From: an uncultured Planctomycetota bacterium
Lineage (GTDB): Bacteria; Planctomycetota; Planctomycetia; Isosphaerales; Isosphaeraceae
Assembly (NCBI GenBank): GCA_963823665.1
Contig: CAWGMQ010000004.1
Location: 224,001 to 288,000 of the forward strand
Reading direction: 5' to 3'
DNA length: 64,000 nt
Below, in pieces: positions 1 through 64,000 of the stretch (position 1 is its first letter; each line of letters begins with the position of its first letter). Below the pieces are notes generated by a model that worked only from the letters and a program-made list of their open reading frames with translations, did not search any database and was not told where the DNA came from. Position numbers and translations under genes: made by a program.

Positions 1-742
1 GCAGGCCGATCATCCACACGATCGAATCGATGAACCTCGAGCCGATGCCAGAGCGCGTCAAGGCTTCCCCCACGCTGATCGGAGAGCTCGCCAGGAACCA
101 CGCGTTGTATGAGCGGACCCAGTGCCACGAAAGCGGAGACACGCGGGGCAACAGATCCTGAAGAACGGCCGGCAAGATGAACCAGGCCATCGCCAGGCCG
201 ACGCTCAGGTTGAGGGCCCTCCCCGCACGCCGCTCGGATGTCGAAACCAGAATCGACAACCCCCCCACGAAGAAAGCAATCGCCGCCGTCCCCGCGTGAG
301 TGAGCAAGACCAATCGCGGGTCGATACCACCCAGCAGCGAGAGCAAGATCATGATCGGCAGTGTCGTGAGCAAACACGCCGCGTACTGCACCAGCCCGCC
401 GAAAAGCTTGTTCAGCACGATTTCAGCGCTCGAGAGCCGCGTGGCAAGCAGACTCTCGAGCGTGCGGCGCTCGCGCTCCTGTGCAATCGTCACAGCCACG
501 AGCGCCGGCACGAGCCCGATCGTCAGCACAACCTGGATCGTCGCGACGCCGGAGAAAACGTACTCCGCGAAAAGCGCCGTCTCCTGCACCGAGAGCGACC
601 CGCCCGTGGCCCGCTGCACAAAAAGCAAGGAGGTCCCGACCGCCAGCGAGAGAGCAATCGCCAGACTCGCACGCTGCCGATAACTCTTGGCGCGTTGCGC
701 AACCAACCGCAGCTCGCACCGGAGAATCGGCCCCAGCTCCAT
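1..742 (-). CDS. ABC transporter permease (ABC-2-like, planctomycete type), runs off the left window edge
   Basis: Not in the ORF track because there is no stop in the window. Manual translation from ATG at 742 gives MELGPILRCELRLVAQR...IAQERERRTLESLLATRLSSAEIVLNKL... with several hydrophobic segments. The ExExxTLExLLxT...EIVxxKL motif is typical of these permeases. Confidence 0.8.
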   Translation of the reverse strand, partial: MELGPILRCELRLVAQRAKSYRQRASLAIALSLAVGTSLLFVQRATGGSLSVQETALFAEYVFSGVATIQVVLTIGLVPALVAVTIAQERERRTLESLLATRLSSAEIVLNKLFGGLVQYAACLLTTLPIMILLSLLGGIDPRLVLLTHAGTAAIAFFVGGLSILVSTSERRAGRALNLSVGLAMAWFILPAVLQDLLPRVSPLSWHWVRSYNAWFLASSPISVGEALTRSGIGSRFIDSIVWMIGL

Positions 743-925
743 GATCGCGCCCAGCCCATTCCGCGCATCACCCCGCGGCGCTTCCCGTACCCGTGCCGGA
801 ACCGGTGCGATGCCTTCCGCTGAGCACCATTAGACAATTGTCATAGCCTGACGGCAAGGCCCCGTGCGCTTCCCTCTAGACTTGGCCGCGCAGTGCCGCC
901 GTGCAAACATCGCAGGCCCATGTGC

Positions 926-1651
926 TCAATTGCTTCCCGGAAGCATCGGCGACATCGGAACAAGCGAGCCGGGCAATGGGCTGGTAAAACTGCTGCGCGT
1001 GCCGTTGAACGGGCCCAGTCGGGGCGCACCGAGCTGCGGATTGGGGGCGACCGAGCCTCCATTGTTGTTCATGCCCGATCCGGCCCCCGATTGATTGATA
1101 ACGCCCATCGGCTGCTGTGGTTGCACCGGCGCCGTGTCGTGATACGACTGCCCCGCCGGAAGTACCGCTGAGCTCGAGCTCGAGCTTGATGACATACCGC
1201 CGATGATCGTGGATGTTGGCCGTTGCGTCGGGTCGGCAACCGTGTATAACCCCACGATGTTATTCGTGGCACCGCCATTCATTGGCCCTGGCCCGTCCGA
1301 TGTGTCGGCTCCCGAGCCAACCTGGATGCTGATGCCGCCGGCCGCTGCCCCCGTAGCCGCACCGGCCAGGCTGGGAAGGCCCGTGTAATTGCCGGGTTTC
1401 AGACTCGAGAACCCGCCTGTTCCCGTGATGTAAAAACTCGTCGGAATCGCCACCCCGCTTACCGACGCCGCGGTGCTGCTGCTGGGGCCGGTCGCTCCCG
1501 CTCCCGAAGCGTTGGCCCCAGGGAACGGGATGATGAGCGACAATCCACTCGTCGTCTGAATAATCAGGCCGAGATTCTGTATCGCCATGAGCGCGCGCTC
1601 TTCGAGAACGCAATTCCTAAGATCTGGCCGGAACATCAAGGGACTATTCAT
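926..1651 (-). CDS. Hypothetical Gly/Ser/Pro-rich protein with an N-terminal LEPR-xLL-like export motif
   Basis: N-terminus FRPDLRNCVLEERALMA resembles the planctomycete FRPxxExLExRxLL motif; the rest is low complexity. Confidence 0.6.
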   Translation of the reverse strand: MNSPLMFRPDLRNCVLEERALMAIQNLGLIIQTTSGLSLIIPFPGANASGAGATGPSSSTAASVSGVAIPTSFYITGTGGFSSLKPGNYTGLPSLAGAATGAAAGGISIQVGSGADTSDGPGPMNGGATNNIVGLYTVADPTQRPTSTIIGGMSSSSSSSSAVLPAGQSYHDTAPVQPQQPMGVINQSGAGSGMNNNGGSVAPNPQLGAPRLGPFNGTRSSFTSPLPGSLVPMSPMLPGSN

Positions 1652-1798
1652 GTTGGCTGTCCACGCGAGACAATACCGCCGGTGTCCCCCGGGCTTGCCT
1701 GTTCAACCTGACTGACCAGTCAGTCCGGTTCGTCCTTTCCAGGATCATACTGACATTCCGCCCATCGAGCAAGAGCAAGCCCGCTGATTTCGGGACAT

Positions 1799-2215
1799 TT
1801 ATGGCACCGCAGCGGCGATTGGCCGCTCGGACCTCGGTCGCAATCGGAAGCAAAGCGCCGCGCACACCCCCAGGAACAGTAGCGGAATCCAGAACGCCAC
1901 CTCGAGGGACCACACGATCAACCCGCTCGTATACTGCCGATGATGATATTCGATCCCGGGGAAAAGCCACGCCCGGTACCGGTGTGTCGCCATCCAGAAA
2001 CGCCGCCCCTTCTCGTGGGAGACAGGTTTCCAGTCGTCGCCCAGCTCGCTCAAGAGGCAAAAGCACCCGGGATCGGTCCGCATGTACACTCCCTCCCCGA
2101 TTGCCAGCGGCTCACGACCCCACCCCCAGACGAGCGAATCGGTCCAGGCGAGCACGAGCGAGATCGAGAAGACAAGCGAGATCGCGATGCCCCACTCCGT
2201 GATCACGCGCCGCAT
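1799..2215 (-). CDS. Hypothetical membrane protein (2 predicted TM segments)
   Basis: Hydrophobic N-terminal (IAISLVFSISLVLAW) and C-terminal (VAFWIPLLFLGVCAALCF) segments. Confidence 0.5.
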   Translation of the reverse strand: MRRVITEWGIAISLVFSISLVLAWTDSLVWGWGREPLAIGEGVYMRTDPGCFCLLSELGDDWKPVSHEKGRRFWMATHRYRAWLFPGIEYHHRQYTSGLIVWSLEVAFWIPLLFLGVCAALCFRLRPRSERPIAAAVP

Positions 2216-2558
2216 TTTCGACCTCGCCAGGGCGCACGAGCGGCGGGATTCTGATCGCTAGGAAATCCACACATCTCCAAGTACCATGAAGCCTCCTGAA
2301 CCGCGCTGGGCTCCTCCAGCGACTCGAATCAGAGCGGCTGACCCGCCGCAAAGCATCTCACACGGTTTCCTTCTTGACAACGTCGTACCCTCTTTTAAAC
2401 CGCCTCTTTGTGTGTCACAATTCCCCGCGACCAACTCCAGTCTGAGGTGATTCCCGCAAAAACATCTCGACCGTTCCATTTTCTTGCGATGTCAATTTGC
2501 GCGAGTTGGCCGTTCGGCGCTTTTGGCAGCGCAGATTTCGTTTCTAAAACAATGGTAG

Positions 2559-3746
<1,188 letters not shown>

Positions 3747-3812
3747 CCAAGCGGCAGCGGCCAGGTGATGACGGCGATCGTTCGCTTCGAGTGTTCCCGT
3801 CGCCGCAGACCC

Positions 3813-3899
3813 GGAGGGGTGCCTGAGTGGTTGAAAGGGCCGGTCTCGAAAACCGGTGTAGGTGCAAGCCTACCGTGGGTTCGAATCCCACCTCCTCCG
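3813..3899 (+). tRNA. tRNA-Ser(CGA)
   Basis: Acceptor stem GGAGGGG/CTCCTCC plus discriminator G, anticodon arm CCGGT-CTCGAAA-ACCGG, long variable arm GTAGG-TGCAAG-CCTAC, T arm GTGGG-TTCGAAT-CCCAC. CCA is not encoded. Confidence 0.97.
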
Positions 3900-4297
3900 C
3901 TTTCCCATGGATATGGATCACGCCGCGGTCGTTTCGCGTTCGAACAACCGTTTGCGGACCGGACTTGCGGCAAGCATGGGGCTCCCCTAAGATAGGCTAA
4001 CTTCGTGAGAATGTTGAGGCGCTGGGAAAGTGGTTGAACATCGAAAGGCTCTTGCCGCCCGGCGCCACTCGGATCCTTCGGATCAATCCGGAAAGCGGGG
4101 ACGGCGCGGTTGGTCGGCGCGCGACCTCGCTTTCTCCACTCGACAGTGTTTTCCGTTCGGCCCTTCATGAGCTATGATAGTGGCTGTGTCTGCGTGCTAT
4201 GGCTCGTGGCAGCCAGCCGAATCGTGCCAGCTTGATGTCAGTCCCCGCCCGGCGCCGCGCCGCGCAAGAATCCCTGATCGAGACGAAAGGATCACGC

Positions 4298-5677
<1,380 letters not shown>

Positions 5678-5692
5678 TCGAGGCTGCCCGTC

Positions 5693-5701
5693 TGCTAGAA
5701 T
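5693..5701 (+). promoter_or_regulatory. Candidate extended -10 promoter (TGnTAGAAT) for the Uma2 pair
   Basis: TGCTAGAAT about 50 nt upstream of ATG 5750. Confidence 0.35.
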
Positions 5702-5749
5702 GGATTCAGCTAACCGCAATCCGCGATGCGCATCAGGTAGACCAACGCC

Positions 5750-6456
5750 ATGAGCACTGTCGAACGTGCGAAGTGCACGCTCCCGCCGCTCGAAGCAGGC
5801 CAGCGGCTCGACCAGCCCACGTTTCACGAGCGCTACCAGGCGATGCCGCCGAATACCAGGGCCGAGCTGGTCGGAGGAGTCGTTTATACATGCCGTCTCC
5901 GTTGAGCGACGACCACGGCGAGCAGAATAACGACGTCAGCGGCTGGTTGTTCCTCTACAAGCGATTCACACCGGGGGTGCGCAGCCCCAATGATGCCACC
6001 GTCATGCTGGATGAGCTTGGAGAACCTCAACCGGACTGTCAGCTCCGAATTCCGGCAGAGCTAGGTGGGCAGACACACGTTGATGAAATTGGCTATATCA
6101 CCGGCGCACCCGAGCTGATCGTTGAAATCGCCCGCTCGAGTCGCTCTTACGAATTGAATCAGAAGAAAGCCGACTACGAACGAGCTGGGGTCGTGGAGTA
6201 CGTGGTCGTCGAGCTCGACCCCCATCGGATTCACTGGTTTATCCGTCGCGGCACACGCTTCGTCCAAAGGCGGCCTGGACCGGATGGAATCTACCGCTCC
6301 ACCGTCTTTCCAGGCTTGTGGCTCGATCCCGACGCACTCTACTCGCAAGACCTGGACCGACTGATTCACGTATTGGAACAAGGCCTGGCTACACCGGAGC
6401 ACGCCGCGTTCGTGGCCAAGTTGGCCGCGGCCGGTGCGGGGAGGAAGCCACGATGA
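5750..6456 (+). CDS. Uma2 family (DUF820) endonuclease-like protein, copy 1, 2-nt frameshift at ~5888
   Basis: MSTVERAKCTLPPLEAGQRLDQPTFHERY...RAELVGGVVY | MPSP...EPQPD...PELIVEIARSS...KKADYERAGVVEY...FPGLWLD. Reads GTTTATACATG where copy 2 has GTTTACATG. Confidence 0.85.
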
Positions 6457-7166
6457 GCACGCTCGAGCACGCAAAGGTTAGGACGAGTCTTCCTCCGCTG
6501 ATCGACGGCGAGCACCTTGACCAGCCTACCTTTCACAATCGCTACGAGGCGATGCCGCCAAGCACGAGGGCCGAGCTTGTCGGAGGAGTCGTTTACATGC
6601 CGTCGCCGATGTCTTCGGATCATGGCGATGAAAGTCGAAACGTGGCAGGCTGGCTCTTCCACTATCAGCGGAAGACAACCAGGGTCAAGGGTGGCGACGG
6701 CACAACAGCCAAGCTCTTCAAGCAGAGCGAGCCACAGCCCGATCACCACTTGCGAATCCCGGCGGTACTTGGAGGCCACACCCATGTCGATGCAGGCGGC
6801 TATCTAGTCGGCCCCCCCGAGCTGATCGTCGAAGTCTCGCGCTCTAGCCGTTCGTTTGACTTGAAACAGAAGAAAGCAGACTACGAACGAGCCGGGGTTT
6901 TGGAATACGTCGTAGTCGAGATCGACCCCAATCGCATCCACTGGTTCCTGCGCAGCGGCGCCCGCTTCAAGAAGCACGCGCCCGGCGCCGATGGGATCTA
7001 CCGCTCCAAGACCTTTCCGGGTTTGTGGCTCGATTCCGAGGCGCTCTATGCAGAAGACCTGGATCGCTTGATCGAAGTTCTCGAACAAGGCCTCGCCACA
7101 CCCGAGCACGCCGCCTTCGTGGCGAAGCTGGCAAAAGCTCGCCGCACCGGCGGCGACGCGCATTGA
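6453..7166 (+). CDS. Uma2 family (DUF820) endonuclease-like protein, copy 2
   Basis: AELVGGVVYMPSP, EPQPD, PELIVEVS, KKADYERAGVLEY, FPGLWLD. Start overlaps the copy 1 stop (ATGA). Confidence 0.92.
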   Translation: MSTLEHAKVRTSLPPLIDGEHLDQPTFHNRYEAMPPSTRAELVGGVVYMPSPMSSDHGDESRNVAGWLFHYQRKTTRVKGGDGTTAKLFKQSEPQPDHHLRIPAVLGGHTHVDAGGYLVGPPELIVEVSRSSRSFDLKQKKADYERAGVLEYVVVEIDPNRIHWFLRSGARFKKHAPGADGIYRSKTFPGLWLDSEALYAEDLDRLIEVLEQGLATPEHAAFVAKLAKARRTGGDAH

Positions 7167-7187
7167 CGGCCAATGCCTTCGTCGCCC

Positions 7188-7804
7188 TCAAGCTTCGCCT
7201 CCGGACTTCAGGTTTTTCTTCAAGCTCCGAGCTTCCTCCTGCAGCATCTTCTGCACCCGGTTCTTGGCCACGAACACGTGCGCGACCGGCACCTGGAGCC
7301 GTGCCGCCGCCGCCGCGCCCGAAAGACCCTCAACCGCCGTCATCTGAAACGCGTCCCAGGTTACCGGCTTCACCCGCTTCTTCACGCGGTGCATGGCCAG
7401 CTCGAGCACTTCCGCGTCAAATGCGTCCTCGAGTCGCTGCTCGAGATCCGTCTTGGCCTCGGCCGATTCCGCGATCGCTTCGATCGGGGCCGCCGCCATG
7501 TTCGGGTCCTTGCGCCGTGAATTGATGAAATCACTCAAAGCATGCTGGGTAACGGTCTTGAGCCATGCGCGAAAGCTCGCGCAGGATCGTACTGAAACTT
7601 GCGGATCGCCGCCACAAGCTTGATCAGCACGTCCTGAACCACGTCGTCGGCGTCTGAATCCTGGAGCTGCCACTTCAGACACCAAGCGCGGATCATCGGC
7701 CGGTAGCGCTCGATAAACTTGTCCCACGCCTCCGGGTCGGCGGGAAACTTCTGCAAGCGCATCATCAGCGTGACCGACGTATCGTCGACGGGATGGCCCG
7801 GCAT
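7188..7804 (-). CDS. ECF RNA polymerase sigma factor (planctomycete kinase-associated type), 1-nt frameshift at ~7580
   Basis: Joined frames: TSVTLMMRL...DPEAWDKFIERYRPMIRAW...DADDVVQDV...FQYDPAR|SFRAWLKTVTQH (sigma2) and TWDAFQMTAVEGLSGAAAAARLQVPVAHVFVAKNRVQKML (sigma4 HTH). Confidence 0.9.
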
Positions 7805-7892
7805 GCAAACCCTTTTCACAGGGACGTCGCGCATGCGGAGCGTGGAATTCGGCCTCACACTCGGACCATATCCACGTTCTGCCGGCGCGGCT

Positions 7893-10800
7893 CTACCGTG
7901 CCAATCTATCACGGCGCGGCAATCGCGAAAAGCTTCTGGTGAAACTCGATCGCGTCAGCCTCGGCCGGGCGACTGCGGTCCAGCCCGTCAGCATTGTGGC
8001 CGCAAGAAGGGGTAGCGAAGCGTCGACTGGCTCGTCCCGCGCGTGGTTCACGAAAGGATGGAATGTCCGGCGAAGCCGCGGCCCGAGCGCGGCGTGGCGC
8101 GATGAAACACCATCGATTTGCGCGCACCGGTCAAAAGCCACAACGACACGGATCGGCCCTCCGCTCGAGAATCGCACGGGCGCGACGAACAGTACACCCT
8201 CACCCCACATCGAATCGATGCTCGCGTCAACGGCGTCGCCCGGCCCGACCGGCTCCGCGCTCTCGATCTGGGCATCCCTCGAGCCATTCAAAGGTGCGCC
8301 GCCATTCGGTAGTACGCCCGACGGAGCGCTCGGAGCCGACGAATCGGCCGACGGCTTCGGCTTCGACGGATCGCGACCGGCGTCCGGACTTTGCGGCCCC
8401 AGGATCCGGCTCTGGAACTCGCGGCGGAATTGCTCAAGCGCCTGATCGAGCCCGAGCATGAACCGCTCCCACGGTGTTGCGCTTGATAGGCCTGGACCGG
8501 CGCCCTCCAGCGATTCGCCGGCTCTCTCGGCTTCGTCGACTCCGGCGAGCACACCGCCCGATCGACGAGACATGCTCTGGCCCAATGAGCCAGTCGCGCC
8601 GACCGGCGCGGCGATCGACGCGATCGCCTCGCTCTGGGCCGACTCCACGTTGAGCTCCCCCTCCGACGTCGAGATCGTCAGCGTGAGCAGCGACGCCACC
8701 AGAGCCACCGATGATTCATTGAGCGGCACCAGTTGCGCGACGCTGTTCACACTTCCCGCAGACGTCTCCGATTGGGTCTGGGCCTGCGCCAGAGTTTCGC
8801 CTTCCAGGCTGATCCCCACCAGCGTGGCCGCTTCGTGCCCGGCCGTGGCGGCGTAGAACTGGACCTGGCCGCCCGAAAGCGACGCAAACGCCAGGTCGGT
8901 CGGGCTGGGAAGATTCGGTTGCATCGCGGTCGACACCATTTCCAAGCCTTGCTCGCTCCCTTCGAAGAGCGCCATCACCCCGTCGCCGGTGTTGCCCACC
9001 ACCATGTCCTCAAAGTCGCTGTCGGAACTGAACGCGAAGGCCGTGTCTGGGTCGTCGCCACCCGAGGAGATCGTACTCGCCACCGAATTCTGGCCGCTCC
9101 AGTCGGTGTAGAGCGTCACGCTGTTCGAGCCCGCGTCCACGGTCACCAGGTCGCTCACACCGTTGAAGTCGCCCACAAAGCTGGTCACCGGATCCTCACC
9201 CACCTTGTAGACCCGCGGGTTCTGGTCGTCGAAAAACCCCTGGCCTACGCCCGGCAAGAGCGTGACGTCATTCGAGCCGCTGTTGGTGACCAGGATGTCA
9301 GGGAAAGAGCTGCCCGTGAAGTCGCCGACGATGGTCGAGACCGGCCCGATCCCGCCCGACGAGAGCCGCGGCCCCTGCGTGAAGTTGAAATTCCCCTGGT
9401 TCAGCAGAATCGAGACTTCGTTCGAGCCTTCGTCGGCCACCACGAGGTCCGGGAGGCCGTTGCCGGTGAGATCGGCGACAGTGATGCCAACTGGGTTCGT
9501 TCCCGTGAAAATGCCCCGTCCGTCATCGATGGCCGGCCCGAACTGGCCGTTGCCCAGACCGGGATAGATCAGTACGTTATTGCTCCCGCTGTTGGCGACG
9601 ATCAGGTCGGGATTGCCGTCGCCGTTCAAGTCCGCCAGCTTCACCGCGCCGGGGTCCAGTAGCCCCGTGGCTTGATTGGCCAGGACCGTCGGGCTCGCCT
9701 CGCCACGATCGACAACCACCCGGTCTAGGCCCTGGTCCGCGTAGATCACATCCTTCGAGCCATTTCCTGATAGATCGGCCACGGCCAGCGTGATGGTCTG
9801 ATCGGTCGCGCGGTAAGGCGCGAACGTTCCGTTCCCCTGGCCCAGAAGCACCAGGGCATCACCAAACGAGTCGCCGACAATAAGGTCGAGTGTCCCTCCA
9901 TTATTGACATCGGCGACAGACAGCCCCGTGGGATCCAAGCCGGCATCATACGTCACCGGATTCGAGAAACCCCCCTTGCCGTTGCCCAGATAGATGCTCA
10001 CACCATTCGACGTGAGTACGGCCAGGTCCGAGATTCCATCGTCGTTGAAGTCGGCCACGCGCACCGCCAGGGCAGGGCCGTCGGTCTCCAGCGTGACCGG
10101 ATTCGCAAACCGCTGACCTCCCAGACCGGCGATCACCGAGAGCGTGTCCGAGCCGGGGTTGATCGTCACGAGATCAGGCAACCCGCCGCCTGTAAATGTT
10201 CCCACCGCAACACCCGACGTCGCATCAACGCTGGTCGACCCTTCGAGGAAGGTAGCGTTGCTGCTAACCGACCAGAAACCAGTGCCGCCGCGATAAACCG
10301 CGGGTGGACTGAATGTCCCGTTGCCCTGGTTGAACAGCACAGTTACCTGACTCGTGACTCGGTTGGTGACCACGAGATCGAGCCGGCCGTTTCGGGTCGT
10401 GTCGAGCGCCTGAACGTCTGAAACCCCCAGGCCCACGTTCAGGATCAGGGGCGCCAAAAAGCTCACGCCATCGGCCGCGGGGTTGAAAGGTCCCACGGTT
10501 TTGGCAGCCAGGAATACCGACAAAGTGCCGGCGCCGGCATTCTGGACAACCAGGTCGTCCAGGCCGTCGCCCGTCAAGTCGGCCGAGATGATCTGCGCTG
10601 GCAGCACCCCCGTCGGCAGCGACCCGATCCGGATGAAGCCGCCCGCGCGCCACATGTACAACGTGACGGCTTGATCGAGGGCATCGACGCTGGCTAGGAC
10701 CGCTCCATCGCTCGTGTCGAAAGTCGCGATATCGCGCGACGGGTTGCCGGGATTGACCGTGACGGGCGGCAAAAACGAACCCGGATTGCCGCTGATCCCT

Positions 10801-13800
10801 TGCCGGTACAAAATATCGCCCGCCCCATTGATGACCAGCACATCGGGAATACCATCACCCGTCATGTCAGCCACCACGGGCGTCGCATGAGCGATCTCGT
10901 CGAGCTGGCTCGCGTTAGAAAACGTTCCATCCCCATTACCCAAGAAAATCACGGCATTGTCGTTCAGCTCGTCGTCGGCAGCCAGGTCATCCTTCCCGTC
11001 GCCGTTGAAATTCGCGACCGCCAGAGCTCCGAAATCAGCATTTGCATATTGATCCGTTGAATCTGCCAGTGGACCATACTCAGAAGTCGCATCCCCGAAG
11101 CTGCCGTCGGGATTGCTCAGGAAGATTCCGAGCCCGCTGTAATTAATCGATTGTCCGTCCGACTGTTCAATCCCGTCCACGACGGAAATGGCCAGATCGT
11201 CACGGCCATTCCCCGTGAAATCGCCGGCTACCATGGACAGCGGTTGCAAGATCGATTCAGAGTCGCCTATCTTAAACGTACTGTTGCCGCCGCCCAGCAA
11301 GATCGTGAGCCTCCCGGTCGAGGAACCCGGCGCGGCAACCGCGGCAACGGCGAGGTCAAGCTTCTTGTCACCATTAAAATCACCGGTCGCCATGAACTGA
11401 GGTATCCCGCCGACCGGGTAGTCTCCGTTGGGAATGAGATTACCGTCGCTGTTGCCCAGAAGGATCGAAACGTCGCCGGTTACGGAACTGACGAACGCCA
11501 CGTCTTCCGCGCCGTCGCCGCTGAAATCCGCCGCCGCGAGCGGCCCGCGGCCCGCGTACTCCACCGCCGGCTGGAACTTGCCGTCGCCATTGCCCATCAA
11601 GATCGAGATCTCCGCCGGCCCCGGGCCGGCTTCGTTGACCGCGGCGGCCAGGTCGAGCTTCCCGTTATCGGTGAAGTCTCCTTCGACCAGATCATACGCC
11701 GCGCCGCCGGCTGCGTAATTCACGGCAGGCTGGAACGTACCGTCGCCATTGCCCAGCAGCACCGACACGCCGGCGGCATCGGCCACCGCCAGGTCGAGCC
11801 GTCCGTCGCCGTTGAAATCACCCGCCACGATGGCTGAAGGATCAGCACCGACCGCGTAATTCCCAGCGAGCTGGAAATTACCCAGCCCATTGCCCAGCAA
11901 GATGGCAACCTCCGAGCCAGAGGTCGCGACGGCCCCGTCGCCCGTCCCGTCGCCGGTGAAATCACCGGCGGCGACGGCCCGCGGTGTCCCACCCACCACA
12001 TTTGTCGTGAGCGTCGCTGGCGGACCCGCCAAGGTCAGTGTGGTCGTCAGAGTGTACGTCCCCTTGCCGCTTTCACGCTCGACATCCAGGACATAAGAAC
12101 CCGCTACCAGGTAGCCGCTCAGGAGGTCATCACCGTCCGCGAACGACTCGCCATCACTGTCCATCAGCACGGTGCCATTGGTGTACTCGAGCACGAGCCG
12201 CGTGGTAACACCAACGTCGTGGACCAGCGCCGTGAAATTCCCGCTCGCGTTGGCGTTGATCGAATACGACACGATCGAGGGCGCACTGCCACCCGATATC
12301 GCCTGGATCGGAGCGGTGATCGCGAGCTCGTCGACAGGGATATTGTTGGGGAAGCCAAAGGAATCGAGCATCGCCACATCGCGAATTGTAAGATCACCTG
12401 AAATGTAGAGCAAATTCATTAGCTGTATATCAATGAGCGTAGATCCTTGAAAGCCGGGTTGAGACGAGCCGTCGATCAAGGTTGGTGTGGTGATATTGGG
12501 CCGCTCGGAGAGTGGCCCGATCGTTTGCACACCCTGGCCAGGTAGGTCGAAATCGATCGTGTTCGTGCCTGTCGTTGTCGCGGCGCCGTCATCGGCCAAC
12601 GCCTGCTCGAACGAGCCAAAACCGCTGGCCGCCGTCGTGGCCACCATGAAGACGCCAGTCGTGTCCGTGATGATGAGCAGCGAGCTCACGGGCGCCGCAC
12701 CCTGTGACGATCCGCTCAGCCGAAGCACGGCGTCGCCGTCGAACCCTGCCGGCGGATTAAACGTCATACCCTGGAGCGCGTCTTCGAGTGCACTGAGCAC
12801 TCCGCTGTACTCCAGGCTCGCCGTCCCGTCTCCTGTCCCGGTCAATCCCGCCATGCTCGAAAGCGCGAGCGTACCCGTCGAAACCGTCACACTCAGGTTC
12901 CAGGTCAAGTCATACGGGCCGGAATCTGGATCTTGCAGGGAAAGGGCGTTGCCCCATGCGGCAGAGAAAATCAGCGGCTGCCCCTTGATCTCGCTGTCAT
13001 ATTGCAACGACCCCGGGAACGTCGCCGCACGCAGCGGCGTGACCTCAGACGTATCCCCTGATGGGTCAGTGGCCGTCGCCGTGACGACCGAGAGTCCAGC
13101 GGGCAGTGTGAACGACGGCACGGCGAAATCAGCTTCTCCCTCGCCGTTGGTCGTCACGTTGAGCGATCCCAGGTAATCTTCCGCCTCTCCAGCGCCACCG
13201 GGCCCGTAGCCTGCACTTGCAAAGAAATCGATGCGAAACGTCGCCGCCGGAGCGCTGCCGTTCAGCCATCCCTCGAGCTCGCCATCCGGAAGGGTGACGA
13301 TCCAGGGATAGTTCTGCAAATTGTTCGGGCCCTGCCGAGCCGTCGAGCCGTTCAAAGTCACTCCGTCATTGCCCAGGTCGATGGCCTGTCCCGTATTGCC
13401 GAAGATACGATTGGCGGTGATCTGGTTGCCGACCGAGTCGATGAAATCGAACTCGCCGCCGCCCGGGCCGACCGCGACGCCGGCACCGTCGTTCGCGGTG
13501 ATCAGGTTTCCGGCAACAGCCGTCGATCCGCCGATCGTGTTGCCGAACGAACCCTCCTCGATCAGGATTCCGGGACCCTGATTGGGGAGAGAAATCGTGC
13601 CGGCAGCGTTCGTGCCGATCTCGTTGCCCGCGACCGCATTGTCATAGCTCATCACCGCGATCTCGACGCCGGCGCTTTGAGCCCCTGCGATCACGTTGCC
13701 AAGGTCCGCGAGCACTGGCCCGCCGTTCGGGTTGAGCCCCACCCAGTTCCCCGATGAGTTCCAGAGACGGACATCCGCGAGCTGGCTCCCCAGGATTTTC

Positions 13801-16800
13801 ATGCCGGTAACGTCCGTGCCGATGAAATTGCCGGCGACGATATTCCCCCCGCCGTCGCCGACGAGATCGACGCCGTTGTTCTGGTTGCCCGAGATCACGT
13901 TGCGCTCGCCCGCATCGTCGATGCCCTGACCGTCTGTCCCGATTCTGTTGTCGGAGGCATCCCCCCCAATCACCACGCCGCCGCCGATGTACGTGCCTAT
14001 ATTTTCATCTTCATACTCAATATAAGCATACCCTGTCGTCGGGACAAGACCGTTGGAGAGCGCCGCCGTGCCCGTCACGTCCGTGCCGATCAAATTGCCC
14101 GCGACAACGTTGCCGCTGGTGTTACTTCCGTTGATCAAAATACCCGCGACGAGGTTGCCGCTCAGCAGGTTCCGCTCGGATGAATCGTGCACGCCGTCGC
14201 CATTCGTGCCGATCAAGCTATTGCTAGCGCCGCCGTCGATCTCCACCCCCGAAGCATTGGGCTCGGCCCTCTTACCGGTCGGATCCGTGCCCAGGTAGTC
14301 GCCGTAGATCCAGTCGCCAGTCGCGTTCGCTCCTGTCACGTGAATAGCGGCCCCCTGCGAAAAGTTATTCACGTCGAGCCCGCGCACGGTCACGCCCGAT
14401 CCGGTGATCAGCAGGCCGTCGCCTCCCTCGGCCAGGCTCCCGCTGATTTCGATCAGAGGCGTGCCGCTGTACCCCGGTTGCGAATAGCCGTCAATGAGAA
14501 CCGGATTGGTGATCGCGGGCAGGCTCGAGAGCGGAGCGATCAACTGAACCCCTTGCCCCGGAATCATGAAGTCGATCGCGTTCGTGCCGCCGGCGGCGGC
14601 GTTGGAATCAAGAATCGCTTGACGCAACGAGCCCGGCCCGGCATCTTTCGTATCGGTGACAACAAAAATGCCGCTCGTGATCGTCACGGTCGTCTCGAGC
14701 GGCAACGTCCCGGCCGACTGGGCGGACATGCTTAGCGTCGCATTGCCCACGAAGCCCGGCGGCGGCGTGAAGGATAAGCCTTCGAGCGCTGCGTCGAGCG
14801 CCGCGATGTCTCCGTCATACTCGAGCGTGCTCGTGCCGTCACCGGAACCCGCGAGTCCGCCCGTTCCGGAGAGCGCAAGCGAGCCCGCTGTGACCGACAG
14901 AGTGACGTTCCAGATTGCATCGAGCGGACCTGTGCTCATATCTTGCAGCGCGAAGCCGTCGCCGTTGGGCGCCGCGAAGACCAGCGGCTCTCCGGAAGTC
15001 TGGCGAACTTGCTGCGGCGGTGCCTGCAACGAGGTTTGCCGGGCCGCCGAAACCTCGGAGGTATTGCCATCGGGGTCGGTGGCCGTCGCAGTGATCACCG
15101 GCAGGCCCTCCGGCGCAGCAAATGGCACCTGAAAGACGGCGTTGCCTTGGTCGTCAGTCGTCACTTCCAGAGATCCCAGAAAATCCTGAGCTTGCCCCGC
15201 GCCATCGGGGTCAAAACCGGCACTGGCGAAGATGTCGATAAGAAATGACTCCTCAGGAGTGCTTCCCCACAGCCAGCCCTCGAGGCCGCCATCAGCAGTC
15301 TCGGCGATGATCGGGAAATTCTGAAGGTTGTTCGGTCCCTGGCGCGGTGAACTCGCGTTGTATGTGATCGCGTCGGCACCCAGATCGATCGCTTCTCCAT
15401 CGGGTACGACCCAGGTGGGTAGATCCCCGCCGGGTCCCGACAACGTGCCGTCCTTATCGTTGGACGTCACGTCGTGCACCGTCACGCCTTGGCCGTCGTC
15501 CAGGGGGTAGTCGGCCTCGAGCCCCGGTGCGGTGGCAGCCGGAGGGGTGCTCATATCTTGCTCGACCCGGTCCGCGGAGAGCGCCACGTTCCAGAGCCGC
15601 ACATTTGCGATTTGACCGACGAACCCATACCAACCGTCATTCGTGCTGGGATAATAATACCATGTATAGCCGGTTCCAATCTGGCCGAAGCTGCCGCCGA
15701 AGTCGAACGGTGAGCCGCTCGAAGATCCAACAAGCTGACCGTCCAGGTAAAGGCTCAATGTCCCGGACGCTTCGTCGGCGACCAGAGCGACCTGATGCCA
15801 GCGGCCATCGGCTACCGTCACCGTCGAAGTAAGCAGCGAAAAGCCAACCCAGTCGCCATAGAGCCGGCCGTCGGTCCCGACGTACAAGGCGGGCACCCAG
15901 CCGCTGACACCGTAGTTTCGCGGGCTTGTAGTCTGATACCCCAGAATGACGCCGCCGCTGGTAGTCTCGAACGAGGCCTCGATCGTCTCCTCGTCCTCGA
16001 AATTACGAACCAGGTTGTCCGGCAGAGTAACGTAAGTCGAACCGTCGAATTGAAGCGATCCCTGAGCGTCATTGGAAAAGTCCTGGTTGGCCGTGATCTG
16101 GTCGCCTACCGAGCTATCTCCCTCGACTTGCACGCCAGGCCCCGTGTTCAACGCGATCAAATTGCCGGCAGCCGCAGTGGCCCCGCCGATTGTGTTCTCG
16201 CTCGCGCCGTTCAAGATCTGAACACCAAAGCCGTTGGGCCGCGCTGTCGAGCCAGTGGGATCAGTGCCGATGTCGTTCGCGGTGATCGTGTCGCCGGTCG
16301 CCGCCGCTCCGCTGATCAGAATGCCCGCGCCGCTCAGGAAATTCCCGATGTCGAGACCGCGAATCGTGACGTCTGAACCAGTGATGGTCAAGCCATCCGC
16401 ACCGGGCGCCTGTACTCCGCTCAACTCAATGAGCGGCGTGCCGTCATGTCCTGGCTGTGAAAACCCATCGATCAGCACCGGGTTGCTGATCGCGGGCAAG
16501 CCGGTGAGTAACGCGATCGTCTGCACGCCCTGGCCCGGTATCGCAAAGCTGATCGTGTTCACGCCGCCGCTCACGAGATTCGAATTCAAGATCGCTTGCC
16601 GAAACGACCCGGCGCCGCTGTCCGCAGTGGTCGTTACTTGAAAGGTGCCGTCGGTGATGTTCACAAGGGCTTCGAGTGCCGGTGCGCCGTCCGAATCGGC
16701 GCTGACACTCACCGTGAACGTCCCTGTCGACCCGGCCGCGGGCGTATACAAGAGCCCGTCGAGCGCCGCGTCGAGTGACGAAAGTGAACCCTGATAGTGC

Positions 16801-19800
16801 AAGTTCCCGGTGCCGTCGCCCGAGCCCACCAGGCCGGCCAAGCTCGACAGCGAGAGCGTTCCCTCGCTAACCGAGAGTGTCAGCGCCCACTCCGGATCAA
16901 GTGGGCCCGCATCCGGATCCTCGATCGCGATGCCGTCGCCCGATGCAGCCGACAAGGTCACGGGCTCTCCGGCCACGATCCGCACGAACTGCGTCGGCGC
17001 ATCCAAGGTGGGCCGGCGCTCGGCCGAAACCTCCGAAGTATTGCCCAGCGGATCAGTCGCCGTGGCCGTGATGATCGGCAGACCCTCCGGCGCGGTAAAC
17101 GGCACGGCGAAAAGCACTTCACCACTTTCGTCAGTCGTCACCTCGAGCGATCCCAGGAAATCCCGCGCTTGGCCCGCACCCTCCGGTGAATAGCTTGCAC
17201 TTGCATAGACGTCTACGAGAAACGTCGTATCAGGCGTGCTGCCGCCGAGCCAGCCCTCGAGCCCGCCAGCAGCGGTCGTGACGATGATCGGGAAGTTCTG
17301 ATAATTGTTCGGTCCTTGGCGCGGTGAATTCCCGTTGTACGTGATCGCGTCGTCACCCAGATCGATGGCCTCTCCATCAGCCACGAGCCAGATGGGCAGA
17401 TCGCCGTAGAATCCCGACAACGTACCGTTGTCGGCGTTGGGCGTCAGGTCATATGCCGTCAAGCCCTGGCCCTCATCGAGAGGATAATCGGCCTCGAGAC
17501 CCGGTGACGTCGCCTCCGGCGGCGCGGAGACATCTTGCTGAACCTGGCCGGCCGAGAGCGCCGTTGTCCAGATCCGCACGTCGCTGATGTCGCCAACAAA
17601 TCCGTACCAACCATAGGGCGCGGCCGGCCAGTAGCTCGTATATCCGGTCCCAACCTGGTCGAAGCCTGGCTGGATGATCTGAGGCGATGCGTTCACGGAT
17701 CCGACGAGCGCGCCATCGAGGTAAAGCGTCATCGTCCCGGCCGCTCCATCGATCACCAGTGCGACGTCGTGCCACCGGCCGTCATTGACGGCCCCACCCG
17801 ACGTGACCTGCTCAATCGAGCCCAGACTTGTGTCGTACGAACCGCCGTAGAGCTTGCCGTCTGTACCGACATAAAGCGCCGGAACCCAGCCGTTCGGATA
17901 ATTCCCCGGGCTCGCGCTCACGTTCTGGTACCCGAAGATCACTCCGCCCGACGTGGTCTCGAATCGGGCCTCGATCGTCTGCTCTTCCGCCGAGCCGTCA
18001 ACCAGGTCGTTGGGTAAGCTGACATACGTCGATCCGTCGAATTGCAGCGTGGTGCTGCTGTCGTTGGAAAAGATCTGGTTGGCAGTAATCGGGTTGCCGA
18101 CCGAGCTGTAACCTTCGACTGAAGCGCCAGGACCCGTGTTAAAGGCAATGAGGTTGCCCGCGGCCGCGGTCGCACCACCAATTGTGTTATCGCTTGCACC
18201 GTCCTCAACTTGAACGCCGAAATCGTTGGGTAATGCCTGCGTACCGGTGGGATCGGTGCCGATGTCGTTGGATTCGATCGTGTTGCCCGTCGCGCCCGTG
18301 CCCGAGATCAGGACGCCAGCGCCCTGCACGAATCCCACGATCTCCAGACCGCGGATCGTCGTCCCCGAGCCCGTGATCACCAGACCGTTGCCGCCGCCGG
18401 TCTGGCCACCGGAAAGCTCGATGAGCGGTGTGCCGCTGTAACTCGTTTCTGAAAAACCATCGATCAAAACCGCGTTCGTGATTGCGGGCAGGCTCGAGAC
18501 CGGCGCAATGATGTGGACCCCTCCGCCCGGTATGGCGAAGTCGATTGTGTTCGTTCCGCCCGTAGCGGCGTTGGAATCGAGGATCGCCTGCCGCAGCGAC
18601 CCCGGACCGCTGTCGGCCGTCGTCGTTACCATGAAAACGCCGTCGCTCATGCTCACTTGAGCGTTTTGTGCCGTAGCGCCCTCCGAACTGGCGCTCAGGC
18701 TCATCGTGAAGTTCCCATGTGACCCGTTCGCCGGAGCGTAGACCAGGCCCTCAAGTGCCGCGTTAAGGACAGAGAGCGATCCGCCGTATTGGAGCTTGCT
18801 CGTGCCATTGCCCGAGCCCATCAGTCCGGTCAAGCTCGGGAATGAAAGAGTCCCCGACGACACAGAAAGCGTCATGTCCCAGGCCGGGTCGAGCGGTCCA
18901 GCGTCGGGATCCTCGATCAAGATGGCATCGCCCGAGGCCGCCGAGAAAGACTGCGACTCACCCGCAGCCACACGCACGACCTGCGTGGGAGCCTCCAGCG
19001 TGGGCTGCCGGCTCGTCGACACCTCGGAGGTATTGCCTTGCGGATCAGTCGCCGTGGCCGTGACCACGGTCAGGGCCGCCGGCGCGCTAAACGGCACGTT
19101 GAAGACCGCCTGGCCCGTGCCGTCGGTCGTCACCTCGAGCGATCCCAGATAATCCTGCTCCTGCCCGGCATCTTCCAGCGAAAAGCTGTTGCTGGCAAAG
19201 ATGTCGACCCGGAACGTTGTATTCGGCGTGCTCCCGCCCAGCCAGCCCTCTAGCCCGCCTGCAGCCGTCGTGACGATGACCGGGGAGTTCTGAATGTCGT
19301 TCTCGCCGAGGTCGATCGCTTCTCCCCCGGCTTCGACCCACGTCGGCAGATCGCCGTTGGACCCGGAAAGTGTGCCGTCGTCTTGGTCGGCCGTCAGGTC
19401 ATGCGCCGTCAGGCCCGCTCCTTCGTCGAGAGGATAATCGGCCACCAGCCCGGGCGTCGCGGCGGAAGGAGGTGAGACTCGGTCTTGCTGAACCTGACCG
19501 GCCGAGAGCGCCACGTTCCAGATTCGCACATCGTCGATCTGACCGACGAACCCATACCAGCCGTTGTTGGTACTGGGGTAGTACGCCGTATAGCCGGTTC
19601 CGATCTGGTCGTACCCGCCGTCATAGCCGACGTACGACCCGCTCTTGGACGCGACGAGCTGCCCGTCCAGGTAAAGGCTCTCCGTCCCCGACGCCGCATC
19701 GCCAACCAGAGCGACCTGGTGCCACCGGCCGTCATTGACCGTTTCGGGTGAAGAAATCGGCAGAAAGCCGTTCACCTCGAAGTACAGCTTTCCATCCGTG

Positions 19801-22800
19801 CCAACATAAAGCGACGGAATATAGCCGAACGGATAGCCGGAAGTGCTGGCGTTCTGATAGCCGATGATGACGCCGCCGCCCGTCGTCTCGAACGATGCCT
19901 CGATCGTGCTCTCCGGCTGGTAGCCGTCCAGCGGAGTGTTGGAGAGAGCGACGTCAGTCGACCCGTCGAACGCAAGCGAACCCTGGTCGTCATTGTAATA
20001 GATCCGGTTCGCCGTGATCTGGTTGCCGGCGGAGCCCGTGCCCACGACCTGAACGCCCGGCCCCAGGTTGTACGCGATCAGGTTCCCCTCGGCCGCGGTT
20101 GCTCCGCCGATGAGATTGTTGCCAGCGCCGTTCGAGATCTGAATACCCACTTCGTTCGGTAACGGCTCCAGGCCGCTGGGATCGGTGCCGATATCGTCCG
20201 ACTCGATCGTATTGCCCGTGGCCGCGGTTCCGCTGAGAACAATGCCCGCGCCATTCACGAAACCGTTGATATCCAGCCCGCGAATTGTAACACCCGAGCA
20301 CGCGATGGAGAGACCGTCCGCGGCCCCGGCCCGGATGCCCGAAAGCTCGATCAAAGGCGTGCCGCTGTAACCCGGCTGTGAGAAACCATCGATCAACACC
20401 GGGTTCGTGATCGCGGGCAAGGCCGAGAGCGGCGCGATCGTCTGGATTGCCTGGCCCGGTATCGCGAAGTCGATTGTGTTCGCGCCCCCGGCCAGGGCGT
20501 TGGAATCGAGAATCGCTTGCCGCAGCGAGCCCGGGCCGCTGTCGGCGTTCGTCGTCACCGTGAAGACCCCATCGCTGATCGTCACCGCAGCCTGGAGTGC
20601 CGGCGCGCCAGCCGAAACGGCGTTCACATTCATCGTGAAGATGCCGTGCGAACCGCTCGCCTGAACATAGCTCAGGTCCCCAAGCGCGGCATCGAGCGCC
20701 GACAGCGATCCCGAATAGTCGAGCACGCCCGTCCCGTTGCCCGAGCCCAAGAGCCCACTCAGGCTCGAAAGCGACAATGTCCCCTCCGACACCGAAAGCG
20801 TCAGATTCCATGCCGGGTCGAGTGGCCCGGCGTCGGGATCGCCGATCGCGATGCCGTCGCCCAAGGCCGTCGAGAATTCGAGCGGCTGACCCGGGTTGAC
20901 GCGCAGATCCTGCGCTGGTGCTTCCAGCAACGCTCGCCGCGCAGGCGAGACCTCGGAAGTGTTGCCATCGGGGTCGGTGGCCGTTGCGGTGATCACGGGC
21001 ATCCCCTCGGGCGCGGTGAAGGGAACATTGAAAAGTGCCTGGCCCTGGCCGTCGGTCGTCACCTCCAGCGAGCCGAGGTATTCCTGCGCCTGCCCTGCAC
21101 CCTCGAGAGACAAGCCGGCACTGGCATAGATATCAATAAGGAAAGTCGAGTCGGGCGTGCTGCCGCTCAGCCAGCCCTGGAGCTCTCCGTCTGCGTTGGT
21201 GACGACGATCGGGAAATTCTGGAAGTTGTTGGGGCCCTGGCCCGGTGCCATTGCGTTGTACGTGATCCCATCGTCACCGAGGTCGACGGCCACTCCGGCG
21301 GGCGTGGCCCAGGTGGGCACGTCGCCGTTAAACCCCGATAACGTGCCGTTGTTGCCATTCGACGTCAGGTCATGCGCCGTCAATCCCTGTCCGTCGTCGA
21401 AAAGGTAATCGGCCTCGAGACCCGGGAGGCCGGCGCTCAGCCCGGTGATAATGTCCCCGCCGATCTCATCGGCCGTTCGCGCCTCGCTCCAGATCCTGAC
21501 ATCGTTGATCTCGCCGACGAAGCCATACCAGCCCCCCGGTGTGTCCGGCCAGTACTCCGTAAAGCCCATCCCGATCTGGCCGACCGGGGGGTTGAGGGTC
21601 TCGGCCGAGCCCGAAACAGACCCGACCAACTGGCCGTCCAGGTAGAGTGTCATCGTCCCACTCACCCCGTCCGTAACGAAAGCGACATTGTGCCACTGGC
21701 CGTCGTTGACGGTGGAGCTCGACGTGACCTGCTCGATTGAGCCGGAATAGGGATCGTACCCGCCGGCGTAGAGCCTGCCGTCGGTTCCGACATAGACCGT
21801 GGGATCCCATCCATAGAAAGTCGACCCCGGACTTCCCCCCTGACGGCCGAAGATGACGCCGCCCGAGGTGGTCTCGAACCAGCCCTCGAGGGTCGTGCTT
21901 TGCTCGGAGCCAACGATCAGGCCGTTCGGAATGCTGACGTAGCTCGAACCGTCGAATTGAAGCGATTGCGTGCTCTCGTCGTCGGAATAGATTCGATTGG
22001 CAGTGATCTGGTTGCCCACGGAATCCGCGCCGCTGACACTGACGCCGGGCCCCAGGTTGAACGCGATCAGATTTCCCTCGGCCGCGGTTGTCCCGCCCAC
22101 GAGATTGTTGCTCGCACCGTCGGAGATCTCGACGCCCAGATCGTTGGGTAATGCCTGCGTGCCCGTGGGATCAGTGCCGATGTCATTCGCTTCGATCGTG
22201 TTGGCGGTCGCGCTCGTTCCCGAGATCAAAACACCATCGCCCTCGCTGAACCCAACGATTTCCAGCCCGCGGACGGTCGACCCCGGGCCGGTGATCTCGA
22301 GCCCGTCGCCGGCCCCGAGTTGACTGCCGGAAAGCTCAATCAAGGGCGTGCCGCTGTAACCTGGCTGCGAGAACCCGTCGATCAAGACCGGGTTCGTGAT
22401 TGCGGGCAACGGAGAGAGGGGCTCGACCGTCTGGACCCCTGCGCCAGGAATATCAAACCCGATCGTGTTCGCCCCGCCGCCCACGGCGTCGGAATCGAGG
22501 ATCGCCTGCCGCAGCGATCCCGGGCCGCTGTCGGCGGTGGTCGTGACTGAAAACACTCCGTCGGAGAGGCTTACCTGGGATTCCAGTGCCGGTGCGCCCT
22601 CCGAGCCCGCGGCGAGCGTGAGCACAAAAACACCGTGCGTGCCCCCCGCCTGAAGATAGCTCAACCCCGAAAGTGCCGCGTTCAGAGCCGAAAGGGAGCC
22701 TTCATATTGAAGAGGGCTCGTCCCGTTGCCTTTTCCAACCAGCCCGCTCACGTTCGCGAGCGCGAGCGTTCCGGATGAAACCGAAAGCATGAGGTTCCAC

Positions 22801-25800
22801 TCCGGGTCAAGGGGCCCGGCATCCGGATCTTCGATCGCAATGCCGTCGCCCGACGCCGCCGAAAGTTCCAGCGGCTGCCCCGGCGCCAGACGCACAGTCT
22901 GCGTGGGTACTTCGAGTGCAGCCCGCCGTTCCGCGGAAACCTCTGATGTATTGCCCGCGGGATCAGTCGCCGTCGCCGTGACGATGGGAAGGTTCCCGGG
23001 CGCCGTGAACGGCACGTCAAAGACTACCTCGCCCTGACTGTCGGTCGTCACGTCCAGCGAGCCGAGATAGTCCTGCGCCTGGCCCGCCCCTTGAGCGGAA
23101 TAGCCGTGCTCGGCGTAGACATCGACGCGGAACGTCGTATCGGGGGTACTTCCCTCGAGCCAGCCTTGGAGGCCGCCATCGGCCGTCGTGACGATCGTCG
23201 GGAAGTTCTGAAGGTTGTTCGGGCCCTGGCGAGGCGAAGTCGCGTTGTACGTGATCCCGTCGTCCCCAAGGTCGATCGCGTTGCCACCGGGCAGCACCCA
23301 CGTCGGAAGATCGCCTCCCGCCCCCCCCAGCGTGCCATCGTTACCGTTGCCGGTCATGTCGTGCGCCGTCAGGCCCTCGCCGTCATCCAGCGGATAGTCG
23401 GCCACGAGGCCCGGTGAGCTCAGGCGCGGAGCCGTCGTCGCATCCTGCTGCACCTGCGCAGCCGAGAGCGCCACACTCCACATTCGCACGTCGGCGATCT
23501 GACCGACGAAGCCATCCCAGGTGCCGTTGGAGGAGCTTGGAGGCGTGTTCGGGAACCGGCCGCTTGTGAATCCGGTCCCGATCTGGTCGAAACTGAAGCT
23601 ATAATTGGCCGCCGTGCCACTCTCCGCGGCGACGAGCACTCCATCCAGGTAAAGATCCAGAGACCCGGACTCTCCATCCCCGACGAGAGCGACCTGGTGC
23701 CAGCGCCCGTCGTCGACGGTCGCCGTCGAATTGAGTGTCGAAAACGCCGACAGGTCGCCATAAAGCCTGCCGTCAGTCCCGACGTAAAGCGCTGGAATAG
23801 TGTTATCATATTCGGGATTGGTGAATGGGGCGAATTGCTGATAGCCGAGTATTACACCGCCGCCCGTCGTCTCAAATGACGCCTCGATGGTCTCATCGGC
23901 GTACGAGCCTCTGCACCAGGTTCTCCGGCAGAATGACATCGGTCGAGCCGTCGAATTGAAGTGCGCCCTGCTCGTCGTTGGAGAACATTCGATTCGCAGT
24001 AATCTGGTTGCCGAGCGAGTTGTTGCCGTCGACAACGACGCCGGGCCCCAGGTTAAACGCGATCACGTTGCCGGCAGCCGCGGTGGCTCCGCCGACGGTA
24101 TTGTCGTACGCACCGGTCGTGATCTCGATGCCGGTGCCGTTGGCCAGAGCCAGCGTCCCCGTCGCATCCGTGCCGATCAAGTTGCCCGCGATCTGATTGA
24201 GTTGCGACCCGGCCACCTGCACGCCCGCAGCCAGGTTTCCGCTGATCAAGTTGCCTTCCCCCGCTCCGCCCGATCCGCCGTCGTTCGTGCCAATCGTGTT
24301 GTCAGACGCACCGTCCAGCAATTGCACGCCGTAGAGGTTGCGCACAGCCTCGGAACCAGTGGGGTCCGTCCCGAGCTCGTTGCCGTAGATCCAGTTGCCG
24401 GTGGCGCTGGCGCCGTCGATCAGAATTGCCGCGCCCGACGCAAAACCGTTGATATCAAGCCCGCGCACACTAGCACCGGCGCAAGTAATCTCGAGCCCAT
24501 TGCCGCCGCCAGCTCCGGCTCCGCTCAATTCGATGAGCGGTGTCCCGGCATAGCCGGGCTGCGAGAACCCGTCGATCAAGACCGGATCGGTGATCGAGGG
24601 TAACGGCGAGAGGGGCGCAATCGTCTGGACGCCCTGGCCCGGAATTGCAAAGTCGATCGTACTCGTTCCACCGATAAAGAGGTCCGAATTGAGAATCGCT
24701 TGCCGGAGCGACCCCGGCCCGCTGTCCGCGGTTGTCGTCACCGAGAATGTTCCGTCCCCGATATTCACCTGAGCCGCAAGCGCCGGCGCCCCCGGAGAAT
24801 CGGCACTCACGCTCAACGGGAAACTCCCGTGCGTCCCCGCAGCCTGAACATAGGAGAGGCCCGCCAGTGCGGCGTTCAGGGCCGACAGAGTTCCCTGATA
24901 CTGCAACGTGCCCGTGCCGTTTCCCGTGCCCACCAATCCGCTCAGACTCAAAAATGACAACGTACCGGTCGCAACGGAAAGCGTTAGGTTCCACTCCGGG
25001 GCCAGCGGCCCCGCATCGGGATCTTCGATCGTGATACCATCCCCGGCGCCGGCGGAGAAATCCACCGGCTGACCGGCGGTCGAGCGCAACTCCTGCGTCG
25101 GAATCTCAAGCGTCGCCCGTCGCTGCGCCGACACTTCCGAAGTGTTGCCGAGGGGATCGGTCGCCGTGGCGGTGACCACCAGCATTCCAGCCGGCGCACT
25201 GAACGGGACGTCGAATGTCGCCTGGCCCTCGCTGTCTGTCGTCACTTCCAATGAACCGAGGTAGTCCTGCTCCTGGCCGGCGCCTTGCGCAGAAAAGCCG
25301 GCACTCGCGTACACGTCGACGCGAAACGTCGTATCAGGTGTGCTGCTCCCCCCCAGCCAGCCCTCGAGCCCGCCGTTCGCCGTTTGAACGATCACAGGGT
25401 AATTCTGAAAGTTGTTCGGCCCCTGGCGCGGTGAAGTCGCGTTGTACGTGATCCCGTCGTCACCCAGATCGATCGCTTCTCCGCCCGCCACGACCCAGGT
25501 CGGCAGATCCCCGTCGGGCCCCGCCAGGGTCCCATCGTCATGATTAGGGGTCAGATCACTTGCCGTCAGGCCCTCTCCATCGTCCAGAGGATAGTCGGCC
25601 GCGAGCCCCGGCGCGTTAGCGGCCGGAGTTGTGGTCAGATCTTGCTCGACCTCGCTTGCCGAGAACGCCTCGTTCCAGATCCGCACATTCGCGATCTTTC
25701 CTGCGAAGCCATACCATCCGCCGGGGGTATTCGCCCAGTTGGTTGTATAGCCGGTTCCGATCTGGTCGAAATAGCCGCCGAAATTCGAAATTGACCCGGT

Positions 25801-26883
25801 CCCGGTTCCAACAAGCTGTCCATCCAGATAAAGGCTCAGCGTCGAGGACCCGGCGTCCGCAACCATGGCAACCGAATGCCACTGACCATCATTCACGGCC
25901 ACACTCGAGACGACCTGGTTGAATTGCCAGATATCTCCATAAAGCCTGCCGTCGGTCCCGACGTACAAGGCGGGCACCCAGCCGCTGGCCGGGTAGTTTT
26001 CCGGGCTGGCAGCTTGATATCCCAGAATCACTCCACCGCTCGTGGTCTCGAAGCTGGCCTCGATCGTCGACTCCAGATCGTTGTCGTTAATCAAATTCTC
26101 GGGCAGGCTCACGTAGGTCGATCCGTCGAACTCGAGCGAGCTGTTCGCCTGGTTGGAAAAGTCCTGGTTAGCTGTGATCTGGTTGCCAACGGAGCTTTCC
26201 CCTTCGACGTCGACGCCGGGCCCCGCGTTGAACGCGATCAGATTGCCGGCAGAAGCGGTTGACCCACCGACGGTGTTATCACCCGCCCCGTTCACGATCT
26301 GAACGCCGAAATCGTTGGCAAGCGCCTTCGAGCCGGTCGGGTCAGTGCCGATATCGTTCGCGGTGATCGTGTCACCCGTCGCACTCGCTCCGCTGATCAA
26401 AACACCCGCGCCCTGAGAAAAACCATTGATGTCCAGGCCTCGTACCGTGACATCCGAACAGAAAATGTCCAGCCCGTCGCCGCCCCCGGCCTGGCCCCCC
26501 GAAAGCTCGATCAACGGCGACCCGGTGTACCCCGGCTGCGAAAAACCGTCGATCAGCACGGACTGGGTAATCGCCGGTAGGGGCGATTGGGGCAAAATTG
26601 CCTGGACGCCCGTGCTCGCGATGTCGAATTCAATCGTGTTCGCCCCGGCGACAGCGCCGTTGGAATCAAGGATCGCCTGCCGCAGCGAGCCGGCACCGCT
26701 GTCGGCGGTCGTCGTGACCAAGAACGACGCGAGGAGCGTGCGGTCTTCCATGAAATCGAAGCCGGGCCGGAAGTGGAAGCTCATCTCGAAGGACTGGCCG
26801 GGGCGTGCAGGCCCACGACGCCGGCGGCGATGCCTTCGATCCGGAAAGCCCGCGATCCTGTTGAGTTTGTCACCGCTGGTCAT
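7893..26883 (-). CDS. Giant (~6,330 aa) secreted/surface repeat protein: LEPR-xLL N-terminus, 7-8 CSLREA/beta-helix units, 6 LamG-like domains, FG-GAP (VCBS-like) repeats; 1-nt frameshift at ~23910
   Basis: ORFs 23893-26883 and 7893-24035 join at [19 protein letters not shown], matching the other repeats. N-terminal RRHRRRRR...[15 protein letters not shown]. Repeated [15 protein letters not shown], GNxIGTD, VNDGxWHxVALV...LYLDG and many GDFxGDGxxDLAV motifs. Confidence 0.92.
12400..26730 (-). repeat. Intragenic tandem array of ~2.0-2.2 kb units in the giant protein
   Basis: GS[LF]RQAI unit starts near 26720, 24740, 22545, 20560, 18630, 16635 and 14660, with a degenerate eighth (GSFEQAL) near 12645. 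Confidence 0.9.
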
Positions 26884-29800
26884 CGCCGCCTCCAGGGGTC
26901 ACGTTCGCCTGAAAGTCGAAGTCGCTCGCGCGCAGCCGTCGGCGCAGCACGTTCATGGCCGGGTCGCGCTCGCCTTGCAAGATCTCGCGCCAGAACTTCG
27001 CGCGCTCGCTCGCCGGAAGCCTCTTCAGTGCTTCGCGCAAGAGCGCCGTGCCGCGGTCCTGATACTGCTCGACCTGGCTGATCGACGCCCGCCCCTTGGT
27101 ACGCACCTGGGCACCGGCAACCGCAGCGGCTCGCGCGTAGATCCTTGCGGTGCCATAGAGACGCTCGGCCGTGAAGCCGCCCAGACCAAGCGCCCTCTCC
27201 GCGTCCGCGACGGCCTCGGAATGCCGGCCGGGCAGCCGCACCAGCGCGGCTGCCCGGCCGGAGAGAGCATCGGCGTTCGCTGGGTCCAGACGCAGGGCTA
27301 GGTCGAAGTCGGGCAAGGCCAGCTTCGGAGAGTCTGAGACCAGGTAGAGCCTGCCGCGCTCGAGATACAAACCCGCCCGGCCAGGCTCGAGCGCGATCGC
27401 CTGAGTGTGATCCTCGACCCCGCCGGCGATGTTCCCCAGCCCGGCCCGCGCCAGCCCGCGCAGCTCGTAAACCGCGGCTGACTTCTTCTCCGCGGCCAGG
27501 AGCGCATCGCAAGACTGGATCACTTCGTCGTATCGCTTCAAGTCCAGCAGCACCTGAATCCGTAGCATGTTCGCATCCGGATAGACGCGGTCTACTTTCA
27601 AGGCCGCCTCGGAAGCCGAAAGGGCCTCGCTCAACCGATGCTCGTCGTACAGCAGCTTTGCCCGCAGCGTGTGATCGCGTGCTAGAACGGAATTGGCCGG
27701 GTTCTCCAGCCGGATCGCGTGATCCAGGTCCGAGAGCGCCTTCGCGCGTTGAAGAGCGGTCGCCACCTTCCGGTCCAGCACCGCGTCCGCTCGCGCGCGG
27801 TACAGTGCCGCTTTGCCCGGCTCGAGCGCAATCGCCCGGCTAAGCTGCTCGATCGCCTCGTCCGGTTTGTGCTGCCGCCGGTATACCGCCGCCAGCCCCT
27901 CAAACGCCTGCGATCGGCTCGCGTCCAGCCCGATTGCGGCCTGAAAATCGGCCGATGCCTTTTCCCAGTCGGTATGCTGAACAAAAAGATTTCCCCGATT
28001 CACCAGAAGCACCCAGCGCAGCAGGTTGTCCGGCTTCTGCGCGAGCGCCTCGAGCACCCGGTCGTAATCGTCGAGTGCGAACTGAAAGTGCTCGTCGTTC
28101 CCGTCCTTCGCGGCCCTCGCAGCAAGCTGCATCGAGGCCAGGCCGCGCCAGACGTACAGCCAGGCATTATCGGGTTCGCTCCGGATGCACTCGCTCAGCC
28201 GATCCCAGGCAAGCTGGTGCTGCCCGAGATGCAACGCGCAATGTGCGGACAGGCATCGCGCCCAGAAATGATCAGGCTGCCGTATCCGAGTGAATTCGAA
28301 ATGTCGGTTCGCCGACGCATAGGCCCCGCGCAGGAAGTCCTCGCGGCCGGCGAGGAAATGGTCGATCGGAGTTGCCAGCGGTTGGGCGTCGGCCACCTGC
28401 CGCTCTTTTTCGGCCCCGGACCCATCGCCCGTCTTGGAGAGGTAAAAGGCACGCCGCAGATGATACGTCTTGTCCGGCGTGTGCAACGTGGCCGCCCGAT
28501 CCAGCACGCGCAGACTCTCGGCGGGTTCTTCGACCGCTTCGGCCAGGATCAGCAGAAGCTCATAGCAACCTTCCCTGATCCGCTCCTTCTCTTCAGCCGA
28601 AAAGCTCGGCGGCAGTGTTTCAAGCGCCCAGGAATCGGGAGTCGTCCTTGTGGCAAAGACATCCAGAGCCGCGCGCGCCGCCCGGCGGGTCGATTCGCGG
28701 CTTGTGGATAGCACGGGCCCGGTGAACCCCGTGTCATGAGTGAAGGCCAGTTGCCTGCCGCGCAAGAATTCGCCCAGGCGTTCGCGGTCCTTGGTACGCG
28801 AACGCCGCTCGGCAAGCCGCTCGTCAATCTGCTCGCGCAGACCCTGGGCACGAAGCTTCAGGTCGCGTTGCTTGGCGGGTCGTGCCTCGATATTCTTGAG
28901 TACCGCCTCCAGGCTCCCGCGAGCCTTTTCCAGATCACGCCCCATCTCCGCCTGTGCCTCAAAGATCGCGTCGGAATTGGTCTGGTGAGCGATGGCAAGC
29001 TGCTGGGAGCTGTACCGCTCGTAACCGACAAGTAAGCCGATCCCACATGCAACAGCCGCCGTGCCCCCGAAGAGAGATGAAGCCTTGAACGGGTGCCGCC
29101 GCGCCCACTTCGCCCCGCGCTCCCAGAACGGCGTCGGCCGCGCCTTGATCGGTTCTCCGTTCAAGTACCGCCGCAGATCATTCGCCAGCGCCTGGGCCGA
29201 GGCGTAGCGCTTGTGCGGCTCTTTGTTCAAACACTTGAGGCTGATCGTCTCCAGGTCGCGCGGCAGCCGCGGCACCAGCCGCGAGGGCGCCACAGGCTCG
29301 TCATCGATTACCTGCCGGATGGTTTCGATCGGCGTCTCTCCCTTGAAAGGCGGCCGCCCCGTCAGCATTTCATAAAGGATGGCCCCGAGCGCATACACGT
29401 CGGCCGCCGGCCCGATGTTGCGCGTGTGCCCCCGCGCCTGCTCGGGCGCCATGTAGCTCGGCGAGCCCATCACCTGCCCGGTCTCGGTGTGCATGTCGTC
29501 TGATTCAAGCCGCTTGGCCAGCCCGAAGTCGGTGACTTTGAGCACTCCGTCCGCCGCAAACAACACGTTCGATGGCTTCAAGTCGCGGTGAATGATGCCG
29601 GCCTCGTGCGCGGCGACGATAGCCTGCGCCAGCGTCTCGAGCAGCTCCGCCGAAAGTCGCCCAGCCTGCGGCGTGCCCCCCAGCCGGTCTGTCAGACTGC
29701 CCCCCTCAAGCAGCTCCAATGTGACATAGGGCGAGCCGTCGACTTCGCCAATGTCGTAGATCTGAATGATGTTGAGGTGTCGGAGCCGAGCAACCGCTTC

Positions 29801-30319
29801 GGCCTCGATCGAAAACCTCAGCAGGTGTTCGGGCTTCGCCTGGCCTCCGCCCCGAATCATCTTCAAGGCAACCAGCCGGTTGAGCCCCACCTGCCGCGCC
29901 TTGAAGACCACCCCCATGCCGCCTTCACCGAGCCGGTCGACAATCTCATAGCCGGGGACCGCGGGCCAATCGTTCCGGCCGGTCGACGTTTTGAATCCAA
30001 GCGAGCCGCCGCCACGCCCGCTCGAGGTCAACGTTCGAGCCATACCCGGCGGCGAAAGATCACCCGTCTGGTCGTCCGTACTTCCTCGTGCCGGATCCGC
30101 TTCGTCGCTTCCTTCCTCGATCTCCAGTTCCCCCACACCCGCCGGGTCGGCCATGGTCGATTTCCAACCCTGCCCACGAGTGATGTTCTCCAGCAGCTCC
30201 TGGCAGCTCAGGCAGATCTCGATGTGGATTACAACCTCTTCGAGCTCCGGCCCTTCAAGGCACTCGTCGAGCAACCCCTGAATCGAATCCCGGCTGGGGC
30301 AAACGCTCATGGAAGTCAT
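26870..30319 (-). CDS. Ser/Thr protein kinase with N-terminal zinc-finger (ZAS-like) motif, one TM segment and C-terminal TPR repeats
   Basis: HIEICLSC; GEGGMG, VALK, HRDLKPSN, DFG and MAPEQ all intact; hydrophobic SSLFGGTAAVACGIGLLVGY; TPR-like helical repeats. Stop overlaps the giant gene start by 14 nt. Confidence 0.95.
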   Translation of the reverse strand: MTSMSVCPSRDSIQGLLDECLEGPELEEVVIHIEICLSCQELLENITRGQGWKSTMADPAGVGELEIEEGSDEADPARGSTDDQTGDLSPPGMARTLTSSGRGGGSLGFKTSTGRNDWPAVPGYEIVDRLGEGGMGVVFKARQVGLNRLVALKMIRGGGQAKPEHLLRFSIEAEAVARLRHLNIIQIYDIGEVDGSPYVTLELLEGGSLTDRLGGTPQAGRLSAELLETLAQAIVAAHEAGIIHRDLKPSNVLFAADGVLKVTDFGLAKRLESDDMHTETGQVMGSPSYMAPEQARGHTRNIGPAADVYALGAILYEMLTGRPPFKGETPIETIRQVIDDEPVAPSRLVPRLPRDLETISLKCLNKEPHKRYASAQALANDLRRYLNGEPIKARPTPFWERGAKWARRHPFKASSLFGGTAAVACGIGLLVGYERYSSQQLAIAHQTNSDAIFEAQAEMGRDLEKARGSLEAVLKNIEARPAKQRDLKLRAQGLREQIDERLAERRSRTKDRERLGEFLRGRQLAFTHDTGFTGPVLSTSRESTRRAARAALDVFATRTTPDSWALETLPPSFSAEEKERIREGCYELLLILAEAVEEPAESLRVLDRAATLHTPDKTYHLRRAFYLSKTGDGSGAEKERQVADAQPLATPIDHFLAGREDFLRGAYASANRHFEFTRIRQPDHFWARCLSAHCALHLGQHQLAWDRLSECIRSEPDNAWLYVWRGLASMQLAARAAKDGNDEHFQFALDDYDRVLEALAQKPDNLLRWVLLVNRGNLFVQHTDWEKASADFQAAIGLDASRSQAFEGLAAVYRRQHKPDEAIEQLSRAIALEPGKAALYRARADAVLDRKVATALQRAKALSDLDHAIRLENPANSVLARDHTLRAKLLYDEHRLSEALSASEAALKVDRVYPDANMLRIQVLLDLKRYDEVIQSCDALLAAEKKSAAVYELRGLARAGLGNIAGGVEDHTQAIALEPGRAGLYLERGRLYLVSDSPKLALPDFDLALRLDPANADALSGRAAALVRLPGRHSEAVADAERALGLGGFTAERLYGTARIYARAAAVAGAQVRTKGRASISQVEQYQDRGTALLREALKRLPASERAKFWREILQGERDPAMNVLRRRLRASDFDFQANVTPGGGDDQR

Positions 30320-30500
30320 TCCTTGATGAGTCTTCTCAATCGATCGATCGATCGCATCACCGGCAAAAATGGGTGCTCACTCACAGTACATGCTTTGAGC
30401 GCCGACCTAACACTCCTTTCCTCCTCATTCATCCAAATTGCCAAAAGCACGTCCGCGCCAGCCAACTTAGGCGTCGCACCCCGCGCAAGCCGCAGCCGAT

Positions 30501-30536
30501 CTTTCCCCCCCTTGCAAAGCGGGGCCAGGGGGGGTG
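30501..30536. repeat. C-run/G-run palindromic REP/MITE-like element
   Basis: CCCCCCCTTGCAAAGCGGGGCCAGGGGGGG, an imperfect hairpin in intergenic DNA. Confidence 0.4.
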
Positions 30537-31030
30537 AACGCCGTCCCACGCCAGTGATCCGCTCGAACCACCAGCTCCCACGTTCGCTCACGGCCCCCGC
30601 ACATCGTGCGGCGGCACGGCTTCCCCCGATGTCGACGAAGTCGCCCCACCGTTCGTCACCCGCGCATTCAACCTCGCCAAGCGCTCCTGCGCCTCCTTCT
30701 TCGCACGTTCGCCTCTTTGATCTCCTCGTTGTCGGCAGCGTCGATCTGGCCCTGAGTGAGTTCCAGGTACGCGCCCCTCACCCGATCCATGTCCGCCGCC
30801 AAGAACAGGTTGGCATTCAACAAAAACTCCTCTCCCCTCCTTTTTTTGCCCAATCCGGCCCGTTTCCAAAAAAAGTCTGTCCCCGCGCCCGCATAATCGG
30901 ACCTGGCAGTGCACAGCCGGCATCCGCCGGACCAGATTGCGCGGCCGTCGTGCCGGCCATGTCCCGATCAGCGCAGCCCTTCAGCGATTCAACCAAGCAG
31001 GCCAATGCGAGCGCCATCGCTCCACCTCAA

Positions 31031-31130
31031 TGTCGCCCAGCGCTCCGCGATGGGATTCAGTCTCCTCCATTGTCGCCCTTCGCTTCACGAAGGGATTCAG
31101 TCTCCCCATTGTCGCCCAGCGCTCCGCGAA
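31031..31130 (+). repeat. Short tandem repeat, ~40 bp x 2.5
   Basis: TGTCGCCCAGCGCTCCGCGA-TGGGATTCAGTCTCCTCCAT / TGTCGCCCTTCGCTTCACGA-AGGGATTCAGTCTCCCCAT / TGTCGCCCAGCGCTCCGCGA. Confidence 0.75.
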
Positions 31131-31390
31131 GATCGCTCTTGAAGTCGAAGGGCTTCGAAATTGCCAGAGGCGTTCTTCCACTCAATCGCGTTGCAACAGA
31201 GCCGAATTTACATCTCGTCGGTCTGAGGCGGAGCCTCGTTAGCCTTATGTCGAAATCAGAGTTCGCCACTTTCTCCGCCAAACCGTGGCCTATCCTGGAG
31301 TTAGTCACACACCATCGACGTGGATCCCGACGGGGCGGTCGTTTCACCGCGACTGTCTGCGCGAACTCTCCGAATTCTCATCACAAAGAT

Positions 31391-32876
31391 ATGAAACACG
31401 AATCCAACGCTGCAGGACCGGCGAAGTCACCCTCGCGCCGGCTCGGTGTCCTTTACGTTGCGTCGTTCAGCATCATCGCCGTCATCTCGGCCGTTAACCA
31501 GGCCTTTGCTCTCAAGGAGCTCGCCTGGCAAAGCAGGGCAACCGCAAACGCCAGTGCAGTCGCAAGCGACCGGGCGCTCGGCCGCCCATTAAGTTTGGCT
31601 GCGCTGGCACTTCTGACGGCAACCGACCCCGCCGAGCGCCGCGAGCTCGCAACATCACTTCGCAGCGCGATCCAGGAAAGCTCGCAGGGCATGCCTCGGA
31701 CCGTCTCTGCACGCGGCCGCCTCGAATCTGCCGGGGCACACAAGCGCACGACGGCCTCGGACAACCAGATGTTGCAGCTTTCTGAAAGCCACCGTCTCGC
31801 GGCAACTCTGTCGGCCGAGACGCTTCTGTCCCTCTACGACCAGAACTCTGCGGCGCCATCGCAACCGGCGGAAGCAGCTCCGCACGTTCGTCGCATCATC
31901 GAAGAAGAAGAGGCGGCAAGCCACGCTCTTGCCGAAGCCGCGCGGGGTTACGGCGCTCAGGCTGCCATCCATTTCGATCGCTTCAACACGTTCGAGCTCA
32001 TGATGCTAGGTGTGGTGATGCTTGTGCTTGCGACCGAAGGTCTCTGCGTGGTCAACCCGGCCGTCAAGAGGATCCAGCGGTTCATGGATGACCTCGAACG
32101 CTCTCACGTCGAGTTGAAGGCTTACGCGCACAAGCTCGAGCGCAGCAACAGCGAGCTCCAGGACTTCGCGTCGGTGGCATCGCACGATCTGCAGGAGCCG
32201 CTCCGCAAGGTTCAGGCGTTCAGCGACCGGCTGCGAAAACGATGCGCCGCGGCGCTCGACGACCAGGGGCGAGATTACCTCGACCGAATCCAGAACGCCG
32301 CCGCCCGGATGCAAAGTTTGATCAACGACCTGCTGACCTACTGCCGCGTGGCAACGAAGGCACAGCCATTCGTTCCCACCGATCTCGTCTCGATCACCCG
32401 GGAAGTCGTCTCTGATCTCGAGGCGCGAATTGAACAGGTGCAGCGGTCAAGTCGTCCTGGACGAATTGCCCACGATCGATGCCGACCCGCTTCAAGTCCG
32501 CCAGCTCATGCAGAACTTGATCGGCAATTCGCTGAAGTATTCGCGGCCGGACGTTCCTCCGGTCGTGAAGGTATGGAGCAAGCACGAGCCGCACGTTGCG
32601 GGCTCGGCGGCGGGGCGCCACCCCGCCCGTTCTGCGAGATCGTGGTCGAAGACAACGGGATCGGGTTCGACCAGATCTACTCCGAGCGAATTTTCACAAT
32701 CTTCCAGCGGCTGCACGGCCGCAATGAATACGAGGGAACCGGGATCGGCCTGGCCGTTTGCCGGCAAGATTGTCGAACGGCACGGCGGCACGATCACCGC
32801 GCACAGCACACCCGGCAATGGGGCAACATTCCTGGTTTCGCTGCCGATTCGCCAACCAACCGCGGGAGACAATTGA
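31391..32876 (+). CDS. Membrane sensor histidine kinase; three apparent frameshifts (~32440, ~32615, ~32765)
   Basis: Two TM segments flank a periplasmic domain. H-box ASVASHDLQEPLRK, N-box QNLIGNSLKY, G1 EDNGIGF, F-box IFTIFQRLH, G2 GTGIGLA and KIVERHGG are spread over alternating frames. Confidence 0.88.
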
Positions 32877-32878
32877 AG

Positions 32879-33343
32879 ATGCAAACGAACCGTGACTCGA
32901 TCTCGATCCTGATCGCCGATGACGATGCAGATGATCGTATGATGGCCAAGGAAGCCCTCGAGGAGTGCCGGCTGGCCAATCCCATCGACTTCGTCGAGGA
33001 CGGAGTCGAGCTGCTGGCCTATCTTCGCGGCCAGGGCCGGTTTGCCGGGGAAACCAGACGCAGACCGGGCTTCATCATCCTCGACCTCAACATGCCCAAG
33101 ATGGACGGCCGCGAGGCACTTCGCGAAATCAAGGCCGACCCTTCGCTGCGCAGGATCCCGGTCGTCGTGATGACCACGTCGCAGGCCGAAGAGGACATCT
33201 ATCGGACCTATGATCTAGGCGTCAACTCGTTCATCACCAAGCCCGTCTCCTTTGATGGATTGGTCGATGTGATGCGCACCATGGGCGCATACTGGATCGA
33301 GATCGTCGAGCTTCCGGAAACCGGTCGCTCGCAGGAAGCGTAA
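32879..33343 (+). CDS. Single-domain response regulator (Rcp1-like)
   Basis: ILIADDD, IILDLNMPKMDG, IPVVVMTTS...EDI...YDLGVNSFITKP, AYW motifs. Confidence 0.93.
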   Translation: MQTNRDSISILIADDDADDRMMAKEALEECRLANPIDFVEDGVELLAYLRGQGRFAGETRRRPGFIILDLNMPKMDGREALREIKADPSLRRIPVVVMTTSQAEEDIYRTYDLGVNSFITKPVSFDGLVDVMRTMGAYWIEIVELPETGRSQEA

Positions 33344-33345
33344 CC

Positions 33346-35515
33346 ATGAACCAAGACGCTCTCTCGCATTCTGCTCGTCGATGACGACGAGGACGATTAC
33401 GTCCTGACGCACGCCGTGCTCAACGAGTGCTACGGCGACCGCGTCGCCGTCGAATGGGTTTCGTCCTACGAGTTGGCCAGAGCCGCGCTGTTGAGCGGCC
33501 GTCACGAGCTCTGCCTGCTGGATTACCATCTTGGAAGCCGGACGGGACTCGAGCTGCTCCGCGAGACCAACTCCATCGGCTGTCCCACCCCGATTATCCT
33601 GCTCACCGGCAACGACGACTGGAACACCGACGTCGAGGCCATGGAGGCCGGGGCGGCCGATTACCTGGTCAAGGGACAGTTCGGAACAAGCCTCTTGGAG
33701 CGGTCGATCCGCTATGCCAGAGGCTTCGCTGCCGAACGCCAACATACGCTACAGGCCCTCCGAAGCAGCGAAGAGCGTTACGCCCTGGCCGTGCGCGGCG
33801 CCAACGACGGGCTCTGGGATTGGGACCTGACCACCAACCGGATCTACTTCGCCCCGCGCTGGAAGTCGATGCTGGGCTATGCCGAGGGCCAGATCGGCGA
33901 CAGCCCGGAAGAGTGGTTCGACCGCGTGCACAGAATGGACGTGGACCGGCTGAAGGCGGAGATCGAGGCACATCTCGCGGGACGATCATCCCACCTCGAA
34001 ACCGAGTGTCGCATTCTCCACGACGACGGGGCCTATCGCTGGTTCCTCACTCGAGGCCTGGCCGTTCGCGACGGCCGCGGCCGGGCCGTCCGGATTGCGG
34101 GCTCCCAGTCCGACATCACCCAGCGAAAACTGGTCGAGGACCGCCTGCAGCACAACGCCTTCCATGACTCGCTCACCGGTTTACCCAACCGCGCACTGCT
34201 CCTGGAGCGTTTGGGACAGGCCGTCGCACGGACAAAGCGGCGCCCTGAACGTCGGTTCGGTATCCTCTTCCTCGACCTCGACGGGTTCAAGGTTGTCAAC
34301 GACAGCTTGGGGCACCAGATGGGCGATCAGCTCCTGATCGCAATCAGCAGGAGGTTGGAGAGCTGCCTTCGCGACGACGACACCGTCGCCCGGCTCGGCG
34401 GAGATGAATTCATCGTCCTCATGCACGACGTCACCGAAACGCGCGATGTGTTCAACCTTGCCGAGCGGGTGCTCGAGCGCGTTCAAACTCCGTTCTCGCT
34501 CGAGGGGCATGAACTGGTGGTGACCGCCAGCATCGGCATCGCCCTGAGCACGTCGAATATCGATTGTGCTGAGGAGATGGTACGGAACGCGGATATCGCA
34601 ATGTACCGCGCCAAAGCCCGGGGCAAGTCGGGCTACGTCGTGTTCGACGAGGCGATGCACGCCGAGGCGGTGACCCGGTTGCAGCTCAACAACGACCTGC
34701 GGCAAGCAACGGCACGCGGAGAATTGCATCTTTACTACCAGCCAATCGTGGCCCTCCGGACCGGAGCGATCAGGGGCTTCGAGGCCCTGTTGCGGTGGCA
34801 CCACCCCGACCGCGGCCTGATCTGTCCAGACGATTTCGTCCCGCTCGCGGAGGAGACGAAGCTGATCTTGCCCATCGGCATGTGGGTGACCCTCACCGCG
34901 GCCCAGCAGCTCCAGAAATGGCGGCAACAGTTCTCGATGGCCGGCCCCCTCTCGATGAGCGTGAACATGTCCTGCCGGCAATTCTCGCAGGCCGATCTGG
35001 TCTGCCAGATCGAGCAGATCCTTCTGGCGACGGGGCTTGACGCCCACAGCCTGAGAATGGAGATCACCGAGAGTGCCATCATGGAACACGTCGAGACGGC
35101 TAGGTCGGTGCTCACAAAATTGAAATCTCTCGGGGTCAAGCTCGCCCTCGACGACTTCGGCAAGGGATACTCCTCGCTCAGCTACCTTCATCAGCTTCCC
35201 CTGGACACGCTCAAGCTCGACCGCTCGTTCGTCGCCAGGGTCGGGCCCAATGGCGAGAATACCGAGATTGTGCGGACCATCGTCTCACTCGCCAAGATTC
35301 TGGGGCTCGATGTGGTCGCTGAAGGCGTGGAGAAGGCCCACCAATTGGTCCAGCTCCGAGACCTGGGGTGCCAGTTCGGCCAGGGCTATTTCTTCTCACG
35401 ACCGCTCACTGCCGGCGCAGCCACCGCGATTCTCGCTGAGCCCCCCGATTGGCTGGAACGGTTGAACTTCGAAGCGCCGGAACTCGCCGATGCGGCTTCC
35501 GCCGTGCGTGTTTAG
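33346..35515 (+). CDS. REC-PAS-GGDEF-EAL diguanylate cyclase/phosphodiesterase; 1-nt frameshift at ~33364
   Basis: MNQDAL|RILLVDDDEDD receiver; GANDGLWDWD PAS; HDSLTGLPNR, ARLGGDEF; FEALLRW, DDFGKGYSSL, AEGVE, QGYFFSRP. Confidence 0.93.
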
Positions 35516-35564
35516 ACTGCCTTCCGCGATCGACACGACCAAAGCCTTCGCGCTTGCCAGGGCT

Positions 35565-35799
35565 TCATTTCTTGCGGGCGCTGAGCTTCTTCACAAACGC
35601 CGCATGCTCGGCCGATCGCAGGCCGCGCCCCAGAGTCTGCAACAGACGGGCCAGGTCGTACTTCCAGAGCGCCGGCCCATCGAGCCACAGGCCCGGAAAC
35701 ACCCGGGAGCGAAAGATGCCCTTCGCAGTGGGCCGGCACAATCACCGTCAGTCGTTGTCCCGCGCGAAGCGGTTGGATAGCGCGTTCGGAGATTGACAT
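35565..35799 (-). pseudogene. Internally deleted Uma2 family remnant (third copy)
   Basis: N-terminus MSISERAIQPLRAGQRL joined almost directly, in another frame, to the C-terminus GIFRSRVFPGLWLDGPALWKYDLARLLQTLGRGLRSAEHAAFVKKL. Both ends match the Uma2 genes at 5750-7166. Confidence 0.75.
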
Positions 35800-35880
35800 G
35801 ACCAGAGCCTCCAATGACGACACTGAGCCATCTTACCGGTCGGCGGATATCGCGTACGAATTGAAAGGAACCGAGATCCC

Positions 35881-37002
35881 TCAGGCGCACGGCCCGGCAC
35901 GCGCCACCTTGCGCAGCACCTCCAGCCCCCGAGTCAGCGTCGCGTCGTCCACGGCGTACGAAATCCGGAAATGGCTGTCGCTCATCGAGAACACATTGCC
36001 CGGAATAATCAGCACGTTGTTCTTGATCGCCTCGGCCACGAACTCGGTTCCACTGCCCCAGGGCGCACGCGGAAATGCATAGAACGCACCTTCCGGCCGG
36101 GCCAGCTCGAAATCGTCTGCCAATGCTTCGACCACCATGTCCCGCTTCCGCCGATACGCCGCGAACTGGGAGCTCAAATCTTCGTCGACGGCCACAACGC
36201 CGCCATGCTGGGCCATGGAAGGCGCACACACGAAGCTGAATTGCTGAAGCTTGGCCATTTCCTGGATCAAGCGGCCCGGGCCATGTGCATATCCCAGCCG
36301 CCAGCCGGTCATCCCGTGCGACTTGCTGAAACCGTTCACGACGAGCACGTTCTCGTTCCAGGTCGCCGGCGTCGCAAACGGACGATCATAGCAGTAGGTT
36401 CTGTAAACCTCGTCGCTGATCAAAAGCACGTCCCGCCGCCGGCAAACCTCGGCCAGGGCCCGCATCTCCTCCACGCTAGCCACGGCCCCCGTCGGGCTGG
36501 CCGGGCTGTTGACGACGATGCACTTGGTGCGCGGCGTGATCGCCCGCTCGACTTTGCCCGGGTCGATCCGGAAATCCGGATACGTTTCCACCAGGACGGT
36601 CCGCCCTCCCGCCAGCGTGGCAAGATGGCGATACATCATGAAGCACGGGTCAAACGTGATCAGCTCATCGCCCGGATCAACCACGCAGCAGACTGCCAGC
36701 AGAAGCGCTCCCGAGGTACCCGCGGTCACCAGCACCTGGCGGTCGGCGTGGCGAAGCTCGCCTTCGACGTCCGCCTGGATCTTTCCGCGCAGCTCCGGGA
36801 TGCCCTGAGTGACAGTATATGCATTGCGCCCGGCCTTGATCGCCTCGATCGCCGCGGTCTTGACTGGCTCGGCGACGTCAAAATCCGGCAGACCGATCGA
36901 GAGGTTGATCGGATCCTTCATGCTCTTCGCCATGTCGAACGCCTTGCGGATGCCCGACACGTCGATCTGCTTCATCCGGCCGGCGATCCAGGCGTCGTTC
37001 AC
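35881..37002 (-). CDS. PLP-dependent aminotransferase class I/II
   Basis: INLSIGLPDF, YTVTQGIPELR, NSPASPTG, ISDEVY, GFSKSHGMTGWRLGY. Probable GTG start at 37002. Confidence 0.93.
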   Translation of the reverse strand: MNDAWIAGRMKQIDVSGIRKAFDMAKSMKDPINLSIGLPDFDVAEPVKTAAIEAIKAGRNAYTVTQGIPELRGKIQADVEGELRHADRQVLVTAGTSGALLLAVCCVVDPGDELITFDPCFMMYRHLATLAGGRTVLVETYPDFRIDPGKVERAITPRTKCIVVNSPASPTGAVASVEEMRALAEVCRRRDVLLISDEVYRTYCYDRPFATPATWNENVLVVNGFSKSHGMTGWRLGYAHGPGRLIQEMAKLQQFSFVCAPSMAQHGGVVAVDEDLSSQFAAYRRKRDMVVEALADDFELARPEGAFYAFPRAPWGSGTEFVAEAIKNNVLIIPGNVFSMSDSHFRISYAVDDATLTRGLEVLRKVARAGPCA

Positions 37003-37033
37003 GGCGAGCTCGACTTCTTTCTTGGAAGGTGGA

Positions 37034-37567
37034 TCAATAGGTGAGGAGACTGAAGATTTCGCTCGGCGCAAGCTTGGCACGCCCGTCCAGGAACGAAAGC
37101 TCGATCAGGAACGTGCAGGCCACAACCAGGGCCCCTGTCGACGTGACCAGATCGTGGCAGGCCTTCATCGTTCCGCCCGTGGCCAGCACGTCGTCGATCA
37201 AGAGCACGCGCTTGCCGGCTCCAAGTGCATCGCTGTGCACCTCGAGCTTGTCGCTGCCGTATTCGAGCTGGTATTCCTGGGCGATTGTCGCGTATGGGAG
37301 CTTTCCCGGCTTGCGAATCGGCACGAACCCGGCTTTGAGCTCAAGTGCCAGCGGCGCACCGAAAATGAATCCGCGTGCTTCCGCCGCCGCGATCACATTG
37401 ATTCCCTTGCTCGCAAAATGCCCGGCGAACTGATCGATCGACTCGGCAAATGCGGCGCTGTCGCCCAGGAGCGGCGTGATGTCCTTGAACATGATGCCCG
37501 GCTTCGGAAAATCCGGGATGTCTCGAATGTAGTCGTGCAGATCAAGCTTGTTTGCACCGCCGGGCAT
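37034..37567 (-). CDS. apt: Adenine phosphoribosyltransferase
   Basis: [37 protein letters not shown] motif [13 protein letters not shown]. Confidence 0.97.
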
Positions 37568-37853
37568 GGAAGAAAAGCTCCCGAAGTGGCAAGAGGCCGG
37601 AATCGATTCGTGCTGGAGAGGCCCGGGGCCGGCCTCCGACTTCGGAGCCTGTCCCTGCCGTCCGCCACGAGATTACCACTATCGGGGAAGTGCCTGGCAA
37701 AGTCTAGAGTAGGGGCCGGCCCGGAGGCGGTCGGACGCCTGCATCCAACCGCGATCTCGGCCGGCCCCCGGCCTTGGTCGGTTTTGGTCTCCCCGACTGC
37801 GCGGGCTCAAGCGGCCCCGCGCCATTCGAGTTCGGCGTGATCTGATCCCGACT

Positions 37854-39233
37854 TCAGTTCGGAGACGCCGGTGTCGCAGTCGTGCCCGTGTTCGGGCTCG
37901 CGCTTGTGCTGTTATCCGTCGTCGTCGCCGTGTGTTTCGGCCGATTGATCCTTTTCTCGAACTCGCGCGCGACTTCCGGCGACAGCCCAGGCGGCGGCTG
38001 GGCCGCCACCTTGGCTCGCTCCGCAGCGCTCATGGATCCCCTGGAGCCGGCAGCCGCCTTGGCGGCATGCGGCGGGTTCGACATCAGCTTGACGTCGTCC
38101 TGAACGCCGTATTCCGTGTGCTTCTCTTCGTTGGCCAGCTTCACGGTTCCGGTCAACTGGTTCTCGATGGAAGAGGCCTTGATCAGCTCTTGCATCACAA
38201 GCCCCATCGCTTCCTTGAGCTTCACTTCGTAGATCATCTCGTGCGTCCGCTTGTAAACCAGCGGGTCCTTCAAGCTGATCCCCTTGTCGGCAGGAATCAG
38301 CGATTCGCGCCGAAGGATGATCCAGACCAGCTCGCTGACCTGAATCGGGCCCGTGATGCTCCCATCCTTCGGCTTGTGGCTCGGGTCTTTGTCTGCCTTG
38401 TCGCCGTCGACCAGTTGGTCGAATGCCGCGTCGGAGATCGTCTGCGGATACGCATGGCGCGTGATCGGCTCGGCCAGCAGCCCGCCCAGCGAGCGGCTGC
38501 CCGTGTCCATCGATTCATCCATCGCGAGCTTCTCGAATCCGCCGGGATTGTCGCGCAATTGCTCCCAGATCTTCATGGCCTTCTGCTGCGTGTCCACCAG
38601 GATCATCCGGCAGCGAATCTTCTCCGCATACTGGGCCTCGAACGCCTGCTGCATGTCTCCCGGCGTGACCTGCACTCGCCCTGCGCACAATTTCCGCAGC
38701 GCAAGCGCGGGATAGATGATGTCCCTCGCGTACTGAATCGGGCTGATATTGCGCTCTTTGTCCAGAGTGCGCAGCCACCCTTCACGGCTGATTCCGAACC
38801 GCTTGGCGACATCTTCGATTTCTTTGTCGATGTCGGCCGCGGTGACCTCGAGCTTCTTCGCCCGGAGCGCCTGCTCGACCAGCGTACGGTGAATCATGAC
38901 CTCGGCGATTTCCTTGCCCTTGCGAGCGATGCACTCATCTGCAAGCTGCCGGCGCGTGATCACCTGGCCGTTGACTTTGAGAATCGGGTCGTCGAGGTTT
39001 ACAGGAATCCGCGTCATCTGAGCGAGTGGAGCTTCGATCTCATCGAGGCGTACCGTCTTCTTTCCCTTTGTGTCAGGGCCGGGCGCCGTCGCCCGCGGCG
39101 CCGCTGGCGGCACATTGTATTTTTGCGCGGCATCGTCCTGCGCGATCGCGTGATGCCCGGAGCCGACGAGCCCCGCACCCAGGGCAAACGCAAACAGCCG
39201 GTAGCCGCTACCGCGAACCTTAGCGATCTTCAC
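37854..39233 (-). CDS. Exported SurA/PrsA-like foldase (parvulin-type peptidyl-prolyl isomerase)
   Basis: Signal peptide, KVNGQVITR...L, FEKLAMDESMD..S...GGLL and GPIQV parvulin-like motifs. GTG start after GGAG. Confidence 0.8.
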   Translation of the reverse strand: MKIAKVRGSGYRLFAFALGAGLVGSGHHAIAQDDAAQKYNVPPAAPRATAPGPDTKGKKTVRLDEIEAPLAQMTRIPVNLDDPILKVNGQVITRRQLADECIARKGKEIAEVMIHRTLVEQALRAKKLEVTAADIDKEIEDVAKRFGISREGWLRTLDKERNISPIQYARDIIYPALALRKLCAGRVQVTPGDMQQAFEAQYAEKIRCRMILVDTQQKAMKIWEQLRDNPGGFEKLAMDESMDTGSRSLGGLLAEPITRHAYPQTISDAAFDQLVDGDKADKDPSHKPKDGSITGPIQVSELVWIILRRESLIPADKGISLKDPLVYKRTHEMIYEVKLKEAMGLVMQELIKASSIENQLTGTVKLANEEKHTEYGVQDDVKLMSNPPHAAKAAAGSRGSMSAAERAKVAAQPPPGLSPEVAREFEKRINRPKHTATTTDNSTSASPNTGTTATPASPN

Positions 39234-39337
39234 GTGGCATCTCCCCAATTCCTTCGGCAACAGCCGGTACTCCCGTCCGCGTCCGTGCATTCGGGCCGGG
39301 ACTTTAAGGTTTCACGACAAAACGGTCAACCTCGAAA

Positions 39338-39359
39338 GTAGGTCAGGCTTGAGCCTGAT
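39338..39359 (+). repeat. GTAG-type REP palindrome, left of the IS
   Basis: GTAG-GTCAGGCT-TG-AGCCTGAT; same element at 41139 and 54686. Confidence 0.75.
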
Positions 39360-39365
39360 CGGAGG

Positions 39366-41112
39366 GGGTAGACGCCAGCTTCTGCTGGCTCCAGCAGGGG
39401 TCCGAAATCGTCAATAGGAGAACCCGGGTGTTTTGTGGTAGATTGCGGCTCCAGGGCTCTTTGGAGGATTAAATCTCGGCATAAAAGGAGTCAACCCATG
39501 GATGGGACAACGACCAAGCTCAAGGAAAAACTTGACCAACTCCTGCACGAGGCGGCGGAGGTTTCGGTAGCGCTTGATCGGGTTGAGGGCACCATCGTGG
39601 GGGTCCCTCATTACTCGGTCATCGAGGGTCGAGCCCATGAACTGGGCCAACAACTGAGCCGGCGGATCCAAGCGCAGCATATGGGTGATCTCGCCGCTCA
39701 CGCTCCTCCCTCGGCCAAATGCCCCGAGTGCGGCACTCGCTGTGACACTTCCCGCAAGAAACGTCAGGTGAGGTCTGTCGACGGCACTTTGACCGTCGAC
39801 GAGCCGGTTGCTCATTGCCCCAAATGCCGTCGGGGCTTTTTTCCCCCTCCGGGAGGCACTGGGCTTTGACGCTCGAGAACTGACCCCGCTCTTGGTGCAG
39901 CGGATCGCTGTCGCCGCCGCTGAGGCACGCTCGTTCGAGCGGGCGGCGATCGTCATGAAACAGGTAGGCGATCAGGGGGTTTCCGCCAAGACGATCGAGC
40001 GGGTGGTGCATGACGTCGGTCCCGAATTGGCCGAGCGTCGCGACGCTGACCCCAAGACGGACGAGGCCCTGGCGATGCGTCCTGCCAGCCCCGCTGAATT
40101 GGCCGTCGTCGAATGCGATGGAGGACGGATCCGCACCCGCGAGCCGGGGCATGGTCCCGGTGTGCATTCCACTGCGGAAGGCTGGCGGGAGACCAAGAAC
40201 GCGGTCTTGATCCGTGCGTCGCGTACCGTCTCCATCGACGATCCTCAACCCGAGCCACCAGCGTGCTTCTGCGACTCGGAGCATGTGGCCAAAATCGCCG
40301 AAACCGCGGCGCTCTCGGTCGCCTCATCGTTGCCTGGCTCATCTCCAAATCAGCGTCAGGAGGACTGCCCCGAGTTAGCCAAGCCGGCTAAAGCCGACGA
40401 TTGGCGCCCCAAGCGGCTGGTCCGCACCGTGCTCGCCAGCATCGCCGAGTCAAAGGTTTTCGGCAAGCAGATGGAGCGTGAGGCCAAGCGAAGGCGATTC
40501 TTCGAGGCCAACGCCAAGGCGTTCCTGGGGGATGGGTTGCCCTGGAACTGGTCAATCTGGAAGAAGCACTTCCCCGACTTCACGCCGATCCTGGATTTCA
40601 TCCACGTGCTGAGTTACCTGTTCCTGGCCGCCAAGGCGGTTCACGACGCGGCCGAAGATGCATGGAGCCAGTACCTCGTCTGGATGCGCGGTGCCTGGCA
40701 AGGGGACATGGCGCAGGTGCTTGAGGAACTGCGGGCCTGGCAAACCAAGCGCGGCGTTCCCGATAAGGATACGCCGGATAGCGACCCGCGGCAGATTCTG
40801 GCGACGACGATCAATTACCTGGAGAACAACCAAGACCGCATGAAGTACCCTGAATATCGCCAGGCCGGCCTACCGGTGACGACGGCCTGGATGGAGTCGC
40901 TGGTCAAGGAGATGAACTACCGAGTCAAAGGAACGGAGATGTTCTGGAATGACCCAGACGGCGCCGAGGCGATCTTGCAAGTGCGGGCTGTATCACTCTG
41001 CGACGATGAGCGATTGGCCAAGCACCTCCGTAGCCGCGCGGGCTGCGCCTTCACCCGCCGACCTAAGTCACCCAAACTCAATCGCCAAAAAATCCGAAGC
41101 TGACGTGCACCC
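39366..41112 (+). mobile_element. ISKra4-like insertion sequence (~1.75 kb)
   Basis: Imperfect 17-bp terminal inverted repeats GGGTAGACGCCAGCTTC (39366-39382) and GGGTGCACGTCAGCTTC (reverse complement of 41096-41112), 14/17 identical. Internal transposase; flanking 18/20-bp direct repeats. Confidence 0.85.
39498..41103 (+). CDS. ISKra4-like transposase in two frames joined at TTTTTTCCCCC (39837-39847)
   Basis: ORF A starts after AAGGAG and has CPEC...CPKCRRGFFP. ORF B continues FFPLREALG...ECDGGR...LGDGLPWNW...ILDFIH...MKYPEYRQAGLPVTTAWMESLVK (DDE-type). Confidence 0.85.
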
Positions 41113-41138
41113 ACTTGAGCCTGGGATCGGAGGTCCAA

Positions 41139-41161
41139 GTAGGTCAGGCTTGCAGCCTGAC
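41139..41161 (+). repeat. GTAG-type REP palindrome, right of the IS
   Basis: GTAG-GTCAGGCT-TGC-AGCCTGAC. Confidence 0.8.
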
Positions 41162-41512
41162 AATTCAGCACCTTGCCTGTCTCGAGCAGCGAAAGCGACA
41201 CACCATCGATTCCGCGAGCATTCGTCGGTAAATGACTCCCGGGAAACAACACGAATCGCTGCCGGGTATACTCAAATGAATGACTGGATTGTCCAGACAC
41301 CGCCTGCGCAATCGCGCGGAATTTCCCCACCAGGTCCACCACGCCGCCCACAGACCGCTGCTCCAGACAATTCTTCGCCGAGCTCCGGCGAAGGAGTTCA
41401 TGGTGGAACCATCCGGGTGGAAGCTTTAAGATGCACATCGTTTCCTTCCTTCAAACGTGCGGCTCGTCGGGCCGAAGCCCTGAGCCGTTTCTGCGTCGGG
41501 CGGACCGCATTC

Positions 41513-43272
41513 ATGAACATCACGATCACTCGCGCGGCGGGAGTCGTCGTCCTTCTGGCCATGTTTCCGGTCTCGGGATTCGCCAAGCAAGCCCGCGCCG
41601 ACTCCGACACATTCTCCAAACATGCCGTCGTCGCCGGTGAAGGGCACGCCGCCGACGCCGGCCGCGAGGTCCTCAACCGCGGTGGTAACGCCATCGATGC
41701 TGCAATCGCCACGGCGTTCGCGCTGGCGGTGACACTCCCCGAAGCCGGCAATCTCGGCGGCGGCGGCTTCATCGTCGCCTACCTGAGCGACCGCCGCGAG
41801 GTCGTGACCGTCGACTTCCGCGAAATGGCACCGCGACTCCTCGACCCCGACCATGTACCTGGGTGCCGATGGAAAACCGCGGCCCCGCTACCGCGCCGGT
41901 GCCTGGTCGGCCGGCGTGCCGGGCACCGTCCGCGGCCTCGGGCTGGCGCACGCTCGATTCGGAAAAACACCCTGGGCCGAACTCGTCCGCCCCGCCGCGA
42001 AGCTTGCCCGTGACGGGTTTCCGATCTCGGCCGAGCTCGCCCGTTCACTCAACCGTCAGCTCGCACCCCGGAATCTGGAGCCAGGCCAACCAGCCGCACG
42101 CAACGACTTCGGCCGCCTCGGCGATTTCCCGGAGACGATCGCCGCGCTCGGCAAGCCCGACCGCACCCCCTGGAAATCCGGCGACCGGCTGATCCAGCAA
42201 GATCTCGCCGCCTGCCTCGACCGGATCGCGGAGCGAGGTGCCGATGAGTTCTACTCCGGCCGCACCGCCGAGTTGATCGCCCGATACATGAACGAAAAAG
42301 AGGGATTCGTTACCCTCGAAGACCTGAAGGCCTACCAAGCCAAGCTCCGCCCGCCGGTCCACACCACCTTCCGCGGATCCGAGATCTATAGCGTCGGGCC
42401 CCCCTCGTCAGGCGGGATCGTCCTTTGCCAGGTTTTGAATATCCTCGAGCGTTTCGACCTGCGCAAAGACGGCCGCGAGTCTCCCCAAACCGTGCATCGC
42501 GTCACCGAGGCGATGCGCCGGGCCTATTTCACGAGGGCCGACAAGCTCGGCGACCCCGACTTCGTCAAGATCGCGGTCGAAGAGCTGACGTCGAAAGCCT
42601 ACGCAAATCAGCTCGCCTCTACGATCGGCGTCCGCGCCACGCCGAGCCGGGAACTCGCACCTTACCCGATCGTGACCGCCGAAGGCGATCACACGACCCA
42701 TCTCTCGGTCATCGATCAGACAGGCAACGCCGTTGCCCTGACCTATACGCTTGAAGACTCGTACGGAGCAAAATGCGTCGTCTCGGGCGCCGGCTTCCTG
42801 CTCAACAACGAGATGGGTGACTTCAATGTCATACCGGGGCGAACCGACGCCGCCGGACGAATCGGCACGCTCGCCCAACTTGATCGCACCCGGCAAGCGA
42901 ATGCTCAGCTCGCAAACGCCTACCTTGGTCCTCAAGGACGGCCAGGTGCGAATGGTGACCGGATCGCCAGGCGGCCGGACCATCCCCAACACGACCCTCT
43001 GGGTCGTGCTCAATGACCTCGAGTTCGGCATGGAGCCCCGCGCGGCCGTCGACGCCCCTCGCACCCACCACCAGTGGTTTCCCGATGAGCTCGCCCTCGA
43101 AGGCCGGTCGTGGCCCGACCAGACGCGGCATGCATTGCTCGAATTGGGCCACCGGATCAAGGTCGTCAATCGCCAAGGTATCGCCAACACAATCGTCGTC
43201 GATCGCGCCGGGGCTCGAATCTTCGGAATCGCCGACCGGCGCAGCCCGCTCGCTCGAGCCGCCGGCGACTGA
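41513..43272 (+). CDS. ggt: Gamma-glutamyltransferase, exported; frameshifts at ~41834 and ~42873
   Basis: Signal peptide; GGNAIDAA, GNLGGGGF, DFREMAP; PPSSGG; catalytic TTH (EGDHTTHLSVID); LLNNEMGDF; PGKRMLSS, GSPGG. Confidence 0.93.
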
Positions 43273-43607
43273 GCAGTCGCGGATCGCAAACATTTAATTA
43301 GTATTACGTTCCGGCGTCCAAAGGTCGCTGTCGACTCGGCCTGACTCGCCGATGAGTGATGCGGCGCGAGGACACTTGCCAACACCTGACTGGCGTTGCG
43401 TCGTTTTTCGGCAACGAGGGCTCGAAATGTGCGGCACAACCGTGGTTTCGGGCGTATTGGTAATACGTAGCGGTATCACCATGCGCATTTATCTCGGAAC
43501 GGAGCGCGCCGATGGCTCGCGGCACCCCGGATTGGGAATCTAGCGGCAAACGAATTGAGTTCGACTCAGCGAGCCATAGATTTGCATCTATAATGGAGAA
43601 AGCGAAG

Positions 43608-43853
43608 ATGACGCCCCGCCGCCATTCCGATAGCCCAACAATCTTGCTGCGCGTGAGCGACGGGACCTTTCACACGCATCGCTCGTTCAACGACTTTTTC
43701 CAGGCAACTCAGAGTGCCGAGGCATATGCCGGGGCGGGCTTCACCGTCGCGATGATTTCGGCGACCGGCCGGTATTTGATGGGCTTCGAGCCCCGGCGTC
43801 AGAAGGTAGCTGTCAAGAACTGGCCACCTGCAGAACAGCCGTCTCGCCCGTGA
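43608..43853 (+). CDS. Small hypothetical protein
   Basis: ATG with GGAG upstream; protein-like composition (MTPRRHSDSPTILLRVSDG...). Confidence 0.5.
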   Translation: MTPRRHSDSPTILLRVSDGTFHTHRSFNDFFQATQSAEAYAGAGFTVAMISATGRYLMGFEPRRQKVAVKNWPPAEQPSRP

Positions 43854-43868
43854 AAATGGGCTATTTTT

Positions 43869-43954
43869 CGACGATTACGCGAAAAAAACCCGGAATAATG
43901 CGGCAAAATCGGGCATTTTCCTGGTTTTGCCGCTTGTTTTCGACATAATCGTCG
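43869..43954 (+). other. Long interrupted hairpin upstream of the HU gene (candidate structured RNA)
   Basis: Three nested stems: CGACGATTA/TAATCGTCG, CGAAAA/TTTTCG and GCGGCAAAATCGGG/CCTGGTTTTGCCGC (with G-U pairs). Confidence 0.5.
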
Positions 43955-44073
43955 GGTACGAACAGCAGAAGCTGGATGAAATCGCTCTCGTTGTGAGGGC
44001 GAAAGAGTGCCAGGCTACTCGAAATCGTACGAGACGACTGACTGATTGACTTTCACAGGAGGTTTCAGGATCC

Positions 44074-44397
44074 ATGGCCAAGAAAGCCGCCACAGTGAAG
44101 GCTGCAACCAAGGGCGAGGTTTACACCAAGATAGCCGGCAAGACGGGATTGACCAAAAAGCAGGTCTCCACCGTCTTCGACGCGCTCACCGAGATGATCG
44201 GCAACGAGCTCGGCAAGAAGGGTCCCGGCATTTTCCAGGTTCCGGGCCTGCTCAAGCTCAAGGTCATCCGCAAGCCCGCCACCAAGGCAAAGACCGGCAT
44301 CAACCCCTTCACGAAGGAACCGATGATGTACAAGGCCAAACCCGCACGCAACGTCGTCAAGGCGCTGCCGCTCAAATCACTCAAGGAGATGGTCTGA
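44074..44397 (+). CDS. HU family DNA-binding protein
   Basis: TKGEVYTKIAGKTGLTKKQV..VFDAL, PGLLKL, GINPFTKE, KAKPARNVVK; Lys-rich; CAGGA RBS. Confidence 0.93.
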   Translation: MAKKAATVKAATKGEVYTKIAGKTGLTKKQVSTVFDALTEMIGNELGKKGPGIFQVPGLLKLKVIRKPATKAKTGINPFTKEPMMYKAKPARNVVKALPLKSLKEMV

Positions 44398-44534
44398 TTC
44401 GTTTGGTTGCCTCGCTGCGCCGGTAATCGACCCTGGAGCGCGACGAGACCCGATCGACCCGTGCCGGGCGCGCAAGTTCTCTTGCCAGCGCCCGGCGCGG
44501 TCGAATGATCCTTGGCCAACCCCGCTCCGCGTAC

Positions 44535-45509
44535 TCACGCATTCGCCGCCAACCCTGTCGCCTTCTGCTCCCGGTACCAGGCCACGTACCAGTGCAGCCC
44601 TTCTTCAAATGCTGTCCGCGGTGCGTACCCCAACTCGTCTGCCGCGCGTTCGATTGACGCAAAAGTCTGCCGCACGTCTCCCGGCTGTTCGGGAAAGCCT
44701 TCGATGCTCGGAGTTTTCCCAAGCGCCCGCCCGATTGATTCGATCACCTCGCGCAGAGCGACCGGCTGTGAATGGCCCAGGTTATACAGATGATGAGTCG
44801 CGCAGCGCTCGATCGCGCGACAGATTCCGTCGACGATGTCGGCCACATAGGTGTAATCACGCCGGCTGGTGCCGTCGCCGAACATTGGCACCGCCAGCCC
44901 CTGGTCGATCAAGCGCGTAAACTTGGCGATCGCCAGATCGGGGCGATTGCGCGGACCGTAGGCTGTGAAGAACCGCAAACCCGTCACCGGCAACCCGTGC
45001 AAATGATGGAACGTGTGCGCCAACAGCTCGCAGGACCGCTTGGTCGCGGCGTAGGGGCTGACCGGGAGATCGACCGGGTCTGATTCTCGAAATGGCCCGG
45101 ATGCTCGGTTGCCGTACACGCTCGAGCTCGATGCGTAGACGAATCGCGGTCGCGGCTCCAGCCGGCATGCCGCCTCCAGAAAGGCGAGCGTACCCAGCAC
45201 GTTCACCTCCGCATAGAGACGCGGCTCAAGAATGCTCGGCCGCACGCCCGCCTTCGCCGCAAGGTGCACGATCGCGTCAGGCCGAAAATGTTCGACGAGC
45301 GCGGCGGCACGGGGTGCATCCCGGATGTCCTGTTCTTCCAGACGAAAACCTGGGTTCTTACGGGCTTCGACCAGGTTCGATTCCTTGAGCGCCCGGTCGT
45401 AGAACGGGTCGAAATTGTCGACCGCCGTCACTTCCGCGCCGGCCGCCAGGAGCCGGTCCACAAGCTGCGAGCCGATGAAACCGGCGCCGCCGGTCACGAT
45501 GATTCTCAT
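44535..45509 (-). CDS. NAD-dependent epimerase/dehydratase (UDP-glucuronate 4-epimerase-like)
   Basis: TGGAGFIG, HLAAKAGVRPS, ASSSSVYG, PYAATK (YxxxK), RFFTAYGP, RDYTYVADIV. Confidence 0.93.
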   Translation of the reverse strand: MRIIVTGGAGFIGSQLVDRLLAAGAEVTAVDNFDPFYDRALKESNLVEARKNPGFRLEEQDIRDAPRAAALVEHFRPDAIVHLAAKAGVRPSILEPRLYAEVNVLGTLAFLEAACRLEPRPRFVYASSSSVYGNRASGPFRESDPVDLPVSPYAATKRSCELLAHTFHHLHGLPVTGLRFFTAYGPRNRPDLAIAKFTRLIDQGLAVPMFGDGTSRRDYTYVADIVDGICRAIERCATHHLYNLGHSQPVALREVIESIGRALGKTPSIEGFPEQPGDVRQTFASIERAADELGYAPRTAFEEGLHWYVAWYREQKATGLAANA

Positions 45510-45513
45510 CTTG

Positions 45514-48440
45514 TCATTCGACCGTGAATTCCCAGTGGAAGGCGGCGGTCTTGCCGTCGATCGAGAGCATCACGCCCTCGCCGTGAGGCAAGCCCTCGAG
45601 CGTGACCGGGGCGACCCGCTCGCCTTCGTTGTTCAGCACGTAGCACCGCACATCTCCTTTGCGCTTCCACTTGACGGTCGCCGTGACCGGCTCCTGGAGA
45701 AACGGCGGGCGTCCGGGATTGGCGACCTCCCGCTTCCAGCCGTTCACCCAGCGAAAATCGGTCGGCTGCACCCGGGCAATCGCCGAGACGAGCAAGCGCT
45801 TGGTCGACGCGATCGGCTCGTTGCTGAGCGAAGTTGCCACCAGCACGGCGAACGGGTTCTCGGTCGCGAGCTCGACTTGCGGGAAGGAAGCGGTTTCACC
45901 ACGGAACCAACCGGCCACGCCTTGAGTGAACGGGGTCTCGAAATAAAGCCGGCCGCGGGCAGGATCCCATTCACTTCCGCTCCGCCGCCGCCCCTTGCCG
46001 GTGCCCTTGCCCACGGCTTCGGCTGCGCGGCCCTTGGTTTCGCCCGACTCGCCGCGCCCGCGCAGGAAAAGCGAAGCCGCGTGCGGCAACAGGGCGTAGA
46101 CGTGCGGGCTGCCGTTGAGTGCTTCAGGAATCTGGTAGAGATCTTCTCCACCCACCGTTCCCGCCGGCCCCTCGCCCCAGACCTGCGGGTACAGAAAAAC
46201 CCCGCGCCGAACCACGCCATCCCAATCGGAATTCACCGCCATGTACACGCCGAGCAGATAATCTGCAGCCTCATCCGGGAACGACCAGGCTGGAGTCGTC
46301 TGGTTGCACCACTGGCCGAGCACATAGGGCCGATCGGCCCGACGCTTGATTCCCGCAATCGAATCCAGACCCCTTGCAGGTGAAGCCCATATCATCGAGC
46401 GGATCTCCGGCGACGCCCAGGGCAAGGGTGGCCAGTAGATCCGATCGTCAATCAAGTCCAGTCCCGTCCCCGCCAGCGCGGCGCAGAACTCGCCTTCGCG
46501 CCGCCAGTGCGAGACGCTGGCAATGGGGGCTTTCAGATCGTCTTTGCGGAGTGCCTCGGCCATCTTCTTGAACTGGCCCGACTCGAGCGACTCCCAGAAC
46601 CGATGGCCCGCCGCCGCCTGCGTCCGCCGTTCCAGCTCGGCCAGCTTCTTGGCGTAGGGCTCAGGCATTGCGCGAGGATTGTCGAGCAGGTCAAACAACG
46701 ATGTTTCGCCGGCCAGGGTCACCCAGGCCAGGGCCGGGTCTTCCTTGAGCGCCAGCTCGGTCTCCAAGTTCTTGTGGCCCAGGAGCGCCGTCGCCGATTT
46801 GAGTGCGAGTTGGCCCATCCGGCTGTCGAAGATCGCGGCCGGGCCGCCCCCGGAAGGAAGCAAGCCGTGAAGCGCGACGCCGTCGTCGACGCGAAACCGC
46901 CGCTTGCTCTGAAGCTCGACCGCTACGTAGATGCCCCGTTTTTTCAGCTCGGCGATCAGGTGGTCCAGCCGCTCGACGGCTTTCGGGTCAAACTCCTTGG
47001 TGTCGTCCCGCGCGTCGTCGAACAAGCTCCGGTCCGGCCCGTAAGCGGCATCGAGATCACCCAGTCGCACCAGGTTCACACCCGATCGAGCCAAGCGGTC
47101 AGCAAGCCGCTCGGCCAGCTCGGCGGGCTGGAAAGCCGCCGGCGGCAAGAGGCAAACTCCGAAGAACCGCGCACGCTCCTTGCCGCCGAACGTGAGATGT
47201 CCGTCCTTGACGGTCACCGGCCCTTTTTCGCCGGCCGGCGCCCGCAGCAGAAACGAAACATCGAGCGCGCTCTCGGCCTTGATCTCGCGCGAGGGCGGCA
47301 TCTCGAGCCAGTCGCGAGTATCCTCGGACACATCAAACGGTGACCATTCGCCCTCTTCCGGGTTGGGTGAAGCGGTGATTCGCACGTCGTCGAACCGGAT
47401 CGCTCCGATCGAGTCGTTCTTCTGGATTTGAAAGACGGCGCGGCGCGCCGGGCAGGCACCCGTACAAAAGCGCGGTCGACCCGCCAGTCAAAACTGTCCG
47501 ACCAGGTCAGCAGGAACTCCCGACCCTGCACCGGCCGTCCAGTATCGTCCAGGAAAAAAACGGTGGCACCGGCGCCTCCCGCGCCCCGAAGGCCGTTCGC
47601 CCGAACGGCGATCGAAATATCAAGCCCTTGCAAACCCGCAACCTCGGTCGCCAGCCCGGCCATCAGCCGGGAATTCCCCGCCCGGAGCTCGGCCGCGGCC
47701 GATGAATTGAAGCCGGGGAACACACGCTTCGCATCACGTTCCACCGCCCAGCAATAGGGAGCCGGATCGCCCAGCTCAAAATCACCATTGACGATCAGAT
47801 TCGCGCTCGTGGTCGGCCCGACTTCGATCAGCTTGAACGTCAGCCCGTCGATATCCAGCATGCCCGTCGAACCCATGAGCCCGATCGACATGATCGCGTC
47901 TTTCGTTCCGGAAGGAATCGGGATCCGCTTGACGACCCGGGTCCAGGTCCCCTTGATCGATTGGGTCCAGGGTCCCAGTGACCCGCGACCGAGCGCCTTA
48001 CCGGCGGCACCATGCGGATCGGCCCCGAGGAAATCGATGAATAAGGCCGGCTCGGACCCATCACGCTCACCGACCTGGACATTGCTCTGCCGCACCCAGA
48101 GCCCTAGCTCGATCGCTTCGGCCTTCTTACCGTCGATCCCGAAGGCGCGGCTGAGCGTTGTAAGCCGCCCCGGACGGCTACATTCGAACCGAACGAACTG
48201 CGGCCCGACCGGGCCGCCTTCGGGCATCAACTTTGCTCCCTGCGCGTTGTACCAGCCGTCGGGAAGTCCATCGTGATTGGCATCGGTCTCCAGGTCGTCG
48301 AGGGAAGGGGGAGGAGTGCGCACGATCAGCGCTTCCGGGCCTTCCTGCGCACGACTCCGGCCCAGGCCGATATCCGTCATTCCGGCCGCGACGACTAACG
48401 CCAGGAACACCCGCCCCCAGGTATGATAGAACCCCCTCAC
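45514..48440 (-). CDS. Exported glycoside hydrolase clan A (GH5-like) fold protein with N-terminal CBM-like domains; frameshift at ~47445
   Basis: Signal peptide; CBM4/9-like motifs (NLIVNGDFE, IDGLTF, FDDVRI); APAGEKGPV...RFFGV, GVNLVRL, LDHLIAELKKRGIYV, DPALAWV. Confidence 0.7.
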
Positions 48441-48522
48441 GACGACTCCTCGCCGATCAAACGGCTAGCGGTTGCGATCTACGGGCGCAGCCAAACTCGA
48501 AATCTCAATTGTGGGGAAAAGG

Positions 48523-49341
48523 TCACGGTTTCTTTTCAGCACCCCGCTTGGCGGCGGCCTCGTCCAGGGCCTTGCCGGTCATGGGCACGAACAACGTCGG
48601 CTTGAGCTCCTTCTTGGTCAGCTTGCCGTCCTTTTTCGTCACCAGCCACACACTCTGCGTATACCGGTCACCCAGGGGAATCACCATTCGCCCCCCTTCC
48701 TTGAGCTGGTCTAAGAGCGGCTGCGGAATCGCCTGCGGCGCACAAGTGACGATGATCGAATCGAACGGCGCCGCCTCGGGCCATCCTTCGTATCCGTCGC
48801 CAACTCGAGTGTGAATATTCTTGTATCCCAGCTCTTTATGGACCTTGGTGGCCCCCTCCGAAAGCGGCTTGTGAATCTCGACCGAGTAGACCTCCTTCAC
48901 CAGTCGCGACAGGATCGCCGATTGATAACCCGAGCCCGTGCCCACCTCGTAGACAACGTCTGTGGGCTTGGGATCGAGCACCTCGGTCATGAAGGCAACG
49001 TCGTAGGGCGGCGTGATGGTCTGGCCCTCGCCGATCGGAATCGACTCGTCGTCATATGCCTGGCGCTGCGTCCCCTTGGGCAGGAACTTATGCCGCGGCA
49101 CTGTCCGGAACGCATCGAGCACGCGTTTGTTCTTGATCCCGCGCTCGGCAAGGTGCCGCTCGACCATGCGGTGGCGCAACCGCACGTCCGGATCGGCGGG
49201 GTCGGAGGTCACCTTCTTGTCGCCAGCTTCGTTCTTGTCGGCAGCTTTGGATTCTTGATCCTGACCACGCGCCGCAGACACGGCGGCGCCCAAAAAGAAC
49301 ACTCCCGCCAGCATGCCCGCCCAGAGCACGTGTCGCACCAT
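48523..49341 (-). CDS. pcm: Protein-L-isoaspartate O-methyltransferase with N-terminal signal peptide
   Basis: VPRHKF, AYDD..IPIGEGQTI, YEVGTGSGYQSA, GDGYEGWPEAAPFD, LLDQLKEGGRMVIP, FVPM. Confidence 0.93.
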   Translation of the reverse strand: MVRHVLWAGMLAGVFFLGAAVSAARGQDQESKAADKNEAGDKKVTSDPADPDVRLRHRMVERHLAERGIKNKRVLDAFRTVPRHKFLPKGTQRQAYDDESIPIGEGQTITPPYDVAFMTEVLDPKPTDVVYEVGTGSGYQSAILSRLVKEVYSVEIHKPLSEGATKVHKELGYKNIHTRVGDGYEGWPEAAPFDSIIVTCAPQAIPQPLLDQLKEGGRMVIPLGDRYTQSVWLVTKKDGKLTKKELKPTLFVPMTGKALDEAAAKRGAEKKP

Positions 49342-49507
49342 AAGTCGAGCCTCCCCACACATGAAACCGATCGGCCCCGATCAAGCAATCGCCATTCGCT
49401 AATCATAGCTCAACACGCGATTGATCGTACAGGGCGAGGTGGGATGCGCACTGGCACTTCCAGCTTGCTTCGATCGCCATAGCGCGATACAATTTGAATA
49501 GACTACA

Positions 49508-49519
49508 TGGTATATACCA
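49508..49519. promoter_or_regulatory. Palindromic vapBC operator candidate
   Basis: Perfect palindrome TGGTATATACCA about 20 nt upstream of the antitoxin start; VapB-type antitoxins usually autorepress at such inverted repeats. Confidence 0.6.
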
Positions 49520-49538
49520 GCCTTCGCGGAGCCTTCTC

Positions 49539-49766
49539 GTGCACAAAGCCAAAGTCTTCAAGAACGGCCGCAGCCAGGCCATCCGGCTGCCCAAGGAGTT
49601 CCGAGTGGATGCGACCGAAGTGTATCTCAAGAAAACACCGGAAGGCTTCCTCGTCATTCCTCGCGATCCCTGGGAGATCTTCTTTGAAGGCGTCGAAAAG
49701 CTGTCCGACGATTTCATGGCCGGCGGTCGAGAACAGCCCCGGCAGAAACGATCCTGGAAGCGATGA
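49539..49766 (+). CDS. vapB: VapB antitoxin (AbrB/SpoVT DNA-binding)
   Basis: AKVFKNGRSQAIRLPKEFR motif; GTG start; stop overlaps the toxin start (ATGA). Confidence 0.92.
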   Translation: MHKAKVFKNGRSQAIRLPKEFRVDATEVYLKKTPEGFLVIPRDPWEIFFEGVEKLSDDFMAGGREQPRQKRSWKR

Positions 49767-50203
49767 TCTACTTGCTCGACACAGACATGCTGATCTACAT
49801 GGCACGCGGCGTGAAGTCGACCAAACCGCACAAAAATCAGGAGCGCGCCCGCAAACTGATCGAGCGTTGCAAACAAACTCAGGCCGCCGGTGATTGGGTG
49901 GGCTTGTCGGCGATCACGGTTTCTGAGCTCGAATTCGCTGCGCAAGAAAGCGGTAAATACGAGTCAGAAATCGACGCGGTTTGGAAGGTGCTCGCTCCGT
50001 TCGAGATCTACGACTACGACGGCGTCGCTTGCCCCGGCCATTATGGCCAGGTGCGCAACGATTTCGAGTCTCGAGGAGTCACGATCGGCTCTATGGATTT
50101 GCTCATCGCCGCCCATGCCTTGGCGCTTGGCGCTACGCTCGTCTCGAACAACATCGAGCACTTCTCTCGCGTGACGGGCCTGACAACTGTCAACTGGGCC
50201 TGA
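49763..50203 (+). CDS. vapC: VapC PIN-domain toxin
   Basis: YLLDTD, SAITVSEL, IGSMDLLIAAHA, LVSNN.EHF.RV.GL...NW. Confidence 0.93.
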   Translation: MIYLLDTDMLIYMARGVKSTKPHKNQERARKLIERCKQTQAAGDWVGLSAITVSELEFAAQESGKYESEIDAVWKVLAPFEIYDYDGVACPGHYGQVRNDFESRGVTIGSMDLLIAAHALALGATLVSNNIEHFSRVTGLTTVNWA

Positions 50204-50256
50204 CAGGTGAACGTACGGAACGGTGCATCGGAGACCCATCAATGCCGAAACACCGC

Positions 50257-50285
50257 TTGGTCGATTTCGTATCCTGGGCTATAAT
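50257..50285 (+). promoter_or_regulatory. Candidate sigma70 promoter
   Basis: TTGGTC-17 nt-TATAAT upstream of ATG 50354. Confidence 0.35.
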
Positions 50286-50353
50286 CGATCGTTGAGGCGC
50301 ATTCAACCGCATCTGGAAGCTGACCCGTCTGAACGCCCTGGAGAAAACGGCCC

Positions 50354-50818
50354 ATGCGGGCTTCCGCATTCTGCCTGTGGATTGGATCGGTCTTCTTGGT
50401 GGCCGCGCCGCCACAAACCGCTGCGCCTGAGACAGTGACTCTGCTCGGGAAAGTGCTCACCTTGACCGAAGCCCTCAAGGAACGTGGCCTGGGCCTCGAC
50501 GCCGACCCCGAGCCTGCCGCCAAGCAGGCGGTGCTCCTGGGTAAAGATGGAACCATCACGCCGTTGTTGTCCGACGAGACCAGTCGCGCCCTTTTCGTGG
50601 ATGCACGATTGAGAAACCGCAATGCCCGGATCGTGGGGCGGCGATTCGCGGGTTTGCCGTATCTCCAGGTCGTGACGATTGAAGTCGAGAGCGAGGGCAA
50701 GCTGCGCACACCCGAATACTTCTGCGACGTTTGCACAATCAGCGTCCGTTACCCCCAGATTTGCCCGTGCTGCCAAGGCCCGATGGAGCTTCGCATGGCG
50801 CCCGATCCGGGCAACTGA
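50354..50818 (+). CDS. Exported hypothetical protein with C-terminal Cys cluster
   Basis: Signal peptide; YFCDVC...ICPCCQGPMELR. Confidence 0.75.
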   Translation: MRASAFCLWIGSVFLVAAPPQTAAPETVTLLGKVLTLTEALKERGLGLDADPEPAAKQAVLLGKDGTITPLLSDETSRALFVDARLRNRNARIVGRRFAGLPYLQVVTIEVESEGKLRTPEYFCDVCTISVRYPQICPCCQGPMELRMAPDPGN

Positions 50819-50939
50819 TCCCCCGACCGGTGATCGTACCCGTTCGATCGCTCCGTAACGCCTGACTCGGCGATTTTGAGTTCCGTGTGCGTCTGTTGTT
50901 CTTGATGAGCGTTGCAAGCCCGGCCCGAGGACTCCCGGC

Positions 50940-52169
50940 ATGTCTTCCGCGGAAATCGCCAACCTGCTGCTCGGTCTGGTCGCCGCCGTGGCGGTGGTTT
51001 CGACCATCGGGGGAATTGCGTGCGTGATGTGGGTCACCCGCGCGCGAAAAAACCTTCCCGAACATACACCCCCGGTGACCATTCTCAAGCCGATCAAGGG
51101 GCTCGATGAAGGTATCGAGCGAAACCTCCGAAGTTTCTTCCAGCTCGATTATCCGTGCTACCAGCTTCTGTTCTGCGTCGCCGATCATGATGACCCAGCC
51201 ATCGGCGTGATCCGCAAGCTCATGGCCGAATTTCCGCTTCAAGATTCGCACCTGGTGATCGGCTGTGCGGCGTTCGGGCTCAACCCCAAGGTCGAAAGCT
51301 TGGCGGCCATGGAGCCGCATCGCAAGCACGACGTGATCTTGATCAGCGACTCGAATGTCCTCGCCCGGCCCTCGTACCTTCGCGAGACCGCCTGCTATCT
51401 CGCCGATCCCGGCGTTGGCTTGGTGTCCAACATCTTCGCCGGCGCGGGCGAAGTGCACCCGGGCGCCGTCATGGAAAACCTTCAGCTCAACGGCTTCATC
51501 GCGGCCGGAGTAGCCGCCGCCGCAGTCTTTCGCGCCACATGCGTCGTGGGCAAATCGATGCTCTTGCGCGCGGATGTGCTCCGGGCAATCGGAGGTTTCG
51601 CGGCCGTTCGCAACGTGCTGGCCGAGGATCAAGTCATCGCAATCCGGGTGCGTCAGGCCGGCTACTCGATCCGCCTGAGCCACCACGTCATCGAAAACGT
51701 CAACTCGCATCGCGGTCTGAAGTGGTTCTTGAACCGTCATAGTCGCTGGTACAAGATGCGGCGCCGGCTCGCCTTTCCGGCATTCATCGCCGAGCCGATC
51801 GCCAACCTGGCGACCGTGGGGCTCGTCTGGGCGTTCTCGGGCGATTCCGGAATTGCCTGGGGCGGACTGACAGTCCTGGTCGGCCTGGGAATCGTGCGTG
51901 ACGCCGTGCAAACTCGCTGGCTCCGCGGCTCGTACCCCAAGCTCAGACACTTGGTTTATAGCCCGATCAAGGACATCCTGCTCTTCCCCGTCTGGCTCGA
52001 CGCAATTCTGAATCAACGAGTTCAGTGGCGCGGGCACCGGTTCTCCGTCGGGCGGATGACGCGTCTCCGCCGCGTCTCTATCCCACGCCGAACCCGCCGC
52101 AGTCTCTCGCGCGTTCGAAAACTCCGCTCGCGGAATCCTTCCGAGCGGCGCGATCGCCCTCCGGAATGA
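50940..52169 (+). CDS. Ceramide glucosyltransferase / HpnI-like GT2 (GT21) glycosyltransferase
   Basis: PVTILKPIKG, GLNPKV, ISDSNV, GKSMLLR, LAEDQ, RHSRW, VQWRG; N- and C-terminal TM segments. Confidence 0.85.
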   Translation: MSSAEIANLLLGLVAAVAVVSTIGGIACVMWVTRARKNLPEHTPPVTILKPIKGLDEGIERNLRSFFQLDYPCYQLLFCVADHDDPAIGVIRKLMAEFPLQDSHLVIGCAAFGLNPKVESLAAMEPHRKHDVILISDSNVLARPSYLRETACYLADPGVGLVSNIFAGAGEVHPGAVMENLQLNGFIAAGVAAAAVFRATCVVGKSMLLRADVLRAIGGFAAVRNVLAEDQVIAIRVRQAGYSIRLSHHVIENVNSHRGLKWFLNRHSRWYKMRRRLAFPAFIAEPIANLATVGLVWAFSGDSGIAWGGLTVLVGLGIVRDAVQTRWLRGSYPKLRHLVYSPIKDILLFPVWLDAILNQRVQWRGHRFSVGRMTRLRRVSIPRRTRRSLSRVRKLRSRNPSERRDRPPE

Positions 52170-52292
52170 GCATCCGCCGCAAATTCTGTCCACGAGAGCT
52201 CACGAGATCTTGATTCTCACGGCGAGTCGGCGAATGATATGCGCTGTGATCGCCGCTGTCACTCAGGCCCCTTGACCCACGGAGCCCGCTTG

Positions 52293-53936
52293 ATGGAAGT
52301 AAAATCGAGCGCATCGGCATCCGATGCATGTGAGTTAGACCCTTCCCCGGCCCGGCCCCACGCCTCGCCACGACGCAGGTACGGCTGTTCCGCCTCACCT
52401 CTCCTTCCCGCCGCGCTGGCGGGCCTTCTGCTCTCCTTCAACACGGCTTCGAGCTCGTTCGCCCAGACCACAACAGCGCCGCTTGGCCTCGAGCGAGTGC
52501 AGAAGTCTGGAGAGCTGCGCTATGGCAGCGACATGGAAGGCGGCGGTCCCTACGCATATCCCGACCCCTCCCCGCGCGGCGTGACCGGCTTTGAAGTCGA
52601 GCTGATGGCCTTGCTCGCGAAAGAGCTGAGCGTCACACCGGTCTACTCGCAAGGCCAGTGGGACAAGTTGCTGCAGTTGCTCTCGTCTCGCCGCATCGAC
52701 ATCGTCTCAAACGGCTACGAGTGGTCCGAGCCACACGGTCGCGACTACCTGGCGACTCGCCCCTATTATGTCTATCAGTTGCAGTTGATCGGCCGCCGCG
52801 ACGGGGCGCTCCACTCCTGGGCCGATCTGAAGAATGCCAGGCCAAAAGGCCGGCGCTGGAAGGTCGGCGTGCTCACCAGCTCGGCCGCCGACCAGTTCGC
52901 AACGCAGCAGGGCGGCCCGCACGTCGATGTCTTCCGATTCGACGGCGTGACCGACGCGATGCTGGCCGTTCAGAACGGCCAGTTCGACGCGACGCTGCAA
53001 GACCTGCCCGCGGCAATCTTCTATCGCCGTCAATATCCCGGCCTCGCAACTGTCGGCGAGCCGTTGTCGCGCGGCTATTACGTGATCTACGTTCGCAAGG
53101 AAGACCGTTCCCTTCGCGATGCGCTCGACCTCGGCCTGGAGCGCCTCATCAAATCCGGCGAGCTGCACCGCCTCTACGAAAAGTACGGGATCTGGAACGA
53201 GGCCCAGAACGAGCTCTCCACATTCACCGGCCCGCTCGAGCTCGTGACCCAGGAAGCCGGCGTCTCTGGTTGGGCGCTCGTCTATCAATACCGGGATCGG
53301 CTCCTCGATGCGGCGATCATTACGATTGTCCTCTCGGTGGCGTCAATGCCCCTGGCGATGGCGCTCGGGCTCTTGATCGCGGTGGCGAGGCTTTATGGAC
53401 GCGCGCCCTTGCAAGCGCTCCTGGCGGCCTATGTCGAGCTGATTCGCGGCACCCCGCTCATGCTGCAACTCTACGTGCTCTTTTACGTGCTGCCCATGAT
53501 CGGTTTGACTCTCGACCCCCTGGTCGCGGGAATCGCCGGCCTGGCGATCAATTACTCAGCCTACGAAGCCGAGATCTACCGCGCCGGGCTGCAAGCGATT
53601 CCCGCCGGCCAGATGGAGGCTGCGCAAGCCCTGGGAATGTCGCGCTCGCTCGCCCTGCGCCGCATCATCATTCCTCAGGCCACCCGCATCGTGATTCCAC
53701 CGGTCACCAACGACTTCATCGCGCTTTTCAAAGACACATCGGTCTGCTCCGTGATCACGCTCACCGAGCTGACCAAGCAGTATTCGATGCTGGCCCAGAG
53801 CACCGGCGGCGTGCTTGAGTTTGCGCTGACAGTTGCAGTGCTCTACCTGATCATGAGCCTGCCGCTTTCGTGGTTTTCGCGCTGGGCAGAACGGCGCTTG
53901 GCGGGTGGGAGCACGAAACGGGGTGCCCTGGGATGA
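52293..53936 (+). CDS. Polar amino-acid ABC transporter, fused substrate-binding + permease protein (start uncertain)
   Basis: SBP_bac_3-like N-terminus (GFEVEL...WDKLL); permease YVELIRGTPLMLQL, AYEAEIYRAG..AIPAGQMEAA.ALGMS, FIALFKDTS. Confidence 0.92.
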   Translation: MEVKSSASASDACELDPSPARPHASPRRRYGCSASPLLPAALAGLLLSFNTASSSFAQTTTAPLGLERVQKSGELRYGSDMEGGGPYAYPDPSPRGVTGFEVELMALLAKELSVTPVYSQGQWDKLLQLLSSRRIDIVSNGYEWSEPHGRDYLATRPYYVYQLQLIGRRDGALHSWADLKNARPKGRRWKVGVLTSSAADQFATQQGGPHVDVFRFDGVTDAMLAVQNGQFDATLQDLPAAIFYRRQYPGLATVGEPLSRGYYVIYVRKEDRSLRDALDLGLERLIKSGELHRLYEKYGIWNEAQNELSTFTGPLELVTQEAGVSGWALVYQYRDRLLDAAIITIVLSVASMPLAMALGLLIAVARLYGRAPLQALLAAYVELIRGTPLMLQLYVLFYVLPMIGLTLDPLVAGIAGLAINYSAYEAEIYRAGLQAIPAGQMEAAQALGMSRSLALRRIIIPQATRIVIPPVTNDFIALFKDTSVCSVITLTELTKQYSMLAQSTGGVLEFALTVAVLYLIMSLPLSWFSRWAERRLAGGSTKRGALG

Positions 53937-54679
53937 TCGACGTCATCGAGCTGGTCAAGTCGCACGGCGCGACCCGGATCCTGTGCGGGGCAAGCCTCAC
54001 CGTCGCGCGCGGTGAGGTTGCTGCGATCATCGGCGCTTCCGGCAGCGGCAAGAGCACGTTTCTCCGCTGCTTGAACGGCCTCGAGACATTCGAAGCGGGC
54101 TCGGTCACGATCGACGGCCTGCGCCTCGAGCCCGCGTGCCGGTCGCGCGATTGGCCGAAAGTCCACCGCCAGGTTTGCTTGAAGGTCGGAATGGTCTTTC
54201 AGAGCTTCAACCTCTTTCCGCATCGAACGGCAATCCAGAACGTGATGGAAGCGCCGATCCATGTACTCGGCTTGCCCCGCGCCGAGGCCTATGAACGCGC
54301 GCGCAGCCTGCTCGACCGGGTCGGCCTGTCTGACCGTTTGAACGCCTGGCCGCGCCAGCTTTCCGGCGGCCAGCAACAGCGTGTGGCCATCGCCCGTGCC
54401 CTGGCCATGCAGCCCCAGGCGATCCTCTTCGACGAGCCGACGAGCGCACTCGACCCGCGCATGACCGCCGAGGTACTCGCGGTGATCACCGACCTGGCCG
54501 GTGACGGCCTGACGATGATCGTGGTGACGCACGCCATGCATTTCGCGCGAAAAGTCGCCCAAAGAGTCCACGTCTTCGACCAGGGCCGCGTGATCGAATC
54601 AGGCCCGCCCGCCCAGGTCTTTGACAACCCGCGCCACGAATCCACGCGCAACCTGCTGTCGGCCCTGGAAGCCGCATGA
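53933..54679 (+). CDS. Polar amino-acid ABC transporter ATP-binding protein (GlnQ-like)
   Basis: [47 protein letters not shown]; overlaps the permease stop. Confidence 0.95.
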
Positions 54680-54685
54680 TTCCAA

Positions 54686-54743
54686 GTAGGTCAGGCTTTA
54701 GCCTGACATTCCAAGTAGGTGAGCCTGAAAGCCTGACCTACTT
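54686..54743. repeat. Cluster of GTAG-type REP palindromes between convergent genes
   Basis: GTAG-GTCAGGCT-TT-AGCCTGAC, then AAGTAGGT...ACCTACTT; the TAG stop of the minus-strand gene lies inside the REP. Confidence 0.8.
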
Positions 54744-55433
54744 CGGACCGGTATCCCCCGGCGCGTCGACACGCTTCGAATGGAAGGGCGAGCCCGCCTG
54801 CGGCTTTTCGGTATGCGGCGACGATTTCGACGGCCCATCGTCGCGCAGCGCCGGCGCTTCATTTTCAGTCACTTGCGTCTCCACCCTGGTGAACTTGCGT
54901 TGATTTTCCACCGTTGCCCCGCTTTGCTTGAGCGCCTCGAGCAAACGATCCCACCGCTTGATCCCGGCTTCCACTTTCGCAAGCCGCGCCTTGAGTTTCT
55001 CCGCCTCTTCCTTCAGCGCCTTGAGCTGCGCATCAGCGAACTTGTGGTTGTGCTCGAGAAAGTCGCTGGCGACTTTCTCTGGATCCTCCGCTTCGAGCGG
55101 CGAGTGGTCGGGGCCAACGACCACAGGTGCCGGGGCAGGGGGGTCCACCAGCTTGAGAGCAGGTTCGCTTGCTGGCCCATCTGTCTCTCGCGGCAACTGC
55201 AAGGCGTCGGCGGAAACAGGAGCGGGCAAAGGCACGCCCGGCTCGCCCTTTGGTACTTCCGGTTTCGCCTCCGGAACAGCCGCCTTGGGCTCTTCCGCCT
55301 TCCTGGCTGGCGGCGGCGAATCCTGACTGCCGCTCTGAGCAATCGAAATACGACCCGCCCAGCCAACCAGACACAGGCCACTCACAACACAGCAAAGAGC
55401 CAGTTTCGGCCCGAACTTCCAGGCGGTCGACAT
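54738..55433 (-). CDS. Exported Pro-rich hypothetical protein with coiled coil
   Basis: Signal-like N-terminus after GGAGG; EDPEKVA...LKALKEEAEKLKARLAKVEAGIKRW coiled coil. Confidence 0.7.
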   Translation of the reverse strand: MSTAWKFGPKLALCCVVSGLCLVGWAGRISIAQSGSQDSPPPARKAEEPKAAVPEAKPEVPKGEPGVPLPAPVSADALQLPRETDGPASEPALKLVDPPAPAPVVVGPDHSPLEAEDPEKVASDFLEHNHKFADAQLKALKEEAEKLKARLAKVEAGIKRWDRLLEALKQSGATVENQRKFTRVETQVTENEAPALRDDGPSKSSPHTEKPQAGSPFHSKRVDAPGDTGPK

Positions 55434-55529
55434 GATGCGCCTCCGTTGCACAAGAATACTGGGTCAAGCTCCGCTTGTGCTGGAGTGTAACGTATCCTCG
55501 GTTTTCGGCCAATCCATTTAGCGGCGGCG

Positions 55530-55688
55530 TGTCTCACGACAATAGAAATGTCCGATCTTGACGCGATAGAAATGTCCGGTTCGAATAGACCCTTCACGGC
55601 AAAGCGCCAAGGAGGTTCCTATGGCGAGCCGGATCTCGATGAGCCAACGAGAGCGAGACGTGTTGAAGGTCATGAGTGCCGTTCTGCC
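55530..55688 (+). mobile_element. Truncated left end of an IS1202/ISNCY-like element
   Basis: 5'-TGT end; ATAGAAATGTCC repeated at 55542 and 55566; AAGGAGG RBS; ATG 55621 MASRISMSQRERDVLKVMSAVL, resembling a transposase N-terminus, cut off at the kinase gene end. Confidence 0.65.
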
Positions 55689-58433
55689 CTACTTCTTGAA
55701 CTCGCCCTTGTCGTAGCGAGCCCAGAATTCCGCCGCCGGCCAAACAGAGTTCCAGTCGATGCCGATCGTTTTGAGGCTCTTCATTTTGCGGAGCACATCG
55801 AAGCCCCTCGCGGTGATCTTCCCGGGGGTCAGGCGAATGTCTTCGAGCGTCAGGCCCTGTATCGGCGTCAGGTCGGACACCTTGCTCCTTACCAGATTCA
55901 GAGAATTGAGAGTCTTGAATTCCGCCACCTGGGCCAAACCCGCGTCGCTCACGGATGTGTCACTGAGGACGAGAACGGCCAGGTCCTTGCAGTTTCTGAT
56001 CTGCGCAAGACTCGCGTCGCCCACCTTCGTGCCATGACAGTTGAGATGAGTGAGCGGCATCCCATTGAGCGGCGAGAGGTCGGACACGTTCGTGAAGCTG
56101 GCGTTCAGATACGTTAGCTTCATGCCCGCCAGCGGCGACAAATCGGAGACCCGCGTCGCAACGATGTTGAGCGTAGCCAGTGGCATGCCCTTCAAGGGCG
56201 AGAGGTCGGCCACCCTCGTGTTCTCGAGGCCCAATGATTCGACCCTCATGCCCTTGAGAGCCGCCACGTCCTCGACCTTCGTCCCGCCGATGTCCAGGGT
56301 TTCTAGCGGCATTCCCTCGAGCGAGGAGATGTCGGCAACCTTCGTGGCGGCAATGTGGAGAAAACTCAGCCTCATCCCCTCGAGCGGCGACAGATCGAAG
56401 ACCAGCGTGTCATAGGTCGACAAGCTCGTGAGAGGCATCCCTCGCAGCGGTGTGAGGTCGGACAGTTGTCCTTTGACAACGATGAGCGTGTTCAAAGGCA
56501 GCCCGGACAGGGGCGACAAGTCCGTGAGCGAGCTCTTGTGAACTCCCGTTCCGGAAAGCTTGAGAGACCTCAACCTTGAAAGCACGCGCAATGGCGTGAT
56601 GTCGGTTATGGCATCCGTGTCGAGCTCCAGTTCCCTGACTACGCGGTTCTCGATGGTGGGCCGAAGAGCGCCATCGAACCCGGGATTGAGCTCTTTCAAG
56701 CGAACGCTCAAAGCCTTCACCTGCTCCCCGGCCGAGAGCGCGTTGACAGCGCGCTCCCAAGCCAGCGCGTCGGCTGACCGCGGCGCGGGCTTCGCTGCGG
56801 GCGTCGCCGGCTCCCGGCTCACTCGCACGACGCGCCGGCCGTTTTTCGTGACCGTCACCAGTTCCTGCTTCACCAGCTTGCCATTCCTGGTGGCCTCGAC
56901 CATGTAATTGCCGGGCGTCAGGCGGATTTCCCTGGCGCCTGCTCCCGTGATGACGATATCCGACCCCTCGATCTTGACGCTGACACCGGGGTCGTCGACT
57001 TCGACAACCAGTGTCCCCTCTGGAGAGAAGAGGCGAATCACGGTGCCGTGGAAATCGGTGACGCCGGTCGCTTCCGTGAGGCCCAGGGATCCGAAGAGCG
57101 TCACCAGTACGGCCGCCGCGACCGCCCAGCGACGCTTGAAAAACTTGAGCCATCGCGTCGCCGGCCGGGGTTTCGGGATTTCCTTGGGCGGAGGCGCCTT
57201 CGCCTCCCCCGACTTCGGGACATCCGGAACCGGCGGGATCGTGCCCAGCCCCCGGAGCTCAGCCAAACGTTCCGCGAACAGTTCCGCCAGGTCTTGCGCC
57301 GAGGTGATCCGGTCCGCCGGGTTCTTGGCGTGCAGGACCGAGATCAGCTCGCAGAGCCACTCGGGGACCTCCGGGATGATCTCCCGGATCGGGCGGGGTG
57401 TGTCTTCCACGACGCGTTTGAGCACGGCCATCGTGTTCGCGGCCCGGAACGGCGGGCGGCCGCTGCACATCGTGTAGAGCACGCTGCCCAAACTGAAGAG
57501 GTCGGCCCGCTGGTCGATCGGCTCCCCTTGCGCCTGCTCGGGAGCCATGTACATCGGCGTGCCCGCGACGTATCCCGACTGCGTGATGCTGGCGTCGTCG
57601 GCCGCGCGGGCCAGGCCGAAGTCGGTGATCTTCACGTGCTCGATGCCGTCTTCGAGCAGGATATTGCCCGGCTTGATGTCGCGGTGGATCAAGCCCATCG
57701 CGTGCGCCGCGGCCAGACCGGCGGCGATTTGCCCGCCGATCTTGAGCACGTCGGGTAGCTCCAGCGGACCGGTCGCCTCGAGCTTCTGCTGCAAGGTTCG
57801 TCCCGCGATGTAATCCATCACGAGATAGGGGATCGGCTGGTCTTCGACCGCATAGATGGCGATTATATTCTCGTGGCGGACGGCCGCCGCCGTCCGCGCT
57901 TCACGCAGAAACCGCTTGCGGGGCGCCGAGGTCGCGGCCAAAAGCGGGGACATGAGCTTGATGGCGACGAGCCGATGCAGCTTCTCGTCGAACGCCTTCA
58001 CCACCGTCCCGAAGCCGCCGTTTCCGAGAACCTCCAGCACCTGAAATTGCGCCAGCCGGCCCAGCGAGCCGGGCTTCTCCGAGGGCTGCAGGAAGCTCAG
58101 GGCGCTCTCCACGTCGTCGCCTCGCTCTTGGCCGAGCCTCTCGTTCAGCTCGGTCCTTGCCCCGCGATCGCGCGGGCCTCTTTCCTCCTGGCCGCTCGCG
58201 GGAGCGAGACTCGTCATGTCGGCAGTGGCAGCGTCCGTGTCGAACTGCCCGCAATCGACGGCGGGCTCGGCCAGGAAGTCCATCGCCTGCGGATGGGACT
58301 CCAGCAATCGTTCGACCTTGAAGCGAAGCACCGGGTCAGCTCCACAGGCTTGGTCCAGATAATCTGCCCGCTCCGCCGCCTTCTTCTCGAGCGCGGCGAA
58401 GAAGATCGACTCGACCTGCGAAGGGCTGCTCAT
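55689..58433 (-). CDS. Ser/Thr protein kinase, TM segment, extracytoplasmic leucine-rich repeats
   Basis: N-terminal ESIFFAALEK..ERADYLDQACG; GNGGFG, HRDIKPGN, DFGLARA, MAPEQ; repeated DLSPLxGMxLxxL units. Confidence 0.95.
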   Translation of the reverse strand: MSSPSQVESIFFAALEKKAAERADYLDQACGADPVLRFKVERLLESHPQAMDFLAEPAVDCGQFDTDAATADMTSLAPASGQEERGPRDRGARTELNERLGQERGDDVESALSFLQPSEKPGSLGRLAQFQVLEVLGNGGFGTVVKAFDEKLHRLVAIKLMSPLLAATSAPRKRFLREARTAAAVRHENIIAIYAVEDQPIPYLVMDYIAGRTLQQKLEATGPLELPDVLKIGGQIAAGLAAAHAMGLIHRDIKPGNILLEDGIEHVKITDFGLARAADDASITQSGYVAGTPMYMAPEQAQGEPIDQRADLFSLGSVLYTMCSGRPPFRAANTMAVLKRVVEDTPRPIREIIPEVPEWLCELISVLHAKNPADRITSAQDLAELFAERLAELRGLGTIPPVPDVPKSGEAKAPPPKEIPKPRPATRWLKFFKRRWAVAAAVLVTLFGSLGLTEATGVTDFHGTVIRLFSPEGTLVVEVDDPGVSVKIEGSDIVITGAGAREIRLTPGNYMVEATRNGKLVKQELVTVTKNGRRVVRVSREPATPAAKPAPRSADALAWERAVNALSAGEQVKALSVRLKELNPGFDGALRPTIENRVVRELELDTDAITDITPLRVLSRLRSLKLSGTGVHKSSLTDLSPLSGLPLNTLIVVKGQLSDLTPLRGMPLTSLSTYDTLVFDLSPLEGMRLSFLHIAATKVADISSLEGMPLETLDIGGTKVEDVAALKGMRVESLGLENTRVADLSPLKGMPLATLNIVATRVSDLSPLAGMKLTYLNASFTNVSDLSPLNGMPLTHLNCHGTKVGDASLAQIRNCKDLAVLVLSDTSVSDAGLAQVAEFKTLNSLNLVRSKVSDLTPIQGLTLEDIRLTPGKITARGFDVLRKMKSLKTIGIDWNSVWPAAEFWARYDKGEFKK

Positions 58434-58506
58434 GGTATCGCTCCGATCCCGGAAGGCCTGCCCTCAATGCGACGAATTCCCTCGGAACCCCTCGAGCGAG
58501 GGACGG

Positions 58507-58515
58507 ATTCTACCA
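58507..58515 (-). promoter_or_regulatory. Candidate extended -10 promoter (TGnTAGAAT) for the LRR kinase
   Basis: TGGTAGAAT on the minus strand about 75 nt upstream of the ATG. Confidence 0.35.
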
Positions 58516-58533
58516 CATCTGCGGGGATCTGAA

Positions 58534-58556
58534 ACAAAGGTTCCTGACCCCTTTGT
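58534..58556. terminator. Hairpin (terminator or REP-like) after the lipoprotein gene
   Basis: ACAAAGG-TTCCTGACC-CCTTTGT. Confidence 0.45.
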
Positions 58557-58575
58557 TCTGCCAGCTCGAATCGCT

Positions 58576-58992
58576 TCAACGGAGCCCCAAATGAATGTTG
58601 ATCGACTTGCCATCGAGATCGACACTCAGCATCCCATCCACCCCGCTCTTCGGGAAGAGGGGAAGCCCCGTCGGCGTGACCAAACCGTCGCCCTCGGCCT
58701 TGAGATCCACCTTCTTCTTCCCGACGGTGAGGGTTCCCGCAGCGGGCGATGGCGAATAAGGGGTGGTGCCGTCATTCCTGAGGAAGTAGAAGGAGATCTC
58801 GGCGCTGATCGGAGACCTCCCCGACACCTCCTTCTTGACAACTTCGACGTATCCCTGGCCGCCTGAAATGGCGATCCGGTTCCCTTTGTGGGGCGGAGGC
58901 GGTCCCGAATATGACGTCGAGGCAGGCCCCCCACCGCAACCGGCGAGAAGTCCAAGGAACACGAGACAACCCGAGCGCACGATCTTGAACAT
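58576..58992 (-). CDS. Lipoprotein, likely partner of the DUF1559 gene
   Basis: MFKIVRSGCLVFLGLLAG|C lipobox; PPPHKG motif; directly downstream of DUF1559. Confidence 0.8.
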   Translation of the reverse strand: MFKIVRSGCLVFLGLLAGCGGGPASTSYSGPPPPHKGNRIAISGGQGYVEVVKKEVSGRSPISAEISFYFLRNDGTTPYSPSPAAGTLTVGKKKVDLKAEGDGLVTPTGLPLFPKSGVDGMLSVDLDGKSINIHLGLR

Positions 58993-59139
58993 CGAAGAAG
59001 TCCTCTCACCGCAGGGGGCGAATAAAACCGTTTCAGTGGGAAGGCGGAAGCATGATGGAAACAGCATTGTCTCGGGGACGGAGGAGTCTCACTTCATCCG
59101 CGGATCGACGAGATCCGCCGGCTTCGAGGTCAACGATCC

Positions 59140-60273
59140 TCAGTACGAATCGGAGCTGATCACCTCGCCGCCGGCTCGCGTCGAGAGCTGCTGGTAGACG
59201 CCGAGGCTCGCGCCGTTGTTGACGAGGTAGTGGCCCGTCTTCGAGTAAGGAGCCGTCGCGGCAATGGACTGGTAAAGCGTGCCGTCCGGCATGGAGTCGC
59301 CGGAGCCGTCGTTATTGCCGGTGTTGAAAGTCCAGGAGCTGATGGAATTCTTGATGAAGTGCACGGAACCGTCGCAGCAAGCGAAGTTCGCACCACCGGG
59401 GTGGAAGCTCCCTGCCGCCGTCGGGCCGAAGTATCCGTAGCCGGAGCTGCCGATCGGCAGACTGTTTCCCATCCCGATGTTAAGAGGATAGAGCGTCGCG
59501 AACAGGCTGTCGTACCAGCGGCCGGAGTTCCACGCGTTGTCCGAGATGGCATAGGCCGGATCCACGATGAACAGGTGCCCCTTGCTGTGCTCGGCGAACA
59601 GGAAGGTGTTGCTGGTGCCGTCGGTGATGCTCGCGATCTTGACGGAGCTGTCGTTGTAGATAACGCCGGTGTAATACGGCAGTGGAGTGGGCGGCATCAG
59701 ATTGGAGAAGCCGAAAGTCCAGGTGCCCGCATTGCCGCCGTAGCTGGTGAATGCCTGGGTCCAGTTGCCGGGCGGCAACGGATACACCTCATTGAAACTC
59801 CATCCGGGTGTGACGCCAGAGGACGCCTGCGTCGCGGGGAGGGCGATCGTCTGGTTCTGTGTGTCGCTCGGGCAGATCAGCGAGTTGATCTGCACGCCGG
59901 CAATCGTCAGGTTGCCCGGGTCGGATGAGCAGAGGTTGAAATTGGCCGCGTTGTACATCGGTGCTTGCTCGAAGAACGGCAGCATGCGAGCGAAGCAACT
60001 GAAGTTCTCCGGATACGTGGCCCAGTGAGGGGGGTTGAACATTGTGCCCGAATACGATCCGCCGGGGAAGCAGCCGTTGGTCGACTCGTAGTTCATGGCG
60101 GCCAGGGCGATCTGCTTCAAGTTGTTGGTGCACTGGGAGCGGCGCGCGGCCTCACGGGCCGCTTGCACCGCCGGCAACAAGAGGGCGATCAAGACGGCTA
60201 TGATCGCAATCACGACCAGGAGTTCGATCAGCGTGAAACCACGCACGAGACGGGGCGTCGAAGTGGAGGTCAT
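59140..60273 (-). CDS. DUF1559 prepilin-type N-terminal cleavage/methylation protein with H-X9-DG motif
   Basis: RGFTLIELLVVIAIIAVLIALLLPAVQAAREAARRSQCTNNLKQ; ITDGTSNT; SFHPGGANFACCDGSV; TRAGGEVISSD. Confidence 0.96.
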   Translation of the reverse strand: MTSTSTPRLVRGFTLIELLVVIAIIAVLIALLLPAVQAAREAARRSQCTNNLKQIALAAMNYESTNGCFPGGSYSGTMFNPPHWATYPENFSCFARMLPFFEQAPMYNAANFNLCSSDPGNLTIAGVQINSLICPSDTQNQTIALPATQASSGVTPGWSFNEVYPLPPGNWTQAFTSYGGNAGTWTFGFSNLMPPTPLPYYTGVIYNDSSVKIASITDGTSNTFLFAEHSKGHLFIVDPAYAISDNAWNSGRWYDSLFATLYPLNIGMGNSLPIGSSGYGYFGPTAAGSFHPGGANFACCDGSVHFIKNSISSWTFNTGNNDGSGDSMPDGTLYQSIAATAPYSKTGHYLVNNGASLGVYQQLSTRAGGEVISSDSY

Positions 60274-60405
60274 GGATCCGGGCTCCTCACGGTAGGGGAT
60301 CACGTACTTCCCGACACCGATTGCGATCGGGATCGGCAGGACGCACGGGACAAAAGAGAAACGGCTGATTCTCCGGACAGACATCGTCGGTCGTGGATGG
60401 ACCTT

Positions 60406-63400
60406 TCATCTCCCATCCACCGGCCGTGATTTCCAGGCCAGGAAAACGTCTCGATAGTGGTCGGGGTCCTTCCGGAACGTGGATTGATCGACGAACTCAA
60501 CACCCTCGGTGAGGTCGATCTGTTGCCCGGTCAGCAGACGCATCAGCGCCTTCGAGTCGACGAAGGGGACGTCGAACCGAGGGAGCGGAAACGTGAGCGT
60601 CTCGGCTCCCACGACCGCATTCAAAGACCGGCCGGCGGCGTCGAACCACAGGGCCGCCGGCCTGGTTCGGTTGCCGTAGGGAATGGTGAGGAGCCGCTCG
60701 CCCCGTTCCACGTCGAACATGCGGAAGCCGTAGACGTAGTCGTCTACCGCCAGCCGCCGGCTATCGGGGACGGCCTGGCGGCCAGCAACCCGATCGCCCC
60801 CGGCGCGGTCGTCGTACACCGCCAACCGCCGGCCATCCGGGCTCACGCCGATCGCCAACTGTCCGCCCGGCTGGCTGACCGCCGGGCCGAGCGGGATGCC
60901 CGTGTCCGCGTCATACATCCGAGCCTGACCGTCACTCGAAGCCAGCAGGACTCGTCGTCCGTCGTCCGAGAACTGCACCTTCCGGAGATATCCCCGGAAC
61001 CTCCGGTTGTGGTGGACGATCGCGCCGGTGTCGACGTCCCAGACGGTCAGCGTGCCGGTCGACTCGATCGCGACCGCCAAGCGGCGTCCGTCGGGAGAGA
61101 CGGACGCATCGCTCACCCACCTTGCACGGCTCGGCTGCTCGAATACCTGCGGGCCGGGGTCCGGATGACGGGTCGGGCCGAACACGCGCCGGCCGGCCGT
61201 CAGGTCCCACACGGAGAGCGTCTTCTCGTCATCCAGGCAGACGATCCGCGTCCCGTCCCGGGACAGGTTAACCGGCCGGAGCATTTCCGGCGTTAACCTG
61301 GTATTCTCGCGCGGATCGGCCGGGATGGCGGCGGCGACCGGCGGACTGGACGAAATGCGGGTGTTCCAGCGCCAGCGCGGATCGATCAGCGTGGCTGCCG
61401 CCACGACCGGCCCGGCCGGGGCGACGGTTTCAGGGTCCCACGCCCGGATGGCTCGACCGCCGGAAACGACCAGCCGCGAGCCATCGTCACTGAAGCGAGC
61501 CCCGTCGACCGAGCCGGGGTGAGAGATCGGGCGCGGCGCGACGTTCGGCCCCGAGCCATACCACGCTTTCCCGTCATTCGTCCATTCCACCCAGCGCCGC
61601 GCGTCCGGGCTGTAAGACCGGAATGTCGATTGGTCCGTCATAACCGTGACCAGGAGGTTCGCGCGTCCGCAGTCGTATCGATAGGGGTGGGAGGGCGGAG
61701 TGCGCGGCCCTGTGGCCCAGACCCGCACGGTGCCATCCTGGCTGGCCGCCAGGTACCGGGAGCTGTCCGCGGTGAATACGACCGCGCTACAGAAGTCGCC
61801 GCACCGCTGCGGCGGACCGGCACGCAGACCAGTGGCCGCGTCCCACAGGCTGACCAGGCCCCCGCTGCTGCACGTGAGCAGCCATTTGCCATCCGGGCTG
61901 ACCGCGCCGAGGTTCGCTTCCCGCGGATGAGACAACTCGTGAACGACCTGGCCGTGCTTGAGCTCGACCACCAACGCCACATTGGTATTTCCGGTCACCA
62001 GCACCCGGTCGGTATTGGGCACGAAGTACGTCTCGACCACCCAGTATCTCGTGCCGAAGGGGATTTTCCGCACGGCGTCCTTCTCGCCGCCCGCCCACAC
62101 TTCCAATCCCCTGCCGTCGGAGCTGAGCACGGCCCGGCCATCCGGCGCGAATTTGGGCCAGCTATCCTGGTTGAACGCGTAACGCTCGGTGTCCGTCGGC
62201 TGCCGGTAGGAGAGCGTCGGCGAGATGGCCTTCGGCGGATCGACATCCCAGACCCGGACGAGCTTATCCCGGCCGGCGGTGAGGAGCCGGGACCCATCGG
62301 AGGAGAACGCCAGATGCTCGATCACCATGTCGACGGGCAACCGCCAGGCGATCGGCTTTCCGTCGATGGCGGACCACATCCGCACCGTCCTGTCCTCGGC
62401 GGCGGTCGCCAGTCGCTTGCCGTCGGGGTGGAACGCGACCCAGGTCAGCGGGCCGTCGTGTTTCAGGGTGTATCGCCTGGCCCCGTTGGCCGAATCCCAG
62501 ACGCACGCGGTGCCATCGGCCGATGCCGTGGCGACCGACTTCCCGTCGGGACTGTACGCGATGTGCCGCACCCGGCCGGCGTGCGACAGGGCTGGCGCGG
62601 CGAGCCGGCTGCTCTCGTAATCCCACAGATAAGCCTCGTTCCCGTCGGTCCGGGTGAGGACGCGCCGTCCGTCCGGCGAGAAGACGGCGTCGCAAACCTT
62701 CGTCTTGTGGAAACACGCCCCGACCAGGTCGGGCATCTCGGCGAGTGCCCCGGCGATCCGCGTCCGATGAGCGGCGTCGGCCGACGGGTCGGCATGGTCC
62801 TGCTCCCACGCCCGGTGGAACCAGAGGAGGGCCGCAGTGATGTCGCGGTCGTCCTGGTATCGGACGCCGGAGAAGACGTAGAGACGCGTCAGTCGTTTCC
62901 GCGCCTCCTCGGCCGATTCCTCGGCGGCCCGACGCGCGATGGAGGCTCGGACCGAGGCGGTCTCGGCGTCTTTTCGCGCGCGGGTCGCCTCGCGCTCCCG
63001 GTCAACCGCCGTGCCGCGCTCGTTCTCCGCGCGAACGGCGTAGAACGATGCAAACCCGGCCCCGGTGAGCGTCGCGAGCAAGACCGCCGCGACCAGCGAT
63101 GCAACGGCGGGGTTTCGCCGGCACCACCGCACGGTTTGCTCGGTCAGGGTCGCGCGACGGGCCCGGATCGGCTCGTCGACGAGGAACCGCCCCAGGTCTT
63201 CGCCGAGCGCCTCGGCCGATGGGTACCGCGTCTTCGGGTCCTTCTCGATCGCCTTCAAGACGATCGTCTCCAAGTCCCGCGGGATCCGAGCATCGATGGC
63301 CCGCGGCCGCTCCGGTTCCTCGCCCTTGATCTGCTCGATCAGCCTGAGCCGGTCCGAGCAGTCGAATCCCGGGCGCAGGGTGAGTAGCTCGTAGAGCGTC

Positions 63401-64000
63401 ATCCCCAGTGAGTAGACGTCGGCCCGAGCATCCCCTTCACCCCGGAAGCGTTCGGGGGCCATGTAGCGAATCGTCCCCAGGATGTCGCCGCTCTGGGTCA
63501 GCCCTTCGTCTTCCGCCTTGGCCAGGCCGAAGTCGGCGATCCAGACGACCCCCTCGGTGTCGAGGAGCAAGTTCGCCGGCTTGATGTCGCGGTGGACGAT
63601 CCCTCGCGCGTGGGCGTAGGCCAAGCCCCCGGCGACCTGCCGGCCGATCTGCGCCAGGCTGCGGAAGAACCCGAGCCCACCCGAGTCGACCGAGGAGAGC
63701 TGGCTACCCCCGGGCAAGACCGCGGAGCTGGACGACGGGGAGAATTGCGATGAACCAAGGAGATGGTTTTTCGTGGTTGCCGGAGTCGGAGGCGTCGTCC
63801 CAGATCCGTTAACGTCCGGGTCGGCTTGAGGAACGCCCATGCGGAATTCTGCCTGGCCATCGAGCTCGTCAATTTCGCCTGCGGTCATACACTCGGTCCG
63901 GGTGTCCGCCACCACGACGTCGGATTTGGTTGCGCGATGCTTGGCCAGGATCGCCGTCGCGGTTGCGAGGTTTCCGTTGCGTGTGCTGCCCAGCATTGAT
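60406..64000 (-). CDS. Ser/Thr protein kinase with WD40 repeats, 5' part outside the window
   Basis: HRDIKPANLLLD, DFGLAK, GTIRYMAPE; TM segment after RWCRRNP; many FSPDG...LATAS.D.T.RVWD repeats. Confidence 0.95.
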   Translation of the reverse strand, partial: SMLGSTRNGNLATATAILAKHRATKSDVVVADTRTECMTAGEIDELDGQAEFRMGVPQADPDVNGSGTTPPTPATTKNHLLGSSQFSPSSSSAVLPGGSQLSSVDSGGLGFFRSLAQIGRQVAGGLAYAHARGIVHRDIKPANLLLDTEGVVWIADFGLAKAEDEGLTQSGDILGTIRYMAPERFRGEGDARADVYSLGMTLYELLTLRPGFDCSDRLRLIEQIKGEEPERPRAIDARIPRDLETIVLKAIEKDPKTRYPSAEALGEDLGRFLVDEPIRARRATLTEQTVRWCRRNPAVASLVAAVLLATLTGAGFASFYAVRAENERGTAVDREREATRARKDAETASVRASIARRAAEESAEEARKRLTRLYVFSGVRYQDDRDITAALLWFHRAWEQDHADPSADAAHRTRIAGALAEMPDLVGACFHKTKVCDAVFSPDGRRVLTRTDGNEAYLWDYESSRLAAPALSHAGRVRHIAYSPDGKSVATASADGTACVWDSANGARRYTLKHDGPLTWVAFHPDGKRLATAAEDRTVRMWSAIDGKPIAWRLPVDMVIEHLAFSSDGSRLLTAGRDKLVRVWDVDPPKAISPTLSYRQPTDTERYAFNQDSWPKFAPDGRAVLSSDGRGLEVWAGGEKDAVRKIPFGTRYWVVETYFVPNTDRVLVTGNTNVALVVELKHGQVVHELSHPREANLGAVSPDGKWLLTCSSGGLVSLWDAATGLRAGPPQRCGDFCSAVVFTADSSRYLAASQDGTVRVWATGPRTPPSHPYRYDCGRANLLVTVMTDQSTFRSYSPDARRWVEWTNDGKAWYGSGPNVAPRPISHPGSVDGARFSDDGSRLVVSGGRAIRAWDPETVAPAGPVVAAATLIDPRWRWNTRISSSPPVAAAIPADPRENTRLTPEMLRPVNLSRDGTRIVCLDDEKTLSVWDLTAGRRVFGPTRHPDPGPQVFEQPSRARWVSDASVSPDGRRLAVAIESTGTLTVWDVDTGAIVHHNRRFRGYLRKVQFSDDGRRVLLASSDGQARMYDADTGIPLGPAVSQPGGQLAIGVSPDGRRLAVYDDRAGGDRVAGRQAVPDSRRLAVDDYVYGFRMFDVERGERLLTIPYGNRTRPAALWFDAAGRSLNAVVGAETLTFPLPRFDVPFVDSKALMRLLTGQQIDLTEGVEFVDQSTFRKDPDHYRDVFLAWKSRPVDGR

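Follow-up and report, generated by a model that had tools for sequence, protein, structure and literature searches.

The window (the whole 64,000-nt stretch of DNA analyzed here) holds a locus of three genes, all on the minus strand, encoding a kinase, a giant partner protein and an ECF sigma factor (Table 1). The shared orientation described in the initial annotation is confirmed, the kinase stop and the giant ATG (26883) overlapping by 14 nt, as is the gap of about 90 nt before the third gene, with 88 nt between the giant stop (7893) and the ECF ATG (7804).

Table 1. Genes and features of the three-gene locus (positions within the window)
Feature	Position	Strand	Basis or remark
ZAS-Hanks kinase-TM-TPR protein, 1,149 aa, intact	26870..30319	-	ORF reading and profile matches
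ZAS-type zinc site: Cys7, His32, Cys36, Cys39	30179..30304	-	motif reading and profiles
Ser/Thr kinase domain: glycine loop, K153, HRD 244-246, DFG 264, APE 291	29150..29959	-	
Single predicted transmembrane segment, aa 413-431	29027..29083	-	hydropathy only
Helical/TPR superhelix, ~700 aa, predicted periplasmic	26915..29020	-	predicted structure, pLDDT 90.8
Giant partner, 6,329 aa read through	7893..26883	-	extra base near 23909
Arg-rich N-terminus, planctomycete export-type motif variant	26722..26781	-	own profile and published consensus
Six ~660-aa repeats: beta-helix-like, LamG/ConA-like lectin, Ig-like	14679..26733	-	
Seventh repeat: long beta-helix-like part, no LamG; then small unassigned domain	12006..14666	-	own profiles
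FG-GAP/VCBS repeats, ~1,090 aa	8805..12071	-	
Conserved tail motif: M1 (QLVPLxESSLxLxxTLL), linker, M2 helix (WxRFxxGLDEAL)	8391..8840	-	no Pfam match
C-terminal hydrophobic helix, then Arg-rich end; probable membrane anchor	7971..8015	-	hydropathy and fusions
ECF sigma factor, 205 aa read through	7188..7804	-	one base missing near 7577
Conserved bipartite ECF-type promoter (GTGTTAGGT, 14 nt, TGTACT)	30385..30413	-	starts 94 nt upstream of kinase ATG

Gene products and sequence integrity

The kinase features previously listed (the HIEICLSC motif, to which Cys7 can be added, all catalytic motifs, one hydrophobic segment and the TPRs) are borne out, and the intact catalytic motifs together with a PF00069 match of 2.4e-50 identify a Hanks-type Ser/Thr kinase. 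The ~700-aa helical/TPR superhelix is the defining feature of the kinase subfamily. ZAS zinc ligands are spaced Cys/His-X23-26-His-X3-Cys-X2-Cys, and the window kinase carries Cys7-X24-His32-X3-Cys36-X2-Cys39; among 37 rows picked on HxxxCxxC alone, all 37 have the first Cys. A zf-HC2 match at E<=0.1 is present in 36 of the 37, the window copy lying under the gathering score (15.5 vs 22.2). The ZAS profile matches the anti-sigmas DdvA (E 3.5e-5) and RsiW (2.7e-4), which supports the earlier reading of a probable anti-sigma-like site at the kinase N-terminus.

The N-terminus of the giant protein shows a variant resembling the Planc_extracel (PF07595) motif, which scores on a profile built for this analysis and has no Pfam or NCBIfam match; the published consensus for the planctomycete export motif is RRLxxExLExRxLLA (PMC8567305). 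Repeats 1 and 6 are 65% identical, and a PDB search with the first repeat detected no sequence relative. At the other end of the protein, most of the tail is disordered apart from short conserved helices, and 150-250 aa separate M1/M2 from the terminal helix. Such a hydrophobic stretch ends 85 of 108 full-length tails and is followed by net positive charge in 83 of those 85, the window's own helix being weakly hydrophobic by hydropathy. A search of the ESM Atlas with the tail gave no usable match.

All three genes are real; the giant and ECF genes are each stored with a one-base frameshift that was absent from the initial annotation. As stored, the giant is split into ORFs of 996 aa and 5,380 aa. 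Both breaks look like assembly errors: a public contig of 287 nt with 0 substitutions relative to the window contains the base missing at 7577, unrelated genes in the window are also frameshifted by single-base errors, and a same-genus orthologue, 85% identical over 23.5 kb, has a giant gene without the extra base and an intact ECF (88% identical to the window copy) that passes TIGR02937 (73 bits, cut-off 42.9). No contig among those listed bridges the giant's break, so the error reading there rests on the orthologue and the giant's own repeats. Decay of the locus in the window's strain, with real frameshifts, is very improbable; it would fit the two of three genes broken as stored and the unbridged break in the giant, but the ECF frame is open in the near-identical contig, neither break occurs in the orthologue (though it is broken elsewhere) and the same kind of error recurs in unrelated genes. 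A programmed frameshift at 23909 was rejected because the orthologue does not have the extra base.

With sigma2 and sigma4 domains only, and about 200 aa, the third product is an ECF sigma factor, and the acidic SDADD motif noted earlier is present. A scan of 7000-8200 for a sigma-70 promoter and a terminator detected neither.

Recurrence of the unit and its promoter

An exported partner follows the kinase-TM-TPR gene in 78 of 81 related loci from 31 genomes, whereas a partner-like gene lies within 4.5 kb of only 3 of 42 control kinases outside the family, an arrangement far above chance. The ECF gene is less constant: 46 of 71 informative loci lack it, and it adjoins in 25 of 45 loci with the ZAS motif (leaving 20 ZAS loci with no adjacent ECF) and in 0 of 26 without. 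A Fisher test of the latter association (p 3e-7) was discarded because kin are not independent, and after tree correction about 2 of 5 pairs agree and 0 disagree (p 0.5, not significant). The proposal of a conserved three-part unit holds for the genes as a unit, but the core consists of kinase and partner. Likewise, the suggested combination of ECF, ZAS-kinase-TPR and giant protein recurs, with the ECF optional and FG-GAP repeats and giant size dispensable. Partner length spans about 450 to 6,300 aa; the proteins of ~450-700 aa have no FG-GAP or lectin domains and keep only the export signal and C-terminal motif, hence the dispensability of size and adhesin domains. The motif, the hydrophobic helix and the basic end are retained across this variation, also where adhesin domains are absent. 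Singulisphaera acidiphila DSM 18658, which is cultured, carries a compact version of the unit (locus L230). Kinase, probably membrane-anchored giant and sigma factor form a recurring planctomycete gene unit that is apparently self-activating.

A profile of the tail, built from kinase-linked tails, detected 6 loci in the window's genome (16.5 Mb), every one behind a family kinase, and across the order 69 of 85 matches lay within 30 kb behind such a kinase; two matches had no kinase within the stretch examined. In four protein records (3 clusters, 80-88% identical, with the same junction) an ECF is fused directly behind the partner's helix, its own Met being lost in two of them; these fusions are one event, and a search for the surrounding locus recovered none. 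Two further joins, P0148 (a tail attached to a kinase/TPR fragment) and P0271 (again a tail to an ECF), were discounted as single records and possible assembly artefacts. The literature searched yielded no prior description of the tail motif, the promoter or the tail-ECF fusions.

The promoter pattern has 1 match in the window against 0.01 expected and precedes the kinase in 21 of 26 ECF loci, which are the training set. It is also found at 6 of 8 ZAS loci that are truncated, at 4 of 20 that have the ZAS but no ECF and at 1 of 29 ZAS-less loci, and outside the training set at L236, L238, L262 and L280. In the genome as a whole the strict pattern matched 6 times, compared with 5 for the reversed control, so that only promoter positions are informative. 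In 21 of 56 canonical ECF-kinase loci a variant sits 48-60 nt ahead of the ECF match (0-6 in shuffles), and none of 14 ECF genes lying behind a partner has its own site. Tree-corrected, promoter and ECF agree in about 4 of 7 pairs and disagree in 0-0.5 (p 0.125-0.25, not significant). An ECF gene was predicted near two promoter-positive loci and none was found in the next 30 kb and 20 kb, a prospective test that failed; at a third such locus the only ECF is a distant one, 6 kb further along, with a weaker score.

Proposed mechanism and alternatives

The locus may be an autoregulated signaling operon built on a two-chain receptor, with the giant protein serving as output and probably also as co-receptor for the TPR region, a reading that is evenly poised on the sequence data. 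In its first step the ECF would very probably transcribe kinase, giant and ECF genes from the promoter upstream of the kinase. The initial annotation cast the giant as sensor or output; since an ECF-type promoter precedes the operon, it is likely to be a transcriptional output.

The kinase would reside in the inner membrane, where its N-terminal zinc site would, with good probability, keep the ECF inactive in the manner of an anti-sigma. An alternative for this step, compatible with either role of the giant, is that the sigma factor is phosphorylated directly and thereby activated (EcfP/EcfK style), with the ZAS serving for docking and not for inhibition. This is the less likely course. The kinase is intact, the residue before DADD is a Ser in the window and in 12 of 30 ECFs, each position of an N-terminal T-x-x-S/T-L is conserved in 44 of 47 and a serine target has been named for ECF59 (PMC8103513); set against this, the DAED-type motif is acidic and intact, Ala replaces Ser in at least 12 of the 30, and the best solved relatives of the ZAS profile are true anti-sigmas. 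In ECF43, by definition, a Thr-bearing non-acidic motif replaces DAED (PMC8999054). The earlier doubt that EcfP-type activation applies is upheld in that DADD is acidic and the window ECF lacks the ECF43-type motif, but phosphorylation elsewhere on the sigma factor is compatible with the sequence.

Export of the giant via its N-terminal motif and anchoring in the inner membrane by the C-terminal helix, basic end inside, is likely. Its membrane-proximal motif may then dock on the periplasmic TPR superhelix, a step with even prospects; under such docking the exchangeable passenger (absent, FG-GAP alone, or lectin/beta-helix repeats) would set what the kinase responds to. Prediction of a complex between the TPR region (700 aa) and the tail motif (121 aa) gave 0.32, 0.02 and 0.01 in separate runs, for which controls were not folded and which favor neither outcome. 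Speculatively, kinase activity could shift when the passenger binds a ligand, comes under load or is lost, and phosphate added to the ZAS region or sigma factor could free the ECF, raising output of the entire module. Surface contact, the signal proposed in the initial annotation, is likewise a speculative candidate. Where a lineage lacks ZAS and ECF, the kinase-partner pair would signal to other targets. Against the co-receptor model, it offers no explanation of how a 6,300-aa protein anchored in the inner membrane reaches the surface.

It is rather unlikely that the giant is an output only, such that an ECF-ZAS-kinase circuit turns on an adhesin of the same operon, the TPR region senses something else and kinase and giant make no contact. 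The promoter would place the giant under ECF control, a site of this kind stands ahead of a further exported-protein gene that neighbors a different ECF, and most ECFs of the window ECF's clade are paired with ZAS kinases without a giant-type partner. The kinase-partner pair nevertheless persists in ZAS-less loci that have neither ECF nor promoter, the tail is retained by partners devoid of adhesin domains, and in the window's genome it is confined to loci behind the TPR kinase subfamily. Less likely still, by analogy with PEP-CTERM proteins and PrsK/PrsR/PrsT, the tail would direct sorting or processing, while the TPR kinase would chaperone or count unexported partner, feeding back on expression. 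The apparent autoregulation of the operon, the disordered tail and the sequence of motif, hydrophobic helix and basic end, which resembles tripartite sorting signals as described in PMC1569441, are consistent with this; sorting signals, however, usually serve many unlinked proteins, whereas here each tail lies behind its own kinase, with no PEP motif and with M1/M2 far from the helix.

Returning to the two-chain reading, it would, more tentatively, define a previously undescribed receptor class, in which the TPR kinase stays fixed and recognizes the conserved membrane-proximal motif of a separate, freely reprogrammable surface protein, and a fused zinc anti-sigma couples this to an ECF that amplifies the whole receptor. 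If true, bacteria would have a counterpart of receptor/co-receptor kinase pairs that senses surfaces or polymers, and TPR-tail contact would mean that one kinase scaffold is re-aimed through swapped surface domains. Planctomycetes have many TPR-bearing membrane kinases and kinase-linked ECFs, and these ECF groups figure only as predictions in the reviews consulted; the locus supplies a candidate TPR ligand (M1/M2), a candidate target promoter and a candidate anti-sigma/kinase hybrid.

Relationship to known systems

The pairing of an ECF with a zinc-finger kinase is already in print: in the supplement of Casas-Pastor 2021 (PMC7826278), the entries for ECF62s1-3 give an N-terminal zinc finger on the kinase, those for ECF59s2 TPR-fused kinases and that for ECF217s1 a context of Planc_extracel protein and TPR. 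As described there, ECF62, ECF59 and ECF217 resemble the window unit in that a planctomycete ECF adjoins a one-TM kinase. Relative to these groups, the ECF here follows the partner or is divergent instead of occupying -1 of the kinase, the kinase bears TPR, not WD40, and the partner is obligate with a conserved tail. By group description, the promoters of ECF62 and ECF217 are reported as not conserved, whereas those here are. The one-TM zinc-finger kinase of ECF62 usually lies at +1. The window kinase is of that type; relatives of the window ECF have a ZAS at +1 in 49 of 57 informative metagenome loci, while here the kinase lies two genes upstream.

DdvS/DdvA of Myxococcus xanthus (PMC6061681; PDB 8rlz, 8rot), DdvA being the best solved match of the ZAS profile, shares with the window unit an N-terminal ZAS, one TM, a large periplasmic TPR region and an autoregulated ECF; as presented in that paper, DdvA bears a CHAT protease in the periplasm and lacks a kinase, and the account of it includes no giant partner. 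The pairs PknS/EcfK (Xanthomonas citri) and PknT/EcfP (Vibrio parahaemolyticus), of ECF43, likewise have a one-TM Hanks kinase beside the ECF, and the periplasmic TPRs of PknS are needed for signaling. ECF43 members lack the acidic DAED motif and are activated by phosphorylation, in contrast to the acidic motif and the ZAS site on the kinase found here. Planctomycetota STPKs with periplasmic TPR arrays (PMC11032199) have the same architecture and predicted topology as the window kinase; that study describes the function of the TPR as mostly unknown and names no partner protein in its account of it, and its main text mentions neither zinc nor FG-GAP.

PEP-CTERM systems with PrsK/PrsR/PrsT, as outlined in PMC1569441, also comprise variable exported proteins that end in a motif, helix and basic cluster, in association with a kinase and a TPR protein. 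They employ a PEP motif, a His kinase and sigma-54; the giant has no PEP motif, its C-terminal 1,368 aa have no NCBIfam match, and the unit combines a Ser/Thr kinase and an ECF with one-to-one gene linkage.

Conservation of the kinase–partner pair

A profile of the kinase region that follows the membrane segment, scored against up to 12 candidates in each of 86 genomes of the order, matched in 37 genomes at 111 merged loci, and 83 of these, less two low-scoring ones, formed a survey set of 81 loci in 31 genomes. Directly 3′ of the family kinase, the subfamily defined by its TPR region, 78 of the 81 loci have a partner-type gene; of the other three, one is cut by a contig end, one has another kinase next and one has a diverged partner-like ORF. 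FG-GAP repeats were seen at 69 of the 81 loci, the C-terminal tail motif at 56 and a signal sequence at 52, and of 42 control kinases outside the family only 3 lie within 4.5 kb of a partner-like gene. The initial annotation had proposed a three-gene unit; the neighbourhood survey bears out the kinase and partner, but not the ECF sigma as a constant third part (adjacent at 25 of 71 loci), and the conserved core is, on gene neighbourhood, the kinase–partner pair. The TPR superhelix of the kinase is modelled confidently by AlphaFold.

In the wider class the kinase profile matches in 13 of 191 genomes from outside the taxonomic family; large proteins with a similar N-terminal motif follow 7 of 9 of these kinases in one family, and 0 of 4 in two others. 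All three genes and the promoter are found in a Gemmataceae-labelled record (L236). A complete module with promoter also occurs in an Alphaproteobacteria-labelled record (L262), reflecting mis-binning or transfer. Four locus pairs (L025+L075, L127+L128, L129+L130 and L067+L076) have one kinase and two tandem partner genes, both of which encode a signal and a tail. At L145, in the window's genome, the module logic is repeated, but in canonical gene order.

The window operon and its frameshifts

The kinase frame is open throughout, and its 14-nt overlap with the giant partner gene and the 88-nt gap from giant to ECF agree with the initial annotation. The length of about 6,300 aa assigned to the giant also stands (6,329 aa read through), but its frame is not intact as stored, since the giant and ECF genes each carry a one-base break. 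These are read as assembly errors, because the missing ECF base is present in a 287-nt public contig with no substitutions relative to the window, a same-genus orthologue (85% identical, 23.5 kb) has the giant without the extra base, an intact ECF and other breaks elsewhere, and unrelated window genes (one Uma2 gene and one histidine kinase) are frameshifted too. For the giant's break, no bridging contig was present among those listed. From its N-terminus on, the giant carries an export-type motif, six repeats of the beta-helix/LamG/Ig-like kind and a seventh that lacks LamG, then ∼1,090 aa of FG-GAP repeats and the tail.

In the window a c-di-GMP locus adjoins the adhesin-like operon, and one ORF is artefactual because the histidine kinase there is frameshifted.

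Coordinates of features in the window and elsewhere in its genome (G000)
Feature	Position	Strand	Description
Module kinase	30319-26870	-	1,149 aa, single intact frame
c-di-GMP locus	31350-35515	+	Histidine kinase, response regulator and REC-PAS-GGDEF-EAL genes, divergent from module kinase
ORF	29588-33343		Artefact
Uma2 genes	5750-7166	+	Two in tandem, downstream of ClpX, convergent with ECF; first frameshifted
L145	G000:C6:1523000-1533000		ECF, ZAS kinase with different TPR family, exported protein (≥1,279 codons)
L274	G000:C7:570493-570521		Strong promoter match before ∼85-aa ORF with two hydrophobic stretches
L272	G000:C4:1775990-1776018		Strong promoter pointing away from convergent module's ECF

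Promoter, sigma factor and zinc site

About 100 nt before the zinc anti-sigma motif (ZAS) at the kinase N-terminus is the sequence GTGT(A/T)AG(G/A)T, 14-15 nt, NGTA(T/C), which we take to be an ECF-type promoter from its likeness to SigW/SigX-like promoters. In leave-one-genome-out scoring, with the 99th percentile of shuffles as the threshold, it is called at 21 of the 26 ECF loci that made up the training class and at 6 of 8 ZAS loci that are truncated. Of the 20 ZAS loci lacking an ECF, 4 have it, as do 1 of 29 loci lacking ZAS, where the match is marginal and distant, and 1 of 13 loci of other families; L236, L238, L262 and L280, outside training, carry it too. The window holds one match against 0.01 expected. 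Genome-wide, a strict pattern shows no excess (6 matches vs 5 for a reversed control); three of the six precede module kinases, one flanks the ECF of a fourth module and one flanks another ECF. A stricter pattern in the same-genus genome gives five matches (control 0), four at module loci. At canonical ECF–kinase loci the best site falls 48-60 nt before the ECF match in 21 of 56 (shuffles 0-6), though its score exceeds the threshold at just 6 of 54.

Where the ECF lies behind a partner, a separate promoter site for it is lacking in all 14 cases, which, with the promoter before the kinase, fits transcription of kinase, partner and ECF as one ECF-driven transcript. Against this reading, the promoter–ECF association is not significant when tree-corrected, and two promoter-positive ECF-less loci extended by 30 kb and 20 kb revealed no ECF; in a third, a weaker ECF lies 6 kb further along. 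The small ORF at L274, whose site has a near-identical counterpart in the same-genus genome, is a candidate regulon member. Behind the outward-pointing promoter of L272 and L282, conserved in the same-genus genome, is no clear long ORF, and it possibly serves a small RNA or small peptide or is a rearrangement remnant.

Among the 71 informative loci (the other 10 of 81 being truncated), an ECF is adjacent at 25 of 45 with ZAS vs 0 of 26 without, one ZAS-negative call being possibly hidden by a frameshift. The sigma is, on this distribution, an optional addition that goes with the zinc site, with about two independent agreeing pairs and none opposed after tree correction (p 0.5). Of 80 metagenome loci seen from the ECF side, 23 were too short, and ZAS is directly next at 49 of the 57 informative ones; 41 genome loci comprise 18 with a ZAS kinase downstream, 11 with a partner tail upstream, 4 with divergent ZAS, 6 others and 2 short. 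The window's genome (16.46 Mb, 12 contigs) yields no fewer than 110 matches to Ser/Thr kinases and 51 rows of ECF-like matches, and the ECF–ZAS–kinase layout recurs at many paralogues. Many of its ECFs directly precede ZAS kinases bearing varied sensor domains.

The best solved matches of the ZAS profile are the anti-sigmas DdvA and RsiW, in keeping with the anti-sigma-like motif originally noted, and the acidic sigma motif is intact, as also reported then. The preceding Ser is not conserved (12 of 30 ECFs), in contrast to an N-terminal T-x-x-S/T-L, each position of which is kept in 44 of 47. Tandem modules occur at L020+L094 and L238, the upstream L020+L094 copy being a ZAS remnant that has lost kinase and TPR, and the ECF could have come to lie last in the operon through duplication and loss.

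Partner tail, proposed signalling and known systems

What stays constant among partners, which range from ∼450 to 6,300 aa, is the tail; several without any adhesin domain still keep M1, M2, a third short helix, the hydrophobic helix and the basic end. The tail motif has no match in Pfam and 543 representatives at E<=0.001. Among the best 150 of these, FG-GAP occurs in 108; of the 108 full-length tails there, 85 have a hydrophobic 17-mer at the end (58 by a stricter cut-off), and net positive charge follows it in 83 of the 85. In the AlphaFold model most of the tail is disordered, and M2 is a confidently predicted helix. All six loci matched in the window's genome lie behind a family kinase, as do 69 of 85 matches across the order (within 30 kb), a biased test of linkage, the profile having been trained on kinase-linked tails. 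Nine of the remaining 16 were examined: contig ends truncate six, two show no kinase within the stretch viewed and one comes after a ZAS remnant whose kinase has been deleted.

In four records (three clusters) the partner's helix runs straight into a fused ECF, at one shared junction, and the ECF's Met is replaced in two; these fusions are one event. They imply that the helix would cross the inner membrane, leaving the C-terminus on the inner side, and would tie partner to sigma.

From the gene linkage, conserved tail, ZAS–ECF co-occurrence, promoter and fusions found by sequence analysis, it is proposed that the ECF would be sequestered by ZAS, the partner anchored in the inner membrane with its tail motif contacting the kinase TPR, and the sigma freed through kinase activity; kinase-driven release from an anti-sigma has a precedent in RshA/PknB (as cited in PMC13147305). 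The lectin-like and FG-GAP domains hint at a polymer or a surface as what is sensed, but LamG is rare (6 of 81 loci).

Comparison was made with passages of PMC7826278, PMC8999054, PMC8103513, PMC13147305, PMC6061681, PMC8567305, PMC11032199 and PMC1569441. Among the papers listed in literature searches, none describes the tail, the promoter, the tail–ECF fusions or a partner of this obligate kind; ECF62 with adjacent zinc-finger kinases is already on record, as is a Planc_extracel and TPR context for ECF217s1 (PMC7826278). The module is a genuine and conserved variant of ECF signalling linked to kinases, so far uncharacterised, and offers specific, testable parts.
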